Assembly: GCF_016433145.1 (NCBI RefSeq)
Contig: NC_058133.1
Coordinates: 252,551,881-252,615,880 of the forward strand
Source of the DNA: Gracilinanus agilis
Lineage: Eukaryota
Direction: 5' to 3'
Length of the DNA: 64,000 nucleotides
Translations under genes and position numbers: made by a program
In this document: one piece after another, positions 1-64,000 of the stretch
How the letters are laid out: every line of letters begins with the position of its first letter
Numbering within the stretch: the first letter of the stretch is position 1
Notes under the pieces: model-generated
What the model was told of the DNA's origin: nothing
The model's input: only the letters and a program-made list of their open reading frames with translations
The model's database searches: none

Positions 1-631
1 GCAGTAGCTGTGATCGTCCTACTCCACACCTTCCAATACTCCAACTTCATATTCCAATAATGACTAGGACTATATATCATAATAGTCCTGGGGAAGCTAA
101 TCTACCTTTCCTGCCAACTTTTACCTTTCAGGGCCATGTGAAAGGCCTGGGTTCTGGAATATGGACTCTTTTGTGTGCCTATGTGTATCAGGGAAGTAAT
201 GAAAGGTTTTCTTCCTAATATAGAAACATCCTAAATGTTTAGTATTTGCTCCCTATGTGGGTTAGTTGGCTTCCCTATTCCATGGCCACTGACTATAGGC
301 CTAACCCTGGCCCAACTATCTTTGTAGCTCTTTGTCTCAAGAGAAACCAGTCAGGTTAGCAAATCTTACCAGTATTACTAGAAAAAAAAAATGCAGGATT
401 TTGGCAGCAAAAATAGCGTCTTCATACCTGATGTGCAACTGATTTTTTCCTTTTGGGGGTGTAGTATGGGAGATAATTTTCCCCCTAAAACTCTAATTAA
501 GTCCTACACTTGTTTGCCCCCAGCTCTTTCCAGCCCTCCTCCTGGAAGCTTCTAGGAACATGGAGCCCCAGGGTCTCATTGGGAGTTCATTCTTAATAGA
601 AAGAAAACCGTCAGAGCAGAGATAAGGATTT

Positions 632-684
632 GTATATATCTATATTATATATATACATATATATTTGTATATATATATATATAT
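632..684. repeat. Imperfect (TA)n microsatellite
   Basis: Direct sequence. Confidence 0.85.
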
Positions 685-899
685 GGATAGGAATAGTATT
701 CTGGAGTTGAGAAGCAGAGAAGTTTGGGGGAGGAGAGTTCACTGGCCTCCCCTACTTTCCAATGACTGACAGCGGCAGCTTCCCTTTCCAAGCAACCCCC
801 GGCTGCTGCATCCCTGCACACCCAGAGCCTTTTTCAACAACTGGACCCTTACTCTCCCCACCCCCTGGGGTGCTAGGTCTCTGACACTTTCCTGGCACA

Positions 900-2350
900 C
901 ACCCGTAGCTTCCTCTACGTCCTTCAGACTGGCACGCTCACCTCCCTTGCACCCTTAGGTGTTCACTGCCTGAGGAGTCCATCCGACCTTTGCACGCTCG
1001 CCCTGCCACACTCGTGCCTCTTCCTTATCTGCCGCCAGTCTCGAGCACTTCTCACCTGCACCTGCCCCTTAGGTTCCCCCTGCTCCTCCTCATTCTCGGC
1101 ACACATCTAACCCCTCCCTACACGCTCTCCGCTTTCTCTCGCTCTCTCATCTTGCCCCCTAGCGGTACTATCCAACCCTTCCCTCACACTTGTCCTCCCA
1201 GATTAGCGGAACCTTAACCTCCACCCAGCTCAACCCTGGCACCGCCCCATTCTATTGCTATTGGCCGGCAAAAAAAAACGTTCCTCAGAGCAGAGGCCAC
1301 GCCCTCAACTCACGCCTCTATTTCCTTCCTGAGGGTCTTCTGATTGGTCTGTTTGGAAGCCACTCGCCCGTTGCTAGCCTGTGATTGGTTGCCGTGAGGA
1401 GCGGGCACGGCCTACTCTGTTCGCGTCGTTTGACGTTCCCATTTACCCCAGTGCCGGAGTCCCCTCCTTCTCGCTGGACCTGATTAGCTCCTTATCCAGC
1501 TTCGGGCACTATGATTGGATACGGCGTCAAGGGGTGTGACAGCCTCCAGACACGGCCGTTGGCGAGCACTCCATTCTATCCCTCCTCCCCTTCTCGCTCC
1601 CTCACTGGAGGGGCAGAGTCCTCTTCCCCGTAGCCAGTCCTGATTGGCTGGCTGCACCCGTCCCGCGACGGCGATTGCTCCGTGAGGTTTCTGACCCCTC
1701 TCCCTCCTCCTGGAGAGACTACGGCGGCTCCGAGGAGGGGGAGGGAGGGGAAGGCCGCTCCCGTCAGTCAGACGGCTGTGGGAATCGCCGGGAGCGGATG
1801 GCGGCTGCTATAGTAGCCCCACCCGCCGTCGGGGGCGAGGAGACCGCGGCAGCAGCCCGGGTTCCGGGATCTACGGGGTTGCCAGGGAGCCGTAGCGCCG
1901 AGCGGGCTCTAGAGGAGGCCGTAGCCACTGGGACACTGAACCTGTCGAACCGGCGTCTGAAGCAATTCCCCAGGGGCACGGCCAGTGGCTACGACCTGTC
2001 GGATATCACCCAAGCTGGTGAGTGCACCCTTGCGCCAGGCCTGGGACTCGTTGGTCCTCATTTGCATAGCCACGCCTCCTGCATGGGTCCCTTGTGAGCT
2101 TCTGACCGCGCCTTCTCTTTTGCATAGCTACGCCCCTCCGGCCTGGCCCGGGCCGTATCTGAGCTCCCTCTGCATAAACTACCACCTTCCTTCCGTACCT
2201 GGCCGGTCGGCCTTTGCATTCGCTGATCGTTTGCAAAGCTATGCCCCAACTGGCTAAATTCTAGTTGGAACTTTTCTGACCGCGCCTCTTCATTTGCATA
2301 ACTTGGCGTCCACTGCGTTGCACCGAAGCAGGCCCCCTCACCTAGAGCCG
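900..2350. promoter_or_regulatory. CpG-island promoter of LRCH4 with an array of reverse CCAAT (ATTGG) boxes
   Basis: CpG-rich against a CpG-poor background. ATTGG at 1260, 1343, 1384, 1514 and 1643, four of them as TGATTGG. Confidence 0.8.
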
Positions 2351-5300
2351 GAAGAAATCGTAACTACCATCTAGCCCAACCTCCTCATTTTGCATATGAG
2401 GAAACTGAGCAGCCCCCAAGAGCTTTAAAGTGACTTACACTTTTTTTTGGGTCCCTGCCCCTGGTTCTGAGTATGTCTCCTCATTTCGAAGTTCTGACTC
2501 TAATGACTTCTGACTACTTTCTTCCTCCCTTCTTCATCTCAAGTCTCACTGAACCCACTGCCTTCTCCAAGGGCTACCCACTTTGGAACTGATGGTTCTT
2601 GTTTTCTTACTGTAATCTTCTCACCGCACCTCCTCCCTCTCCGCTCCCCCCTACCCCTCCACCAACCCAACCAATCGGTGAGCCTAGGGGAAGAACCTTG
2701 CGAATTGAAGCCACCTTACCTAGGCTTACTGCCCTATCGTATCCCTGGTTTCTTATTTGAGGCTTCTCCTGTCCTCCGTCCATGAGGTCACTGAGAGGAG
2801 CCTGTGACCTCATAGGGACCCTAGAGTTCACATCTTAGTTTCTGCTCCCCCCCCCCCCCCCCCGCCAAGAAGGAAAGGTGATCTTATAGCTGTAGTTAGG
2901 TGGAGAAATCAGATCCCCAGAAGTGAAGGGAGAAAAGTGCTACAATCCCTTTTTCTCTCCTGACACCCCTTCTTCCTGGTTAAAGATTCTACTGTTTCAC
3001 AACCGGGAGAAACTTAAAATAGATCCTGTTATCCAGCCTCTGTATTTTACAAATGAAGAAACAACTAGAGAAGGAAAGTAATCTTGCCTATGAACACACA
3101 TGTGTAAACTTTCACAAATTACTAACTGGGATTAGAACCCATGTTTCTTAATTCCTAAATAAGTATACTTTCCACTGTAACACTTTATATGAACTATCTT
3201 CTCCATAACTTAATATTTGAGGAATAGATAGTAATGCCTTCTAACTCTGATATCTGCTAGGAAGATTGTCAGGGGTGCTCAAATTTAGCTGCTTCTTTAA
3301 GGCTGGCTAGGATCTAGAGCTGGCAGCTGTTAGAAAAGTGCATTCCTGGAGCCCAACCCTGGCCCAGCCTATGAAAGCTATCCCTCTTCTCATTTGATTT
3401 TAAACTGAGGAATTCTATACTTACTGAGAACTCTTCCCTACCACCAAACTCAAGGACTCCTTTCCTCTCTGGAGTGAGTATTTGTACTTACCCCTTCCCA
3501 TTTCTGTTCTAGACCCAGTGTCCCTTTTCTTTTCTTCAGTTCTCTTAGGTTACATTATTGTGTGGCTAGCAAGCCTTTCTGCTTAAGCTAGCTTGGGGTT
3601 GTCTATGTCTTCTCACTCCCTACCAAATCTAAGACATCTCATTTTCTCTGTACCTCCTCTGTCTATATAATAGCCTTGCAAAAGACTAAATGTCACCCAT
3701 GAGTTTTAGGGGTTTTTTTTGTTGTTGTTTTTTGTTTGTTTTTTTACAAGAGGCCCTAGAGTTGGAGAAAGAAGGAAGAGCCACTTAGAACAACCCCCCA
3801 CTTCTCTCTCCCCACATTCACTCATCTTCCTTTTCTTTTATCTGGGACTTTGAAGTGTTTATCCACAGTTATATGTCAGATAGAGAGGGTGGAAAAATCC
3901 TAGCTTTCCTTATCCTCAAACCCCAACTCCCTCTCCCCCCTCCACAATTCCTTCTAGCAGTTCCTATATGGACTAGATTGCTTCTGTTCTTTACCAGGTT
4001 CCTTTACTGTGGTAGGCCAGGGTGGAAAAGGGAAATATCTGAAGCCCTGGGCTCCTTAAATTGTTATATCATAGGATCATGGATTTAGAGAGGGAAGGGA
4101 CCTTCTAAGTCATCTAGCCTAACTCCTCTTCATTTTATAGAAGTCCTTTAGAAAAACTAAGGAATTTTGGTTTAAATTAATTTTAATTAAGCAGTTGCTA
4201 GAGCCAAGTTTCTAACCCTGGCTTTGTGACTCTAAATTCATTCTGCTTCTCATCTACAACCTTCTTTTAGTTCTTCAACCTCCTAATTTCTGCTTTACAG
4301 CCAAATTCTTCCGGCTCAAAGGGGAAAATGAGGTCACTGTGTTCTTCAGTAGGAAGCCTGAGTACTTACCACCCTTCCTCCCTCTTTCCACCTGTTACTA
4401 TCTTCTTCTTCACAGAGAAGAAAAAACTTTACTCCATCCTCCCCAGAGATTCCCTCTTCAATGTTTCCCCTCTCCCCACACAATGATAAAATAGCAGACT
4501 TCCTTCTCCTTCACGTTCTTCATTTTGCGTTTTTGACTTGAAAGCTAGAATCTCTTTTTTCTTCCTTTCCTCAGCTCTTTCTGAACTGGAAGAAATTATT
4601 TCTTCTTCCTTCCCAAGCTCATCCAACTCAGTACTTCCTCCATACAGGAGAGATGCCCTGTGTTTCCTCATTCCAATGAACTCTATTATCTGGGGCCTAA
4701 AACAGGGATGAATCCGAGGTGGGGTTCAGGGAACAGTTCTAGCAAAAGAGAAGTGCTGGCAGCCTTGCTATTGACCACATCCTGTCTCTCTTTTGCCCCT
4801 CCACCCCCAGCCTGTGTTTCTTTCCCCTCCTACCTTGAGGTCCCTTTTTACAACCCCATGCCAGCCTGTCTGCCCACTCCTCCCTACCAAGGTCATGATG
4901 AATGCAGATAGGAATCCTAAATATTTCCCAAAATGTCTTTTCATATGATACAAAGCTCTCGATAGGCTGGGGAAAACATAAAGCAGAAGCTTTTCCCCTC
5001 TGCTTGCCCTGTGAAAATTTCAGGCAGTTGGTGCTGGAATAGGAGAGATTGTTTTCCATTTCACTTCCTGTCATGAGGCCAGTTTCCTTGGGGAAAGTTT
5101 TTCTGGGGGGCCAGATCCCCCTACCTTTCGAAAACTCTTCCTACAGCACTGGAGAATAGGGGTGGGGTATAATCCTGAGATTTATTCAAGCTTTCTACTC
5201 CAAGTCCTGTAATATCTACCTCTGCAGTTGACCAGTAGGAAAAAAAGGGAGTCCTGAGTTTCTAGGATTTCTGGGGAGGAGAGAGGCAGGGTCTGGCTTA

Positions 5301-8300
5301 GGTGAATTATTTTTAGCTACTTGAGTACTGCTGGGTCTCTCCTCCCACTGCTCCCTACTTGGAAGTTGGGGGAGAAAGATTGTTTCACAGAGGATTGAGC
5401 TTCACACAGCAGGGTCAAGTGGAGAGGAAATGAAACTGGTTGTGCAATCTGGCCCAAGGAGGAGGGCTTGAGTGGGGAATGGGGGTTGTTGGGGAGCAGC
5501 CAATGGTAGCTCCTCTGGGCAAACAGCCATCTGGGGCCAGTCTGGAGGGAATTGGTTTAAAGGAAGGGTGCTTTTTTTGGTTTGTTTTTGTTTTTAAAAA
5601 ACTCTTCTGTCTTAGAATCATTAATTATTGGTTCAACCCCCTAAGGCAGAAGGGGCTAGGAAGTTAGGGTTCAGTGACTTGCCCAGGGTCAGACAGGTAA
5701 GGAAGTATCTGAGGCCAGATTTGAACCTAGGTTCTCCCATTTTTAGGCCTGACTTTCCATCTTCTGAGACACCTAGCTACCCCAAGAGGAAGGTTTTTTT
5801 TTAAATACTGGGGTCTTTACCTCTAGCTCATCACTACTTAGAGAAGGGTTTGTCTTTCAACCTGATCAGTTGGACACAAAGAATCTTGATTTCCCCAAGA
5901 CAAGCGTAATTACCCAGCTCAGGACGAGGTGAGGATGGGAAAGAGGAATATGTAGGGAGATGGGGAACTCTTCCCTCTTCCTTTTCCCTATTTCAGGCTC
6001 TTCTATGTTCCTTCTGCCCATAACCTCAACATGTCCTCTGTTTACCTTTGTTCTCTCTCATCTTCTTGCCCTCATGGGGCCTAAGCCTTAAGGGGCTACC
6101 CCTTTGTCATAGTAGGAAATGGGATCCCTATGCACCAGCTCTGGGTAAGGCAGGGACTGTTATATAGAGTCTGAGCTTTTCCATAGTTATCCCCTACTTT
6201 ACCTGATCTCTAGACCTATCCAGGAACCGGTTCCCTGAGGTGCCAGAGGCAGCATGCCAGCTGGTGTCCTTAGAGGGTCTGAGCCTCTATCACAATTGCC
6301 TTCGGTGCCTGAATCCAGCGCTGGGGAACCTCACGGCCCTTACTTACCTCAACCTAAGGTACAGTGGTTGTTTGGGGAGGTCTCAGCATTAGAAGTGAAG
6401 GGGAATGGGGATATCTTGCTCCACTCTTGAGTTACATTGTAGGGATTGAACCCTGGACTGTCAAGACTTTACAGAATCTTCTAAGGAGGGAGGTGTTCCC
6501 TGAGCCATCTAGGTCTGAATTGTGAGCCTACTTTTTTTTCCTCCCACTACAGCCGGAACCAACTGTTGTCGCTGCCTCCTTATATCTGCCAGCTGCCCCT
6601 TCGTGTGCTCATTGTCAGCAACAACAAGCTGGGAGCTCTGCCTCCTGACATTGGGGCTTTGGGAAGCCTAAGACAGCTTGTGAGAATGGGACAGCTAAGG
6701 AAGGGGAAGAACCTTGGGTTCTTTGGAGGGAAAGTTGAGGAGAAACAATTGCTGGGAGTGGGGGGAGGGGGGGAGAGACACACAGGTGATGATGCCAAAG
6801 AATTAAATCAATGGGGGTTAGAGGGACTGGCACAGGGATTCATGGCCTGACCTTTGTCTCAAGCCCCAACTTCCTCCCTAACTTCAGGATGTAAGCAGCA
6901 ATGAGCTTCAGTCCCTTCCCCTCCAGTTGGGTAACCTCCACTCCTTGAGGGACCTTAATGTTCGGAGAAACCAGCTCAGCACTCTGCCTGATGGTGAGGG
7001 AGGTCAGGGCCTGGGTGGGGAATCCTTAGTGATCTTTAGGAAACCTCCCTCAACCCCCTTCTCTCAAATTAAGCAGCCATTTAACATGTATGGGTCCTGC
7101 CCTCATAAATCTAGTTGAAGAAGCCAGATTAATAGACATGAAACAGAAAAAAATATAAGCCAGTTTGTAAGTTAAATGCTAAATTGTGTGCTTCTGATTA
7201 TAAGTATACTAGGAAATCAGAGAAAGGAGAGACCAGTATGGGCTGGATGAGCCAGGGAAAGCTTCATGGAAGAGGTGAAACTTGACTTGAGTCTTGAAGG
7301 GTAGTAGGATTTGAATGGAGAGCATTCCTAGTGAAGGTAACATGATAGAAGGCACAGGCAGGAATGAGCATAGTGTGGACCAGTAGAGAGACCAGTCTGT
7401 CAGGAATAGAAGGTGTTTGGGGGTGGAGGAGCAGTGTGAAATGGGGTTGGATAGGTAAGGGTGGCACTGACTTTCCGTTCCACCATCCAACCCAAAATCA
7501 TTGTTTGCTCTCCAGAGCTGGGAGACCTTCCTCTTGTTCGTTTGGACTTCTCCTGTAACCATGTTTCTCGAATCCCAAACTCTTTCCGCCGCCTCAGGCA
7601 CCTCCAGGTCATTCTGCTGGATAGCAACCCCCTTCAGAGCCCTCCTGCACAGGTGAGGTATCCTGGATCTGGAAGGGCAGGTGGGCAGGATTCAATATAT
7701 CTATAGAGCCATTTTCCAAAGTTGGGAAGAAGTGAAGCCTGAGGAGGATTGCCCTTTGTGGTTCTCCAAATTTTCCCGTTTTTTTCTCCTGACTCCCAGA
7801 TCTGCCTGAAGGGAAAGCTTCATATCTTTAAGTATCTTTCATCAGAGGCTGGAGAGCGGGGAGTCTCTGGATTTGGGGACCTGCCACCCTCTCACCCATC
7901 AGGCTTTAGCCCCTGGTGAGTCACAGGTTATAGAGGAGTTACCTAGTTAATAAGATCCCTTGTTCTAGCTTTGTGGACCACAGTGTTCAGGGTAGTTTGG
8001 GATTGGACTCTTTCTCAAATAACAAAGAATTTGAAGATATGGATGTGATGGGGGGAGGTGGGGTTGCCATTGGGGAGGTAGGGATGTTAGAACTATCTTG
8101 TTGACATTTGACCATGCCTTCCTCCAACTCTAGCCCTGTGGAAGATTTGTTCCCTGGACGTCGGTATGATGGTGGGCTGGACTCTGGTTTCCACAGTGTT
8201 GACAGTGGAAGTAAGAGGTGGTCTGGAAATGAGGTAGGGGCCTTCCCAAGTTGGACATTTCTTTCCTGGTCCTATGAAAGAAGTGTCTTCTTCCCAGACA

Positions 8301-8384
8301 AAGAGATCCACTGGCCCTAGGATATAGGGATGTGGTCAAGGAGCCTTTTTATTGGATGTAGGGGGCTGCCCACTTGCCAGCAGG

Positions 8385-8434
<50 letters not shown>

Positions 8435-11397
8435 TCTCTCTACTCCCACTCTCTCATCACGTGCTGTCCAATTGTGATGTTGGGGGTTGGTCTCAGAGGC
8501 CTCATTCTCCCTCTCCATAGCTGACAGATGAATTTTCGGAACTATCTTTCCGTATCTCAGAATTGACCCAAGAACCTCGGGGGCCTAGGGAGCAGAGAGA
8601 GGATCGAAGTGGTGAGTGATGCCTGGGTGCCAGAGATTGGAGAAAAAATGGGCTATTATTAGTGATTCTGGAATGGGGAAGGTGGAGCTGCTGGAGGCTT
8701 AGATATTCCCATGACCTTCCCTTGATCTCCTCAGGTTGTGGGGACCCTGAACAAATTGACTTCATAGATAGCAGTGTACCTGGGGAGGAAGAGGACAGAG
8801 GTCCTATTGAGGTGAGGATGACCTAGCTTCCATAATTCCCAGGGAGATGGGGAGGGCTAGGTGGACCCTTGAGGAAAATGTAACATAACAAGGTGCATAT
8901 GGACATTACCATATGAAATCTTTCAGCATGACTGTTGTGTACCTTCTTTTCCCAATCCTGTACTCTAGGAGCAGCAACTGGAAGAGCACAAGACCCCAGA
9001 GATAGAAATAGAAAGGCCCCCTAGTGCCAGGTATTACTGCCCCAGTTCCATTATCAGCCCACTGCCCTAGTATCACCCCCATTCCACGTTGTGAATCACT
9101 TCATTCTGCCCCATTGGTGCCTTTTTTCTTCTCCTTTGACTTGATGGATATCTTTTCTCCTCAGTTCTCTCTCCCTTTGGACTCTATAGATGGATGCCCA
9201 ATTATTGACTTCCCTGTGACCTTTCAGGTTGGTGGAGCCAGCTGGGGAAGAACGTCGCCGGCCAGACACACTGCAGCTGTGGCAGGACCGAGAGAGGAGG
9301 CAACAGCAAAAGGAGAGGTATGACAAACAAGAGTGAGACTGGTTCAGATGGGGAACATTGGGATGATATTAGACTTATTGTTTGTCCGTGTTTGGTTGGT
9401 AGAGGAGAGGGGATAGATTTATAAGAAGTTACTGCTCTGATGCTTCCTCCTTTCCCCACTATGTCAAAGGCTTTGATCTGTTCTTGATGTCTCCCACCTT
9501 GGCCCACTTCCCACCCTATGTGAATATTTTTCTAATGTGTGTCTTCCATTTTCTGTCTTTTTGGTCTCTTTGTAAAAGTTTCCTGAAACTGGCAAACAAG
9601 GGTAATGGTGGAAGTGCTACCAACATAGCCTCCAACAAGTAAGTCTTTTCTTCTCATCTCCAACATCTGATCACCCTTTGGCCTCTCCCAGTATATCCTC
9701 CCCCAGCTAACTCTCTCCCTTTAGCAATTCCTCCAAGCCAAGTGGCCCCCAGCCTGGAGCTCCTATACCCAGCTCTTCATCTCCAGACCTCCACACAGTC
9801 TGTCCAGGTGAATTGGGGTCCCTAAGGGGGATAAGGAAGGGGCATCTCTTAGATGGTGGTGGGATCTTTAGGAGAACTATGAACAGTGGTGGGATGGTGG
9901 AGTACTACTTTAACTTTCTCAGGCTTCACTTTTCCCTCCTTTTACCCCTATCCCACCCCCCCAGCCACAGGCCCTTCTCCCCAGCCACTTGGCCCCACCC
10001 AAAGACCAAACAGTTTCCTGTTCCGTTCATCTTCTCAGAGCAGCTCAGGTGAGTTGTAGGCCTGGTGAGCTGTTTTCTATATCCCTCTGCCAGTGCCTGT
10101 CACTCCCCTAACCCTTTTACAAATTTCTACAGTTTGGGATTTTATCTGACACTTGCGAATTCTCCAGTATCCCAGTTTCCTTTTTCAGAGAAGCTGACAA
10201 ACAGCAAGTGTTTTGGATCTAGATAGCTGGATCTTAGTTGGAATATTAAGGGAAAATGTGGCAAATGGTATAGAGAAGGAGAAATATCATCGTTTTGTCA
10301 ACTTTGTCTTTAGCTTCCTCTCCAGGCCCATTTTCATCAGAGCCTGTTCTGAGACCACGACGGTCCCCCCAGTCAATGGAGGATAAGGAAGAGTTAATGG
10401 CTCAACTCCGACAGGTAGAGTTTCATCAGCTTCATTACATTTGTATTCTCAAGCACAGAAGTAGGTTTGGATTCCCTTCAGAGACCCAGGAATCCTACTC
10501 CAACCTCCTTTCCCTTCCCAAGTACAAGTACTTCCCACTTCATGGAACTCAAGAAATCTGTTGCTTTTCCCAGAAAGAGGATGAAAAGAAAGATAGCTGG
10601 TGCTCTCATCTTTGACTCCTCAGGTCCTCGAATCTTGCCTACAGCAGCCCCTGCCTGATGATTTAAGTGATGCTCTGGCTAATGGCGTTATCCTATGTCA
10701 GTTAGCCAATCACCTCCGCCCACGATCTGTGCCCTTCATTCATGTTCCCTCACCTGCTGTGGTTAGTATATAGGGGACAATAGGGTGGAAGAAAGAGGAA
10801 GGGTCATTTATTGCCTCTTATATTTCACCTCTCTAACTTCCTCTTTCCTATCTCAGCCAAAACTTAGTACTCTCAAGGCTCGAAAGAATGTGGAGAGTTT
10901 CTTAGAGGCCTGCCGAAAGATGGGAGTCCCTGAGGTATGCTATGGCAGCTTATGAGGGTGGAGTGGGTGCATGCTGTGGAGGGGAGAGAGTCTGTGCAGG
11001 GGGGAGGGAGGCCGGGCATATTATGCATGAAGGAAAGGGAAGAAGGGGTCCTAGGCCTTACCAGAAGAATGTCAATATGGGAGAAAGCTTAGTCTACCAA
11101 TATAATATCCTCAGCATGTGAGGGAAATTTGGGAGGGGAAAGTTGTACTGCTGCTGATGTCTGTCTGTTCTGCTTCCCTGCCTTCCTGACCTATCACAGG
11201 CTGACCTGTGCCTGCCCTCAGACCTCCTCCAGGGTACCACACAGGGGCTACGTACCACGATGGAGGCTGTGAAGTGTGGTGGTGGGGAGGGCCCCCTCCC
11301 CCTTGGGCTCTCTCCCAGCCTGGGGGGCTTCGCCGCCTTCTACGTGGTCCTCATGTTCCTGCTCTATGTCACCTACGCTCGGCTTCTAGGCTCCTAG
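1798..11397 (+). CDS. LRCH4: Leucine-rich repeat and calponin-homology domain protein 4, transmembrane isoform, 666 aa, 18 exons
   Basis: All introns GT-AG, frame continuous. Exons: 1798-2017, 6214-6358, 6553-6679, 6888-6993, 7516-7652, 7800-7915, 8134-8233, 8521-8611, 8735-8811, 8969-9030, 9228-9317, 9579-9638, 9725-9807, 9965-10048, 10326-10414, 10624-10761, 10857-10934, 11200-11397 (2001 nt). Motifs: RSAERALEEAVATGTLNLSNRRLK, LRR units (DLSRNRFPEVP, LDFSCNHVSRIP), DSGFHSVDSGSKRWSGNE, CH domain (LANGVILCQLANHLRPRSVPFIHVPSPAVPKL..KNVESFLEACRKMGVPE), hydrophobic C-terminus (FAAFYVVLMFLLYVTY). Confidence 0.96.
5591..5783 (-). mobile_element. Marsupial SINE1-type CORE-SINE, older copy
   Basis: gtgacttgcccagggtc..gaggccagatttgaacctagg core. 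Confidence 0.8.
8387..8432. repeat. (AC)23 microsatellite in LRCH4 intron 7
   Basis: Perfect dinucleotide run. Confidence 0.95.
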
Positions 11398-11965
11398 GAC
11401 CCTGGAGCCTGAACGTCCCCAAACCTCGTGTGCCTATTTATGACAATTCCTTCCCCTACTGCCCACCCCCTCAGGAAAAGTCTCATTGTGGGGACTACCC
11501 CTCTTTTCTCTCTGACCAATGATGCCTTCTGCCCTCACCAAAGCTGTACCTCTTCCCTTTCCATAAACATACAATGACTTCAGAAGCCCCACATTACGTA
11601 GGGTCTCCCTCTACAATGGACCCCTAGCCTCTACTCATTTCTGTGGGCCCTCATTGTGGGTCTTCCACCTCTTAATTCTCTCTGGCCCTTGATTCTTCAG
11701 AGAGGCTTTGGGCCCCTGCACTCCCTCCTCTGTTTCTCCCTGCCCTCTTCCCCCCCCCCCCCAGTCCTCCCTTGTTAAATTATCTTTATTTTGTAGAGAG
11801 ATCACTATATTTTTAGGGGATGATAGGGCCCTTGCCCAAATCCTCCCTCTTTGTTTATAAATTGTATAGAACTTGACTTCAGCCTCAGTGTGTGTTTGTT
11901 ATGTATATTTTGTTTCTGCTTGTGTCACTTTGTGCCATCTTCCTTCTTGGCCCCCTTTTCTAGAT

Positions 11966-11971
11966 AATAAA
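11966..11971 (+). terminator. Poly(A) signal, LRCH4 TM isoform
   Basis: AATAAA about 570 nt after the stop codon, followed by GT-containing sequence. Confidence 0.65.
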
Positions 11972-12477
11972 GAGGAAATCTCCTGAGCTGTGTTGCCCCA
12001 CTCCAAGGCCCTCTAATAGTATACTTTGAAGTGCCTCCCTCCAGATCTGCTTCAGAGCTTCTTTTCCTCAGAACCTGTTAGCTTAGAGTTCTAACCCAAT
12101 TCAGCAATTGATAATTGAGCACTTTGTCAAGCACTTCCCCATCTCATCCCTCCAAGGCTTCTCTCTCATCTTGCCAGTCTGTGCAGTGTCTGTATGCAGG
12201 GCTGGATCCAGGTGACAGTGTTGGCTAGCTACAGAAAGGGAGAGGGCAAGTAGCCAGGACCTCAGGCCTCTTTATCACTTTGGGGATCCCTGCCTATCTC
12301 CCTTCCATTCAACTTGTGTCCCTTATTTACTGACTAAGGTGGGAGAAGTAATCAAGACTGAAGTGAAAAGCCAGGCTGGGGTCTCCTGTTTATCTCTCCA
12401 GGAAGGGGTGGGCTAGAGAAGATACTTCATGAAGACTAACCTAGGCTCCTTCCTAATTTCCCATCCCCTCCCCCCAG

Positions 12478-12600
12478 GAGTCCCTGTGCCAGCCCCACCA
12501 CATCTTAGAAGAGGAGGGAACCCCTGAAAAGGGCCTCCCCAACATCATCACCGCTGTCCACGCGTTGCTGGAGCAGGCAGGGTCCCGTGGGCATTCTTAG
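12478..12600 (+). CDS. LRCH4: LRCH4 alternative terminal exon completing the CH domain without a TM segment (ESLCQPHHILEEEGTPEKGLPNIITAVHALLEQAGSRGHS*)
   Basis: Pyrimidine tract + CAG at 12475-12477; phase 0 matches the exon 17 donor at 10934. Resembles the LCxPHHILEE..xxALL CH-domain end of LRCH1-3. Own AATAAA at 12999-13004. Confidence 0.85.
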   Translation, partial: ESLCQPHHILEEEGTPEKGLPNIITAVHALLEQAGSRGHS

Positions 12601-12998
12601 GAGAGGGGGAAGGGGAGATACAAGACATCCAGGAACCCAGTGGCTACCCTTCTCCCTGCACCAGCAAATATGGATGGATATCTTTAGGTTACTGCCACTC
12701 ACAATTCAGTTGAAGGTGGGATGGGGCAGAGGGACCTTCAATCCATATTCCTGCCCCTGGACTCTTAGATGGGTGGGAAGACCTCAGCCTTGGCAGTTAC
12801 TGTTTCCAGACTCTTCCTGGTGTAGGGAGCAGTAGTTCCTACTGAGATGCTGTGGTTCTCCAAAGAACTCCCCATGGCCAACGGAAGAAATGGCTAAAGA
12901 CTGGATTCTGGGGGGAGAGGCAAGGGAAGAGGGCTGTGATGGAACAAGAAGGTATCTGGACTAAATCTCTCCACACCTCAAGCTGTGCCAGGTCCCTC

Positions 12999-13004
12999 AA
13001 TAAA
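12999..13004 (+). terminator. Poly(A) signal, LRCH4 alternative last exon
   Basis: AATAAA about 400 nt after the TAG at 12600. Confidence 0.6.
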
Positions 13005-13229
13005 GAATTACCAGGAGCTTCCTAGGTTGACTTGGTTAGACTGCCTGTGAATGAATGCCTTTCTGTGAAACGTTTTTTTAATGCCTGGGGGGCGACAGAG
13101 AGGAGGTTCCTGTCTATTCCGGTGTATCTTTACCTCCGACCATCTAATTCCTTCACATCTCTTCATTTTGGTCTTTCTCCAGTAATTCTATCTGCCCGCC
13201 TCCCTTTTTTTCGACTTTTTCTCTGCTGC

Positions 13230-13498
13230 CCTGCCCCATCAGTGACGTGTAACGATTCCCTTGGGGGTTCCCAGCAGGTAAAAGGTCAAGCCCCTCTGAC
13301 CTCCACCCTTTGGTTTTCCCGCCCACTTTGCGGCCCTCCATGCGCCATTTTCTCATATTTCCCCACCCAAATGGGCGGGTTCCCGTTAGGGGGCGCCACG
13401 CCCCCCTGCTGAGTTAGCACCTTTTTAGTACTTGCGTACCTGGGTTGCCGCGTTGGGTGGAGGAGGGACCTCCGGACCAGGTCCTTTCCTAGGTAAGA
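13230..13498 (+). promoter_or_regulatory. SAP25 promoter and putative non-coding first exon
   Basis: Local CpG enrichment, TGACGT CRE-like site near 13244, YY1-like CGCCATTTT at 13343-13351, GGGCGG near 13373, strong donor AG|GTAAGA at 13493. Confidence 0.55.
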
Positions 13499-13833
13499 AG
13501 GGTCTGGGCGTTGAACTGGGCCTGGCCGGGTCTGGGGCACCTTGGGTCCAAAAGGGCCCTACCTCGTGGGATTCAAGGCCAGCCAGGGAGGGAAGGGGAT
13601 TTTGGGCTCCAGGTCATGGTCCTACTTAAGTGTGGCAGGAGAGCCAGAAACAGGGTCTCTGGTCTGAGGGAAGAAACAGTGGGAGCAGGGTGCCCAGAAT
13701 GCTGGAGGAAAGGTCCGCAGGTGGGGGGGTTGGGAGTGGGAGACATAAGATGCCCAGGTAGAAGAATTATGAAGCAGGACTCCCATATGACTAAAATGGT
13801 GAAGAGGAGGTAGTCTGTGTGCTCTCCCCCAGT

Positions 13834-16183
13834 ATGATCCCCTGTCTTCCCCTTGGGGAAGGAGAGGAAGGTCTGGAGAAAGACCCTCTGGATGGACAAG
13901 AGGACAATGGCTTTGGAGAAGAGAGGCCAGGGGATGTCCCCCAACCAGATTGGTGAGTGGAGGTGGGGCTGGGTAAAGCTCTAGGAAGGTGGGGGTCCAG
14001 CTTAAGGGAATAAATGGGAGAGATGAGAAGTGGCTTCTTAATGGTCCTCTTGACTTTCAGCCCCCCCCCCCCCCCCCCCGTGGCCTCTCAGGCCCAGAGG
14101 GCCCAAATTCAGCCAACAAATGGCAGGCTTCACTTCTGTGAGTAGCTTGTGGGGGGCCCAAATAAGTGAGCTGAGATTCCCTATCTCACTTTTGAATTTT
14201 GACCTCCATTGCTGACTCTCCTTATTCTTACTTTGCCTTTTCCCTTCTGGTTTTTTGACTTATTTTGACTTCAAATTCCCTTTCTTTCTAGCCCAACTTC
14301 CCACCCAGAGCCTCAAAGAGAAGAGTCAGCCAGCTCCCTGGGAACCAGATTATAAGAAAGAAACAGTATTTGAAAGGGTGAAAGGGGGGTGGGTGGGAAG
14401 GGCCAAAAGGGATTTAAGGGTGGGGTGAAATTTGTAGAGTGATTGGAGGGAGGGAGAGGATCTGTGTTGAATTTTCTGATAAAATCTTTTCCCAACCCTA
14501 GGCAGGAAATTGTGGGCCTGGTACCTCAGTCTCATACAGGACCATCTGGCATCCATCTTTCTATGCCCTGTATGATGCCCAGTGTCGTGACCCCCAAACA
14601 CTAGTTCCACCTGAAATAGAGGGGAATCAAGACAGCTCCCAATGGGATGAAGGTACTGAATTTCCCTAACCTGGTCACAAACCTAGGTCTAAGAGGCCCA
14701 GGATATGTTGATGGATTGAGGAACTTCAAGATTCCTGTTTGGGAACCCCCTTAAGTTATTTCCCTCTTTGATTCAACTCAAGCATTTAGCACCTACCATT
14801 ATGAATCTTGTACTGTGCTTGTACTTGTATTCTGGGCTTCCAAAGAAAGCACCAACTTGTGGAGCATCAGGGAAGACTTTTTTTCCTCCAGGAGGTGACA
14901 GCTGAGCTGACCCCAAAGGAAACTAGGGGGTCTAAAGTAAGGATCGAGAAAATACCAGGGATGGAGAGTCTGAACAAAGGAATCCAATGAAATGACAGCA
15001 AGTAGGACAGTTTTGTTGCACTCTATAGAGTGAGAGTGAGGGGGAGCAATGTAGTCAATACCAAAAAAACTTGTTTCACGTAGGCCTTTAAATTCCAAAC
15101 AGGAGTTTGCATTTGATCCTAGGAGAATCACTGAAGTTTCTTGAGCAGGAGCAGGGAGTCACATGGTCCGACTGGTCCTTTAAAAACATCTGATTTGCTA
15201 CCAATTTGTCCTGAGGGAAGTGCAAATTTTGCTGGCTAATTCAGAAAAACTTAGACCTCAACGGTAGTTTAAGAGGAGAGAGCAATTTATTACAGGCATA
15301 GCGACCTCCGACATGCGATGTCCAGTTCTGGTTACAGAAAAGAACATGCAAATGGAGGGTAAAGCTGGAAAGGTGGGATCTGAGCCAGATTGTGGAGGGC
15401 CTTAGGTGTGAGGCCAGGGATACATCGCCTATTCTAGGGGCAATTTGGAAACATTGAGGCTTTTGTGCACTTCTCAGGGACTAGGTCCCAACCCAGCTTT
15501 AGGATTATTTGGTTGTTGTCTGTAGAGGGGTGAGGCTGCTAGAGGCCATTAAACCTTTACAATATTCCTCTTTGAGAGCGTGGAGGGCCTGAATTAAGGC
15601 TGTGGCTGTGATTGGATGGAAAGAGTCCAATGGAGAGATGTTTAGTTAAAATCTGTGGAATTTGCCTTCTGATTGGGTTTGGATGGATGAAAGAGGAGTC
15701 TAGGATGACTTTAAGGTTGGGAAATTATAATCACTCCCTACCCCTCAGGGTTGCTAGGAGAAGGAAGTGCTTTGTGAAACTTTAGCATTTGCTAATTACT
15801 ATCCCTAGGTTTTCCTGCCCTCGGCTCTGAAGATTTCTTTTTCTCGGACCCTCTCTTGCCTTCCAGTGCTCGGATTCCCCTTAGTCTGTCCCAGCCTCCC
15901 CAACAGGTGAGAAATCCTCCCTTTCCATCAGGGTCGCTGGGGTGGACTTGAATGGGGCCCTTAAGAAGACTCAAGACTGTCCTTCAAGCTAACCTAAATA
16001 TTGTTCTTTCTTCAGGTACTGAGGAGATCTGGGCGGCTTCTTACCCCACCTCCTATAATGTCAGTCTGGCCACAGCCTATCTTGACCTGGCAGAGCGGTC
16101 CAGAGATAACAGCTATTACCAGCCTACTTGAGATGAGCCAAGGGGGCACTGAATCAGCACCCCCTACTTCAAAGGCCAGCTAG
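13834..16183 (+). CDS. SAP25: Sin3A-associated protein 25, about 226 aa, 6 coding exons
   Basis: Exons 13834-13951, 14061-14137, 14309-14377, 14502-14652, 15809-15906, 16016-16183 (681 nt, in frame). Motifs APWEPDY, RTIWHPSFYALY, EDFFFSDPLLP, LTPPPIMS and the Sin3-interaction-like PEITAITSLLEMSQG match recalled SAP25. The first three exons are less certain (poly-C run; alternative acceptor at 14292). Confidence 0.85.
14900..15720 (+). mobile_element. Decayed L2 LINE fragments in the long SAP25 intron; boundaries approximate
   Basis: Purine-rich L2-like motifs (gagtttgcatttgatcctagg, ggatgactttaaggtt). Confidence 0.5.
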
Positions 16184-16397
16184 CCAAGCGTGGTTCTCTC
16201 CTCTCAGCCTGCTCTACTCCCTGGGAGTTCAGTAGAGCAAAGATACATACATACACCCCACCCCCACCCCCCAGTCTCATCTCCTGTTGCTAGTATTGGG
16301 AGTGAACTGAAGGTTCCTTTCTGCCCAGATCCCACTGCCACACACCCCCCACCCACCTCCAACCTTTCCTATGTATGTATATGGCTGTGTTGGGCTG

Positions 16398-16403
16398 AAT
16401 AAA
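16398..16403 (+). terminator. Poly(A) signal, SAP25
   Basis: AATAAA 215 nt after the stop codon. Confidence 0.65.
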
Positions 16404-17505
16404 GAGGGTAATGTGTATTCAAGTGTCCCACAATAGAAAAGTATTTAATTAATCATTCCAGGCTCCTATAGCTAAGTACTGGGGATACAAATGCGAAGAA
16501 TCATACTCTAGCAGTGTACAGTCTAAACTATTTGTGGCATAGGCTCTAGTATGTAGTATGACTAGGAATCTGAACAGTGGGGATAACAAGTCAATCCAGA
16601 TCTTCCCCCTTTCCACTAGTAATGAATGTTCTATTGTATTGGTTGCTATCATCACTCACCCCATATCTAGGGGATGGTAGCATATGAGGAAATCACTGGA
16701 GTAGGGGGCAGAAGGGGCTGGAACAGTGCCATTAATTAGTGCAGTCTAAAAGGTGGGCTACATTGTCTCTGCTAAGACTAATGATGAGCATAGCCTTGCG
16801 TGTTTACTGGGGGGGCCGCCATGGGAGCAGAGATGTGGGGGAAAGGAAGTTCCCAGAGGTTAACGGGGCTGCACCCAGAATTACAGGGTATTTTTCTCTG
16901 AGGGCCTTACCAGCTACCAAGGGAAAGCTGCTCCTAAGATTCTTCCTTGCTCAAGGAAATTTGGTCAGGAATAATGCAGGAGCTATGAGGCTGATCTGTG
17001 GCAGCTAAGGGTTTATGTCAGGACATTCATCCTGACCAACAGGATGCAGATCTGGTGGTCTCAAGAGCACTACTCCAGGAATTCAAAATACCAATTTGGA
17101 AGGGGCAGGGAATGAGGAAGCACCTCCAGGGAAGTTGCCACAGGGGAATTCCCCGTGTTCCTCTGTCAGGATTCTAGAGAGAAATAAACAAAAAAAAAAG
17201 TCAAGAAGCTATATATGTGGGCAGTTTTTTCGAAATGCCATTTTTCAAAGTTGAAATACTGGGTTTTGTGTGTGCATTTTCTTGGTCTGTCTATCTCTTA
17301 AGATGTCTGGAAGAGGGCAGGTAGTGAGGTTAACCCCTCAGAGATTTTACTGGGGAAAGGTATTAGCCTGAAGGGCATACTACCTGGGGGAAAAGGGTTT
17401 AAGGCTAAATATCTTCGGTTCCTAAGGGTTGGCTGTATTGGACACCAAGGAGGACTAGGGCCAGGGCTTTCCACAAATTTCCCTTCCCCCAATCCCAATT
17501 AAATC

Positions 17506-19578
17506 CTACTGCAGCCCAACAACTGGAAGACGACAGTTGTCCCTTTTGCTACATTCATCACCCTTGTTGGAAAGGGAGGAAGGGTTGACAAGGGCACCCT
17601 GACTTGCACACTCACCCTCTTCACCCAGCCTCCCGAACTTGATCTTGGCATAGGTATGGGGCCGGGCCCCACGGGTAGGGACCAGAGGACGAGCCTGAGC
17701 CTGGGCCTGACTGCTTTGTCCTTCTTGCCCCGGAAGATCCAGGTCGACGTAGTTGAGGCTGCTTTCCCGGTTGGCAGTGGGAGTCTCCTCTGCCCTGCCG
17801 GCCTCCATGGCTAAGTAGACTGGACCTTCAATGCATTCGTATTCCTCTGCCGGCTCCAGAGCCCGGGGGGTTGTCAGTTTACTGGCATCCTGGTGTTTAC
17901 AGCGGCCGCTTTGGCTATCGTTGCAAGTCGCCGGATTGCCAGGGGGAAGCAGCTTTATTAATCTGTGCTGCGGCTCTGAGTAGTGGGGCACTGAGCTGGA
18001 GGAGTTCCTCGGCGACTCCGGGAAAGACCGATCCATGGTCATATATTCGGAGCCACCCCAGTTTCCAAGTGGCCGATTTGGAGGATTAGGAAGCGATGTA
18101 TCCGTCGGGGGCAACCCCATCACCATGTAACCCTTGGCCTCGATGCCTCCCATGGACACATAGTCGCCCTCGGCCTCCATAGCTATGTAGTCCCCCAGCC
18201 CACTTGGCTCCAGCCCCACCTCTGCCTTGAGGGCATAGCTCCCAGCATGGCTCTCTTCTCGAGCCACACCCCAGGCCCGAGGGGGGCTCATCTGGATATA
18301 ATCTTGGCCCCGGTGAGCTCGGGCAGCGGGTGTGGTTGGAGACTCGGGTCGGGCCAGGGCCGGGGACTTAGGGGCGGCCGGGGAGGTTCCCTGAAGTTGC
18401 TGTTCTGTGCCCAGCCCGGTCCCACCAAGCCGTTTCATTGCGTCCAGCACAGTCTCATGGATATTCCGGGCCACCAGCGCGTCGGGAGCCTGCAGCCACA
18501 GCTCCCCCGGCCCTGTGGGTGCCGATCTGCCGAGCTCCAGGAAAAAGAAGGCGTCGGTATGGCCACAACGCCGCACACTGAGTAGGGGCAGCGAGAGGGC
18601 AGGGGGCGGCAAGGAAGGGACACGGCGAGGGCTTCCGGATTCCCAGACCTCTCCGGTTTCCCTGGGCTTCCGCATGAGCCCCAGCGCCCCGGAGCTCAGG
18701 CACAGTCGGTAACAGCCGCAGCCCAGGCTACGGGTCTGTAGCCCGAGCCCCTTGGGCCGCAGGGTCACTGGCCACACCTCCTGGCACGCAGCGGGGTCTC
18801 GGGCCCCGGAGTCCTGGTCCGGGCTCCAGCCTGCAGGGAGGGAGGAAGGATGACGGGGAGTCTGAGCGGACAAATTCGGAAGACCCGGGTAAAGGGACCT
18901 GCGGGATTATTTCTGCAATGAGTGCCCCTAGGGGGAAGGCGGGATCCGGATAAAAGGAACCCACCGATGGAAGGAAACCTTTTGCCAGGTTCCCCACTAG
19001 GAACCTCCACAGGTCTAGACTTCTCCCCCTGGTGGACAACCCAGACTATCGTCCGGGACTCCCTGGACCGCTTTTATCTTCCTTCTAGACCTGAGGCTCT
19101 CACCTGTGCTTGCGCCCCCGGCGGCAATGGCGGTAGTCGCGGCCGCCGCGCGGAGCTCGAGTATGGCGCGGAACCAGGTCTGCTGCTCCTCTTCACTGGC
19201 AGCCGCCAAGCCTAGGCTGCTGTAGTGAGTGTAGAGTAAGATAAGGTGGCCCAGACGCGTATCGGCGCTCTTGGTGATAGTGCACGCTCCCACCAAACTC
19301 ACGCTCCACTTAGGGCGCACGGCCGTGCCACCTTGCAGCCCCGGCTCTTTCTCGGCGCAGGTAGCGCGAAATTTCTTCTCACTCTTGTAGCATTCTAGTC
19401 GCGGAGGCTCTGCGCGGAGCACGAAGAAACGAAGCCGCTGCGACTTTTGCTTCCGCAGATGACCGCAGAGCCATACATCAGTGGGACAGGACCAGGGCAG
19501 AGGAACGGTCCGCGAGTCTGCGGAGGAGTGGGACTCCAGGGTTGCACCAACCCTAGTACCACATGTGCCCTGCTCCAT
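17506..19578 (-). CDS. IRS3: Insulin receptor substrate 3, intact, 599 aa, 2 exons
   Basis: Exon 1 19578-19104 (ATG in aagATGG context), GT-AG intron 19103-18831, exon 2 18830-17506 (1800 nt total). PH domain CGHLRKQKSQRLRFFVLRAEPPRLECY, PTB domain VWPVTLRPKGLG..SVRRCGHTDAFFFLELGRSAPTGPGELWLQAPD, YxxM motifs, NYVDLDL and TYAKIKF. An upstream in-frame ATG at 19689 is possible. Confidence 0.95.
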
Positions 19579-20029
19579 CTTTGGGCCTAGGGGTCGAAGA
19601 ATTGACCTAGACTTGGAAGCAACTAGGGAAAGAGAGGGTGGGGGAGTTGTGGACGTGAGTTCTGAGTAATGAATGAAACGTGCATGCATTCTGCCAGGTA
19701 GGGCAGTTCTTTAGTGGGGCTAGGTCTTCAGGGCTGCTTGAACCCCGCTGTCTCCCCAGCGCTGGTTAAGCTAACCCAGGAGAGCTATCGCCTGAGTCCG
19801 CTGCTATCTCCTAGCTCCGACTTCCCCAGGGGGAAGGGGAGAGAGTGGCACAGCGAGCCCAGGTTCAGTTGGTCAGCGCTGTCTGGCTTCCCTGTGAGTT
19901 CCTTAGGAGTCTGGGGTGGACGCAACAACTCTAGCTCCTTTGGCAGTCCCTGGGGACTGCTACCTAGACCGCTCTCAGAGTCCCACTCTTCTAGGGATTT
20001 AACCCCCTACGGACCAGAGGGAATACTGG

Positions 20030-20700
20030 GGTAAGGCGGGGACGTTAGGATTTTGCCTAGTAAGGGAAGAATTGACCGGAAACTTGAGACTCGGCATTCG
20101 CCACCGCGCGGCGCTGTAGCGAGTTGCCAGAAGTCGCTTGTGAGGGAAGAATTTCGAGCCTGAGGAAGAAGGGAAGGATTGTGTCTCCCGGCGTCAAGCT
20201 CGAAGGGTGGTGTTTGAGACGTCGGCCAATCAATCCCTTTGGACAAACCGGCCAAGTGCTGGCCAATAGGCATTCGCCGCCAGTTACCTCCTCGCCCCGC
20301 CCTCCCGCTCCTGGCGGTGGTCTGGCGATTCGACCTCAGCTCCAAACTACCCCGCCCCCAATCCCTACCGAATCCCCTCCCCGCAGTAACCGTGAAGGCG
20401 AAGGCGAAGGCGAAGGCTGAGGCTTTATCAGCTGTATTGGTTGCTTGTAGTTGGGTCGGAGTAGGAAGAGTTTAGCAGTTTAGCGTAGTTTTTTATTTCC
20501 AGTCGCCGGAAGATTTTGAGAAGGCCTGCAGCGGCCCCCAGCGGAAGGCCAGGCCCACCAGGACCCCAGCCAAGTGTCCGCTGAAGGAGACCCTGGGAAG
20601 GAGAAAGAGACTGTTGGGAGCGGTAGTTCGATGCTTCTGCCCCTGGGTCGGTCTTGAGCCGAAACCGAATAGGCTCCGGGGACTTTTTCGTTAGAGCAAT
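20030..20700. promoter_or_regulatory. CpG island upstream of IRS3 (probable IRS3 promoter), overlapping the last rhomboid exon
   Basis: CpG-rich; CCAAT boxes near 20226 and 20263; GC boxes (CCCGCCC) near 20296 and 20351; (GAAGGC)4 at 20394-20417. Confidence 0.6.
20492..20497 (-). terminator. Putative poly(A) signal overlapping the rhomboid stop codon
   Basis: Minus strand reads TGG AAA TAA AAA, so the stop is embedded in AATAAA. Confidence 0.45.
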
Positions 20701-21854
20701 GTGGACATTAATCGAATCCCCTATGTGGACACTTGTGTAAGAGCAGTTTGAAGAAGGGCATTATCTGAGGTCACTGAGCTCCTGAAGAGTGAGGAGCCCC
20801 AATGAAGGGGCAAATGAACACATGATGCAGAAACATAAGACGCCACGTGGCAAAAGCCCGGGGAATCGGGATCAGGAAAATCTTAGAAATTAGGGAACTT
20901 CATTGTGGCCGCAGTTGCACCATGTAATTCTTAGCACATCAGGAGTCAGGTCCGCCCTCACATACACACATAGTCTATGAATCCTGGTGAAGTTTACGTT
21001 TGTCCCCAGCCCAACCCAAGCACCCCACTCACTTGGGGGCGATTACGCTGACCACCAAAGATTCTGCCAGGCACAACAATAGGTTCCCCACAAGGTTGCT
21101 GTCGGAGCTGGACATCACCTGCATGGCAAACAGGACACCTTGGGGGTGGAGGGGAAGAGGACTCCATGGGTTTACTACCCTCCAGGAGTCCCAGATTCTC
21201 TTCCCACCCCCTCTCCTTTCCAAAGGAATCATGAAAATTCCCAGCTACACGGTATAGCTTCATCCTTGGGAGAAACATAATATAGCTCAAGGCAAAGCAA
21301 TTTCTCTGGATATTTCAGGCTGGATTAGTGTGGAGGTTCAGAATGACTGCTCTATCCAGAATTTGGTTGACCTGAAGCAATGGAAGACTGATTTTCCATG
21401 ATACCACCCTACCCCGCCACCCCTGGGGTTTTTTTTCTCTTTGAAATAGGATTTTCCTGTCCCTCCTTGTACCCGAGAAGCCAAGCGCACAACCAGCACG
21501 GTAACCAGGATCTCGGAATGGCACCTCCATGGCCAAGTTGAGGACAAGGTGAAGGAAACCTGTGAACAGCGCAGCTGAGAACATCAGGATTAGCATTCGA
21601 CCTGTGCCCACAGACTGTTCCAGATGACGTCCAGTCAGCCACAGCCCCACCACATTGCAGGCGAGGTGCCAGGGGTTCTCATGGTGCACAGGTGCCAGCA
21701 GCAGCAAAAGCCACCAGCGGTTGGCTGTAGCCAGTGAAAGGCAGGAATTGTTGGGGTCCAAGAGTGGCCACAGGAACAGGCTTATAATAAAGGATATGGT
21801 CCCCACTGTGGCTTGGGGCCAGGGTACTGGCCCCTCTTTTATTGCTATCACCAT
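20493..21854 (-). CDS. RHBDD1/RHBDL4-like rhomboid intramembrane serine protease, 195 aa, 3 coding exons
   Basis: Exons 21854-21473 (phase 1), 21138-21033 (phase 2), 20592-20493; GT-AG introns; 588 nt open frame. Protein: MVIAIKEGPVPWPQATVGTISFIISLFLWPLLDPNNSCLSLATANRWWLLLLLAPVHHENPWHLACNVVGLWLTGRHLEQSVGTGRMLILMFSAALFTGFLHLVLNLAMEVPFRDPGYRAGCALGFSGVLFAMQVMSSSDSNLVGNLLLCLAESLVVSVIAPKVSFSGHLAGVLVGLAFRWGPLQAFSKSSGDWK. Contains HHxxxWHxxxN, GFSG (Ser127) and GHLAG (His169). The exact N-terminus is uncertain. Confidence 0.9.
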
Positions 21855-23059
21855 AGGTTGAGGGAGGGAGGACAGAAATTAGGGAACTCCAAGCATTTCC
21901 CCCAATTCAGGTAGGCCTTAACTTTCAGCTTTCACTTTGCAGCTGGAACCCAGGTGGTCTTATCCTCCCTAGCCCAGATCTTCCCAAAGGGACCCAGGTG
22001 CCCATTCCAAGCCCCCTATTCTCAATCTGGTCTGATTTGAACCCACTTATGGGGGTTGAGGAGTCCCTTCATATCAGCCCCTCCTCCAGACCTCTATTCA
22101 GTCTGGTCCTTTGTGACAGCAACTGTGATTTCACAGAGATTAATAACCCTACCCTTGGGTCTGGACCCCTCCAAGCAAATAGCAAGGTGGTCAAAAGGGG
22201 CACTAGGTAACTATGGGAAGGGACAAAATAGGTAGATGAGGGACCAGAATTAAATGTTGGGGGTGGGGAGGAAGGGCATTTACTAAGTAATCCAACAACT
22301 TTCTGAGCATGGGGTTAGGGGGGACCCAAAACAACAAAAATAGAGAAAAACAATAATCAGTTGTTCACTGAGTCACAGCTAATTCACTCAGATATGATAT
22401 GCTACTGTCTTAGTAACTTTAAGGAGCTTGCCTGAAAGAACTGACTAGATCTGGTAGGTGGGGAGTAGCAAAGTAGGAGTAGGAAAAATACTGTTTCCAG
22501 TTTATAAAGCGCCTCATATATTCTCATTTAATCCTCAATTATTCCTATAGATAAGAGAGCCCTATTGCATTGATGAAGTAAGAATAGAACATTAAATAAT
22601 GTGTAACTAGGTGATGGTAGAGTCATGATTTATCTCAGATCTGCCTGACCATTCTGGTAATTCAGAGAGAACCTCTTCCAGAAAGTTGGAAGAGGGACAC
22701 ACCTAGTGTTATTGCCATTCATATATGGTCTCCAATTTAGCTTCCTGAATTTTAACCAATCCAGAGAAAGGTGTCAAGATAGTTCCCAACTGCTGACTCC
22801 CTAAATTATTTTCTTACCTCAGAAGCATGGTGGAACCTAATAGAGAAATAAGTAGTTTTAATGAATGCTTATTTTTATCTGTGCTTCATGGGTCTCCAAG
22901 AAGAACCTGAAAGAACACACACATACCTCTCATGGATATACTTGCTAATGCTGATACGGCTAGGGGATGTGTCCCTGGCAGATGACTAGATGACCTCACA
23001 ATTGTGTATCATTTGATTATTTTCAAAATATTTTTATGTCATCTGATTAAAAGAATTTA

Positions 23060-24210
23060 TGACTTAGACTTCTGGCCAAGATGCTTCCAGGGTGACTTCA
23101 TCTCAGAACTGCACAAAGTCAGAAGCTCACAATCTATTTAAAAAAGGGAATCTCTCCAAAAAGGTTAATGCCAGGGACTAAACAAGATGGAAGCCTCCCA
23201 GCTCAACCACAGAACACTTATAGCCAGCAAATCTTTGTATCCAGAGGCAGCAAGAGCAGAGAAAGCTCCAGGATGGTTGGAAACACAATATGGACTTTTG
23301 GGAAGGACTTGGAGCAAAGGCACCTAGACTGGGTTGTGCAGCACAGGCTACACAAGCCCACAGGCTTTCTTACTCTCCTGAGAAGCCAAAGGAGAATAAA
23401 TTGTTTAGAATGTAGGAAATGGTAAGCTTTACCCAAGTTAATGAACTCCCTGAAAATTAGACCAAAAACAAATCAATAACTATGAGACAAGAAACAAGAA
23501 TGAAATCAAGAGAAAACTTTTTGGGGAAGCTAAGTGGTACAGTAGGATAGAGCATTAGGCTTGGTATCAGGAGGACCTCATACATTTCCTAACTGGCCCT
23601 GTTTGCCTAGCACTTCTCTTAGAGTTGTTACTAAGAAAGTAAGGGTTTTTTAAAAAGAGAAGACCTTTAATAATGAGAAAAATTATCTATTATTTTTATG
23701 TTTTTTAAAGCTGACCAGGAAAACAGATTAGTAAGAAGCATTTCGGACTCTGAAAACCATGATTTTTTTTTAACAGCCTGAACACTATATTTCAAAGCAA
23801 TAATAAATGAAAGGTGCTCAGATCTTTAGAACCAGAAGGCAAAGGGAAAACAAAGAAATCTCAAAAGGAAAAATCCCATGAATGTCATAGCCAAAATCAG
23901 AGCTTCTAAGTCAAATTTTTATTTCAAGCAGCTGAAAAGCAAGAGTTCCAAGGAATCAAAGTCAGGGTCACATAAGGCTTGGCAGCTTCTCTTTAAGAGA
24001 TCTTGGGAGTATAATTTTCCAAGAGGCAAATGAGTGTTTTACTTAATTGACTCTGCAAAACTAAGTGTAAATCTACAAGGAAAAAAACCCAGAAATGTAA
24101 TGGCATTCCTAATGAAAAACCAGAATTGAGTAGGAACTCTGAAATAAAGGTTGTAAGAGGGAAAAGAAAAGGGAAAGTAAGGGGATAAAGTATAGAAAGG
24201 AAGAAGATGG
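23060..24210 (+). mobile_element. Decayed L1 5'/ORF1 fragments with an embedded SINE head (about 23522)
   Basis: ORF1-like cccatgaatgtcatagccaaa..caagcagc..aagagttcc; many stops. Confidence 0.5.
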
Positions 24211-24934
24211 TGGTGGATACAAAGATTTGCTGGCTATAAGTGTTCTGTGGTTGAGCTGGGATGCAACAGGAGAAGGAAACCACCTATGGCCCACTTTACA
24301 AGTGAGGAACTGAAGCAAACATGGTTAAGTGACTTGCTCGGAATCACACAACTATCATGTGAAGACTAGATTTGAATTCAGGAAGATGGCACTCTCCACT
24401 TCCGCCATCTAGCTGCTCCTGAGAGGAAGTTAATGGCAATCAAAACAGCTTTAGAGGGTAGATACTTAAAGGGGAAAAAAGCTGGAAACTTAGGTGGTGT
24501 CCATCAACTAGAGAACAGCTAAACAAACTGTGGTATATGAATTGCCACAGTAATGGTATATTACTATGCTATTAGAAATGAAGAATGAAGGGAGATTTCA
24601 GGAATTCTGCCAAGATGTATGAACTAATTCAAGGTGAAGTGAACAGAAGAGTAACTTAAATAAGGACAACACTATAAATAAAAACAACTTTGAGAGACCT
24701 AAAGGAACTATTATGAAAGCATTTGTATACCTCCTACAGAGCTGGTGGACTCAGTGTGCAAAAAGACACTGTATGGACTTGTTTTGCTTGACTATCTGTA
24801 GACACAGTTTGTTTTTGGCAGGGGGGATATGCAATTATGATGCCAAAGGAAAAATAGTGGCCACTGAAATACTTTTTAAAATGCACAGAATATTCAGGAG
24901 GAAGCACAAAGAACAGCTTTGAAAGTAATGCAAA

Positions 24935-24940
24935 TTTATT
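24935..24940 (-). terminator. Putative AGFG2 poly(A) signal (about 3.1-kb 3' UTR)
   Basis: AATAAA on the minus strand in AT-rich 3'-end-like context; position is inferred only. Confidence 0.4.
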
Positions 24941-27900
24941 ATATACATTTTTAAAAAGCAAGCAGTATGGATATACATAAGTTTTATATGCAAAATCCTT
25001 ACATATACAGAGATACTCTTTTTTTTTTTGGCGTTAAGTTCAAAATTAAAAATTTTTAAAAACAAACAAAAAAACTCCAGGTTCCACACCCAGAGCTGCT
25101 CCTCTCGTCCTAGGTCAGTGACAGGATCAGAACTAGTGTTCCCACCGAACTTGGAGAGATAAGGAGTGAGGCTAGGAATGGAGAGGGTTGGTTGGAAGCA
25201 TTTGAAGTCCTTGGTCTCACTCTTCCTAAAGCTACCTTGAGATCTGTGGCTGACTTAGCCCTTTCACCTATGACCATCTGTCCTGAAATAGCTAAGGGTC
25301 CTAGAAACAGAATGGAGAAAAGATGACAACAGAACTGGCTAACTCAGTAAATGCCAGGGAAAAGTTGGAGGGGGCCACTGAACCTAGGGCACTAAGTACC
25401 AGGGAAAGAATCTGGCACACAAAGGCATCTTGGATCTCTAGCTCTTTAAATTAGTTCCAACTAGCAGTGATTTTTGAAGGATTTTCCTTGGTAAAAGAAG
25501 AATGGGGGGGGGGGGAAGGTAGCATTCAAATTATGGGAAAACAAGAAGTCTGAGGATAGCTCTCACCACACAGCATGCCAACCAGGTTCTTGACTCCCTT
25601 ACTACCTCAAAAGCACCCAAACAAGGCTAGTGAGAGGAGAAAGGAAAGGAAAAAAAATGAAAAAAGTATAAGAACATGAGAAGACATAGGGTGAAAAAAG
25701 CCAAAATGGGAGAAATGGAGACAGAGAATATCAAGATCAGTTTTGGAACCAACATTGATGGTGTGAGGTATTCTTAAGACTTCCATTGGTTTTCTCCCTA
25801 AAGGAGAAATTCATTGAGGTTCTGCAAAGTAAGCCCTCAATTCATTTTCCTCTTTTGCCTAGGAGTGCAGCCTTCGGAATGAAGGGCCTCAGGCCTGGGT
25901 GTGCACCAAATTTGCTTCCTTGCATAGGCCTTTAGGGAGAAGTACCAGCATGACTAGGCATAGCTGCCCATACTGGGGAGTAGATCTTTACAAAAATGGG
26001 AGGGAGGGAAGAAAGATATGAGGAGCATGACTTCTGTTGTCCCAGGAAGATGTGACAAGTTTCTCAGTGCTTAGATTTCCCATTTTCCCCTATCAAAACC
26101 AGTTTTAATGGGTCAGGAGCTGGGGATAGAGGAAAGTTAATTAGACCACAATCTGCACTCTGCTCTTCAACAAGGATACGGTGAAATTGATCCTAGCTAG
26201 GAAAAATTACACTCAGCTAAAAGCATTTTCCCAGAAAACTTCCCCAAACCTAAGAATCTCCCATACCTCTAGTGTTACTGATGGTCAAAGACCCAAATAT
26301 ACCCACAAATAAGAGAAGGTGAAACTGTAAGCAAGCCCTCTCATCTGTCTATCATATTGTTGTCCCAAATAGCAAGGTCATAACTCTCTGCTTCAGTCTG
26401 AATAGAAAGTTTACCCTAAGCAGATATCCATGTCCCCATACAAACAGCTCAGCTTCAAGAGCTGTTGACATAACACAATGGACTGGAAAATATAAGCAGC
26501 TGTGTTTGCCTGAGTTGGTTGTCAGGGATGTTATGGGAATGCCTTGGTAGTCTGGTTAGGTATGAGCAAATTCAACACTAAAGGAATGAATGAGAGTCAC
26601 TCTCATTCCTGTCCATCTTTCCCTCCATATAGGAGAAATGCCCATACCCGCCATTCCATCTCAACTCTCTCTTTGGAGTCACTTTGCCAGGAAGGCCTGT
26701 GCTAGTTCATAGATGATGCTGTTGTCTGGACAAAGAAAAAAAATTCTAAATTAAGCTAATCGGGGAAGTTTGCTGGTGTGTGAAACCAAGGGCCCCAAAA
26801 GCCAGACCATAAGCAGCAATTTTTTCTTTCAAATCAAAGTTCTTTTCCAACAATGCCTTTGATGAACTTTAGTGCAAGAATCAAAGTCAGGGCAGAACAG
26901 GAAATGTGAAAAAACAAAGCAGCAACTGCACAAAAATCTCCCCTATGGTAGTCCAGGAGGTAAGGCTGGGAGTGACCATGAATTCCCATCAAGGCTGAGG
27001 GAGGAATGGTCAGAGTAGATAAGGAATTCCTTCGCTACCCATAAATATCAGTTACCTGGTGACTCTTGGGGACAAAGTGTACAGAAGGGTGGTTGTATAG
27101 ATTATAAGTATCATATATATGTATATGTGTGTGTGTGTATATATAATAGGCTATATTAGAAAACTCTGGGTGTGTTTACAAAACACTGGTATCCAAACAT
27201 TGAAACTAACAGTTAACTAAAGTGCCTGACATGAGGGGAATAGGCTAAGGGGTTAAATTGATAAAATACTTTTGCAAACAGAACTGAAAAGGAGAGAAGC
27301 AGCTTTGATATGAGGGACAGGAACCTTCCCTCATTGCATGTAGGGGAGGCTGGTTTAGGGGTTTGTGCAAGAAAGAAGAAGGCTTTCTTTGGGGATGTGG
27401 AAGGTGAGAGGAGGGTTGCTAAAGTGCCCGGCTATGCAGAAAGAAGCCAGGGTTGAAGGTGCTCCAACTCTAGTGCCATTCAATGCTTGTCCATGTGCTT
27501 GCCATGCCTGGTTTCAGCAGTCATAGCTCCCACTCTTTTGGCTGGGAATAGGACCTCTTGGCATGATGGGAAAGATCCACATATGGGTTCAGCTTCTCTT
27601 AGCCTCCCAGCAGTTATACTAGAGCACTAAGAGGAGAAAATTTGTGTCAGCCTGCACCTATAACTCTCTCCACAGGAGAAGGCTTTAGGAACTGGGAGAA
27701 GCATGTATATAGGGGAGGAAGGATGATAAGGAAAAATTTTAGAATAATAAAACACACCAGGGCCAGCCAATTCTAGTAACCATTCCCACTGTTCTCACTG
27801 CTCTGGGAGAGGGCTACTGGCCATGGGGCTCTTGTTTTATCTTCAAGCCCAGAGCAAAGCATTAACATTTTCATTATCCCCATGATTCCCACCACCCAGA

Positions 27901-28038
27901 GCAAGGCAAGTTCTGCCCCATCTTGGGCTGAGATCACAGTAATGCCAACAAACAAAGGTGGCCACCAGGGTTCTAGGGAACAGAGGGATACTTGGGGGTA
28001 GAGGGAGCAGGAAGGATGATGTCCCTCTGGGCACTGTG

Positions 28039-31000
28039 CTACAAGAAGGGATTCGTAGGAGGAGGTTTGGAGGCAAATGGGCTTGATGAGGGTCCAGTCT
28101 GAAGAGAAAAGAACAAAATAAATAATAATCAGATTCAGGAAGAGGAAATGGCAAATTCCAGCGTCAATCCCACCCCCAAACTGTGTCAGGAAAATGTGGG
28201 ACAAGGAAACAAGACCTAAAGAGAGAAGATAGGTTCAAAGAAACAAATAGAAAAAGGACTAGATTAGAGACCCTTGAGTCAGAATCTGACCTAGACAGCA
28301 GCCAGCACAACACAGAGAATTCATTCCTAATTATGTCCAGTGACACAGGTCCCTATTTCCAACACATCCACATGAGGTCTCCCCACACCCTCTAGATTTC
28401 TTCAAGAGTCATTCTCTTCTTGCCTTACCATGAAGGGGTTGGTAGAGATCCCTGCTGGATGGCTCACAGGCCTTTGCCCCAGTTTGGCTGCTCCTAACCC
28501 CACAAAGCCAGAGCCTAAAAAGACAAAAAAATAAAATAACACCATTTAATTTCAATGAATAGTAGCATTCATCAGAGCTTAACCAAACTTATCATGGAAA
28601 GGTAATATAAACCTGGACAATCTTTCTTGTTTCCCCAGATAGTAGGCATATTCCACATTCCCAGCAGGGACTGGGGAAGAGAAAAGAAGATACTCCCAAG
28701 TTTTGGGGGATGTGTACTCCTAAGGCTCCTCACTTGAGGATACACAGGTTTTATTCCTTCTTTACTACTCTATACCTATATATAAGAAAATGAATAGTTA
28801 TCTCAATTCTACTGTGAAACAGAATTAGAGTCCTTTACCATTCTGCTGTTGAACCAGCAACGTTTGTGGAGGGAGGAGACTGGGAGAGAAAGTTCCAGGG
28901 AAGCCACCTGGGGTTGGTGCAGAAGAAAAGCTAGGAACCACAGTGTTCATCCCCAAACCAAGTCCTGTGGATACAAAGCAGATGAAGTGGAACTGAGCCT
29001 CTGAAAGACAGGATTCAAGTCAGTTTTATCAAGACTATACTTGATGAGAGAAACAGGTTTCTCCAGACCAAAAATCAACTCATTTAGTTGTCCTGAATAG
29101 AACTCTAAAACCTTCAGCTTCTAGATCAACCCTGAGTCCACTGCCAACCATGTTCAAAAGCAGAGGGGCTCTGGAATTCAGGGTTCCAAAGAGAGTACTG
29201 TATTCATGTTGTTGCTGCATATAGTTAGTTGTACTTTTCCAAATGAATTTTTAAGAGTTCTCTTAATTTCTTTGAGAATTTGGGAGTGGGAAGGCTAAGA
29301 CCACTGAGGTTGGGAAAGTTAAAGATGAGGAATAAAATGGGAGACTACAAGGTGAGACAGCATGGATAACATGGCCCTGGATGACAGAGTTCCTAAAGGA
29401 GAACAGAAACAGAAAAGAGTTGTTTATAATAAGGAAAACTGGGAGGGTGTTGGTAAGGGAAGGAAAGAGACTGTCTATTATGAAGCACCACTGAAAATTA
29501 CTTCAGAAGTAGCAAAGAGATACAAGTATTAAGGGCTCCAACTTATTAAGGAAAAAGGGATTCACCCACAGTGATATGGCAGAATTTGGCTCATGGTGAT
29601 TATGAGTTAAAGTTGGAAAGACAGTGATCAAAAACAAAAACAATCTGATATACCTATAGCTTCCAGTGATAATCTGAAGGGGGAGAAAAAAGACTTCCTT
29701 AAAAAGATGCTTGGAAATCTGGAGACGACAGAAAACAACAAAAGAAACTTACCTGAGGCCAGGCCATTGGATTGGAATGGGTTGGTGGAAGGCAACTGTG
29801 GATGAGGAGCCGGTGCTATGAAAGGGTTGGTGAAAGCTAAATGTTGAGGAAGTAGGTGAAGGCACAGTTAGTATTTTCTTACTGACAAATATTTTTCAAT
29901 CTTCCTTGGCCTGTTTTTCACCCTCTTTCTCCTTTCCAGTACCCCTAATCTCTGCTGCCTTTGTTGATTTTCTCTTACTAGGTTTCCACATAACCCTAGC
30001 TCCCTACAAGTGGAACTCACCCCCATATCCAAGTCCAGTACTGCTGCTGCTGCTGTTATTACTGCCAGTAGCAGCAGTGTGGAGTCCAGAGACATGGCCA
30101 ACAGTCCCAAAGGCTCTGTGAGAGAAGAGAAAAACTCTATTACTAGTATCAGGGAAATAAGAATCCTCCACTATGAACTAAGAATTATTGGATGCTCATG
30201 CAAGCAAATCTTGGTCCTTACCTTCAAAGGTATTAAATAGAAGGTATTGAGAGGAAAAAGCAAGGAAAGCTAGGGACTGCATGGAACAGAGTGTCAGGGT
30301 CAAAAAAAAAAACAAATCTAGGCTTTTCACTTCTCTTTCTTATGATGGGGAATCCACAATCTCAACCTACCTACTAGGAATGCCCCCAGTTGACATTCCA
30401 GTTCCCAAGACATTGCTCATATCTGAAAGGGCACTTGGCTGGTTGGCAGGAGCAAGAGGAGAGGCACCAAATGGCGTCACCTGGCTGCTGCCTGTGAAAA
30501 GAAATGAGACAAGTATAGTGATAAGAGAGAAAGGTGGAGGAAGAGAGGGACTACCCCTAAGTTTAAGAGGAGATATTCCTCCCCTAATCCATCTCCAATC
30601 CTTAATAAAAAGTGGGGGCGGGGCAGAGTTAGGGCTATATTATACTAATATTTCTAGAGATCCAGAAATCTAAACCTCCTTTACTACTCCAATGTCCAGG
30701 AGCTTTTATCCCTTACGAAGCTGTGTTTTTTTCTTATCTCTTTCCTTGTTCTAGTTCCAGCCACATTTTTCTGATTTCTGACTTCAAAAGATGAGAAAGC
30801 CTGTCCTTGCTCAACATCCTAATAGTCCTATCTTGCCAAAATAAAGGTAAGTAGGAGTGAGTCAATAGTGGCAAGTTAAGGGTTCTAGATCTGAATGTAC
30901 CAAATCAAATAGATCTCAAAAAGGAGATCCACCTGCTGTGGAGTCAGTCCCACCTAGTGAAGCCAACCAGCTACAATCTGACCAGTTTGACTATTCTTCA

Positions 31001-34000
31001 TTAATAATAACAGCTATCATTTATATATCATTTTAAAGTCTGCAAAACCCTGTATTTCATTTGGGTCTCCCAATCACCCTGTTAAGACAGAAACTACAGG
31101 TATTATTTTCTAATAAAAATGTATGAACAGGGTAACCAGGTAGCTCAATGGGCTAAGAAACAGAAAGGAGGTACTATGTTCAAAACTGCCCTAAAACAAA
31201 ACTTCCTAGCTATCTGTCCCTGAGCAAGTCATTAAACCTCCACTGCCTAGTCCTTACAGTTCTCTTCTGTCTTGGAGTCAATACACACTATTGATTCTAA
31301 GACAGTAGGGAAGGGTCTAAAAAAAAAACCCTTTGAACAGATTAAAGTAAACCAAATATTATCTGAGTTTTTCATTATCTAAAGCAGAACTTCTTAACCT
31401 TTTGTGTCATAGGCCTTGAGGAGACAGATGATGTCTATAGGCACTTTCTCAGAATAATATTTTTAAAAGAATAAATCAAAAACATAGGATTATGAAGGAA
31501 GCCAATTATATAGTCATAGTTATCAAAATATTAAAAACAAAATTCCTGTTTCCCAGGATTAAGAAACACAGATAAAATGTGTCACATTGAATGGGGACTG
31601 GTTTTGGGGACAGGAAGGAGGAGACACATGAGGGCTCTGAGGCATCTAAAAATCCTATGCCCACTAAATAGTATTCCTTAGAATCCAAGAGCTCTGGTCT
31701 TGCACAGGCAAGATCAGGGATCTGCAACCTTTTTGGCTGTGAGAGCCATAAACGCCACATTTTTAAAAATGTAATTTTGTGAGAGCCGTACAATATGTTT
31801 AACACTGAATACAAGTAAATATGTGCATTTTATGTAAGAACAACATTTTTAAAGTACAATAAGTCTCTGAACTATTTTAATAACGTTATTATGTGCTAAC
31901 CAATGATGAATAAAGTACATTAATGTGACTTCTGGTGCTGCATAGTTTTGCTGATTATTAGTCAAAATTATTTTGATTATTAATAAAAAACAAGACTTAA
32001 TGGGGCACTATAGTACTGATATAACTGCACACATACATATAAAACTGCTTTACACTAAGAAAATTGCTGAAGTAAAGAGAGAAAAATTCAGGGAAGAATA
32101 CTTTTTCCTCTCCCTCTCTCAAGTCAGGCAACAGGAGAAGAAAAAGCTGCCAGCCTGCTGGTTAAGCCATTTGGCCAGGTATTAGTAAGTAGTGGGGAAG
32201 GAGGGTACCTTTTCATGGAAAACTGGCCAGGACACATCACACACATTTCCTGGTACAGGTGTTTCAGTGCTGCCTACTCAATCATCCTGTATCAAATGAA
32301 ACAACTCCTGGGGAGAAATGCTTCTCACTAATGAAAAGATGTAAAGATGTAATCTGACTATAGTTCCCCTTTAAGAGCAGGTAGAAAAGTTAAAAACAAT
32401 TAACAATCCCACAAATAGGGAGTGCAGACCCCATGAATGCACTGAGATAAAGCCATGTAAATCAGAGGCAGAGGGATAGAGAATGTAGACAAAAGTGATC
32501 AATCACTATACAGAACCTCAAGATGTCAGTAATAGGTGTGGAAAAAGTAAAAGGAGGGCAGAAGGAGGAACACACGGCACACCTACCAAGACAAACTAAA
32601 GACCAGGATTCATCTCACGCGGCAATATCAATGAGGGAGCTTCTATCTTAGAAGATAGTCGCAGTACCGAAAGGATCACGTGAGTATCATGTCATGCATA
32701 AACTGTTAGTTGTTGTGCCTCAGTTGACTTTATGGCTCCTGCATAAAGAGCCAGATATAGCTTGAGAGCCATACATTGCTGACCCCTGGGCAAGATCATC
32801 AGACAGTTGCTTTTTTTCCATTCTCTACAGAGGAAGCCCATTCTATTCACATGTGTTCTAACCACTCCTCTGGGTAAAGAAAGCACACTCCATCCTTCTC
32901 TTTAAGCTACCAGGATGAAAACCCAGAGAATGAGTCATGTCAGAGGGGTCCCATCTTTATCCCTGAGATCCAATGCTTCTTTGAATTCTAAACTTGTGAA
33001 AAGTTTTAGGTGACTACATTTGCCTCTGGCAAATCACCTATCCTCTGGGCTAAAATCATCTATCTTATACAAATATCAAGACAGTAAGTCCACAGACAAG
33101 AATCTGATTGATTAAAAGTACCATGTTGTTTTGTTACAAAGCTGGAGTGAATATTGTGCTAATTATTGATACAAAGCAGTTAATAGCAATCATTTCATTT
33201 AAACTTCACACCAATTTCCTTATCTATAAACTGGACTATATTACAGACTTAGGGCCAAAAAGGATTTTAAGAAAGTCCTACTCTCTCATTTTATGAATGA
33301 GGAAATTGAGGTCTCAAGGTAGGTGAACTGACTTTGAACAATCAAATCAAATGCAGGTCCTCAGAATCAATCCAGTTCTTCTAATGTGTCATGCTGCATT
33401 TTTTTAACCCTTCTCTTCCCTTTTAGAATCGATACTGGGCAATGATTCCAGGGCAGAAGAGTGGTAAGGCCTAGGCAATAAGGGTTAAATAACTTGCCCA
33501 GGGTCACACAGCTAGGAAGTCTCTGAAGCCACATTTGAACATAGGACCTCCTGTTTCTAAGTCTGGCTCTCAATCCACTGAGCCATCTAGTTGCTCCCCA
33601 TCATGCATTTTAAGGTCAATTTCAGTTCTAAATTTATAAGCAGGATCACAAAGCTTGTAAGCATATGAAGCAAGATTCCAACCCTGACCTTTTGACATGA
33701 TCATGCCAGGGTGCCTTTCTTATCTTTACTAAAGCAATATTAAGGGCAAAAAAAAAATTTGCTGTTCCATTTAGCATCCCTCTTCAATAAATCCTTAATA
33801 ATACACATGAGGCATCATGGGGCAGGGAACCAAGAACCAGGAAGATGTCTCTCTGACATCATTCTAGCTGTAGAGTACTGGACACGTTATTTAACTTCTC
33901 TGTTTTAGGCAATTCTCTAAGATTACAAATCGAAGAAAAAGTACTGAATTTCCTTTACCCTATTGCAGTGAAATTAGAGAAGAAATAAGTATTTGTTAAA

Positions 34001-37000
34001 TGCCTACTATGTACCAAGTATTGTGTTAGGAACTTTACAAATATAATCTCATTTGAATTATCACCCCCATTTTACAGTTGGTCAAACTGAGGCAAATACA
34101 AGTTAAGTGATATAGCTATTAAAGTAATTAATATAGCTATTAAGTATCTCAGGTCTTTCTGGCTTCAAAGTATAGCTCTATTCACTGGATCATCTAGCTC
34201 TCTCAAGCTGACCCAGGCTATGATCTTGTAATTTCGACCTTGATGATTCATGCTGCAGGTAAGTTTGAATTAGATCAGGGGTTGGCAAACTTTTACTGTA
34301 AAAAAAGAGCCTGTCATTTTAAGCTTTGCAGATCATGGAGCAAAAATTGAGGATATTACATACTTATAACTAAAGAGAAAATGAACTTCCACAATTTTTT
34401 AATGAAAATAAAAACATAATATTAGAAACCCTTTTTTGTAACAGGTCTATGAATGAGAATAGAATTCCTTTCTGGGCAATGACATTTCACTTTAATAGGA
34501 CTTCAAAGTTAATATTCCTTTTAATTGAAATTGATTACAAATGTTCATCAATGCTAATCTCTAATGAGATTTTAGAGATTTCATCTTTAAAAAATGTCTT
34601 TTCACACAGAGAGGTACTGCCAAATACTGTTATCAATCCATAAGCATATGATATTAACTAAGCATATTCATCTCTTGAAAGGCACAAAAAGAAAGTCTTC
34701 CTTTTAGCATGTCAAATTGCAAAGAAATCATGTTCCACCTGAAGGGTTAGATGGAAACTTCTCAAATGCATAATTAAATGGATTTTGAAATATGGAAATA
34801 TTGAGATTTTGCACTTGTATCAAGGTCTGAAAAACTCTGCTAGAAATGCAGTTTGAGTTCAGAAAATATATTCGTTACAAATTTGTGAGAAAGAAGATCT
34901 TGTTCCTTGTTTTAACTTATAACAGCATGGAAAAGGTATTAAAAACAGCCTGGAATTACCTGTGATTCTGATATTAGTTGCTGAGTTGATTTCGCCATAG
35001 AATAAGTTTTGCAAATAAGCACAATTGTGCCTTCTAATTTTAGGTTGAATTCATTAAGAAACATTATCAAGTCTGCAGCAAAAGCTAATTTCCAAAGCCA
35101 TTTAAAGGTTAATAAGAGAGTACAATTTTTATTTTGAAAAATTTCTGGGGCAGCTGGGTGGCTCAGTGGATTGAAAGCCAGGCCTAGAGACAGGAGGTCC
35201 TAAATTCAAATCTGACCTCAGGCACTTCCCAGCTGTGTGACCCTGGGCAAGTCACTTGATCCCCCAATTGCCTACCCTTACCACTCTTCTGCCATGAAGC
35301 CAAAACACAGTATTGACTCCAAGAACAGAAGGTAAGGGTTAAAAATTTTTTTTTTTTGTTTTGATAATGATGGGTATATCACTGGTAATTTAAAAAAAGT
35401 AATTTTCCACTAATGAGCTGCACAAAAATGGAGCAAGATTTGGCCAGTGGATCATAGCTTGCCCATTCCTAAATTAAATGATCCTTAAGACGTCTTTCAG
35501 TCTGGGACCAATAAACAAGTAAAAGTAAAAATGAATTGAAAGCAGGTACAATTCTTCATAGCTGTCTGAGGATCTATATTGATAAAATAGTATCTCTATT
35601 GAATCTAATAATACAATCAGGTGTCCAGATAAAAAAGGAGTGTCAAGTTCAATGTTAAACGTCTTTTTCTAATTCTCTAGTCCCAGATCAGAGAAGCAGG
35701 CTAGTTAGGGGGTGTCAAGAGGCTGTGGGCACCATCTAGTGGTAAAACTTACAATGGATAATTTAATTCAATCCACCAAAGTGAAAAGAATCCAACGGGA
35801 TTGGAGTTTAATTAGATGGGAAAAAGGGACTTAGAATGATAGATTTTGAGCTGGAAGGGACAAATACAACATCCTAATTTTTTTAAAATAAGTAAACTGA
35901 GGCCCAGAGAGGTAACATAAATTTACCAGGGTCACAGCTAATAAGTTTCTAAGGCAGGATTTGAACCTACATCTTCTAGACTCCAAGTCTATTGCTCAAT
36001 CTACTATATATTGATGCCATCACTCAAAATGAAACTGAAAAGGTTCTGGGCTTGGGTAGGGTATTAGGGGGTTTGGATAAGCCTCTTGGTAAGGTAGACA
36101 TTTAAGGCTTACTTTTTTTCCCCAGGTGGTTTCCCTACTTTCTGGAACTCCATGCAGAAAAAAGGGAAAAACCAAGATCACTGAAAAGAGAAAGGGAGTG
36201 GATACTGATCAACAAGTATTTCTTAGATGTCTAATATCTATATGGCACAGTGCTATTTATCCATCAAAGTTAAACACTTGTTTTTCCCAGGAGACAAAAG
36301 TTATTTGTGGCTAATAGTGAGACAAGAGGCTCAAATAAACATCTGGACCTGAAGAAGCTGGGGAAACTTTAAGAATCCACTCATTAACTGACAACAAAAC
36401 TTCTCAAGCTAAAAGATAAATGCTTTCCCCGATATACACTGTCAGAAAGTCAAAGGACACATCAAGCAAGAGCAGAAAAAAAATACCCTTGACAAATTCC
36501 AACTACCCCATCTACCTCAATGCATTTCATAAGACACATTGAGGGAGAGAGAGGTTAAGTCTAGGCTGGATCTGACTCTAGCCTGGCCACCCCCAGGCAA
36601 ATATGGTATATGAACAAATCCTCCCACTCTTGGCTTCAGCTCTAAATCTAGTCTTGTCCTGGTAAAATAAAAACTCATATTCCTAAAAGGTTCATCTGTA
36701 CATATGTCCCTCTCACATATATGTATAATTATTCTTTAACAGGGAAATGGAGTTTACTGTTAATTGCAATGGGGCAAATCAAATGCTCTGAGGATTTTTA
36801 TTGATGTGGCTGAAGATGTGGCCTTCAGCAAGACTGGCACTAAGAAAAAGAAAATAGGTTGAGACACAATGGGGGAGGTACTCAAATCTCCATTCCCTCT
36901 ACCTCACTGGTGCCCAAATTCTCCACCTTGAATCTTGTATTCGTTTTACTAGGTATGACATAAGCCCTTGACCTTTCTTTAAAATCTGAGGGCTGGGGGC

Positions 37001-40000
37001 AGCTGGGTGGCTCAGTGGATTGAAAGCCAGGCCTAGAGACAGGAGGTCCTAGGTTCAAATCCGGCCTCAGACACTTCCCAGCTGTGTGACTCTGGGCAAG
37101 TCACTTGACCCCTATTGCCTACCCTTACCTCTCTTCTGCCATGAAGCCAAAACACAGTATTGACTCCAAGACAGAAGGTATGGGTTTAAAAGAAAAAAGT
37201 CTGAGGGCTGTCTCCTCCTTTAGGGTCATACAGATCAAGGCTTACAAGTGGCCAGAGAAGCCCTTCTCAACAAACTCCTTTGAGAGTTAACTTCCAGCAT
37301 GAGGAAATTTAAGGTGTCCCTCCTACTCAAGGTTACAATTACACTGCACATCTCTAATTTACCCCGTTCCCTCTCATCCCCTCTATATTTTAAAGAAAAG
37401 CCTCTCCTCTGTCAGCCATAAACTCCTGAAACACAGGGACTGGTTCTGAGTCACTTTACACATTCATGTCTGCTTCTCCTTTTATTTTTTTTTTAACCCT
37501 TATTTTCTGTCTTAGAATCAATACTGTGTATTAGTTCTGAGGCAGAAGAATGGTAATGGCAATGGGGGTCAAGTGACTTGCCCAGGGACACATAGATAGG
37601 ACATCTCTGAGGCCAGATTTGAACCCAGCACCCCCCATCTCTGGGCCTGGCTCCCTATCCACTGAGCCACCTAGCTGCCCCCTTTCCTTCTCCTTCTTAC
37701 AGAAATTTCAACATATCTTAGTGGGAGCATCATATGGCCCTGGGTCTCTAGGGAGACTTTCTGACTTAGGGGAAGCAATCTTACTCATCTCCCTATGGGA
37801 GCTGTTCATATAGCCAAAAGAAACTTAAGAGCTGTACTGGAAACAGGGAAAAATCTGCTGAACTCTCTCATTTAAATGCCTCTTTCTGGATATACCTGAC
37901 ATTCTGTAAATAAATTTATTTGCCACTAAATGTTTATCACATTCATTCTACTATTCTACTATTAATGTGCTTTTAGCAATCAATTATTCCATTCAGGCGT
38001 TTCCCCCCATGACTGGCCAAGGTTGCCCTAATAAAGATTTTCCAGAAGCATGACATCAACTGTATAGCAATCTGGCAGAAGCAATTAGGCATTGCCCATG
38101 CCATTAGGTAAATCTGAAGAATTTAACTCTAAGAGGCCATGATGAAACCATTCAGCCAAAGTCTATCAGTCTACTACAGCTGGCTACACAGAAAGTATGC
38201 TGCTGTCTCTAAAGGTGGAAGAGGAAGGAAGGAAAGAGGGGTATGTCTGTACTTTCTTATTCCTTCTCAAAAACATGAAAATAAAATTGGGTTTTTCAGA
38301 ATGCAAAACAAAACTTTTTTCCCTCTCTCTCCCCGTCCCCAATTTTCATTATGCCTATATGGGAATCACTCCCTGTCCCCTGCCCCACCCCTAACACATC
38401 CTACTTTTCAGTGTCCAGCCTTGACCCTGGGGCCTGATACTTCTGTTCTCAGAGAGTGGAAAGAGTTGGTGTGAGGAGATTTAGTTTTTAATCCTCACTC
38501 TTCCATTAAATTTCACTGTCATCCTGAGTTTCAATTAATCCTCTTTTGACTTTAATTTCCTCATCTGTATTAAGAGCACTAAAAGTCTAATAAGTAGATC
38601 TTTAAACATGAGAAAGGCTGTTTCTGTCCTTCAAGACTCAGAGAAATAAAACTTACCAAAGCTGTAACTTCCAGTAAGCATCTGACTGGCTAGCAATAGA
38701 GAGTGAAAGAAAATCAGAAGAGAGAAGCAGTCAGACTATCATTGTTCCCTGTCCAACAAGAGCCTTGACAATTCTGGGGCTCCATCCTTAAATGCCTTGA
38801 GGTGGCCACACCACCAAGAGAGAGGGAGGGGCAGGGCAGACACTTCTGAGGTCAAATGTCAGGCCTGCCTTTCAATACCTGCAGATGATCCTGGACAAGA
38901 CACTCACTATGGGTCTCTGTTTCCTCACCCTCAAAATGAGGTAATGGACTGAATGACACAAGAGTGACTTTACTCTGAATCTGACACCCACTCTCTGCAG
39001 GGGTGGGGCTTCCTCTGGGCTGACTCCCTCCCTTCCACCCTCCCCACCCAGACACAATACAGATCTCTAGAGAAATAAACTAGGCTCAGGATTACTCTCA
39101 TGCTCTCAAGGTGCCTGGTTGTTCTAGCCAGAAATTGAGTGAAAGCTGACTGAATTCAGTTTTTACCTCTTCTACTACTGTGAGTCTTTCCCTTTGGTCT
39201 TTAGTGGAAAAAGAAAATAGTGGAATCTTCCTCCTTTGAGAAGGCAAGCCATAACCAATTGCCATAGCTTCTTCTCTAAGTTACCCTCAGTACTAACTCT
39301 CTTCAACCTAGGTCTTGGGCACAGTAATGAAAGGAGAATAGGGTAATGGGGAAGAAGAAGCAAGGAGGGGAGAGAAAAACAGTGAGCCCCAATTACCTAT
39401 GGGTGCTGGCTGTGTCTGGAACAAAGCCTGGCCAGCTGGAGGGATGCCTCCCATTGTAGAGGAGAAAGGGCTACTCCCAAAGGCATCAAAGTTGGCAAAG
39501 CCTCCATGAGAAGGCCCCGGGCCTGTAAGTAGAACAAACAGAGAGATTACACACAAGCAGCATAAGAGCCAGAAAACAATGCTTAGAGGATTTCTGCTTC
39601 ACCACACAGCTCTCTTCTCTGGGCTTTGCTTTCCGAAACTTAAAAATAAGATTAGGGAGTGGCTAGGTGAGCCCACTGGATTGAGGCAAAGTGGATAGGA
39701 GGTCCTGGGTTCAAATGTGGCCTCAAGACTTTTCCCAGCTGTGTGACTGTGGGTAAGTCCACTGCCTAGACCTTTACTGCTGTTCTCCCTTAGAACCAAT
39801 ACACAGTATTGATTTTAAGATGGCAATGAAGGGTTTTTAAAATAAATTATCTCAAAGCCCTTCAAATCTGAGACAAGCATATGCAAACAGGAAGGGTCAC
39901 ATTAGAGGGTTCCAATTCTAGTGAATTCTACACATAGTGCCTTTTCACAGAATGACAAAATTTCAGAGGGAAAAGGAGCCTTTAGAGGCCACACAGTCTC

Positions 40001-43000
40001 ACCTCTACCTACTGTAAAACCTCCAACAACCTCCAAACAGTCACCGAGCCTTGTTTGAAGACCTCCAATGAGAGGTTTGGATGTATATAACACTGCCCTC
40101 CCCCTTCTTTTCCCCCAGTTTTTCTAGAAATAGGAAGAAAGAAATATTTTTCTAATTAAAAAAAAAATGTTTTTTTCCAGGTCTCTTCTTTTGGGGTGAG
40201 TTAGATCAAGAACAAAAGACAACTTTCTTAGGGATGGATTAAGAAGGGAAAACAAATTCTAAAAGCTTGGAAGTCAATGATCTGTGAATCACTGCGAAGT
40301 ATCCTTTTTCCACAAAGAATAATGGATTCCGGGGCAGTTAGGTGGCTCAATGGATACAGAACTAAATCTGGAGATGGGAGGTCCTGGATTCAAATCTAGC
40401 CTCAGACACTTATTAGCTGTGTGACCCTGGGCAAGTCACTTAATGCTGTTTACCTCACTTTCTTCATCTGTAAAATTCACTGGAGAAAGAAATGGCCAAA
40501 GAAAACTCCAAATAGGGTCATAAAGAGTCAGTCACAACCGAAAATAACTGAACAACAAAAGTGGCACTAAATGCATGTTTAATAGAATTCTCCTATTCAT
40601 CAGAATGAGTTTTTTTCCTTTAGTAGTTCTTCACAGCTAGTTCTAGTTCCTTTTCTGAGATTATTTAAGGTTTTTACTTGGTGTTCTATTAACTTGGGTA
40701 TTTTTATATGTATATGTATATATACACACACACACACATACATGCATATACATGCGTAGTAGCAAGTTGCTTAATTTTTTTTAAACCCTTACCTTCCATC
40801 TTAGAATCAATATCATGTATTGGTTCTAAGTCAGAAGAACGGTAAGGGCTAGGCAATGGGGAGTAAGTGACTTGCCCAGGGCCACCCAGCTAGGAAGTGT
40901 CTGAGTCCAGATTTGAACCTAGGACCTCTGGTTTCTAGGTCTGGCTCTCAATCCACTGAGCCAACTAGCTGCCCCTGGCATTTTATATTGTTGGAAGCAT
41001 TCCTCTATTTTGTGTTCTTAATTTTGCTAGAATATAACTAACTATACATAGTAGATTCTGACTTTTTTTCTGGTTTTGTTATGATTTCATCTTGTTTGCT
41101 AAGTTGTTTTCTAAGTTGTTTTTCTTCCCTCTTTAATCAGATTAGCTAAATGTTTATTAATTTTATTAGTTAGGTTTTTCAAAGAAGCTTTTAGTTTTAT
41201 TTGTCATTTCTATAAGTTTTTTTGGTTTCCTGTTTTATCTATTGCTCCTCTAACTTTTAATATCTCTTTTGCACTTATTTTATGTCTGCTGGTTTGCTGG
41301 CTTTCTATTTCTATTTAGAAATCTACATGTTTAGTTCATTAATCGTATCTTTTTCTATGTTGCAAATATATATCTGTAAGAATATATTTTCTCCAAAACT
41401 GTTTTAGTTGCATCCTAGGCATTTTGGTCCAGTAATACCACTACTAGGTCTCTATTCCAAAGAGATAAAAAAAAAAAGGGGGAAAGGGACTATTTGTACA
41501 AAAATATGTATAGCTGCTCTTTTTGTGGTGGCAAAGAATTAAAAACTAAAGAAATGTTCCTCAACTGGGGAATGGCTGAACAAATTGTGGTATATGACAG
41601 TGATGGAATACTATTGTGCTATAAGGAATGGTGAATGAGATGATTTCAGAAAGAACTGGAAGACCTACATAAACTAATGCAGAGTGAAATAAGCAGAACC
41701 AGGAGAACATTATACACAGTAACAGCAATATTGTGGAATGATCAAAATGTGACAGACTTTGCTACTAATAGCAATACAATAATCCAGAACAATTCTGAGG
41801 GACTTGCTATCCACCTCCAGAGAAAGAACTGTTGGAGTAAGAATGCAGATGGAAGCATATGATTTATCACTTGTTTATTTGGGTATATGTTTTAGAGTTT
41901 TGGTTTTATAAGATATTCACATACAAAAATGAATAATATAGAAACATATTTTTCATGATAATATATATAATTCAGACTGAATTGATAGCCAGTTCCAGGA
42001 GTGGGAAGAAAAGAAGAGAGGGAAACGATTTAGATCATATAACTTTGGAAAACTCATATGGAAATTTGTTATTAAAAAAAAAAAAAGAACTTCTCCAGAG
42101 GAAAAAAGAATTTCACTGTTAAGTTTCCATTTATGCTTTTGTTTTTGTGCTCTCTGAACTGATAACTATTTTTATTATGTTCTATAAAAAATGTGTTAAC
42201 TATTTTTGTCTTTTTGACATCTGTTAGCAATTTCTCTGTGCCCTAATACACAAATTAGTTTCTCTGAAAGTTCCATGGAGTATTGAAAAATAAATCTATT
42301 CTTAGGGGCAGTTAGGTGACTTAGTAGACAGCAAGTCCTAGAGATGGGAGGTCTTGGGTTCAAATGTGGCCTCCATGACCTCCTGGATGTTATTTAACCC
42401 CAATTGCATAGTCCTTACTACTCTTCTGTCTTGGAACCAACACTGTATCAATTCTAAAACAGAAGGTAAGGGCTTAAAAATATATATCTAAAATGTTGAA
42501 GGGGATATGGCAAAATTGAGACACTAATACACTGCTGCTAGAGTTGTGAATTGGTCCAACCATTCTGGAGGGCAATTTGGAATTATGCCCAAAGGGCTTT
42601 AAATGACTGTCTGCCCTTTGACCCAGGCCATACTACTGCTGGGTTTGTACCCCAAAGAGATAATAAAGAAAATACTTGTACAAAGATACTTATAGCCACT
42701 CTCTTTGTGGTGGCAAAAAATTGGAAAACGAGGGGGTGTCTATCAAAGTATGGTATCTGATGGTGATGGAATACTATTGTGCTGAAAGGAATGATGAACT
42801 GGAAGATTTCCATGTGAACTGGAAAGACCTCCAGGAATTGATGCAGAGCAGAATGAGTAGAACCAGGAGAACATTATACACAGTCACTGATACACTGTGG
42901 CACAATCAAATGTAATAGACTTTTCTACTAGCAGCAATGCAATGATCCAGGACAATCCAGAGGAACTTATGAGAACGAATTCTATCCACATCCAGAGAAA

Positions 43001-46000
43001 GAAATGTGGGAGCAGAAATGCAGAAGAAAAACATGTAATCGATCACATGGTTCGATGGGGATATGATTGGGGTTTTGGCATTAAAAGATCACTCTATTAC
43101 AAATACAAATAACATGGAAATAGATTTTGAACAATACATGTATAACCCAGTGAGATTGTCAGCTCTGGCAGGGGGAGGGAAGAGAGGTGGGAAAAATCGT
43201 GAATCATGTAACCATGGAAAAATATTCTAATAAAAAATTTAAATATATATATGTTCTTAAGCAGTCTCATATAGAAGATACAATAAGTCTTTCAACTCTA
43301 GATTTCCCAGCAATTTAATTCTCTATTTTCCCTTCTGTTTATCTTTGTTAGATGTGTCCAAAACTATGAGACGAACTCTAAAATCTCTTACCATTACTAT
43401 ATTACTCTCAGTTTTCTTGGAGTTCAGTTTATTTTTTCTATTATGAGTTCTTTTGCTAAAGCATTTAGAGCATATAAGTATAATATAATATATTGGTTTG
43501 TTATTTATGGTCCCTTTCATCATAATGTAGTTTCTGTGCTTATCCCTTTTTATGCTAACTATAATACTTGACATTTATATGTCACTTTATGGTTTGCAAA
43601 GCACTTTACATAAATTATTTCACTTGAACTTCACAGTTCTGTGAGAAAGGCACTGTTTTATAGACAAGGAAACCAAAGCTCAGAGAAGTTAAGTAATTTG
43701 CCCATAGTTGTTACACTAGGCATTGTCAACAAGAAGGGACTTGCACACAGTTTCCTGCATTCCTATAGTCTTTGCACTGCATTACTTCTTTCCTCTTTCA
43801 TAAAAAAGGCCTTTCAAATCCTTGAAGACTGCTATTCTTTATATGATATGATATATTATAGTTATCTCTCCTTTGAGCTAATCATTCCCAATATGGTGGT
43901 GTAGTCTTCTGAGCTTCTTCTCTACCCTAACATCCTTCCAAATGTAGTGCCAAGGACTGAACACAGATTATGGTTTGATCATTAAGATACAATTAAACTA
44001 TAAATCAATCAAGCTTTTTTTTTTTAAATTTTAAACACTTAACTTCTGTGTATTGATTTATAGGTGGAAGATTGGTAAGGGTAGGCAATGGGGGTCAAGT
44101 GACTTGCCCAGGGTCACACAGCTGGGAAGTGTCTGAGGCCGGACTTGAACCTAGGACCTCCTGTCTCTAGGCCTGGCTCTCAATCCACTGAGCTACCCAG
44201 CTGCCCCCACAATCAAGCTTTTATAAGTGGGTTCTTAACTCAGTTATTAACTCAGACCCCAGTCTAAGAATTTGTTTTTTAAAATATTTTATTAACTGTA
44301 TTTTAACGAACTGTCTAAGCAAATGGTCCAAGAATCCCTGATGTTTACTTCTCTGAAGGTGCTTATACTCCAGAAAGGGACACAGTAAGTTTGAATAAAT
44401 ACAGGCTATAAATACACAAAGAGAGAGGAGGGGATCCTATAACTATGGAAGTCAGGAAAAACCTCTTATAAAATATGGTACCTGAGCTAAGCTTAAAGGG
44501 AGCTAGGCGTTCAAAGAGATAGAGATGAGAAGGGAGAGCATGTCAGATATGGGGGACAGAAAGCTTTTGCAAAGGAAGTGGTAAATGGAATCTCTTGCAT
44601 AAGGAATAGCAAGTAAGCCAGTTTAACTGGAGGATAGAGAACAGGTAGAGGGAGTAAAGTATAATAAGCCTAAAAAGACAGGCAGGTTGGAGAAATTTAT
44701 TAAATGTCAAACAGAATTTGCAGTGCATCTTAAGACAACAAGGAAGCATTGAACTTCTGTGAAAGGGAATTTTTATTCCCTTTGTCTACTTTAAGTTAAT
44801 CAATCAAGAACTTAAAGTATCCATACTTAACACTTAGTAAATCACTAATAAAGAAAATTCACACCTTAAAAAGCCACAAACTAGGTAAATTGAAAGGCTG
44901 TAATTGATTCCTGAGATGTGACAAGGAGAGCTGATAAGTAGAGAAAATTGTATATAAGCGGGAGTCTGAGAGAGATTTGGGCATTCTTGGTTTCATTCTT
45001 GGATTCTTGGCTCTTCATTCTTGGCAGAGCGTAAGCTCTGATGGACTTCTTGGTGGTTTGGGCCTCCTGTGTGTGCTGAAGGCTCTCAGTGGTTTTTCAA
45101 CATCTTTGGCTCTCGGCTTCCTGATCCAGACTTTGGATTCTGGTGAGATTCTTATTCGAATTCGAGGTCTGGAGGCACTAAGATTAGGACTTAAGGTATT
45201 TTTAGGTAGGTGATATTTTCTACCTCCTTCCTATATTTCCCATTTTAAAATCTTTACCTTGCTATAAATAAAGCTACTAACAGTCTACTGATTCATAGTT
45301 TAACTTTAATTTTTATGAATGGTGACCACAATTGTTTTTTTTAACCATTATTATCTTTGTCAAACCAAAATTTTAACTATTATATTTGGCAACCAATTTT
45401 AATTATTATACTTCCTGAACACAGGAGCATCATGTTTATCTATATAGGAATATCACTATATATATAATTCTACATATAGAATTATCACTATAGGAATATA
45501 ATTTTGGTAACTGTGTGGAAGATGCACTATAGGAAAGAGTCTTAAAAGCAGAAAGATCCTGTTCAAGAAAGATGAAGGTCTGGAAGAAAGTGGTTGTGAA
45601 TAAGCTGAAGGAAAGGGAACTGATGCAAGAAATGGTGAACAAGCAGGATTGGCATGACTTGGCCACTGATGGAACATGGAATTGAAGAAAGGTGAAAGAG
45701 CTGAAAATGACTTCAAGGCTGCAAATCTTAGTAGCAGGAAGAATGGTGTTTCCCTTGGCAGAGAGAGGGAAATTAAGAGGAAGGATGGATTTAAAAAGAA
45801 ACTCAATGAGTTCTGCTTAAGATATGTTGAGCTTGAGATACTTATCTAGGCAGATATGTCAAGTAACCCAGAACAGAGGCAAGAAAGGAGCTCTGAAGAG
45901 AGATAAGGAATGGATGTACAGTCGTCCCTCGCTATATCACAGTTCACTTATCGCAGCTTCACTGTATCGTGGGTTTTTTAAAAAATGTATCTAACTCTGT

Positions 46001-49000
46001 ATTGTGAAGTGTTCACTATACCACAGGATTTTGCAGATGAATATTGTACTGTACACAATGGGAATACAGTACACTACTACAACTTGTGCAAATTTGCCAA
46101 TGTGATACTGTACATGGCACACTATTGGCTGACGAAAGGCAACCAACCACAGCGCTGTGTTCTGTATCCTGGGCTCTGATTGGCAGTGTGACTGTAGCAT
46201 CAGTCTGTTCGCTCTCCTGCTACTTTGTGGATTTTTACCTATCGTAGGAGTGTCTGGAACATTAACTCCTGGGATAGGTGAGAGATCACTGTATAGACTT
46301 GGGAATCATCTGCACAGAGGTAATAGTGGAAACCATATGAGCTGAAGAGATCACCAAGAGTTAGGGGAGGTGTGAAGAGAAAAGAGAGGGCCCAGAATAA
46401 AGTCATTAAGGATACCCACATACAAGATGCAGGACATGATTAACCAAGAATGGTCTAACAGGTAGAAATAAAACTAGATTAAGTGTCATGAAAACCCAGG
46501 CACAAGACAAAGACAGAAGGAGAGAGTAGTAAACAGTGCTAAACACTGTAGAGAGGTCAAAAAAGATGATCTAGAAAATGCCATTAGATTTAACACTAAA
46601 GTGATCTCTGAAGACCTTGGAAAGTGTTGTTTGAATTGTAGGGAGAGAAGTGAGACTGCAAGGAGCTAAGGAACGGGAGGGGAGAAAGAAAAGGTAAGTA
46701 GTAGAGAAAGTTGGTTTTTTTTCCTCAGTTTTGATGTAAAAGAGAATCCAAAGATAGAATGATAGCACAGGCACTGAGGTCAGGTAGAACAAACTGAAGT
46801 GGATACTGAACTTCACTATAAAGGAAAGAAAATTACCTGACAGCCCATAGGTAACCAGGAATTGGATAGTTATTTCTGGATGAAGTGAATCTCAAAGGAG
46901 GAACAGTATGGCAGTGAGGCTAGTTAAGGAAAGGGAGGGACATGTAAAGGAGAGGCAAAAAACCACCTCCTCCCCCTCTTAGCCCACTGTGTCAATGGTG
47001 ATGAGAGATGGTACACCTGGAAAGAGTTACCAAGAGTGCTGTGCCATTGAAGAGAAAGATTTCTCTGATGATAGATCAGGAGATAGAAGGGCCATGAGAG
47101 GAAGATCCAATCTGAAATGCAATTTGTTTTTTAAAAGGGGGGATGGGGAGGGTAGAGTTGGAGAGGGACCTATGAAAGATGGAAGAGTGTGGGGAATGTT
47201 GACCAAGGATGGGAGCTTAGGTCTAGGTATTCAACTCAGAATTGCAAGGACTGTAAATAGAACAACAGGACATGAGATGATTGTGCCTTTTCTAGTAGTA
47301 ATGGTAATGCCGAGCTGATTTATCATTACAAGAGCAAGAAGCAGAAATTAGATATGGGACAGGGCTTTCCAGGAGGAAGAGAAAGATGGCTTGGGCCCTG
47401 GTGAGATGAAGCTAGACCTGGGACTGGCTAGATATGGAGAACTGACCTCCAATTCAGGGGAGCTCAAAATCACTAAAATCCCCTGATCATTTTCACTGAA
47501 AATGCCATCCATCTGGCCATGATTCATCTAACTGGACAACCTTGCAAGGTTGAGATTTTGAGCCCATTTATCTCTGTAAGAGTTCATCTGATTCAATGTA
47601 ATTTGGAACCTTACTACCTAGCACCCAGTGGGTCAAGTTAGCTGTTATTACCAGCTTCATAGCATGTTGCTTAACATGGTTCAACACTGATTCAACACTG
47701 CCTTTACAAGGTACAGAGCAAGAGTTCAACAGAATGGGGAGAGGGGAACACCAGAGAGGCAGACAATTTCTTGTGGACAGACAAGCCTCCACTGGCCTAC
47801 TCTGATATACAGAATGATATATCATTCTTACTACAAACCTTCTGCAAAGGAAGAGAGGGCAAAGAAGGAATAAAAAAGCAAAGATTATTTTCAGAAGGCT
47901 AAGAGAAAGCTCTGAAACTCCTTCTGTTTTTATTTAGTACTACCCCCCAATTTATTTTTAGTACCCCAGCTCAAGCCCCAGTGTTATGGCCACTTTTTCT
48001 TCTTTTCAACCTCTCCCCACTGACCAATATAAAATTACTATAATGTACCACCTCCTACATGAATGAACTAATTCCAAGGTCAAACAAAATTCAAGTTACC
48101 CCAAAGGAATGGGTTCTACACGAGTACCTGAAATTGTTTTTAAGTCTAGATCCAACTTACCCCCAAAGACAGCAAAGTTTGATGCTGGTTGGGGAGTAGC
48201 AAAAGGGTCTCCACCAATGTCAGCCAACAGGTCCGTGCTGGCTTTCTTGACTGAAGGGAGGGAGGGTGGTTGGGAGCACCGGTGCTGAGAAAGTCGAGCC
48301 TGAGGATTAGAGAGGAATTAATTACAATAATTATGGAGCCAGAAATCCTAGAAGCCTCCCAGAACTTCCTCTAACTTTGTATTGTCCTAGTAAGACAGGT
48401 AGACAAGTGTACTGGATATCATGTGGTCTCTGTGCTGAGAAAATTCCAGGGAGCAAAATAGGATGGCTTCTTTCACATTCTATTGATAAACTCACAGGAC
48501 TTTGTAGGCTTTGGGACCTACAAAGTAAAGTAATGTGAAGGCAACAAGCCTCAGTGAAACATTATTAGCAAATAACACAGTAATCAATTCCAGCTGTAGC
48601 TAATATTGACCACTTTTCCCTATTTGATAAAGAACTTTCCCCAACCTAATAGCCCCTTCTCTTGCTCCAAAGGTGTTATATTGAATCTCTGGGAATTAGG
48701 AGTTCACACTGTGATTGACAGGTGGATCAGTTGGATGTCGGAATGTTTCCAGAGAGGCATGGGGACAGGAGAGGGCAGTTGGCCCAGGGGGCGTATAAAA
48801 CCACCCTGGTAGCCCTGGCAGGGGTTCTTGGTTCTTTCTTTCCCTGAGACCAGAGATCAGTGGATCCTGTTCTTTGTGGGATTGAGACTTGCAGACTCAA
48901 CCCTGCAAGCTCCTCCTGTTTGTTCCTGTACCATCAACAACCCATACCCAGACCATCATCTCTGATTCTACTGCCCCTAGATATTAGGAATTCAATCATC

Positions 49001-52000
49001 TTAGTTATCTAGGTGTCCCAGGGCCCGAAAGTGGGCAGGAGAAGAAGAAAAGGGTGGAAAGGGGTGGATATCTCAAACTGGTTAGGCTTATCATCTAGTG
49101 AAGAAGAAGATGAAAGTTTATACAAGCAGTTTACCAGCTCTGGTGTGGCTCTGGCCAGGCTGTACCAGAGAGAAGTTATCATCTTAATTCCTTTACTGGC
49201 CTACAGTTAGAGATTAATCATCATCATCATTTTAACTAGGTTCTCCCAATACCTCTATCCAATCCCATTATCCTCCTTTGTTAAATATAATTGAAGTTTA
49301 AAGTGCCTTCCTGAAGTGGTTATTCAAAGCTTCTTTGGGAAGGGAGAGATGCAGTCAGATTCCAACGTTACCCAGCTAAAGAGCACATTAAATAATATCA
49401 ATTAACCCCACGTGGGTCCTGAAGGGATATCATCCATTGACCTAAAGGATCCTGCCTGGGCAACTGTTATAAAGGAGAGAGATGTCATCTTATCCTCTCT
49501 CTATACTTCATCTACATCTACATCTAATAGACAGGAGTATCAGTTTTTATTATAACAAAGGTAAACTCATTAGGTCTGCTCTGACTTTCTCCCACTCTAC
49601 TTCCTGCAGGCTTATTCCTTTTTTAACAAGGGGAAGACTAGGGACATTTTTTAGAAGACAGTGACACACAAGCAGAATTCATTGTAAAGCTTTGTTCTGC
49701 TACCTTATCACTCAATCTATAGGATTTAAAGACTGAAATGAGATCTCTATATCTTTGCCCCTCTATAAATTATGCCTTTGTATCTGACACTTACCTGATT
49801 AGAGCTGGAAATAGCAGAAGAGGGCCCAGGGTCCCCAAGAAGTGTCTTCAAGGGCTTTACATCTGAAGTTGAATCTTGGGTAGGGGTAGAGGTGCTGCTT
49901 TTGGCATAGGATGATCCCTTGACTTGGTCTGGGGGAACATACCTTCAAGGAACAAACAAGCTAAGTGGAATAAGAAGGAGTACCAACTAATTATCCCCCC
50001 AGTTTATGTGCTCTCTGAACTTCTAGGAAAGCATCCATTATTGTATATGAATCAAATCGTGTTGTTTTCAGAATTGGAAGAGCATTTAGAGATCCTCTCA
50101 ACTAATGCAAAGATATCCTCTTCAAATGGGTTCTGAACCAGATTAAAATGTAACTGGGGAGGATTTAACATGATAAATAAAAATACAACAGAACAGATAA
50201 CATTACATTTTCAAACTAAGCCAATATGTGGTCTGCAGTATGGATTTGTAGTCTCCCTTTTTATTTTAGTTTGACCCCACTGACCTAGAACATTCCTGAC
50301 AGGTGGTCATGTAGATGCTACAGAAACACTTTTAGTAACAAGGAATCTACACAAGAACAATAATGATAATAATAAAAATAGTGAGGATTCACTTGACACA
50401 CACACACACACACACACACACAATTTGATTACAAGGCAGTCCTTTCTATTAAAAAAAAATTGTACTGGACTTTTTTTCTTCTTTTAAACTCTCTCCTTCT
50501 GTCTTAGAATCAATATTATGAACTGATTCCAAGACAGACGATTTCCTTAAATATCCCTTTGCCTACAATTTGCATTTTTTTCTACAGGTAGGGTTTCTAT
50601 TATATAATTCCCAAGCTTCCAAACTCTGCATCTCCATATTTCTATAACTCCAGCTCTTATCCTTTCTATCTCTAAACATCCCTTTGTGCCTCAGTGTATT
50701 TATTAAGATAATAAAGGGTCAGGCTTCATTTGGTTGGTAAGTTTTATTTTATTTTTTTTTTAAACCCTTAACTTCCGTGTATTGGCTCATAGGTGGAAGA
50801 GTGCTAAGGGTGGGCAATGGGGGTCAAATGACTTGCCCAGGGTCACACAGCTGGCAGGCTTCATTTGGTAAAATACCTGCCTCCAACTTCTTTTCCCACA
50901 AAAGATACCAACCTGTTATGAATAAACACACATTGCTGTCAGCCTTCTAATTAATGCTTCCATCATTCTAATTAATCCACTTATGTTAAACTTGAGGAAC
51001 ATCAATTATACATGACATATGATTAAGGACAAGAAATACTGTCCTTCAATAAAGATTAGGTCTATAGAATTATGACAGGATTTAACTGTGATTGAATCTA
51101 TAAAAACTTAACCTAAGCTTCCAGAAGAGTCACAAATTCATATCTGGAAAGTTGTATTTGGAAAAAGAGGAAAAATATATAGCACACATATCTATGTTAC
51201 TGTTTCCTCCCTCCTCCATGATTACCATCGCTTCTTCTCATATTTCTCTTGAAGAAACTCCTTCACCTTTTGAGGGTCCCTGGAATCTGGGACTATGGAG
51301 GACTGTGCATCAAAGAGGCCTAGCCAGATCTTCCTACAAACCTGTGTGGTACAAAGAGGAGACCCAGGTAAACAAAGTGCTGGAGAAGACAATGTAAAAA
51401 CTACACACATTTTCAATCAGGAAAATGTTACTGATACAGATTAAACTTAAAAGTATAACATACAAGCATTTCCCCACACACAGAGAACTGTTAATGTTTA
51501 TCAGTATAATGAGGCCACTAATGGTCTTAAGAAATGGGTGGTTCCTAGGCTGACAGAGCCCCTTGTCTTCATGATCCAAGTTCCTCATACTGGTCAGTGT
51601 GAGGAACATAAATATGCCACACTAACAAACATTCCACAAACATTTAGGCTTAGTTGAGAACTTTTTTCAAAAGGAGTTGAATTCAACAAATATTTATTAA
51701 GAATCTACTATGTGTAGAGCACTATTTTAGGCACAAAAGTAGACGCAGAGTCTAGATAGAAACATTACAGCTTTTTTCTGACAATGTACCTATGTCATCT
51801 TGACTTTTTTGTTTCAATCCCTTTGGGATGAGGGAGATCTAATTCAGAAATATTAAATCTAGAAAATGTGGGGAAATGTCCAAGAAAGTTTATTAGTTGG
51901 TACTCATCATAGCAGTGATTATCTGTTGACATGTTTGGTCCACAATTTTTTTAAAATTCTCCATTTGTTTTTTTAAATGGGACTGGAGTGTCAAAAAGGC

Positions 52001-55000
52001 AACATTTCCCAACTATGTCTTGAATACAAAACCCATTCTTGGTTGGCTCAGGTTGCACAAAAACAAGCTCTACAAAAAATTTGGAAAACTGCTTGAGGAG
52101 TGGATTTCAATACTTTTTGAGACAATTTAGCTAGACCTTTACCCTACTTCTCAGTTTAATAGAGCTCTGACCTAATCATAGTGCTAAATACTTGTGAGTG
52201 ACGATCAGGTTTTGAGAATCCAGTCTTATTACGGGTCAAAAAAAAAAACACAAAAAACCCCCAGAAATTCCATGTCACACAAGCATAAATTTCTTTCTTT
52301 TTTTTTTTTAAACCCTTAACTTCTGTGTATTGGCTCAGGGGTGGTACGGGTGGGCAATGGGGGTCAAGTGACTTGCCCAGGGTCACACAGCTGGGAAGTG
52401 TCTGAGGCCGGATTTGAACCTAGGACCTCCAGTCTCTAGGCCTGGCTCTCAATCCACTGAGCTACCCAGCTGCCCCAAGCATAAATTTCTAATACCTACT
52501 ACCTTTAGACTGGGCCATGTAGATTAGGTATATGTCCTTGTATAAAGGCAAATCTACAGGCATCTCAGGATCATACAACTAAAGAAAATGCTGGAAGGAA
52601 CTTAAAGTGGTCATTTAATTCAGTCCTTTCATTTAATAGATGAGAATTGAGGCCAAGAGAAGTTATGTCATTTAGGTGCTCAGTGATGTTCCAGAAAAAA
52701 ACAATTCTATAATCAAATCAGTTATGCTTGGGAATGAATGAATCTTTTTTAATTCTGCAATTACAAAAGAGAGAGAAGCAGGTTGAAAATTACATTTAGA
52801 CTTTTCTTTCCAAAAAATAAGTTTCACAAAGAGGGTTTTATACCTTACACCAAAAGGGAACAAAATGTTATCAATTAATACAGTTTGCAGATTGCATAGG
52901 GGCCAAGAAGAGGGTATCTTCAAAGGAAAAGAAAATAAAAGTGTGGCTGTCTTTATTTCCTGGAACTGTTTCACATTCTTGCTATCATTATCAGCAAGAT
53001 CTTGCAGAGTTAGGACAAAGAACCTTTTAAGCTTAAAAATAATATTTTGAATTCCTACTGTTCAGTTGAGAATTCGAGCTCTTTATGTCTTCATTAGTGA
53101 AAAAGCCAACAGGCAACCTTGGACTCCAAACCTGGTGTATATTTTCTTCTACTGTACCATATGCTGCCTCTTTGAAATAACACTGATTCTCAGAATTCAC
53201 AGTTTTATGTATAATGAATTCATTTTCTTTTTTTGTTATGAACTTGACAAACATCAGACATGAGTATTTCCATATATGACAACCAGAGTCTTTATTATTT
53301 ACAGCTTGGTTTTTTTGGAAGTATATATTAAATTTGACCCAGCAGTCTTAGCACTATTCTGCCTGACTGGGTTCCCTTCTGAGCTTTCTTCTGCTCTCTT
53401 CTGTGTATGTTTTTAAATGCTTTACTGGCACTCTTTTCTTTCTTTTATTTTTTTGGCAAGGAATTAACTTCACAGAAAGTGATTTTGAGTTTGTCTCCTT
53501 TTCCCTGCTTACACCTTTAATGAAGGTCATGGACAAACCATAAACTATGTCATCCTGAACAAATAACACAATGTACCCTAAATCCATTGAAAAATGTTAA
53601 GGGGTGAAGCATGGCCTTGCCTTGAGGCCCCAATTCAGGAACTAAATCTGGAGAGATATATAAGTAAATAAAAGAAAATACCCATCAGTAGCAAAACTTG
53701 GGGCAAGTTAGGGAAGAGCCAAGATATTGAAGGTGGTAGGAAGCAGTGTGGTGGATTCTCATCCACAAACGTCTCCAAAAAGATCCAGAAAATGTACTAG
53801 TCTGAATCTTGATGAGGAAATCCAAAAAAGGCCATCATGAGACCTTTGTTCAGCCCAGATTGGCAAAGGGAGGCATATAAAGTCTTTGGACACTTGGGAT
53901 AGGTTCTGTCCAGGAACATGCAGCATGAGGAGCACTACAGCACCCAGAGAGTCTAACAGTGGTCTACTTTTGTACATAGCCAAAGAATTCAGAGACCTGC
54001 AGAGATTACACTCAGACCTGGATCAAACTATTCTGGGAGCACTAAAAGCTCACAGGTTCCCTAGTCTATCCCTGAGATCCTGGAATAACACAACACTCAA
54101 TACTCCAAGAATGATCCTGATTATCCCTCTAGAAGTGTTGCAAGAGCCCAGTCCTAACATCAAGTATGAAGTCAGAAAGTGGTCTGGAAGAATGAGTAAA
54201 CAAAACAAAACAAAACAAAAAAAACCCCACTTGTATTATGATAGGGATGCTTATAACAGAAAAAATGTCTCTACATCTATAAGCAAAATCTCAGAAAAAA
54301 AAAAAGCACAGGAACAAAACTCAAGTAAAATTCCTAGAAGAGATGAAGCAAGCGAGAGTTTTTAAAATGTTTTTATAAATGGAATGAGGAAAATACTGGA
54401 AAAGAAATGTGAATTACAGAAGAAAGGCTTGGAATTAATAGGGCCTGGCATACAAAATTCAAAACTTTGCTCAAGCAATAAACTCCTTGAAAATTAGAAT
54501 GGACTAAATAGAAGATAATACTTCCATGAAACAACAGGAAATATTAAAACAAAGTTAAAGAGCTGAAAAAATAGAACTGTAAGAATATCTCATATCAAAA
54601 ATAACCTCCTGAAAGAAATGCCCAAATGAAAAACTCCCAGAAATGTCATAGTCAAAAAATCCAGACACACACATGTCTGATGTTTGTCAAATTCATTATT
54701 ATTGTCAACTCTATTCAAAACTTGCCTTAAGGGAAGTCCCAGACTGACCTTGTCTCTGATTGGACAATAAACCTTAAAGTACTTAATGATCCCAGTTTGG
54801 GTGGAATAATTAAATCTTAAATACCTTTTTTAGAAGTCCTTTCCCAGGTAGCCCAGCCCCTGGCTGGCATCTTCATTTTGAATCCATTGTAAAACATCAG
54901 ACTCTCCCTGACAATCCAGCCCTGAACTCCTCATTACCTTGTGGCCACTGTAAAGCTAATCAATCATACCTGCCAGTCTTTAATTCCCCAAAAGACATAC

Positions 55001-58000
55001 AAGACCCTATGCTCTAGTATTCTTTGGAAAATCATCTTTGTGGGTGAATTTTCCCAGAGACACTGTTACCAGAATCCCAGAGCTCTGGCTCTGTGTGGTA
55101 TTAAGTGCTTGAATCTGTGTGTCGGCCAAATATTGAACACCGTATCTAGCACTGACTAAAGATTTGGTCTTGCTGACTACTTTAATGGTTTTGTGTTTTT
55201 CCAAGTTGACACTATTAAGAAGCAGAGAACTACAAACACAATTTTCCAGAAGCCAAATTTATCTCACAAAACTGAGTAAAATATTATAAGGGGGTGTCAA
55301 CATGGAATCTAGAAGCTCCCAAACTTGTAGCCTAGAAAGATTTAATGAACCCCAGTTTAGTTAGCTTAAAGGTGAAAGCCCCAGGTTTGACCTTGTCATA
55401 TGAGAGTTTCTCCCTGAGGGAAGAGTCCAACTTCACTAGTCTCAGACTAACAAAAAGACCTTATTTTGAGTTTGTGTGGAGATGATCATTCCCATCAGGG
55501 CCAAGCCCAAGCAGAGTAACCCTTTGGAGCAGTAGGCAGCGCTTCAGTCTCATAAACTGAAGGTTCCGAGTTCAGTCCTCGAAAGGATGATGTGATATAT
55601 AATGAGAGAGTCTTCTGGAGACAAGAAGAATCACTCCACTTGGGAACCCCAATTTTGCCCCTGTCCCCTAAAAACTCACCCAGGAGAGAAGTCCCAGACT
55701 CACCCATTTCAGACTGAACAATACACTAGCCTTTCCTGATAAACCTATCTGGACTTATCATTTCCTCCTTATAGCCAGGATAAAGCCAATCAATCATTCT
55801 TCCCTGTCCTTAGTTCCCCAAAAAGTATAAGATCCTCCAGTTCTATTATTCTTTGGAGAATCTTTCTAGCAGGTTGATCCTTCCAGAGACACTGTCCCCA
55901 GAGGACAGTTTTGATTCTGTGTAGTGCTTGGCTCTGTGTAGGCGGCCAATTATTATGGACTTATCTCTTTCCTAATTAAAGACTTGGTTTTTAGACACTT
56001 CCCAGCTGTGTGACCCTGGGCAAGTCACTTGACTCCCATTGCCTACCCTTACCACTCTCCTGCCTTGGAGCCAATACACAATATTGACTCCAAAACGGAA
56101 GGTAAGGGTTTAAAATTTTAAAATATTAAAAAATTTTAAAAAATTAATAAAATAAAGACTTGGTTTTTATGACTACATTGGTAGTTCTGTGCTTTTCCAA
56201 GTTGACACAAAGAAGAGAGGATGGGACTGGGCAGGAGTGATTGAGGATTCTCAACTGAACTTTCTTTTTTCAAAAGAACATTCCATGTAAACTGGAATGA
56301 CCTCCAGGAATTGATGCAGAGTGAAAAGAGCAGAGCTAGAAGAACATTGTACACAGAGACTGATACACTGTGGTAAAATCGAATGTAATGGACTTCTGTA
56401 CTAGCAGCAATGCAATGACCCAGGACAATTCTGAGGGATTTATGGAAAAGAATCCCACATTCAGAGGAAGAACTACAGGAGTGGCAACACAGAAGAAAAA
56501 CAACTGTTTGAATACATGGGTTTATGTGGACATGATTGGGGATGGAAAGTACCACACCAATGCAACTATCAATAACATGGAAATAGGTCTTGATAGATGA
56601 TACATGTTAAAACTAGTGGAAATACGCGTCAGCTATGGAGGGGAGGGGTGAAGGGGAAAGTAAGAACATGAATCATGTAACCATGGAAAATTTTTCTAAA
56701 AAATAAAAAAAGAATAATAATTTTAAAAAAAGAAAACAAAAAAAATCAAAAGAACAAAAAACACACAGGCACAGAAATGGAGATAGGGGATTATGGGAAG
56801 GGAAGATTAAGAAAGGGATTAGTTCTAAGTAAAACAAAGTCTAAGGATGTCTTTGCCTCTTTTTTGTATCCTCAGTGGCTAGCACAGTACGTAGATCACA
56901 GTAGGCATTTAATAGATGATTACTGATTGAATGGATATACAAAAATATTAATATTTTTTGATAGCAAAGAATAGGATTCTGCCAGGGGAGGCCCAAAAAT
57001 TGAGGAAATAAATGAACAAGACATTAAATAAATATGATTGAAAACTACTGTGCTGAAATCGTAAGAGATCTTAGTATACAATATTACAAATGGTAAAAGA
57101 TTTATGACAAAAAAAATAACTAACTACCCAAGCTAAGAATAATCTTTCAGGGAAAAGAATAGATCCTGAATGGAATAAAGGACTTAGAAAGATTTCAAAT
57201 GAAAAGACCAGAGTTGAATAGGACTTTTAAAATACAAACACGAGTCCAGAGAAATCTAGGAAAGTAAATTTATTTTAGCAATTGGAATGAGTTGTATGTT
57301 TTCTAATAACTGGACTGCTTGAGAAGCAGAGTACACAAACACAGAAAAAGAGGTAAAGGAAGTGGGCATCAGATAACTCACTCTTATCCGAAATGAGCAA
57401 AGTGTTGAACACACACATGAGTTTGATGAAGGAAGACATCAAACTCAAAAGAGAACAGGGGAAAGGGATGAGGGGTTAAGAAAAGGAGGATATCACTAGG
57501 GAGAAATAATCACAAGCAAAACAAACTTCTAGATGCTAAAAGAGAATTTAAAAAAGATAAGCCAAGAATCAGAAAAGAATGAGGTATTTTACATTGTCTA
57601 TGGCATGTAAATATATTTTAATATTATTGTGCCATAAAAAATAGCAAAAGATCATGCCAAAGAATTCTGGGTAGCACGAATTGATAGAGAAATGTGCAGA
57701 ACCATAAGAACAATTTAGATAATGACATTTTAAAGAAAACTAACTTTGAAAGACCTAAATACTTCTGTTTAAATTAGTGACTATGTCTTCAGAAAACCTA
57801 TGATGAAACATGTTATACACTTCCCAGTAGAGAAGTGATGGACACAAGGTTCAGAGACACATATTTTTGAAAATTATGTGAATTTGTTTTGCTTAGCTAT
57901 ACTTATTTATAAGTATTTTTTTCCACCTTTCTTTTTTTTTTTTAGTTAATTGAGGAGTAAGGGAGAAAGGTAAAAGGTGTGAAAGGAAATTCTTGGTTCT

Positions 58001-59707
58001 CTTTGTCTAGTCTGAGTTTACACTTGTGAAAAGGGAATCCTTTAATTCTCTTTGCCTAGTTGGAGATAAAACTTTGGTTAACAATAACTTAAGTACCCCT
58101 ACTTAGTACCTCACTAGATTGTGAAGACAGGATTAACTCTCCTTTGTCTAACTTTTGATTGAATCAACAAAAGCTTGACTAGGTGGAGGAGCTTGCAAAC
58201 CACTTAAGAGAATTCACACCCTCTTCAGAAATTCAATCAGTCAGGAATCTGTGAACCCTTTTTATGAGAATTACCCCTCCAGAAGGTGAGATGTGGATCC
58301 CACAGACACTGTTCCCCTCCCCCCCCCAAGCAATTTGGAAACTGTGATTGGTCCCTGTGAAGAGGGGAAGGGACAAGAAGCCACCATAAAAGGTCCTACA
58401 TTTCTGGGGCTAGAAGTCAGTCAGCTTCAAGAAGTCAGCTTCAAGAAGAAAGTCGGCCTCAGGAGTCATTTGCAGCTCAAGTCATTGTCTTGACCTACCT
58501 CTTGGAGGGAACTTAGGAGAAAGGACAGAAAGGCTGTCCTTTCCTGTCTTCTGGAGAGAGTTTAATCCTGGTTGAAGGTCAACAAGTCCTGGCTGAGTCA
58601 AGCACCAAAGCAATATTTAAGATAGATAGGTTAAATGTCTTCTCTACCTTTCTGTATTTCTCCACTTTCATTCTTTCTACCTCTTTTTTTTTTAAACCCT
58701 TACCTTCCATCTTGGAGTCAATACTGTGTTTTGGCTCCAAGGCAGAAGAGTGGTAAGGGCTAGGCAATGGGGGTTAAGTGACTTACCCAAAGTCACACAG
58801 CTGGGAAGGCCAGATTTGAACCTAGGACCTCCCCTCTCTAAACCTGGCTCTCAATCCACTGAGCTACTCAGCTGCCCCCTCTTTCCACCTCTTTTGTAAA
58901 TAAAAGCTATTAAAAGTCATTTTGACTTAAGCAATAATACTTTAAATTGGCAACTACCATATTATTTATAACCATATATTTTAGTCAAAACACGAAAATT
59001 TAGTTCCTACAGAGGGAAGGGCTGGTAATAACAATACCAAAAATAAGGGCTATTTAATTGTTTTTAGAAATGCACAAAAGTGGGGACAATAGGTGGCACA
59101 GTGGATAGAGCACCAGGCCTGGAATTGGGAAGACTTGGATTCAAATGTAGCCTCAGAAAATTCCTAGCTGTATAACCCTGAGCAAGTCATTTAACTCTAT
59201 TTGTCTAGGGTTTTTTCCCTTCTGTCTTAGAATTGTTACTAAGACAGGAAGTAAGATGTGTTTTATTGTTGTTTTTAAAGCATAAAAGAGAAGAAAGTCT
59301 ATAAGAAGCATGGCCAAGCAAGGCAGTTTTGAAAGCAACATGCAGATTTCAGTTTTTTAAAGCAAGTAGTTTGAAATGGAGACTCACGGTTTCATATTAA
59401 ATCATCTTTTTGTATTGAGCTTTATGCATGGAAATGCTTTTGTTGTTTTTTAAATTCAGAAATAAAAAAATTGTTCTCCTGCCCCCAAAAAAGACAAGAA
59501 AATATTAACCAAAAGGAAAAAAAGAGTCATAAGTCCAGAAACACAGAAACCCTTTGTAATAGGCTTCAGGTAAAACCAAGGCCTTCTAACAAACTTATCT
59601 GTGGGCACCTCACCTCATTTCCACGAGATTGGAGAAACATCACTTCAGGCTCCGTAAAGGTTGTCATGGAGATGGATTTGACTCGGTGAGGGGGATTTAG
59701 GCCTCTC
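28039..59707 (-). CDS. AGFG2: ArfGAP with FG repeats 2 (HRB-like), exons 2-12; 5'-partial, exon 1 outside the window
   Basis: Exons 59707-59614, 51341-51226, 49942-49795, 48299-48161, 39522-39397, 30491-30371, 30115-30021, 29836-29753, 28964-28839, 28514-28429, 28098-28039; all GT-AG and phase-consistent. Motifs RGLNPPHRVKSISMTTFTEPEV, VCRKIWLGLFD..DSRDPQKVKEFLQEKYEKKRW, KKASTDLLADIGGDPFA, GGFANFDAF, four TNPF (NPF) motifs; ends TNPFL*. Confidence 0.96.
31130..31330 (+). mobile_element. SINE1-type SINE, diverged
   Basis: Head, core and tail recognisable; ends in poly-A. Confidence 0.75.
31382..31570. mobile_element. hAT/Charlie-type MITE remnant
   Basis: Ends cagaacttcttaacct..ggattaagaaac resemble degenerate hAT terminal inverted repeats. 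Confidence 0.45.
31715..31990 (+). mobile_element. hAT (Charlie-like) DNA transposon left end, truncated
   Basis: Starts CAGGGATCTGCAACCT, a hAT-type terminus; no right TIR found. Confidence 0.55.
33399..33599 (-). mobile_element. SINE1-type SINE
   Basis: Full-length core and poly-T end. Confidence 0.85.
34276..35471. mobile_element. hAT (MER58/Cheshire-like) DNA transposon with a nested SINE
   Basis: Left TIR CAGGGGTTGGCAAAC; degenerate right TIR ..agcttgcccattccta; 8-bp TSD aattagat (34268-34275) / aattaaat (35472-35479). Confidence 0.7.
35147..35345 (+). mobile_element. SINE1 (Monodelphis-type), young
   Basis: ggggcagctgggtggctcagtggattg.. full-length copy. Confidence 0.9.
36996..37199 (+). 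mobile_element. SINE1, young, with 11-bp TSD
   Basis: TSD TCTGAGGGCTG at 36985-36995 and 37200-37210. Confidence 0.92.
37485..37682 (-). mobile_element. SINE1-type SINE
   Basis: Full core on the minus strand. Confidence 0.85.
39655..39842 (+). mobile_element. SINE1-type SINE, diverged
   Basis: ggaggtcctgggttcaaat..ccaatacacagtattgatt. Confidence 0.75.
40331..40560 (+). mobile_element. MAR1-type CORE-SINE with RTE-derived tail
   Basis: CORE followed by ctggagaaagaaatggc..aagagtcagtcacaaccg..actgaacaacaa. Confidence 0.8.
40775..40975 (-). mobile_element. SINE1-type SINE
   Basis: Full core on the minus strand. Confidence 0.85.
41432..42087 (+). mobile_element. L1 3' fragment (ORF2 end + 3' UTR + poly-A)
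   Basis: ggaatactattgtgctataagg..atgcagagtgaaataagcagaaccaggagaacatt; A-tail near 42074. Confidence 0.85.
42305..42480 (+). mobile_element. SINE1-type SINE
   Basis: Head and tail recognisable. Confidence 0.75.
42490..43240 (+). mobile_element. L1 3' fragment
   Basis: ORF2 C-terminal remnants (MVQPFWRAIWNYAQRA..; ILIATLFVVAKNWK), 3' UTR and AATAAA. Confidence 0.88.
44019..44208 (-). mobile_element. Young SINE with 13-bp TSD
   Basis: TSD CAATCAAGCTTTT at 44006-44018 and 44210-44222. Confidence 0.9.
44758..45410 (+). mobile_element. Solo ERV LTR inserted in an L2
   Basis: Starts TGTGAAAGGGAAT; TATA-like tatataag near 44950; AATAAA near 45267; flanked by CTTC (44754-44757, 45411-45414). Confidence 0.65.
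45919..46291. mobile_element. Tc1/mariner (Tigger-like) MITE
   Basis: TA TSDs at 45917-45918 and 46292-46293; imperfect TIRs CAGTCGTCCCTCGCTATATC / GATAGGTGAGAGATCACTG. Confidence 0.75.
50735..50854 (-). mobile_element. 5'-truncated SINE with 15-bp TSD
   Basis: TSD CAGGCTTCATTTGGT at 50720-50734 and 50855-50869. Confidence 0.88.
52295..52476 (-). mobile_element. Young SINE with 14-bp TSD
   Basis: TSD AAGCATAAATTTCT at 52281-52294 and 52477-52490. Confidence 0.92.
53900..54670 (+). mobile_element. Decayed L1 5'/ORF1 region
   Basis: A-rich, with ORF1-like ends (cccagaaatgtcatagtcaaa). Confidence 0.5.
54703..55211 (+). mobile_element. Solo LTR (TGTCAAC...GTTGACA family), copy 1
   Basis: 7-bp terminal inverted repeat; 3' end similar to copy 2. 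Confidence 0.55.
55295..56207 (+). mobile_element. Solo LTR (TGTCAAC...GTTGACA family), copy 2, interrupted by a truncated SINE at 55994-56152
   Basis: Terminal inverted repeat; the SINE is flanked by a 17-bp TSD TAAAGACTTGGTTTTTA at 55977-55993 and 56153-56169. Confidence 0.65.
56272..56760 (+). mobile_element. L1 3' UTR fragment
   Basis: Same 3' motifs as 42800-43240; A-rich tail. Confidence 0.85.
57978..59011 (+). mobile_element. ERV LTR (TG...CA) with a nested SINE at 58688-58879
   Basis: TGTGAAA starts at 57978 and 58025, AATAAA near 58900, ends CCTACA. The SINE is flanked by a near-perfect 16-bp TSD (tctttctacctctttt / tctttccacctctttt). Confidence 0.6.
59082..59255 (+). mobile_element. 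CORE-SINE, older
   Basis: ggggacaataggtggcacagtggatagagcacc.. head and core. Confidence 0.75.
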
Positions 59708-62700
59708 CTATATGAAGAAAAGCAAGAGAAGTATACTGTGGTTAACACTACTTATTGGGAGAGGAGGGAGGAAAGGGTAAAAATGTTCATTAACGAAGGA
59801 AAGGAAGGAGGGAAGGAAGGAGGAAGATTCGGAAAACTTCTAGTGAGAGCCAGGAAGAAGTTTAGAAAAAGAATAGCCAAGAACATCTGTAAGTCTGTCC
59901 CACCAAAGAGGATAAAGAGAATCTACTTATCCCTTTTGCCAACATTCCAGCTGATCTATTGATAAATTGGTAAGCTCTGGTTGGTAAGAAGTTGGTAAAC
60001 TATGGAATACTTCTGGGAACTTGAACAACCAACTTCCATTTTCCTAATCTGAAGTAAAACCTAGAGGGCCAAGGCATATTCCAATGGCAGTATGGTCCTG
60101 CTCATGAAATAGCTGATATGGCAACAAACATGGAAGCTTATAGGGCTTTTCCCTGCCCTTCCCCAATTTCTACTTTCCCCAGTCCTCACAGTAAGCAGGT
60201 AGTCTTTTGCCAGCCTCCTTCATTACTAGATCTTACTATGAAGCACGAGGGAACCAATTCTAAGCCAACAAGATCTAAAAGTCTTTAGAGGCCTATAGGA
60301 AACTAGAACCATGATTTTAGCTGACATGCTTGCATAACTGCTGTGTGCTGTTTACTCCCTGGGAGTTGAACTATGGTCAAAGGAGCCCTGTGGTGACCAC
60401 ATGGCTGATGGGATGGTATTTTCTCAAGGACACAAAACCAGTTCTCCTAGGGGGAAGTGCTCTAACAGGAAAGACACAGGAGTTCTCTCACACCCTCCTA
60501 CAAGTCTTATTTTAAAACTGTTAGCCTGATAATACATTAGAAAAAAACTAGTCCCTAAGGGCAAAGAATGGACTATTACTTTCTTTAGAGTAAAAGAAAA
60601 TTTTCTTCTATTTTACTCCCAGAGCATAGAGGTGACTGAGAATCTCAGATGATAGAATGTAAAAAAAAAAAAAAAAAGAAAAAAAAAAGGTTTTGAATCC
60701 CAAAAAACCTGGCCAAACTAAAGAACAGACATGCAATCAATTCCCCTTCCTTACATAAGGAACACCCCACATATGGTCAAGTCTATACTGATGTGCAAAT
60801 GAGAAAATATTTAACTAATATGATCGATACAATAATCCACAATAAGAAAGGGCTCAGGAGAACTCAGGCTTCCAAAGAACTGATGAACTCTGGAGAGCAG
60901 ATAGAAGCATGCTATTTTTTATCATTTTATTTGTGGTTTTCTTGTCTTTTTTTTAACAACATAGTTAATACAGAAATATGTTTTGCATCACTTCATCATA
61001 GATGTGTGGTTGTGAAAATAAAAGATAAGTAATAAGTGAAAAAAAAAAAGGACTGTGTTGATATGGTAGTTAGCTGGCTGAACTGCATTTTCCTCCCCAA
61101 CTTGTTTTAAGAGATGGCTCTCTAGATGGGGGAAAATATTGGAAAATAAAAATGATTCAATAGCAAAATATATAATAGAAATAAAAATGAGGAAAAATTT
61201 GGTCAAATCAAGATTTTTAATAAAGAAATTAACTATACTAATTCATAGTTAATGTTCCTTGCAAGACAAAGGGAGGGGGAGAAAAAATGGACTTTTATAT
61301 GTTTTTTTAAAACATATTTATTAAGAAATCTAAAATCACTTTTAGTAAAGCAAGTAAAATGAAAGAGATTCAGTTTCATATAAAATCCTCTTGGATTTTC
61401 CTGAATTCAAGGGAATCCTTGGATACATTAGTTTCCAAAATGGAAACTAAAATTTCACAAAAGAGGGAGATAGGGAAATATACACAGAGAAAAAAGGTGT
61501 CATTGCCAACTTTGGAAAAACAGCACTGTTTATGAATGTAAGTGAAGGTTGTGGGGGCGGGAGAACAGATGACATAGAACAGAGTGAACACAGAAGGACT
61601 AGACAAATAATTGTTGCTTTCTTTCCTGGGATTCTGCCCCAATGGACAGGTGCTAACTGAGGAGAACAGATCTATGGTTGCTGGTTAGGGTTACAGCAGT
61701 TCAGTTATGGTATAGAACTACCTAAAAACGTAAAGCTCAGGCTTCCAAGAGAAAGTTCTCAAACAAAAAAGTTTCTCCAGGAAAGGCAGGAGTCAGCAGA
61801 GAAACTGGCTTTTTGGGATACTGAGAAGCCATGATTCTTTACTTTCACTGTAATATCTGACCTGCCTCAGATATGCTGAGGTCCATAGATCATATTTCAG
61901 GAATGCTCTAGTTTCCTCTTCTCTGGTCACCTGGGTGGTAAGAAATTGTTTCTAAGTAGCATGGCCCCCAGGTTTTTTTTTTCCTTGCTTTATCTTTTCA
62001 TCAAGTCTTTTCCTCTCAAGAATGGAAAGAATGCTGGACTTGGAAGTCAGGAGGGGTCAAATCCTGCCTTGGATACTTGCCAGAAAGATAAGAATGGAAC
62101 TAGTAACACTTGTAGAATCTAGCTCACCATGTTACTTGTAAATGTTAAGCCTTAGAGCTGACATGTCAACTTTTATTATGGTTATTTTGGTCATGATTTT
62201 TTTCCTTAGACTAGAGTGAAGCTCAACAGAAATGTTCCAAAATTCAGTAGAGGTTACTTCTTAACCTTATGACTTAATCTACTTTTAAAGCTTCATCCTT
62301 TTTCCCAGGGTCCCTCCCTTGTATTTTACCTTTTACCCTTCATTTAACAACGATCTGATTGCCTACTGCCTATGAGGCTTTGTGCTAGGTGGAAAGAAAA
62401 ATACACAAATGCATTAAGACTGGCTCTTTAGGAGTTTATAAGAAGGAAGCTCCAGAAGTCCATCTGAACCATGGCACTATTGGGTTAGGCAGTGAAAGCT
62501 TGTCCTGAATATGATTCTAATTTCCACATGGGAGGGAGGAGGGGCAGGACACTAAGGGGAAGAAGGAAGAGAAATATAAAGTAAAAAAATTTTTTTTTAG
62601 ATTTTCTGCTTTCTTAGCATTAACAAACATATCACAGAGAAGTTACTGGTATGGACAATATGGGGCTACTGACAGTCTGGCAGAGCAAGGAAATGTATTT

Positions 62701-64000
62701 TCTTCCTTAGGAGAAAATCTAGCTTCAGCAAAAAGTATCCCAAGAACCATGAATCCCTGGCCAGGCATACACTGGGGTTTTGGAGTGGCAGCTGTTTTAG
62801 AAGGGAGTGGCAGTGAAGGAAAAGATGCCAAAGTGAATAAAGAGAGTTCTAAGTGTGTTAGTTTAAGTGAGTCTGATCAAACAAGATATTCCTAGGGCTC
62901 CTTGGCAAGAACTGTTTAGCCTCTGGTGTCCATAAAACAGAACACACTGTTAAGAGAATATAGAGAACACCATACAAATACATTATTCAGCTCCAAAAAT
63001 AAGGCTTAGTTAGAAAACCCAAATTCCAAGATTTAGACAACCTGAATTAGGGTAGTCTTTTCTGAACCTGTTGTTCCCCACCTCCACAAATTATCATAAA
63101 TCATATCTCAAATGCCTTTCTCTTCCTTCTTGTTAAAATCTTTCTTTTCCTACTAGCTTAAGCTCAGAAGGCACCTTTCCTCCCCGAAGCCTTCCTTCGC
63201 AGACCCTCACCTCCACCCTTCCCTCCAGACCAACAAATCTCCCCACTTCCCAGGACAGTTCTTGACCCCACCTTCCTCAAGTATTCATTCCCTCCTTATA
63301 TTTTCTCAGAACATTTTGCCCTCTCTCTCCTTTATCCCTCCCATTATGCTTATTTGTATACAGCCTTATCCACCCAAATAAATAATCTCCAGGAGGCCAG
63401 GGATCTTTGCAGCCCTAGGACCTAATCACTGCCTGGTCCACAGCAGGCACTAGATAAATGTTTACTGAATTTAATTGGTAGGATAGATAACTGACTTCCT
63501 TGAAAGAATAGAAAACAGCAAAAGCCCCAACTTTCAGAAAAAGAGAAAAGAACAGAATCTGTGAACCAGAGGCCACTGAATTTTTCAATTTCTGCTAAAA
63601 TTCTAAGACAGTTGGTGAATACCTAGTAAAGGAAGTGGAGATTACAAAGATTCAGTATAGCTTCATCAAGAACAAGTCATGCAAAACTAATGTAATTTCA
63701 TTCATTGACAGAGTTAATTGTCAACTGACTGGGTAGCTCAAGGGAGTCCTAGAGTTTTTAGTTTAACTAGATTTTAGCAAAACATTTAATAAAGTATGCC
63801 ATACTATTCCAGAAAAGTCAGAGGTGCAAATTAGATGACAATAAAATCAGAAGGACTTGGAAGTAACTGAATGGTTGGTCTCAAAAAGCAATTGTTAATA
63901 ATAATACTCGCATTTATAAAGCTCTTTAAGATTTGCAAAACACCTTACAAATACTGTCGTTTTATCTTCACAATTCTGGGAGGTAGTTGCTATTATTATT

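Follow-up and report, generated by a model that had tools for sequence, protein, structure and literature searches.

A tail-less RHBDD1-like rhomboid gene beside marsupial IRS3, very probably an ancient duplicate tying IRS3 to the IRS1 region

The window, the whole 64-kb stretch of Gracilinanus agilis (opossum) DNA analysed here, carries on its minus strand IRS3, a rhomboid gene and AGFG2, in that order. The initial annotation had placed the rhomboid directly between the other two, and this was borne out, with all three genes on the minus strand. The rhomboid gene is auto-annotated in NCBI as 'rhomboid-related protein 4-like' and is called RHBDD1-like in this analysis. No paper describing it was found in the literature. 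The features of the locus are as follows.

1675..12600, plus strand: LRCH4, leucine-rich repeat exons, with weak LRR matches; numerous exons match the LRR-domain gene that adjoins mouse Irs3
14500..16180, plus strand: SAP25, between IRS3 and LRCH4, matching the mouse Irs3-Lrch4 interval and a platypus gene with Pfam SAP25
17506..19689, minus strand: IRS3 orthologue (PH exon ORF 19015-19689; PTB and YxxM tail ORF 17506-18873)
20493..20592, minus strand: rhomboid exon 3 (VSFSGHLAGVLVGL...), encoding TM6 (catalytic His, GxxxG) and ending in a stop 26 residues past the catalytic His
21033..21138, minus strand: rhomboid exon 2 (VLFAMQ...VIAP), end of TM4, shortened L4/5 loop and TM5
21473..21854, minus strand: rhomboid coding exon 1, from Met to GFS and the first base of the Gly codon, TM1-TM4 with the HxxxN and GxSG motifs
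about 27977..59707, minus strand: AGFG2 from exon 2 to the last coding exon, located by an ArfGap match and exon matches
near 59707-59600, 51350-51225, 49944-49750, 48317-48099, 39598-39311, 30639-30370, 29867-29631, 28545-28405 and 28099-27977, minus strand: AGFG2 exon pieces

The IRS3 orthologue comprises two ORFs, of which 17506-18873 gives a Pfam IRS-type PTB match (E 1.9e-13) and 19015-19689 a Pfam PH match (E 2.5e-4). An 'IRS1-like' protein of Gracilinanus agilis (P0338) matches it with 100% identity, and the gene is collinear with its counterparts in mouse (Irs3), platypus and turtle. Exon 2 of AGFG2 (about 59707-59600) encodes the ArfGap motif RGLNPPHRVKSISMTTF; its Pfam ArfGap match (E 2.7e-4) falls under the gathering score, as expected with a single exon. 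The AGFG2 exons in the window match those of turtle, mouse and platypus AGFG2 by tblastn, and a conserved 3'UTR reaches ~24800, while exon 1 was not found within the 64-kb window. Collinearity with the wombat locus extends along the whole stretch, and the annotation there reads ArfGap - Rhomboid - SAP25 - LRCH4, with SAP25 called at the equivalent place, so that the IRS3-rhomboid-AGFG2 order is not due to chance.

The rhomboid gene (20493-21854) consists of three exons forming an intact ORF of 195 codons, the stop codon of which lies ~0.8 kb from the 5' end of IRS3. Both introns are GT-AG, the first in phase 1 and the second in phase 2 (a slash marks the splice site below). The donor of exon 1 is G/GTACAA; exon 2 has the acceptor CCAAG/G and the donor AA/GTGAGT. 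Exon 1 is 74-75% identical to its Australian marsupial orthologues and by itself scores 46.9 bits against the Pfam Rhomboid model (cut-off 22.6), and exon 2 is 79% identical to that of the wombat. An alternative acceptor located 14 nt inside exon 2 yields frame-shifted isoforms, which are found in the database (P0001, P0005, P0006 and P0008). The TAA stop sits within an AATAAA signal, and this combined stop/poly(A) motif is conserved in the wombat. The window rhomboid is a genuine protein-coding gene with introns and a paralogue of RHBDD1/RHBDL4, which was the nearest family in every search.

The HLACN motif is encoded by exon 1, GFSG spans the exon 1/2 junction, and SFSGH lies in exon 3. The catalytic Ser (GxSG, TM4), the His of TM6 and the HxxxN motif of TM2 are invariant across 31 aligned sequences. 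Judged by its Pfam score and catalytic motifs, the predicted protein belongs to the Rhomboid family (MEROPS S54, Pfam PF01694). The Sarcophilus orthologue, which scores 62.8 bits with Pfam Rhomboid, was used as a 75% identical stand-in for the window protein and gave a confident six-helix fold model (pLDDT 89, pTM 0.84). The best structural matches of this model are GlpG rhomboid proteases (TM 0.6-0.69, Foldseek probability 1.0), while a PDB sequence search returned no match to any solved structure. Escherichia coli GlpG, the structural prototype of rhomboid proteases, has the same Ser-His dyad on TM4 and TM6, but the identity is 17-20% and the marsupial L1 region is devoid of the WR arginine. 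At this position in the alignment, the marsupial copies read WW-LLLL, without Arg, whereas all other family members have WxR. The marsupial L4/5 loop is also ~10 residues shorter. Derlins and iRhoms have the rhomboid fold and appear as weaker structural matches; the catalytic Ser or the catalytic His is missing from these proteins, whereas the window gene keeps both.

The six-helix core and the HxxxN, GFSG, SFxGH and GxxxG motifs are common to the window protein and RHBDD1/RHBDL4. Unlike RHBDD1/RHBDL4, the window rhomboid has no N-terminal hydrophobic extension, and neither a ubiquitin-interacting motif nor a VCP/p97-binding motif (LSEEEQ...RxSL, RRxRLxRF) was found in it. Tail-less genes named 'rhomboid-related protein 4-like' occur in marsupials, turtles, caecilian, coelacanth, sharks and rays, and are referred to below as the 4-like genes. 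Those of sharks retain only an RRQRRRC end, and the WR arginine is kept in the turtle, caecilian, coelacanth and shark members. The marsupial protein has thus retained the rhomboid core of six helices with its catalytic elements (HxxxN, GxSG, TM6 His, GxxxG), but not the cytosolic tail. It would most likely act in the secretory pathway as a minimal intramembrane serine protease, cutting its substrates without coupling to p97-driven ERAD.

In the turtle Mauremys reevesii, an orthologous rhomboid gene lies on the plus strand between IRS3 and AGFG2, both on the minus strand, and is therefore head-to-head with IRS3 and tail-to-tail with AGFG2. A rhomboid beside IRS3 and AGFG2, which the initial annotation would have looked for in non-mammalian vertebrates, is thus present in at least this one. 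Given this orientation in the turtle, it is the marsupial gene that has been inverted, and the local inversion that had been proposed from gene orientation is upheld. The turtle gene (XP_039355755, 199 aa) resembles the marsupial one in locus, three-exon structure, tail-less length and clade (98/97); it differs by its opposite orientation, an identity of only ~35%, the retained WR arginine and a longer L4/5 loop. The caecilian 4-like gene is that of Rhinatrema, on LR584402.1 at 22.74-22.77 Mb, and the skate gene is on scaffold JAMYXN010000100.1. In the 10 kb flanks of these two genes, and in those of the teleost RHBDD1 locus, no conserved exon was found, whether of an IRS gene, of AGFG2 or of any other gene. 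No rhomboid remnant was found in the mouse Agfg2-Irs3 interval, or in the platypus AGFG2-IRS3 interval, though both species have kept IRS3 and AGFG2. Protein searches returned no orthologue from other eutherians or from several other lineages. The suggestion that the gene was lost in eutherians agrees with the mouse locus but was too narrow: since platypus has lost it too, eutherians are not the only mammals without it. Retention is seen in marsupials, turtles, a caecilian, the coelacanth, sharks and rays, and loss in mouse and platypus.

Seven marsupials carry the gene. Orthologues of 192-199 aa are found in Sarcophilus, Vombatus and Macrotis, and isoforms in Sminthopsis, Notamacropus and Phascolarctos. 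Between opossum and wombat, gaps occur only as multiples of three in exon 1 and are absent from exon 2, while the introns are indel-rich. The overall dN/dS for this pair is 0.54, with dN below dS (Fisher p 0.014); exon 1 alone gives 0.42, and exons 2-3 give 0.8-1.3 on few sites. The marsupial copies evolve fast, under only moderate purifying selection. It could be argued from these ratios that the opossum gene, whatever its age, is a decaying relic, either transcribed noise or a non-catalytic remnant heading for loss, a reading with which the vanished WR arginine, the loop shortened by 10 residues, the frame-shifted isoforms and the loss in mouse and platypus, the mammalian lineages examined, are consistent. 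This is unlikely: despite a dS of ~0.27, marsupials from America and from Australia alike have an unbroken ORF, both pairs of splice sites and all of the catalytic motifs. A neutral ORF of 588 nt at this divergence would be predicted to show several stops or frameshifts, and the fact that the ORF has none counts against decay, as do the deficit of dN relative to dS, the confident structure model and the conserved stop/poly(A) motif.

Both introns of the window gene (GFS/G, phase 1; and phase 2, one codon before SFxGH) coincide in position and phase with those of canonical teleost RHBDD1. The earlier deduction from intron positions, that the gene is a genomic duplicate and not a retrocopy, therefore holds. 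Amphioxus has the GFS/G intron as well; its intron near TM6 is located ~5 codons upstream of the vertebrate one, so that only the GFS/G intron is demonstrably pre-vertebrate. The part from the initial Met to GFSG has no intron in the window gene, unlike canonical RHBDD1. The missing first-half intron is only suggestive as a shared character; its interpretation as a clean shared loss was dropped, since the early introns of amphioxus and teleost RHBDD1 differ in position.

A protein search based on words, with exon 1 as query, returned marsupial matches only, which taken at face value would suit a recent marsupial-specific genomic duplication of RHBDD1. This result reflects the sensitivity limit of the method and not an absence of relatives: outside the marsupials, the closest relatives in an exhaustive search include '4-like' proteins of a caecilian, the coelacanth, sharks and turtles, and 4-like genes are present in nine chondrichthyans as well as in sarcopterygians. 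Scyliorhinus, Heptranchias and Mobula are among the cartilaginous fishes that carry them, and the coelacanth is Latimeria. In the phylogenetic tree, a clade of canonical gnathostome RHBDD1 (95/94), in which RHBDD1 of the marsupial Antechinus groups with that of other mammals, excludes the window gene, and joining the marsupial copy to mammalian RHBDD1 gives p 0.043 in the AU test. The window protein is thus not nested inside marsupial or mammalian RHBDD1, a placement that would have refuted the initial proposal. With an identity to any RHBDD1 of only 35-40%, and with a turtle orthologue at the same locus, which refutes it, a recent marsupial duplication is extremely improbable. A cichlid '4-like' protein (P0016) was also considered as a member of the 4-like group and was rejected, the tree identifying it as a divergent teleost RHBDD1 duplicate.

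The 4-like genes of marsupials, turtles, caecilian and coelacanth form a sarcopterygian clade with support of 98/97, which stands when the sharks are removed, whereas the shark and ray genes join it at 77/38 only. The branches are very long (~2.7 substitutions per site for the marsupial stem), and long-branch warnings were issued by the tree program. Long-branch attraction is therefore possible, and the tree alone cannot reject a duplication at the sarcopterygian stem; grouping the sarcopterygian 4-like genes with sarcopterygian RHBDD1 is not rejected by the AU test (p 0.29). Five signature sites were found at which all gnathostome RHBDD1 have a derived residue in common while the 4-like genes keep the residue of the outgroups and lamprey. 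No site was found in favour of nesting the 4-like genes within gnathostome RHBDD1. As sequence characters, these sites favour an early split of the 4-like genes from RHBDD1.

The window gene lies beside IRS3 and AGFG2, and not beside IRS1 and COL4A4 as does RHBDD1. IRS1 and RHBDD1 are taken by us to be head-to-head, and AGFG1 is presumably on the same chromosome arm as IRS1. The head-to-head arrangement of IRS3 and its rhomboid in the turtle would mirror this assumed layout. In mouse, Rhbdd1 and Nyap2 are reported to flank Irs1, and Agfg2 and Nyap1 to flank Irs3; the description of these neighbours gives adjacency only (PMC5482937). The neighbours of an ohnologue are expected to be themselves paired, and the IRS3 block agrees with this, given the NYAP1/NYAP2 pair and the presumed AGFG1/AGFG2 pair, with IRS3 and AGFG2 shown to be adjacent in opossum, wombat and turtle.

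The AU result, the low support uniting the shark and sarcopterygian genes and the long-branch warnings leave room for a later, small-scale event, in which a copy of RHBDD1 made at the sarcopterygian or tetrapod stem was inserted next to IRS3. The '4-like' genes of sharks and rays would then be an independent duplicate, and fast evolution would pull both towards the base of the tree. Such a history would require an insertion by chance next to IRS3, in the very head-to-head layout that we assume for IRS1 and RHBDD1, within a block already pairing NYAP1 with NYAP2 and AGFG1 with AGFG2. At five sites the ancestral residue would further have to be exactly restored, with no site supporting nesting, and both the absence of a tail and the absence of an intron from the first exon would need two separate origins. 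It is regarded as improbable.

The block duplication is preferred: RHBDD1-like is probably a real RHBDD1 paralogue that was duplicated together with IRS3 before jawed vertebrates diverged and was inverted in marsupials, and its product is predicted to be a tail-less protease. An ancestral pair of IRS and rhomboid genes would have been duplicated as a block, giving IRS3 and RHBDD1-like, most simply in the course of the vertebrate whole-genome duplications. The ancestral layout may have been that still seen in the turtle, with the rhomboid head-to-head with IRS3 and tail-to-tail with AGFG2, and an inversion of the small rhomboid gene in the marsupial lineage would then have brought all three genes into the same direction. 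The initial proposal of a whole-genome-duplication paralogue is supported by synteny and by the logic of the paralogon, and the tree by itself still admits the later sarcopterygian-stem duplication. It is an evenly balanced proposition that jawed vertebrates ancestrally had a second, tail-less RHBDL4-type protease, uncoupled from ubiquitin and p97, which arose along with IRS3 during the early genome duplications and at first had a bidirectional promoter region in common with it. This enzyme would be predicted to work in marsupials, turtles, some amphibians, coelacanth and cartilaginous fishes, and to be missing from eutherians, judging by the mouse locus and the protein searches.

In its treatment of IRS3, a study of the IRS family left open the origin of this gene by genome duplication, because the collagen IV genes characteristic of the IRS1, IRS2 and IRS4 loci are missing from its neighbourhood (PMC5482937). 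The rhomboid paralogue, very probably an ancient duplicate tying IRS3 to the IRS1 region, provides a second paired neighbour besides NYAP1/NYAP2 and connects IRS3 with the IRS1 block. If an ancestral second RHBDL4-type protease did exist, the standard list of active vertebrate rhomboids would be incomplete, and IRS3 would sit firmly in the IRS1 paralogon. An undescribed lineage is added to the small set of vertebrate rhomboid proteases predicted to be active. As it keeps the catalytic core but not the tail that couples to ERAD, it offers a natural experiment on what the tail contributes to RHBDL4, and its patchy retention makes it a good case of the repeated loss of an ancient duplicate.

The window holds no N runs, and its genes are arranged as follows:

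about 1.7-12.6 kb, plus strand, LRCH4
about 14.5-16.2 kb, plus strand, SAP25
17506-18873, minus strand, IRS3 ORF with the PTB domain (Pfam IRS, E 1.9e-13)
19015-19689, minus strand, IRS3 ORF with the PH domain
between IRS3 and AGFG2, minus strand, a small rhomboid gene
near 27977-28099, minus strand, last coding exon of AGFG2
about 59600-59707, minus strand, AGFG2 exon 2, RGLNPPHRVKSISMTTF (Pfam ArfGap, E 2.7e-4)

AGFG2 exon 1 was not found within the window. Comparison by tblastn, exon by exon, supports these assignments, the window being collinear with the mouse Agfg2-Irs3-Lrch4, platypus AGFG2-IRS3-SAP25 and turtle loci; the coordinates and gene order of the initial annotation are therefore correct. 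The window is marsupial: its IRS3 ORF shows 100% identity with a protein of Gracilinanus agilis and 82% with that of Monodelphis. A 4.5-kb stretch 3' of the AGFG2 stop (24800-29350) is 78% identical to wombat, surpassing the rhomboid exons in conservation, and presumably represents a long AGFG2 3'UTR under constraint.

The rhomboid gene consists of three exons totalling 588 nt, or 195 codons (slashes mark splice junctions):

21854-21473, minus strand, exon 1, Met to GFS and base 1 of the Gly codon; donor G/GTACAA, phase 1
21138-21033, minus strand, exon 2; acceptor CCAAG/G, donor AA/GTGAGT, phase 2
20592-20493, minus strand, exon 3; acceptor TTCCCAG/G, stop TAA

Searches used these exons singly, full-length database orthologues being substituted for the complete protein. 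Exon 1 by itself scores 46.9 bits against Pfam Rhomboid (threshold 22.6). Judged by its sequence, the rhomboid core is intact with all catalytic residues: HLACN in TM2, GFSG straddling the first junction, and in exon 3 SFSGH with GxxxG after it. The TAA stop (GGAAATAAAA, 20490-20500) forms part of an AATAAA poly(A) signal, with the IRS3 start about 0.8 kb downstream of it. This motif is kept in wombat (locus L001, 11310-11320), implying that the rhomboid 3'UTR is very short and lies close upstream of the IRS3 promoter. On the minus strand, a short (GCCTTC)n hexamer microsatellite occupies 20400-20425, in the stretch that separates the rhomboid stop from the promoter region of IRS3. An alternative acceptor, CAG/GTGATG, lies 14 nt into exon 2 (21124-21138, minus strand) and is used by several database isoforms (P0001, P0005, P0006, P0008); the resulting frameshift deprives their products of TM5, TM6 and the catalytic His.

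The gene belongs to the 'rhomboid-related protein 4-like' paralogues of RHBDD1 (RHBDL4), here called LIKE. A core of three coding exons, with introns at GFS/G and one codon before SFxGH, is common to the opossum, wombat, caecilian, skate and turtle LIKE genes; that of the skate has an extra coding exon encoding a C-terminal tail. Canonical RHBDD1 of one teleost has introns at both sites with identical phases 1 and 2, and additional ones at residue 51/52 and, three in number, in the tail. Amphioxus RHBDD1 has the GFS/G phase-1 intron in common, its TM6 intron being about five codons upstream and its two early introns placed differently. The RHBDD1-type introns recognized in the initial annotation are thus genuine in position and phase, and, as it had proposed, the gene is a genomic duplicate; a retrocopy origin is ruled out. 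No LIKE gene compared has an intron between Met and GFSG, which is suggestive of common descent, though not a clean shared loss.

In a word search, 'rhomboid-related protein 4-like' proteins of 192-199 residues were found in Sarcophilus, Vombatus and Macrotis, and Sminthopsis, Notamacropus and Phascolarctos yielded isoforms that are shorter or frame-shifted; an opossum-type protein with 98% identity to the window's rhomboid was also returned. From AGFG2 through LRCH4, the wombat contig and the window are collinear, the wombat annotation reading ArfGap - Rhomboid - SAP25 - LRCH4. Between opossum and wombat, dS is 0.27, dN 0.14 and dN/dS 0.54 (0.42 for exon 1 alone), with a synonymous excess (Fisher p 0.014). 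Gaps are multiples of three only in exon 1 and absent from exon 2, and the introns are indel-rich. Purifying constraint on the marsupial gene is real but moderate. The marsupial copies lack the WR-motif Arg, near-invariant elsewhere, and their TM4-TM5 loop is shortened by about ten residues. The AlphaFold model of the Sarcophilus orthologue (pLDDT 89, pTM 0.84) confidently predicts a rhomboid fold, its top structural matches being GlpG rhomboid proteases (TM 0.6-0.69).

As the claim hinges on relatives beyond marsupials, an exhaustive profile search was made. Among the top non-marsupial matches were proteins from a caecilian (Rhinatrema), Latimeria and a sawshark, with turtle proteins lower; all are labelled 'rhomboid-related protein 4-like' by NCBI and rank intermixed with canonical RHBDD1 representatives. 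A profile word search added eight further cartilaginous fishes (sharks, rays and a skate), with canonical 'rhomboid-related protein 4' in the same species. The ubiquitin-interacting motif (UIM) is absent from all non-marsupial LIKE proteins found, and the entire tail from the sarcopterygian ones. In sharks and rays, the C-terminus reads PPRxRRQRRRC (P0191, P0192, P0195-P0197), which looks like a degraded remnant of the VCP/p97-binding motif (VBM). A Logan-assembly rhomboid (P0056/P0328, 178/204 residues, 4.3-kb contig) groups with the turtle genes on a long branch and may represent another sauropsid lineage retaining LIKE. The cichlid '4-like' protein P0016 and its relatives keep UIM and VBM and nest in teleost RHBDD1; they are a divergent extra RHBDD1 outside the LIKE clade. 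RHBDD1 is mentioned repeatedly in a paper on the tilapia sex region (PMC8692795).

Trees were built under LG+C20 PMSF, their branches being assessed by SH-aLRT and ultrafast bootstrap. Canonical RHBDD1 of gnathostomes, with the marsupial (Antechinus) and monotreme sequences among them, groups in one clade (95/94) whose topology resembles the species tree; the family of the window's gene falls outside it. After addition of turtles, the LIKE genes of marsupials, turtles, the caecilian and the coelacanth form one clade (98/97) and those of sharks and rays another (100/100), the two uniting at 77/38 only. The sarcopterygian clade stays outside canonical RHBDD1 once sharks are removed. The LIKE genes have long branches, the marsupial stem measuring about 2.7 substitutions per site, and long-branch effects were flagged by the tree tool. 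A tree constrained to place the marsupial copies within mammalian RHBDD1 lost 13.9 log-likelihood units (AU p 0.043); a recent marsupial duplicate is thus excluded by the tree alone. A duplication at the sarcopterygian stem is not: placing all sarcopterygian LIKE with sarcopterygian RHBDD1 was 7.1 units worse and was not rejected (AU p 0.29). Against such a late duplication stands the comparison of signature columns, chosen as less sensitive to branch length, in which no alignment column supports LIKE nesting in sarcopterygian or mammalian RHBDD1. Five columns show a derived residue common to every gnathostome RHBDD1, those of sharks as well as of mammals, and in these columns two to five LIKE lineages retain the residue of the lamprey and invertebrate outgroups (Ala in LLLAP versus Ser in LLLSP, in 5/5 LIKE lineages).

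Decisive evidence comes from synteny. The turtle Mauremys reevesii has a LIKE gene encoding 199 residues, flanked by two genes on the opposite strand: an IRS3 orthologue, its start codon 4.8 kb away (PH domain 55% identical to that of the window, E 1.6e-26; PTB domain 52%, E 1.8e-22), and AGFG2, its 3' end at a distance of 5 kb and five of its exons matching AGFG2 of the window. The rhomboid therefore neighbours IRS3 and AGFG2 in a non-mammal, in the order IRS3 <-> rhomboid -> <- AGFG2. Very GC-rich tandem repeats encoding Pro/Gly/Arg-rich ORFs (turtle locus L004, 2600-4800 and 6800-9100) occupy the IRS3 intron and the IRS3-rhomboid intergenic region. The relative orientation of IRS3 and AGFG2 is equal in turtle and opossum, the rhomboid alone being flipped. 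RHBDD1 and IRS1 are presumably also head-to-head. On this assumption, and because these two genes are adjacent (PMC5482937), the turtle layout is ancestral and the marsupial rhomboid is the inverted one, in line with the local inversion proposed initially. The ancestral rhomboid would have had a divergent promoter region in common with IRS3; in marsupials, its 3' end would instead abut the IRS3 promoter.

Neither the mouse nor the platypus locus has kept the gene. With ten queries, both LIKE and canonical, no rhomboid match better than E 0.1-0.3 was obtained in the 6.3 kb between the mouse Agfg2 stop and the Irs3 PH exon, or in the 11-kb platypus AGFG2-IRS3 interval, which is mostly repeats. 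The platypus repeats, extending from AGFG2 to the IRS3 PH exon, also match dispersed repeats of the window near 37100, 44100 and 52400, and the platypus IRS3 model (locus L007, 8877-19895) covers 12 kb and carries a LOW QUALITY flag. The exhaustive protein search returned no LIKE protein from eutherians, monotremes, birds, squamates, frogs or ray-finned fishes. The proposed loss in eutherians is therefore too narrow: the gene is gone from the platypus as well as the mouse locus, and the protein searches turned up no orthologue for other eutherians or for several further lineages.

A full-text literature search found no paper on the RHBDD1-like paralogue, which is known only as automatic LOC annotations; the window's gene adds a member to a known rhomboid family. 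RHBDL4 recruits ubiquitinated clients and p97. In contrast, the window's rhomboid, in which neither UIM nor VBM is recognizable, would act in the early secretory pathway as a minimal intramembrane serine protease, cutting membrane substrates but itself unable to recruit ubiquitinated clients or p97.

Mouse Irs1 is flanked by Rhbdd1 and Nyap2, and Irs3 by Agfg2, Lrch4 and Nyap1; whether IRS3 arose by genome duplication was stated not to be determinable (PMC5482937). The window's rhomboid supplies the missing paired neighbour for IRS3 relative to IRS1.

What the first reader, a model, noticed from the sequence alone, without database searches (positions are those of the whole stretch)
20493..21854. 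Intact three-exon RHBDD1/RHBDL4-like rhomboid protease gene hidden between IRS3 and AGFG2
Seen in sequence: three minus-strand exons (21854-21473, 21138-21033, 20592-20493) with GT-AG introns and matching phases splice into a 588-nt frame with no internal stop. The ORF track shows only fragments and misses exon 3. The 195-aa product has six hydrophobic segments, the rhomboid HHxxxWHxxxN motif, catalytic GFSG (Ser codon 21474-21476) and GHLAG (His codon 20574-20576). Established: the Ser-His dyad in GxSG / GHxxG defines active rhomboids, and these motifs match RHBDL4 (recalled: PLHHADDWHLYFN, CAVGFSGVLFAL, SFAGHLAGILVG; S144/H195). To my knowledge human and mouse have no rhomboid between IRS3(P) and AGFG2. 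Inference: this is an additional active secretase-class rhomboid retained in marsupials.
Basis: partly seen in the sequence, partly recalled or inferred. Interest (0 to 1): 0.92.

Follow-up and report, generated by a model that had tools for sequence, protein, structure and literature searches.

The report
Tail-less RHBDD1 paralogue kept in marsupials
This is a real, intact three-exon gene for a minimal rhomboid membrane protease, the marsupial copy of an old sister gene of RHBDD1 that reptiles, a caecilian and the coelacanth also keep, that is missing from the placental protein sets searched, and that gene-prediction pipelines have already found in other marsupials but no searchable paper describes.

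Summary
Minus-strand exons 21854-21473, 21138-21033 and 20592-20493 have GT-AG introns and splice into a 588-nt frame for a 195-aa Pfam Rhomboid protein. It carries H58/H63/N67, GFS127G and GH169LAG.

The gene is not truly hidden. NCBI already predicts orthologues, named "rhomboid-related protein 4-like", in six Australidelphian marsupials. It is also not marsupial-only. Short tail-less relatives exist in turtles, squamates, a caecilian and the coelacanth, and they form a well-supported clade apart from true RHBDD1. Turtle has the same IRS–rhomboid–AGFG2 neighbours, and a lizard has AGFG2 beside it. Turtle and caecilian have the same three-exon layout.

Selection maintains the gene:
- The ORF and splice sites are intact in five marsupials (0 of 20,000 neutral simulations).
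- Omega is about 0.5-0.66 (p=0.011 against 1).
- Exons evolve more slowly than introns.
- Neighbouring IRS3 has decayed in Australidelphians.

A high-confidence model of the devil orthologue matches GlpG.

Caveats:
- No transcript evidence could be obtained.
- Protease activity is inferred.
- Marsupials have lost the otherwise invariant Arg of the L1 "WR" motif after a very long stem branch.

The most likely function is a bare-core intramembrane serine protease without RHBDD1's ubiquitin/p97 tail. Interest is moderate.

The parts
21473..21854 (-). Exon 1 (382 nt). The ATG is at 21854-21852. It encodes residues 1-127 plus the first base of codon 128: TM1, the L1 loop, TM2 with H58 (21683-21681), H63 (21668-21666) and N67 (21656-21654), TM3, and the start of TM4 with G-F-S127 (Ser codon 21476-21474).
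   Evidence: The exon is homologous in four Australidelphians, turtle and caecilian.
21139..21472 (-). Intron 1 (334 nt, GT..AG, phase 1). It splits the Gly codon after the catalytic Ser. The position and phase are shared with killifish RHBDD1.
   Evidence: Intron divergence K is 0.20-0.45 with 7-8 gap events against the Australidelphians.
21033..21138 (-). Exon 2 (106 nt in all five marsupials). It encodes the rest of TM4, a shortened TM4-TM5 loop, and TM5 with E153. An internal AG at 21120-21119 is the alternative acceptor used by the frame-shifted database models, whose exon would start at 21118.
   Evidence: (87-89% identity to the Australidelphians, no gaps).
20593..21032 (-). Intron 2 (440 nt, GT..AG, phase 2). 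The position and phase are shared with killifish RHBDD1.
20493..20592 (-). Exon 3 (100 nt). It encodes TM6 with G-H169-L-A-G (His codon 20576-20574) and G172/G176, then a 19-residue end after TM6 and the stop TAA at 20495-20493. No tail follows.
20492..20497 (-). AATAAA hexamer overlapping the stop codon. It is a likely polyadenylation signal and is conserved in devil, dunnart and wombat.
   Evidence: The sequence itself and the orthologous gene ends. Its use as a poly(A) signal is an inference.
17506..19689 (-). Downstream neighbour IRS3. An open 224-aa frame carries a PH domain (19689-19015) and an open 455-aa frame carries an IRS-type PTB domain (18873-17506). Its ATG lies about 800 nt beyond the rhomboid stop codon.
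24432..59703 (-). Upstream neighbour AGFG2. Its 3' part is colinear with the ArfGap gene called in the wombat, devil, bilby and dunnart loci. Two further exons at 51222-51334 and 59609-59703 match the turtle ArfGap gene.

Best explanation
The window carries the didelphid orthologue of an uncharacterised vertebrate gene, called here RHBDD1-like. RefSeq names it 'rhomboid-related protein 4-like'.

Origin. It is an old DNA-level duplicate of RHBDD1/RHBDL4, and it keeps two of RHBDD1's intron positions. It most likely arose with the early vertebrate genome duplications that also produced the pairs IRS1/IRS3, AGFG1/AGFG2 and NYAP2/NYAP1. It has stayed next to IRS3 and AGFG2 since before the mammal-reptile split. 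Among annotated proteomes it survives in marsupials, squamates, turtles, a caecilian and the coelacanth. No copy was found in placentals, monotremes, birds, crocodilians, frogs or ray-finned fishes.

Product. The protein is a bare six-helix rhomboid core of 192-199 aa in marsupials. The expected mechanism, by inference, is intramembrane serine proteolysis. Ser127 at the top of the short TM4 would be activated by His169 in TM6, and H63/N67 of TM2 would shape the oxyanion hole. The protein ends 26 residues after the catalytic His. It therefore lacks the cytosolic tail through which RHBDL4 binds ubiquitin and p97, and cannot work as a ubiquitin-coupled ERAD protease in the RHBDL4 manner.

What is shown and what is inferred. 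Shown: gene structure, fold family, orthology, synteny and purifying selection. Inferred: transcription in this species, catalytic activity, cellular location and substrates.
For: 1. Anatomy and family. The three exons give a 195-aa product. Pfam Rhomboid scores 45 bits against a 22.6 cut-off. The AlphaFold model of the 74%-identical devil orthologue has pLDDT 89.8 and pTM 0.85, with helices at the six expected places. Its 34 best PDB matches are all GlpG rhomboid proteases, TM 0.49-0.69.

2. Catalytic residues. H58, H63, N67, G125, S127, G128, H169, G172 and G176 are invariant in all marsupial copies and in 36 other family members. In total, 38 of 51 family-conserved columns are kept.

3. Orthologues. 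Devil, dunnart, wombat and bilby have identical exon boundaries and intact frames.

4. Selection.
- NG86 dN/dS is 0.27-0.69.
- The codon model gives omega 0.66, against omega=1 with 2dlnL=6.5 and p=0.011.
- For exons 2-3 the canonical frame has omega 0.29-0.88, while the alternative frame has 0.88-1.8.
- Exon K is 0.12-0.29 against intron and flank K of 0.2-0.9. Exons have 0-2 gap events each and introns 5-10, and every reading frame stays intact.
- None of 20,000 neutral simulations kept all five ORFs, start codons and splice sites.
- The adjacent IRS3 sequence in wombat, devil and bilby carries stop codons.

5. Clade. The short paralogues form a clade with 100/96 support, apart from vertebrate RHBDD1, which includes a didelphid RHBDD1. 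Profile scores drop from at least 237 bits for this clade to at most 224 bits for RHBDD1.

6. Synteny. Turtle has IRS, rhomboid, ArfGap in that order. A lizard has rhomboid next to ArfGap. The marsupials have AGFG2, rhomboid, SAP25, LRCH4.

7. Gene structure. Turtle and caecilian have the same three exons. Killifish RHBDD1 has seven coding exons. It shares the two introns but has an extra first intron and three tail exons.

8. Paralogon. Papers place RHBDD1 between IRS1 and COL4A4 with AGFG1 nearby, and place Irs3 with Agfg2, Nyap1 and Lrch4 (PMC12141075, PMC5482937).
Against: - No transcript evidence. The only runs that held the region come from a relative 90-95% alike. Their contigs run straight through both introns like genomic DNA, and no spliced joint was seen.
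- Constraint is only moderate (omega 0.5-0.66).
- The marsupial stem branch is very long, about 2 substitutions per site.
- All marsupial copies changed Arg50 of the WxR motif to Leu, although it is Arg in 36 of 36 other members. They also changed N23 and W73 and deleted a conserved Gly in a shortened TM4-TM5 loop. Catalysis could therefore be weakened or altered.
- Several RefSeq isoforms, and the only database model from the window's close relative (P0001), use an alternative acceptor that destroys TM5-TM6.
- Sequence alone does not date the duplication. AU tests do not reject a later, sarcopterygian-only origin (p=0.20). They only weakly disfavour a mammal-specific origin (p=0.079).
- Absence from placentals rests on annotated proteins, not on genome searches.
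Confidence: 0.75

Rival explanations
1. The protein keeps the rhomboid fold but no longer works as a protease. It would act as a non-catalytic or weakly catalytic membrane-protein handler, in the manner of Derlins or iRhoms, following the burst of change on the marsupial stem.
For: The otherwise invariant WR-motif Arg is lost, as are N23, W73 and a loop Gly. The stem branch is about 2 substitutions per site and omega is 0.5-0.66.
Against: Known rhomboid pseudoproteases have lost the Ser and/or His. Here the dyad, the GxSG and GHxxG contexts and the HxxxN residues are invariant across five marsupials spanning the didelphid-Australidelphian split. That is hard to explain without selection on catalysis.
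Confidence: 0.15
2. The gene is a decaying relic or an untranscribed open frame: an ORF that looks intact by luck, with the database models being prediction artefacts.
For: No spliced reads were obtained. Omega is fairly high. Many predicted isoforms are frame-shifted.
Against: The ORF, ATG and all four splice sites are intact in five species, against 0 of 20,000 neutral simulations. Omega is below 1 (p=0.011). Selection is specific to the canonical frame. Exons are 2-4 times more conserved than introns and have no frameshifting indels. Neighbouring IRS3 did decay over the same period.
Confidence: 0.07
3. The gene is a marsupial- or mammal-specific duplicate of RHBDD1 that only resembles the reptile genes through fast evolution.
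For: By identity the window protein is about equally far from both groups: 38% to caecilian and turtle copies, 36% to dolphin RHBDD1. The AU test for a mammal-only clade gives p=0.079, which is not formally rejected.
Against: The free tree puts the marsupial copies inside the short-paralogue clade (98/85 and 100/96). They sit in the same IRS3-AGFG2 interval as the turtle gene, and the lizard gene also lies next to AGFG2. They share the fused first exon and the truncation after the TM6 exon with turtle and caecilian. The two retained introns rule out a retrocopy.
Confidence: 0.03

Closest known systems
RefSeq 'rhomboid-related protein 4-like' gene models of other marsupials (Sarcophilus P0002, Vombatus P0003, Macrotis P0004, Notamacropus, Phascolarctos; Sminthopsis LOC141566702)
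   Same: These are orthologues. They are 74-75% identical, with the same three exons and phases, the same AGFG2-side neighbourhood and the same catalytic motifs.
   Different: They are computational predictions with no described function. The isoform listed first is often a frame-shifted product that uses an acceptor 20 nt inside exon 2. No correct model for the window's own lineage was in the collection searched.
Short RHBDD1 paralogues of turtles, squamates, Rhinatrema and Latimeria (P0020, P0145, P0158, P0010, P0139 and others)
   Same: They belong to the same clade. Turtle and caecilian have the same three-exon layout. Turtle has the same IRS-rhomboid-AGFG2 interval and a lizard has AGFG2 beside the gene. 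The tail-less copies have the same roughly 190-250-aa architecture.
   Different: Identity is only 34-38%. These copies keep the WxR Arg, N23 and W73 and have a longer TM4-TM5 loop (exon 2 of 121-133 nt against 106). In turtle and lizard the gene points the opposite way relative to AGFG2 (and, in turtle, IRS3), so it was inverted in one of the two lineages.
RHBDD1 / RHBDL4 (ER rhomboid protease of ERAD)
   Same: It is the nearest characterised family member, at 32-36% identity over the core. It shares the HH..H...N, GFSG and GHLAG motifs and two intron positions.
   Different: RHBDD1 is about 315 aa, with a cytosolic tail on extra exons that binds ubiquitin and p97 (established knowledge of RHBDL4). 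It lies beside IRS1 and COL4A4, not IRS3. It forms a separate clade, and marsupials have it as well.
E. coli / H. influenzae GlpG (structural archetype of rhomboid proteases)
   Same: It has the same six-helix fold and the same placing of Ser, His and the HxxxN residues. The top 34 structural matches are all GlpG.
   Different: Identity is 16-20%. GlpG has the W136-R137 pair, whose Arg the marsupial protein lacks.

Membership tests
Rhomboid protease family (MEROPS S54, Pfam PF01694) | Sequence match to the rhomboid domain above the curated threshold | tested here: met
   Exon 1 alone scores 45 bits against a 22.6 cut-off, and exon 3 matches profile positions 121-139.
Rhomboid protease family (MEROPS S54, Pfam PF01694) | Six-transmembrane rhomboid core fold | tested here: met
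   Tested on the 74%-identical devil orthologue, not on the window protein itself. The model has pLDDT 89.8, and its best PDB matches are GlpG at TM 0.55-0.69.
Rhomboid protease family (MEROPS S54, Pfam PF01694) | Catalytic Ser in GxSG at the start of TM4, and His in TM6 followed by a small-residue (G..G) face | tested here: met
   G125-F-S127-G128 and G168-H169-L-A-G172...G176 are invariant in 40 aligned family members.
Rhomboid protease family (MEROPS S54, Pfam PF01694) | TM2 H(x)4H(x)3N residues (oxyanion-hole region) | tested here: met
   H58, H63 and N67 are invariant.
Rhomboid protease family (MEROPS S54, Pfam PF01694) | L1-loop Trp-Arg (WR) motif | tested here: not met
   W47 is kept. 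The Arg column, which is Arg in 36 of 36 non-marsupial members, is Leu in all four marsupial sequences. It aligns with GlpG R137.
Rhomboid protease family (MEROPS S54, Pfam PF01694) | Demonstrated peptide-bond cleavage within the membrane | not testable with these tools
   This needs expression with S127A and H169A controls.
RHBDD1/RHBDL4 orthologue group | Falls inside the vertebrate RHBDD1 clade | tested here: not met
   It falls in the separate short-paralogue clade (100/96). A didelphid RHBDD1 (P0182) falls with mammalian RHBDD1.
RHBDD1/RHBDL4 orthologue group | C-terminal cytosolic tail (p97-binding and ubiquitin-interacting motifs) | tested here: not met
   The protein ends 26 residues after His169. 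The alignment shows about 120 extra residues in RHBDD1, encoded by further exons.
RHBDD1/RHBDL4 orthologue group | Position beside IRS1 and COL4A4 | tested here: not met
   The gene lies between IRS3 and AGFG2. The RHBDD1 position is taken from PMC12141075 and PMC5482937.
Short RHBDD1-like paralogue group (unnamed; RefSeq 'rhomboid-related protein 4-like') | Clade membership, three-exon structure with a fused first exon and a stop after the TM6 exon, and location between IRS3 and AGFG2 | tested here: met
   Sequence alone is weak for the marsupial branch (AU p=0.079); synteny and gene structure carry the case.

The most novel reading that the evidence does not exclude
Vertebrates ancestrally had a sixth active rhomboid protease: a genome-duplication sister of RHBDL4 stripped to the catalytic core and uncoupled from ubiquitin and p97. 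It has been held beside IRS3 for over 300 million years, lost in placentals, birds and most fishes, and remodelled in marsupials (inverted, loop shortened, WR Arg lost) for a lineage-specific substrate or role.
Probability: 0.4. Interest if true: 0.6.

Novelty: new member of a known kind. Interest (0 to 1): 0.45.

Why it matters
Textbook lists of mammalian rhomboid proteases (RHBDL1-4 and PARL) come from human and mouse. This gene would add a further, probably active, member in marsupials and many reptiles.

It offers a natural 'core-only' version of RHBDL4. That could help test what the ubiquitin/p97 tail contributes.

Its position also bears on a question left open in the IRS-family paper PMC5482937: whether the IRS3 locus is a genome-duplication sister of the IRS1 locus. 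An RHBDD1 paralogue sitting next to IRS3, as RHBDD1 sits next to IRS1, supports that view.

The practical value for annotation is modest. The correct reading frame is the one that encodes TM5-TM6, and the database models that shift frame inside exon 2 should not be taken as the main product.

Tried and rejected
- RNA evidence. The sequencing-run search found only runs of a related species (90-95% alike) plus one probable DNA run of the window's own species. The four runs laid down gave contigs colinear with the genome through both introns, and no spliced joint.
- Exact look-ups of P0002, P0139 and P0001 found no contig. Coelacanth synteny, and a dN/dS estimate against the window's closest relative, could therefore not be obtained.
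- The gharial RHBDD1 gene was too long to fetch. RHBDD1 exon structure therefore rests on one fish.
- The caecilian locus had no neighbouring genes within 10 kb.
- A sequence-only search of the PDB gave only marginal GlpG hits, E 2-10. The fold search was needed.
- The bacterial-type promoter and terminator scan is irrelevant to a eukaryotic gene and was ignored.
- Three literature searches for names of this paralogue found no paper or only synteny papers.
- The retrocopy idea was rejected because of the two conserved introns.
- The idea that the rhomboid exons are upstream exons of IRS3 was considered. It is disfavoured by the conserved stop codon inside an AATAAA and by the survival of the gene where IRS3 has decayed, but it was not tested with reads.
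- The window's own spliced protein was not folded because it has no reference. The devil orthologue was used instead.
Full report

Yes. On the minus strand the stretch reads ATG at 21854, a donor GT after 21473, an acceptor AG before 21138, a donor GT after 21033, an acceptor AG before 20592, and TAA at 20495-20493. Joining the exons of 382, 106 and 100 nt gives a 588-nt frame without an internal stop and a 195-aa product. The intron phases are 1 and 2. The mechanical ORF list shows only pieces of the gene.

Exon 1 alone matches Pfam Rhomboid at 45 bits, against a cut-off of 22.6. Exon 3 matches the end of the same profile.

**2. Surroundings**

Immediately downstream on the same strand are two open frames with a PH domain and an IRS-type PTB domain. 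This is IRS3, at 19689-17506. Upstream, from about 24.4 kb to beyond 59.7 kb, the window is colinear with the ArfGap gene AGFG2 of other marsupials and matches two turtle AGFG2 exons. SAP25 and LRCH4 follow below 16.2 kb.

**3. The gene is already predicted elsewhere**

A search with exon 1 returned 'rhomboid-related protein 4-like' models from Sarcophilus, Vombatus, Macrotis, Notamacropus and Phascolarctos, at 58-75% identity. Cluster look-up added Sminthopsis.

The nearest entry is P0001, at 98% identity and presumably from a close relative. It is a 210-aa model that leaves the frame inside exon 2. No product identical to the window's exon 1 was in the collection. A correct model for this lineage therefore seems to be missing, but the gene as such is not new to databases.

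Three full-text searches found no paper that names or describes the paralogue.

**4. Orthologues and selection**

I fetched the wombat, devil, bilby and dunnart loci. Threading the proteins on the DNA gave the same three exons, with identical boundaries and phases. Exon 2 is 106 nt in every species.

- Pairwise NG86 dN/dS is 0.27-0.69.
- A Goldman-Yang model on the species tree gives omega 0.66. This fits better than omega=1 with kappa optimised (2dlnL=6.5, p=0.011).
- For exons 2-3 the canonical frame has omega 0.29-0.88. The frame used by the shifted models has 0.88-1.8. Selection therefore acts on the frame that encodes TM5, TM6 and the His.
- Exons diverge less than introns and flanks. In devil against dunnart, K is 0-0.02 for exons and 0.07-0.12 for introns.
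- Exons have 0-2 gap events each and introns 5-10. All five reading frames remain intact.
- A substitution-only neutral simulation never kept five ORFs, start codons and splice sites (0 of 20,000, even at half the assumed divergence).
- An internal control lies next door. The IRS3-homologous DNA of wombat, devil and bilby is fragmentary and carries stop codons inside the matches, and no gene is called there.

The gene is therefore maintained by selection, although constraint is only moderate.

**5. Fold and catalytic residues**

An AlphaFold2 model of the devil orthologue, built from a 39-sequence alignment, has mean pLDDT 89.8 and pTM 0.85. Its helices are at 15-29, 61-82, 84-113, 127-137, 140-160 and 166-181. 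Foldseek against the PDB gives GlpG rhomboid proteases as the 34 best matches. iRhoms and Derlins follow.

Of 51 columns conserved in at least 85% of 36 non-marsupial family members, 38 are unchanged in all marsupial sequences. These include H58, H63, N67, G125, S127, G128, H169, G172 and G176.

Four changes are not conservative:
- The Arg of the WxR motif, which is Arg in 36 of 36 others and aligns with GlpG R137, is Leu.
- N23 of TM1 is Ile or Leu.
- W73 is Leu or Met.
- A conserved Gly is deleted in a TM4-TM5 loop that is nine residues shorter than in turtles.

Activity is therefore plausible but not assured.

**6. What family it belongs to**

An unrestricted HMMER search of 1.84 billion representatives found only marsupial sequences above 50% identity. 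Below them came a mix of short '4-like' proteins and true RHBDD1 at 34-40%. Names from the cluster look-up showed the short proteins come from a caecilian, the coelacanth, turtles and a cobra. Profile searches added eleven squamates and more turtles, and no placental, monotreme, bird, crocodilian, frog or teleost member. Scores drop from at least 237 bits for this group to at most 224 bits for RHBDD1.

A maximum-likelihood tree (LG+C20, 38 rows) gives a short-paralogue clade with 100/96 support. Its tetrapod part has 98/85 support. It is separate from a vertebrate RHBDD1 clade (93/82) that contains lamprey, fishes, reptiles, a bird, placentals and the didelphid Gracilinanus.

The marsupial stem is very long, at about 2 substitutions per site.

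AU tests are weak. A sarcopterygian-only duplication is not rejected (p=0.20). A mammal-only duplication is only disfavoured (p=0.079).

**7. Independent support for orthology and for an old origin**

- In the painted turtle the gene lies between an IRS gene and the ArfGap gene.
- In a fence lizard it lies next to the ArfGap gene.
- Turtle IRS and AGFG2 exons match the window in the same relative orientation, but the rhomboid points the other way. The gene was therefore inverted in one lineage. From memory of the human map, IRS1 and RHBDD1 are also head-to-head, which would make the reptile arrangement ancestral. This was not tested here.
- Turtle and caecilian genes have the same three exons.
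- Killifish RHBDD1 has seven coding exons. Its second and third introns coincide in position and phase with the two introns here, and its third exon is 133 nt, as in turtle. The short paralogue lacks RHBDD1's first intron and the three tail exons. The copy therefore arose by DNA duplication and not retroposition, and the fused first exon and the truncation are shared derived traits.
- Papers place RHBDD1 between IRS1 and COL4A4 with AGFG1 nearby across jawed vertebrates (PMC12141075). They place mouse Irs3 with Agfg2, Nyap1 and Lrch4, and Irs1 with Rhbdd1 and Nyap2 (PMC5482937).

The pairs IRS1/IRS3, AGFG1/AGFG2, NYAP2/NYAP1 and now RHBDD1/this gene fit a genome-duplication paralogon. I regard it as likely but not proven.

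**8. Transcription**

This could not be settled. Runs holding the stretch belong to a relative 90-95% alike. All four runs laid down gave contigs that continue through both introns, and the only joint is an indel-like replacement inside intron 1.

The many RefSeq isoforms in four species hint at transcript support, because that pipeline normally builds variants from RNA evidence. This rests on my own knowledge and was not checked. These isoforms also show use of an acceptor 20 nt inside exon 2 and of inner donors in exon 1, which give truncated or frame-shifted products.

The stop codon sits inside an AATAAA that is conserved in four of the five species. This suggests a compact transcript ending about 800 nt before the IRS3 start.

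**9. Verdict**

This is a genuine, selectively maintained gene: the didelphid orthologue of an undescribed but already predicted RHBDD1 paralogue. Most likely it encodes a minimal intramembrane serine protease without RHBDL4's ERAD-coupling tail. Its existence between IRS3 and AGFG2 is confirmed. Its restriction to marsupials is not. Its activity, expression, location and substrates remain to be shown.

Noticed in passing
window 17506-19689 (-); L001 12152-13967, L004 12250-12474, L005 12291-12945: IRS3 has long open PH and PTB frames in the window. The homologous DNA of wombat, devil and bilby is fragmentary, with stop codons inside the tblastn matches, and no gene is called there. IRS3 therefore looks pseudogenised in Australidelphian marsupials but possibly intact in this didelphid.
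   Followed up: partly
window 20493-21854 versus L003 10001-11015 and L007 10001-14100: Relative to AGFG2 (and, in the turtle, IRS3), the rhomboid gene points the opposite way in marsupials and in turtle and lizard. This is a small local inversion in one lineage. In marsupials it puts the gene's 3' end about 800 nt upstream of the IRS3 start codon.
   Followed up: partly
window 21118-21120 (-); P0001, P0118, P0115, P0187, P0006: An inner AG acceptor 20 nt into exon 2 is used by the longest RefSeq isoforms of several marsupials and by the only model from the window's close relative. The resulting frame is open in all five species but evolves at omega of about 1 or more.
   Followed up: yes
window 35147-35263, 36996-37120, 40331-40444, 40848-40989, 44083-44208, 52349-52482, 59083-59194: A repeat of roughly 115-145 nt occurs at least seven times in both orientations inside AGFG2 introns. 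It also occurs in the wombat, bilby and dunnart loci at 72-81% identity, and is probably a marsupial SINE.
   Followed up: no
window 21281-21440 (intron 1): In all four laid runs of the related species, 160 nt of intron 1 are replaced by 142 other letters. This is a lineage-specific replacement or insertion inside the intron.
   Followed up: no
window 17616-18833: In run X14 the contig covering IRS3 exon 2 has a word depth of 197, against 44 for the neighbouring contig. Depth is even in the other runs. This is possibly IRS3 mRNA on top of a DNA-like background in that library.
   Followed up: no
window 20396-20420 (-): A short GCCTTC hexamer repeat (four copies) lies about 75 nt beyond the stop codon.
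   Followed up: no
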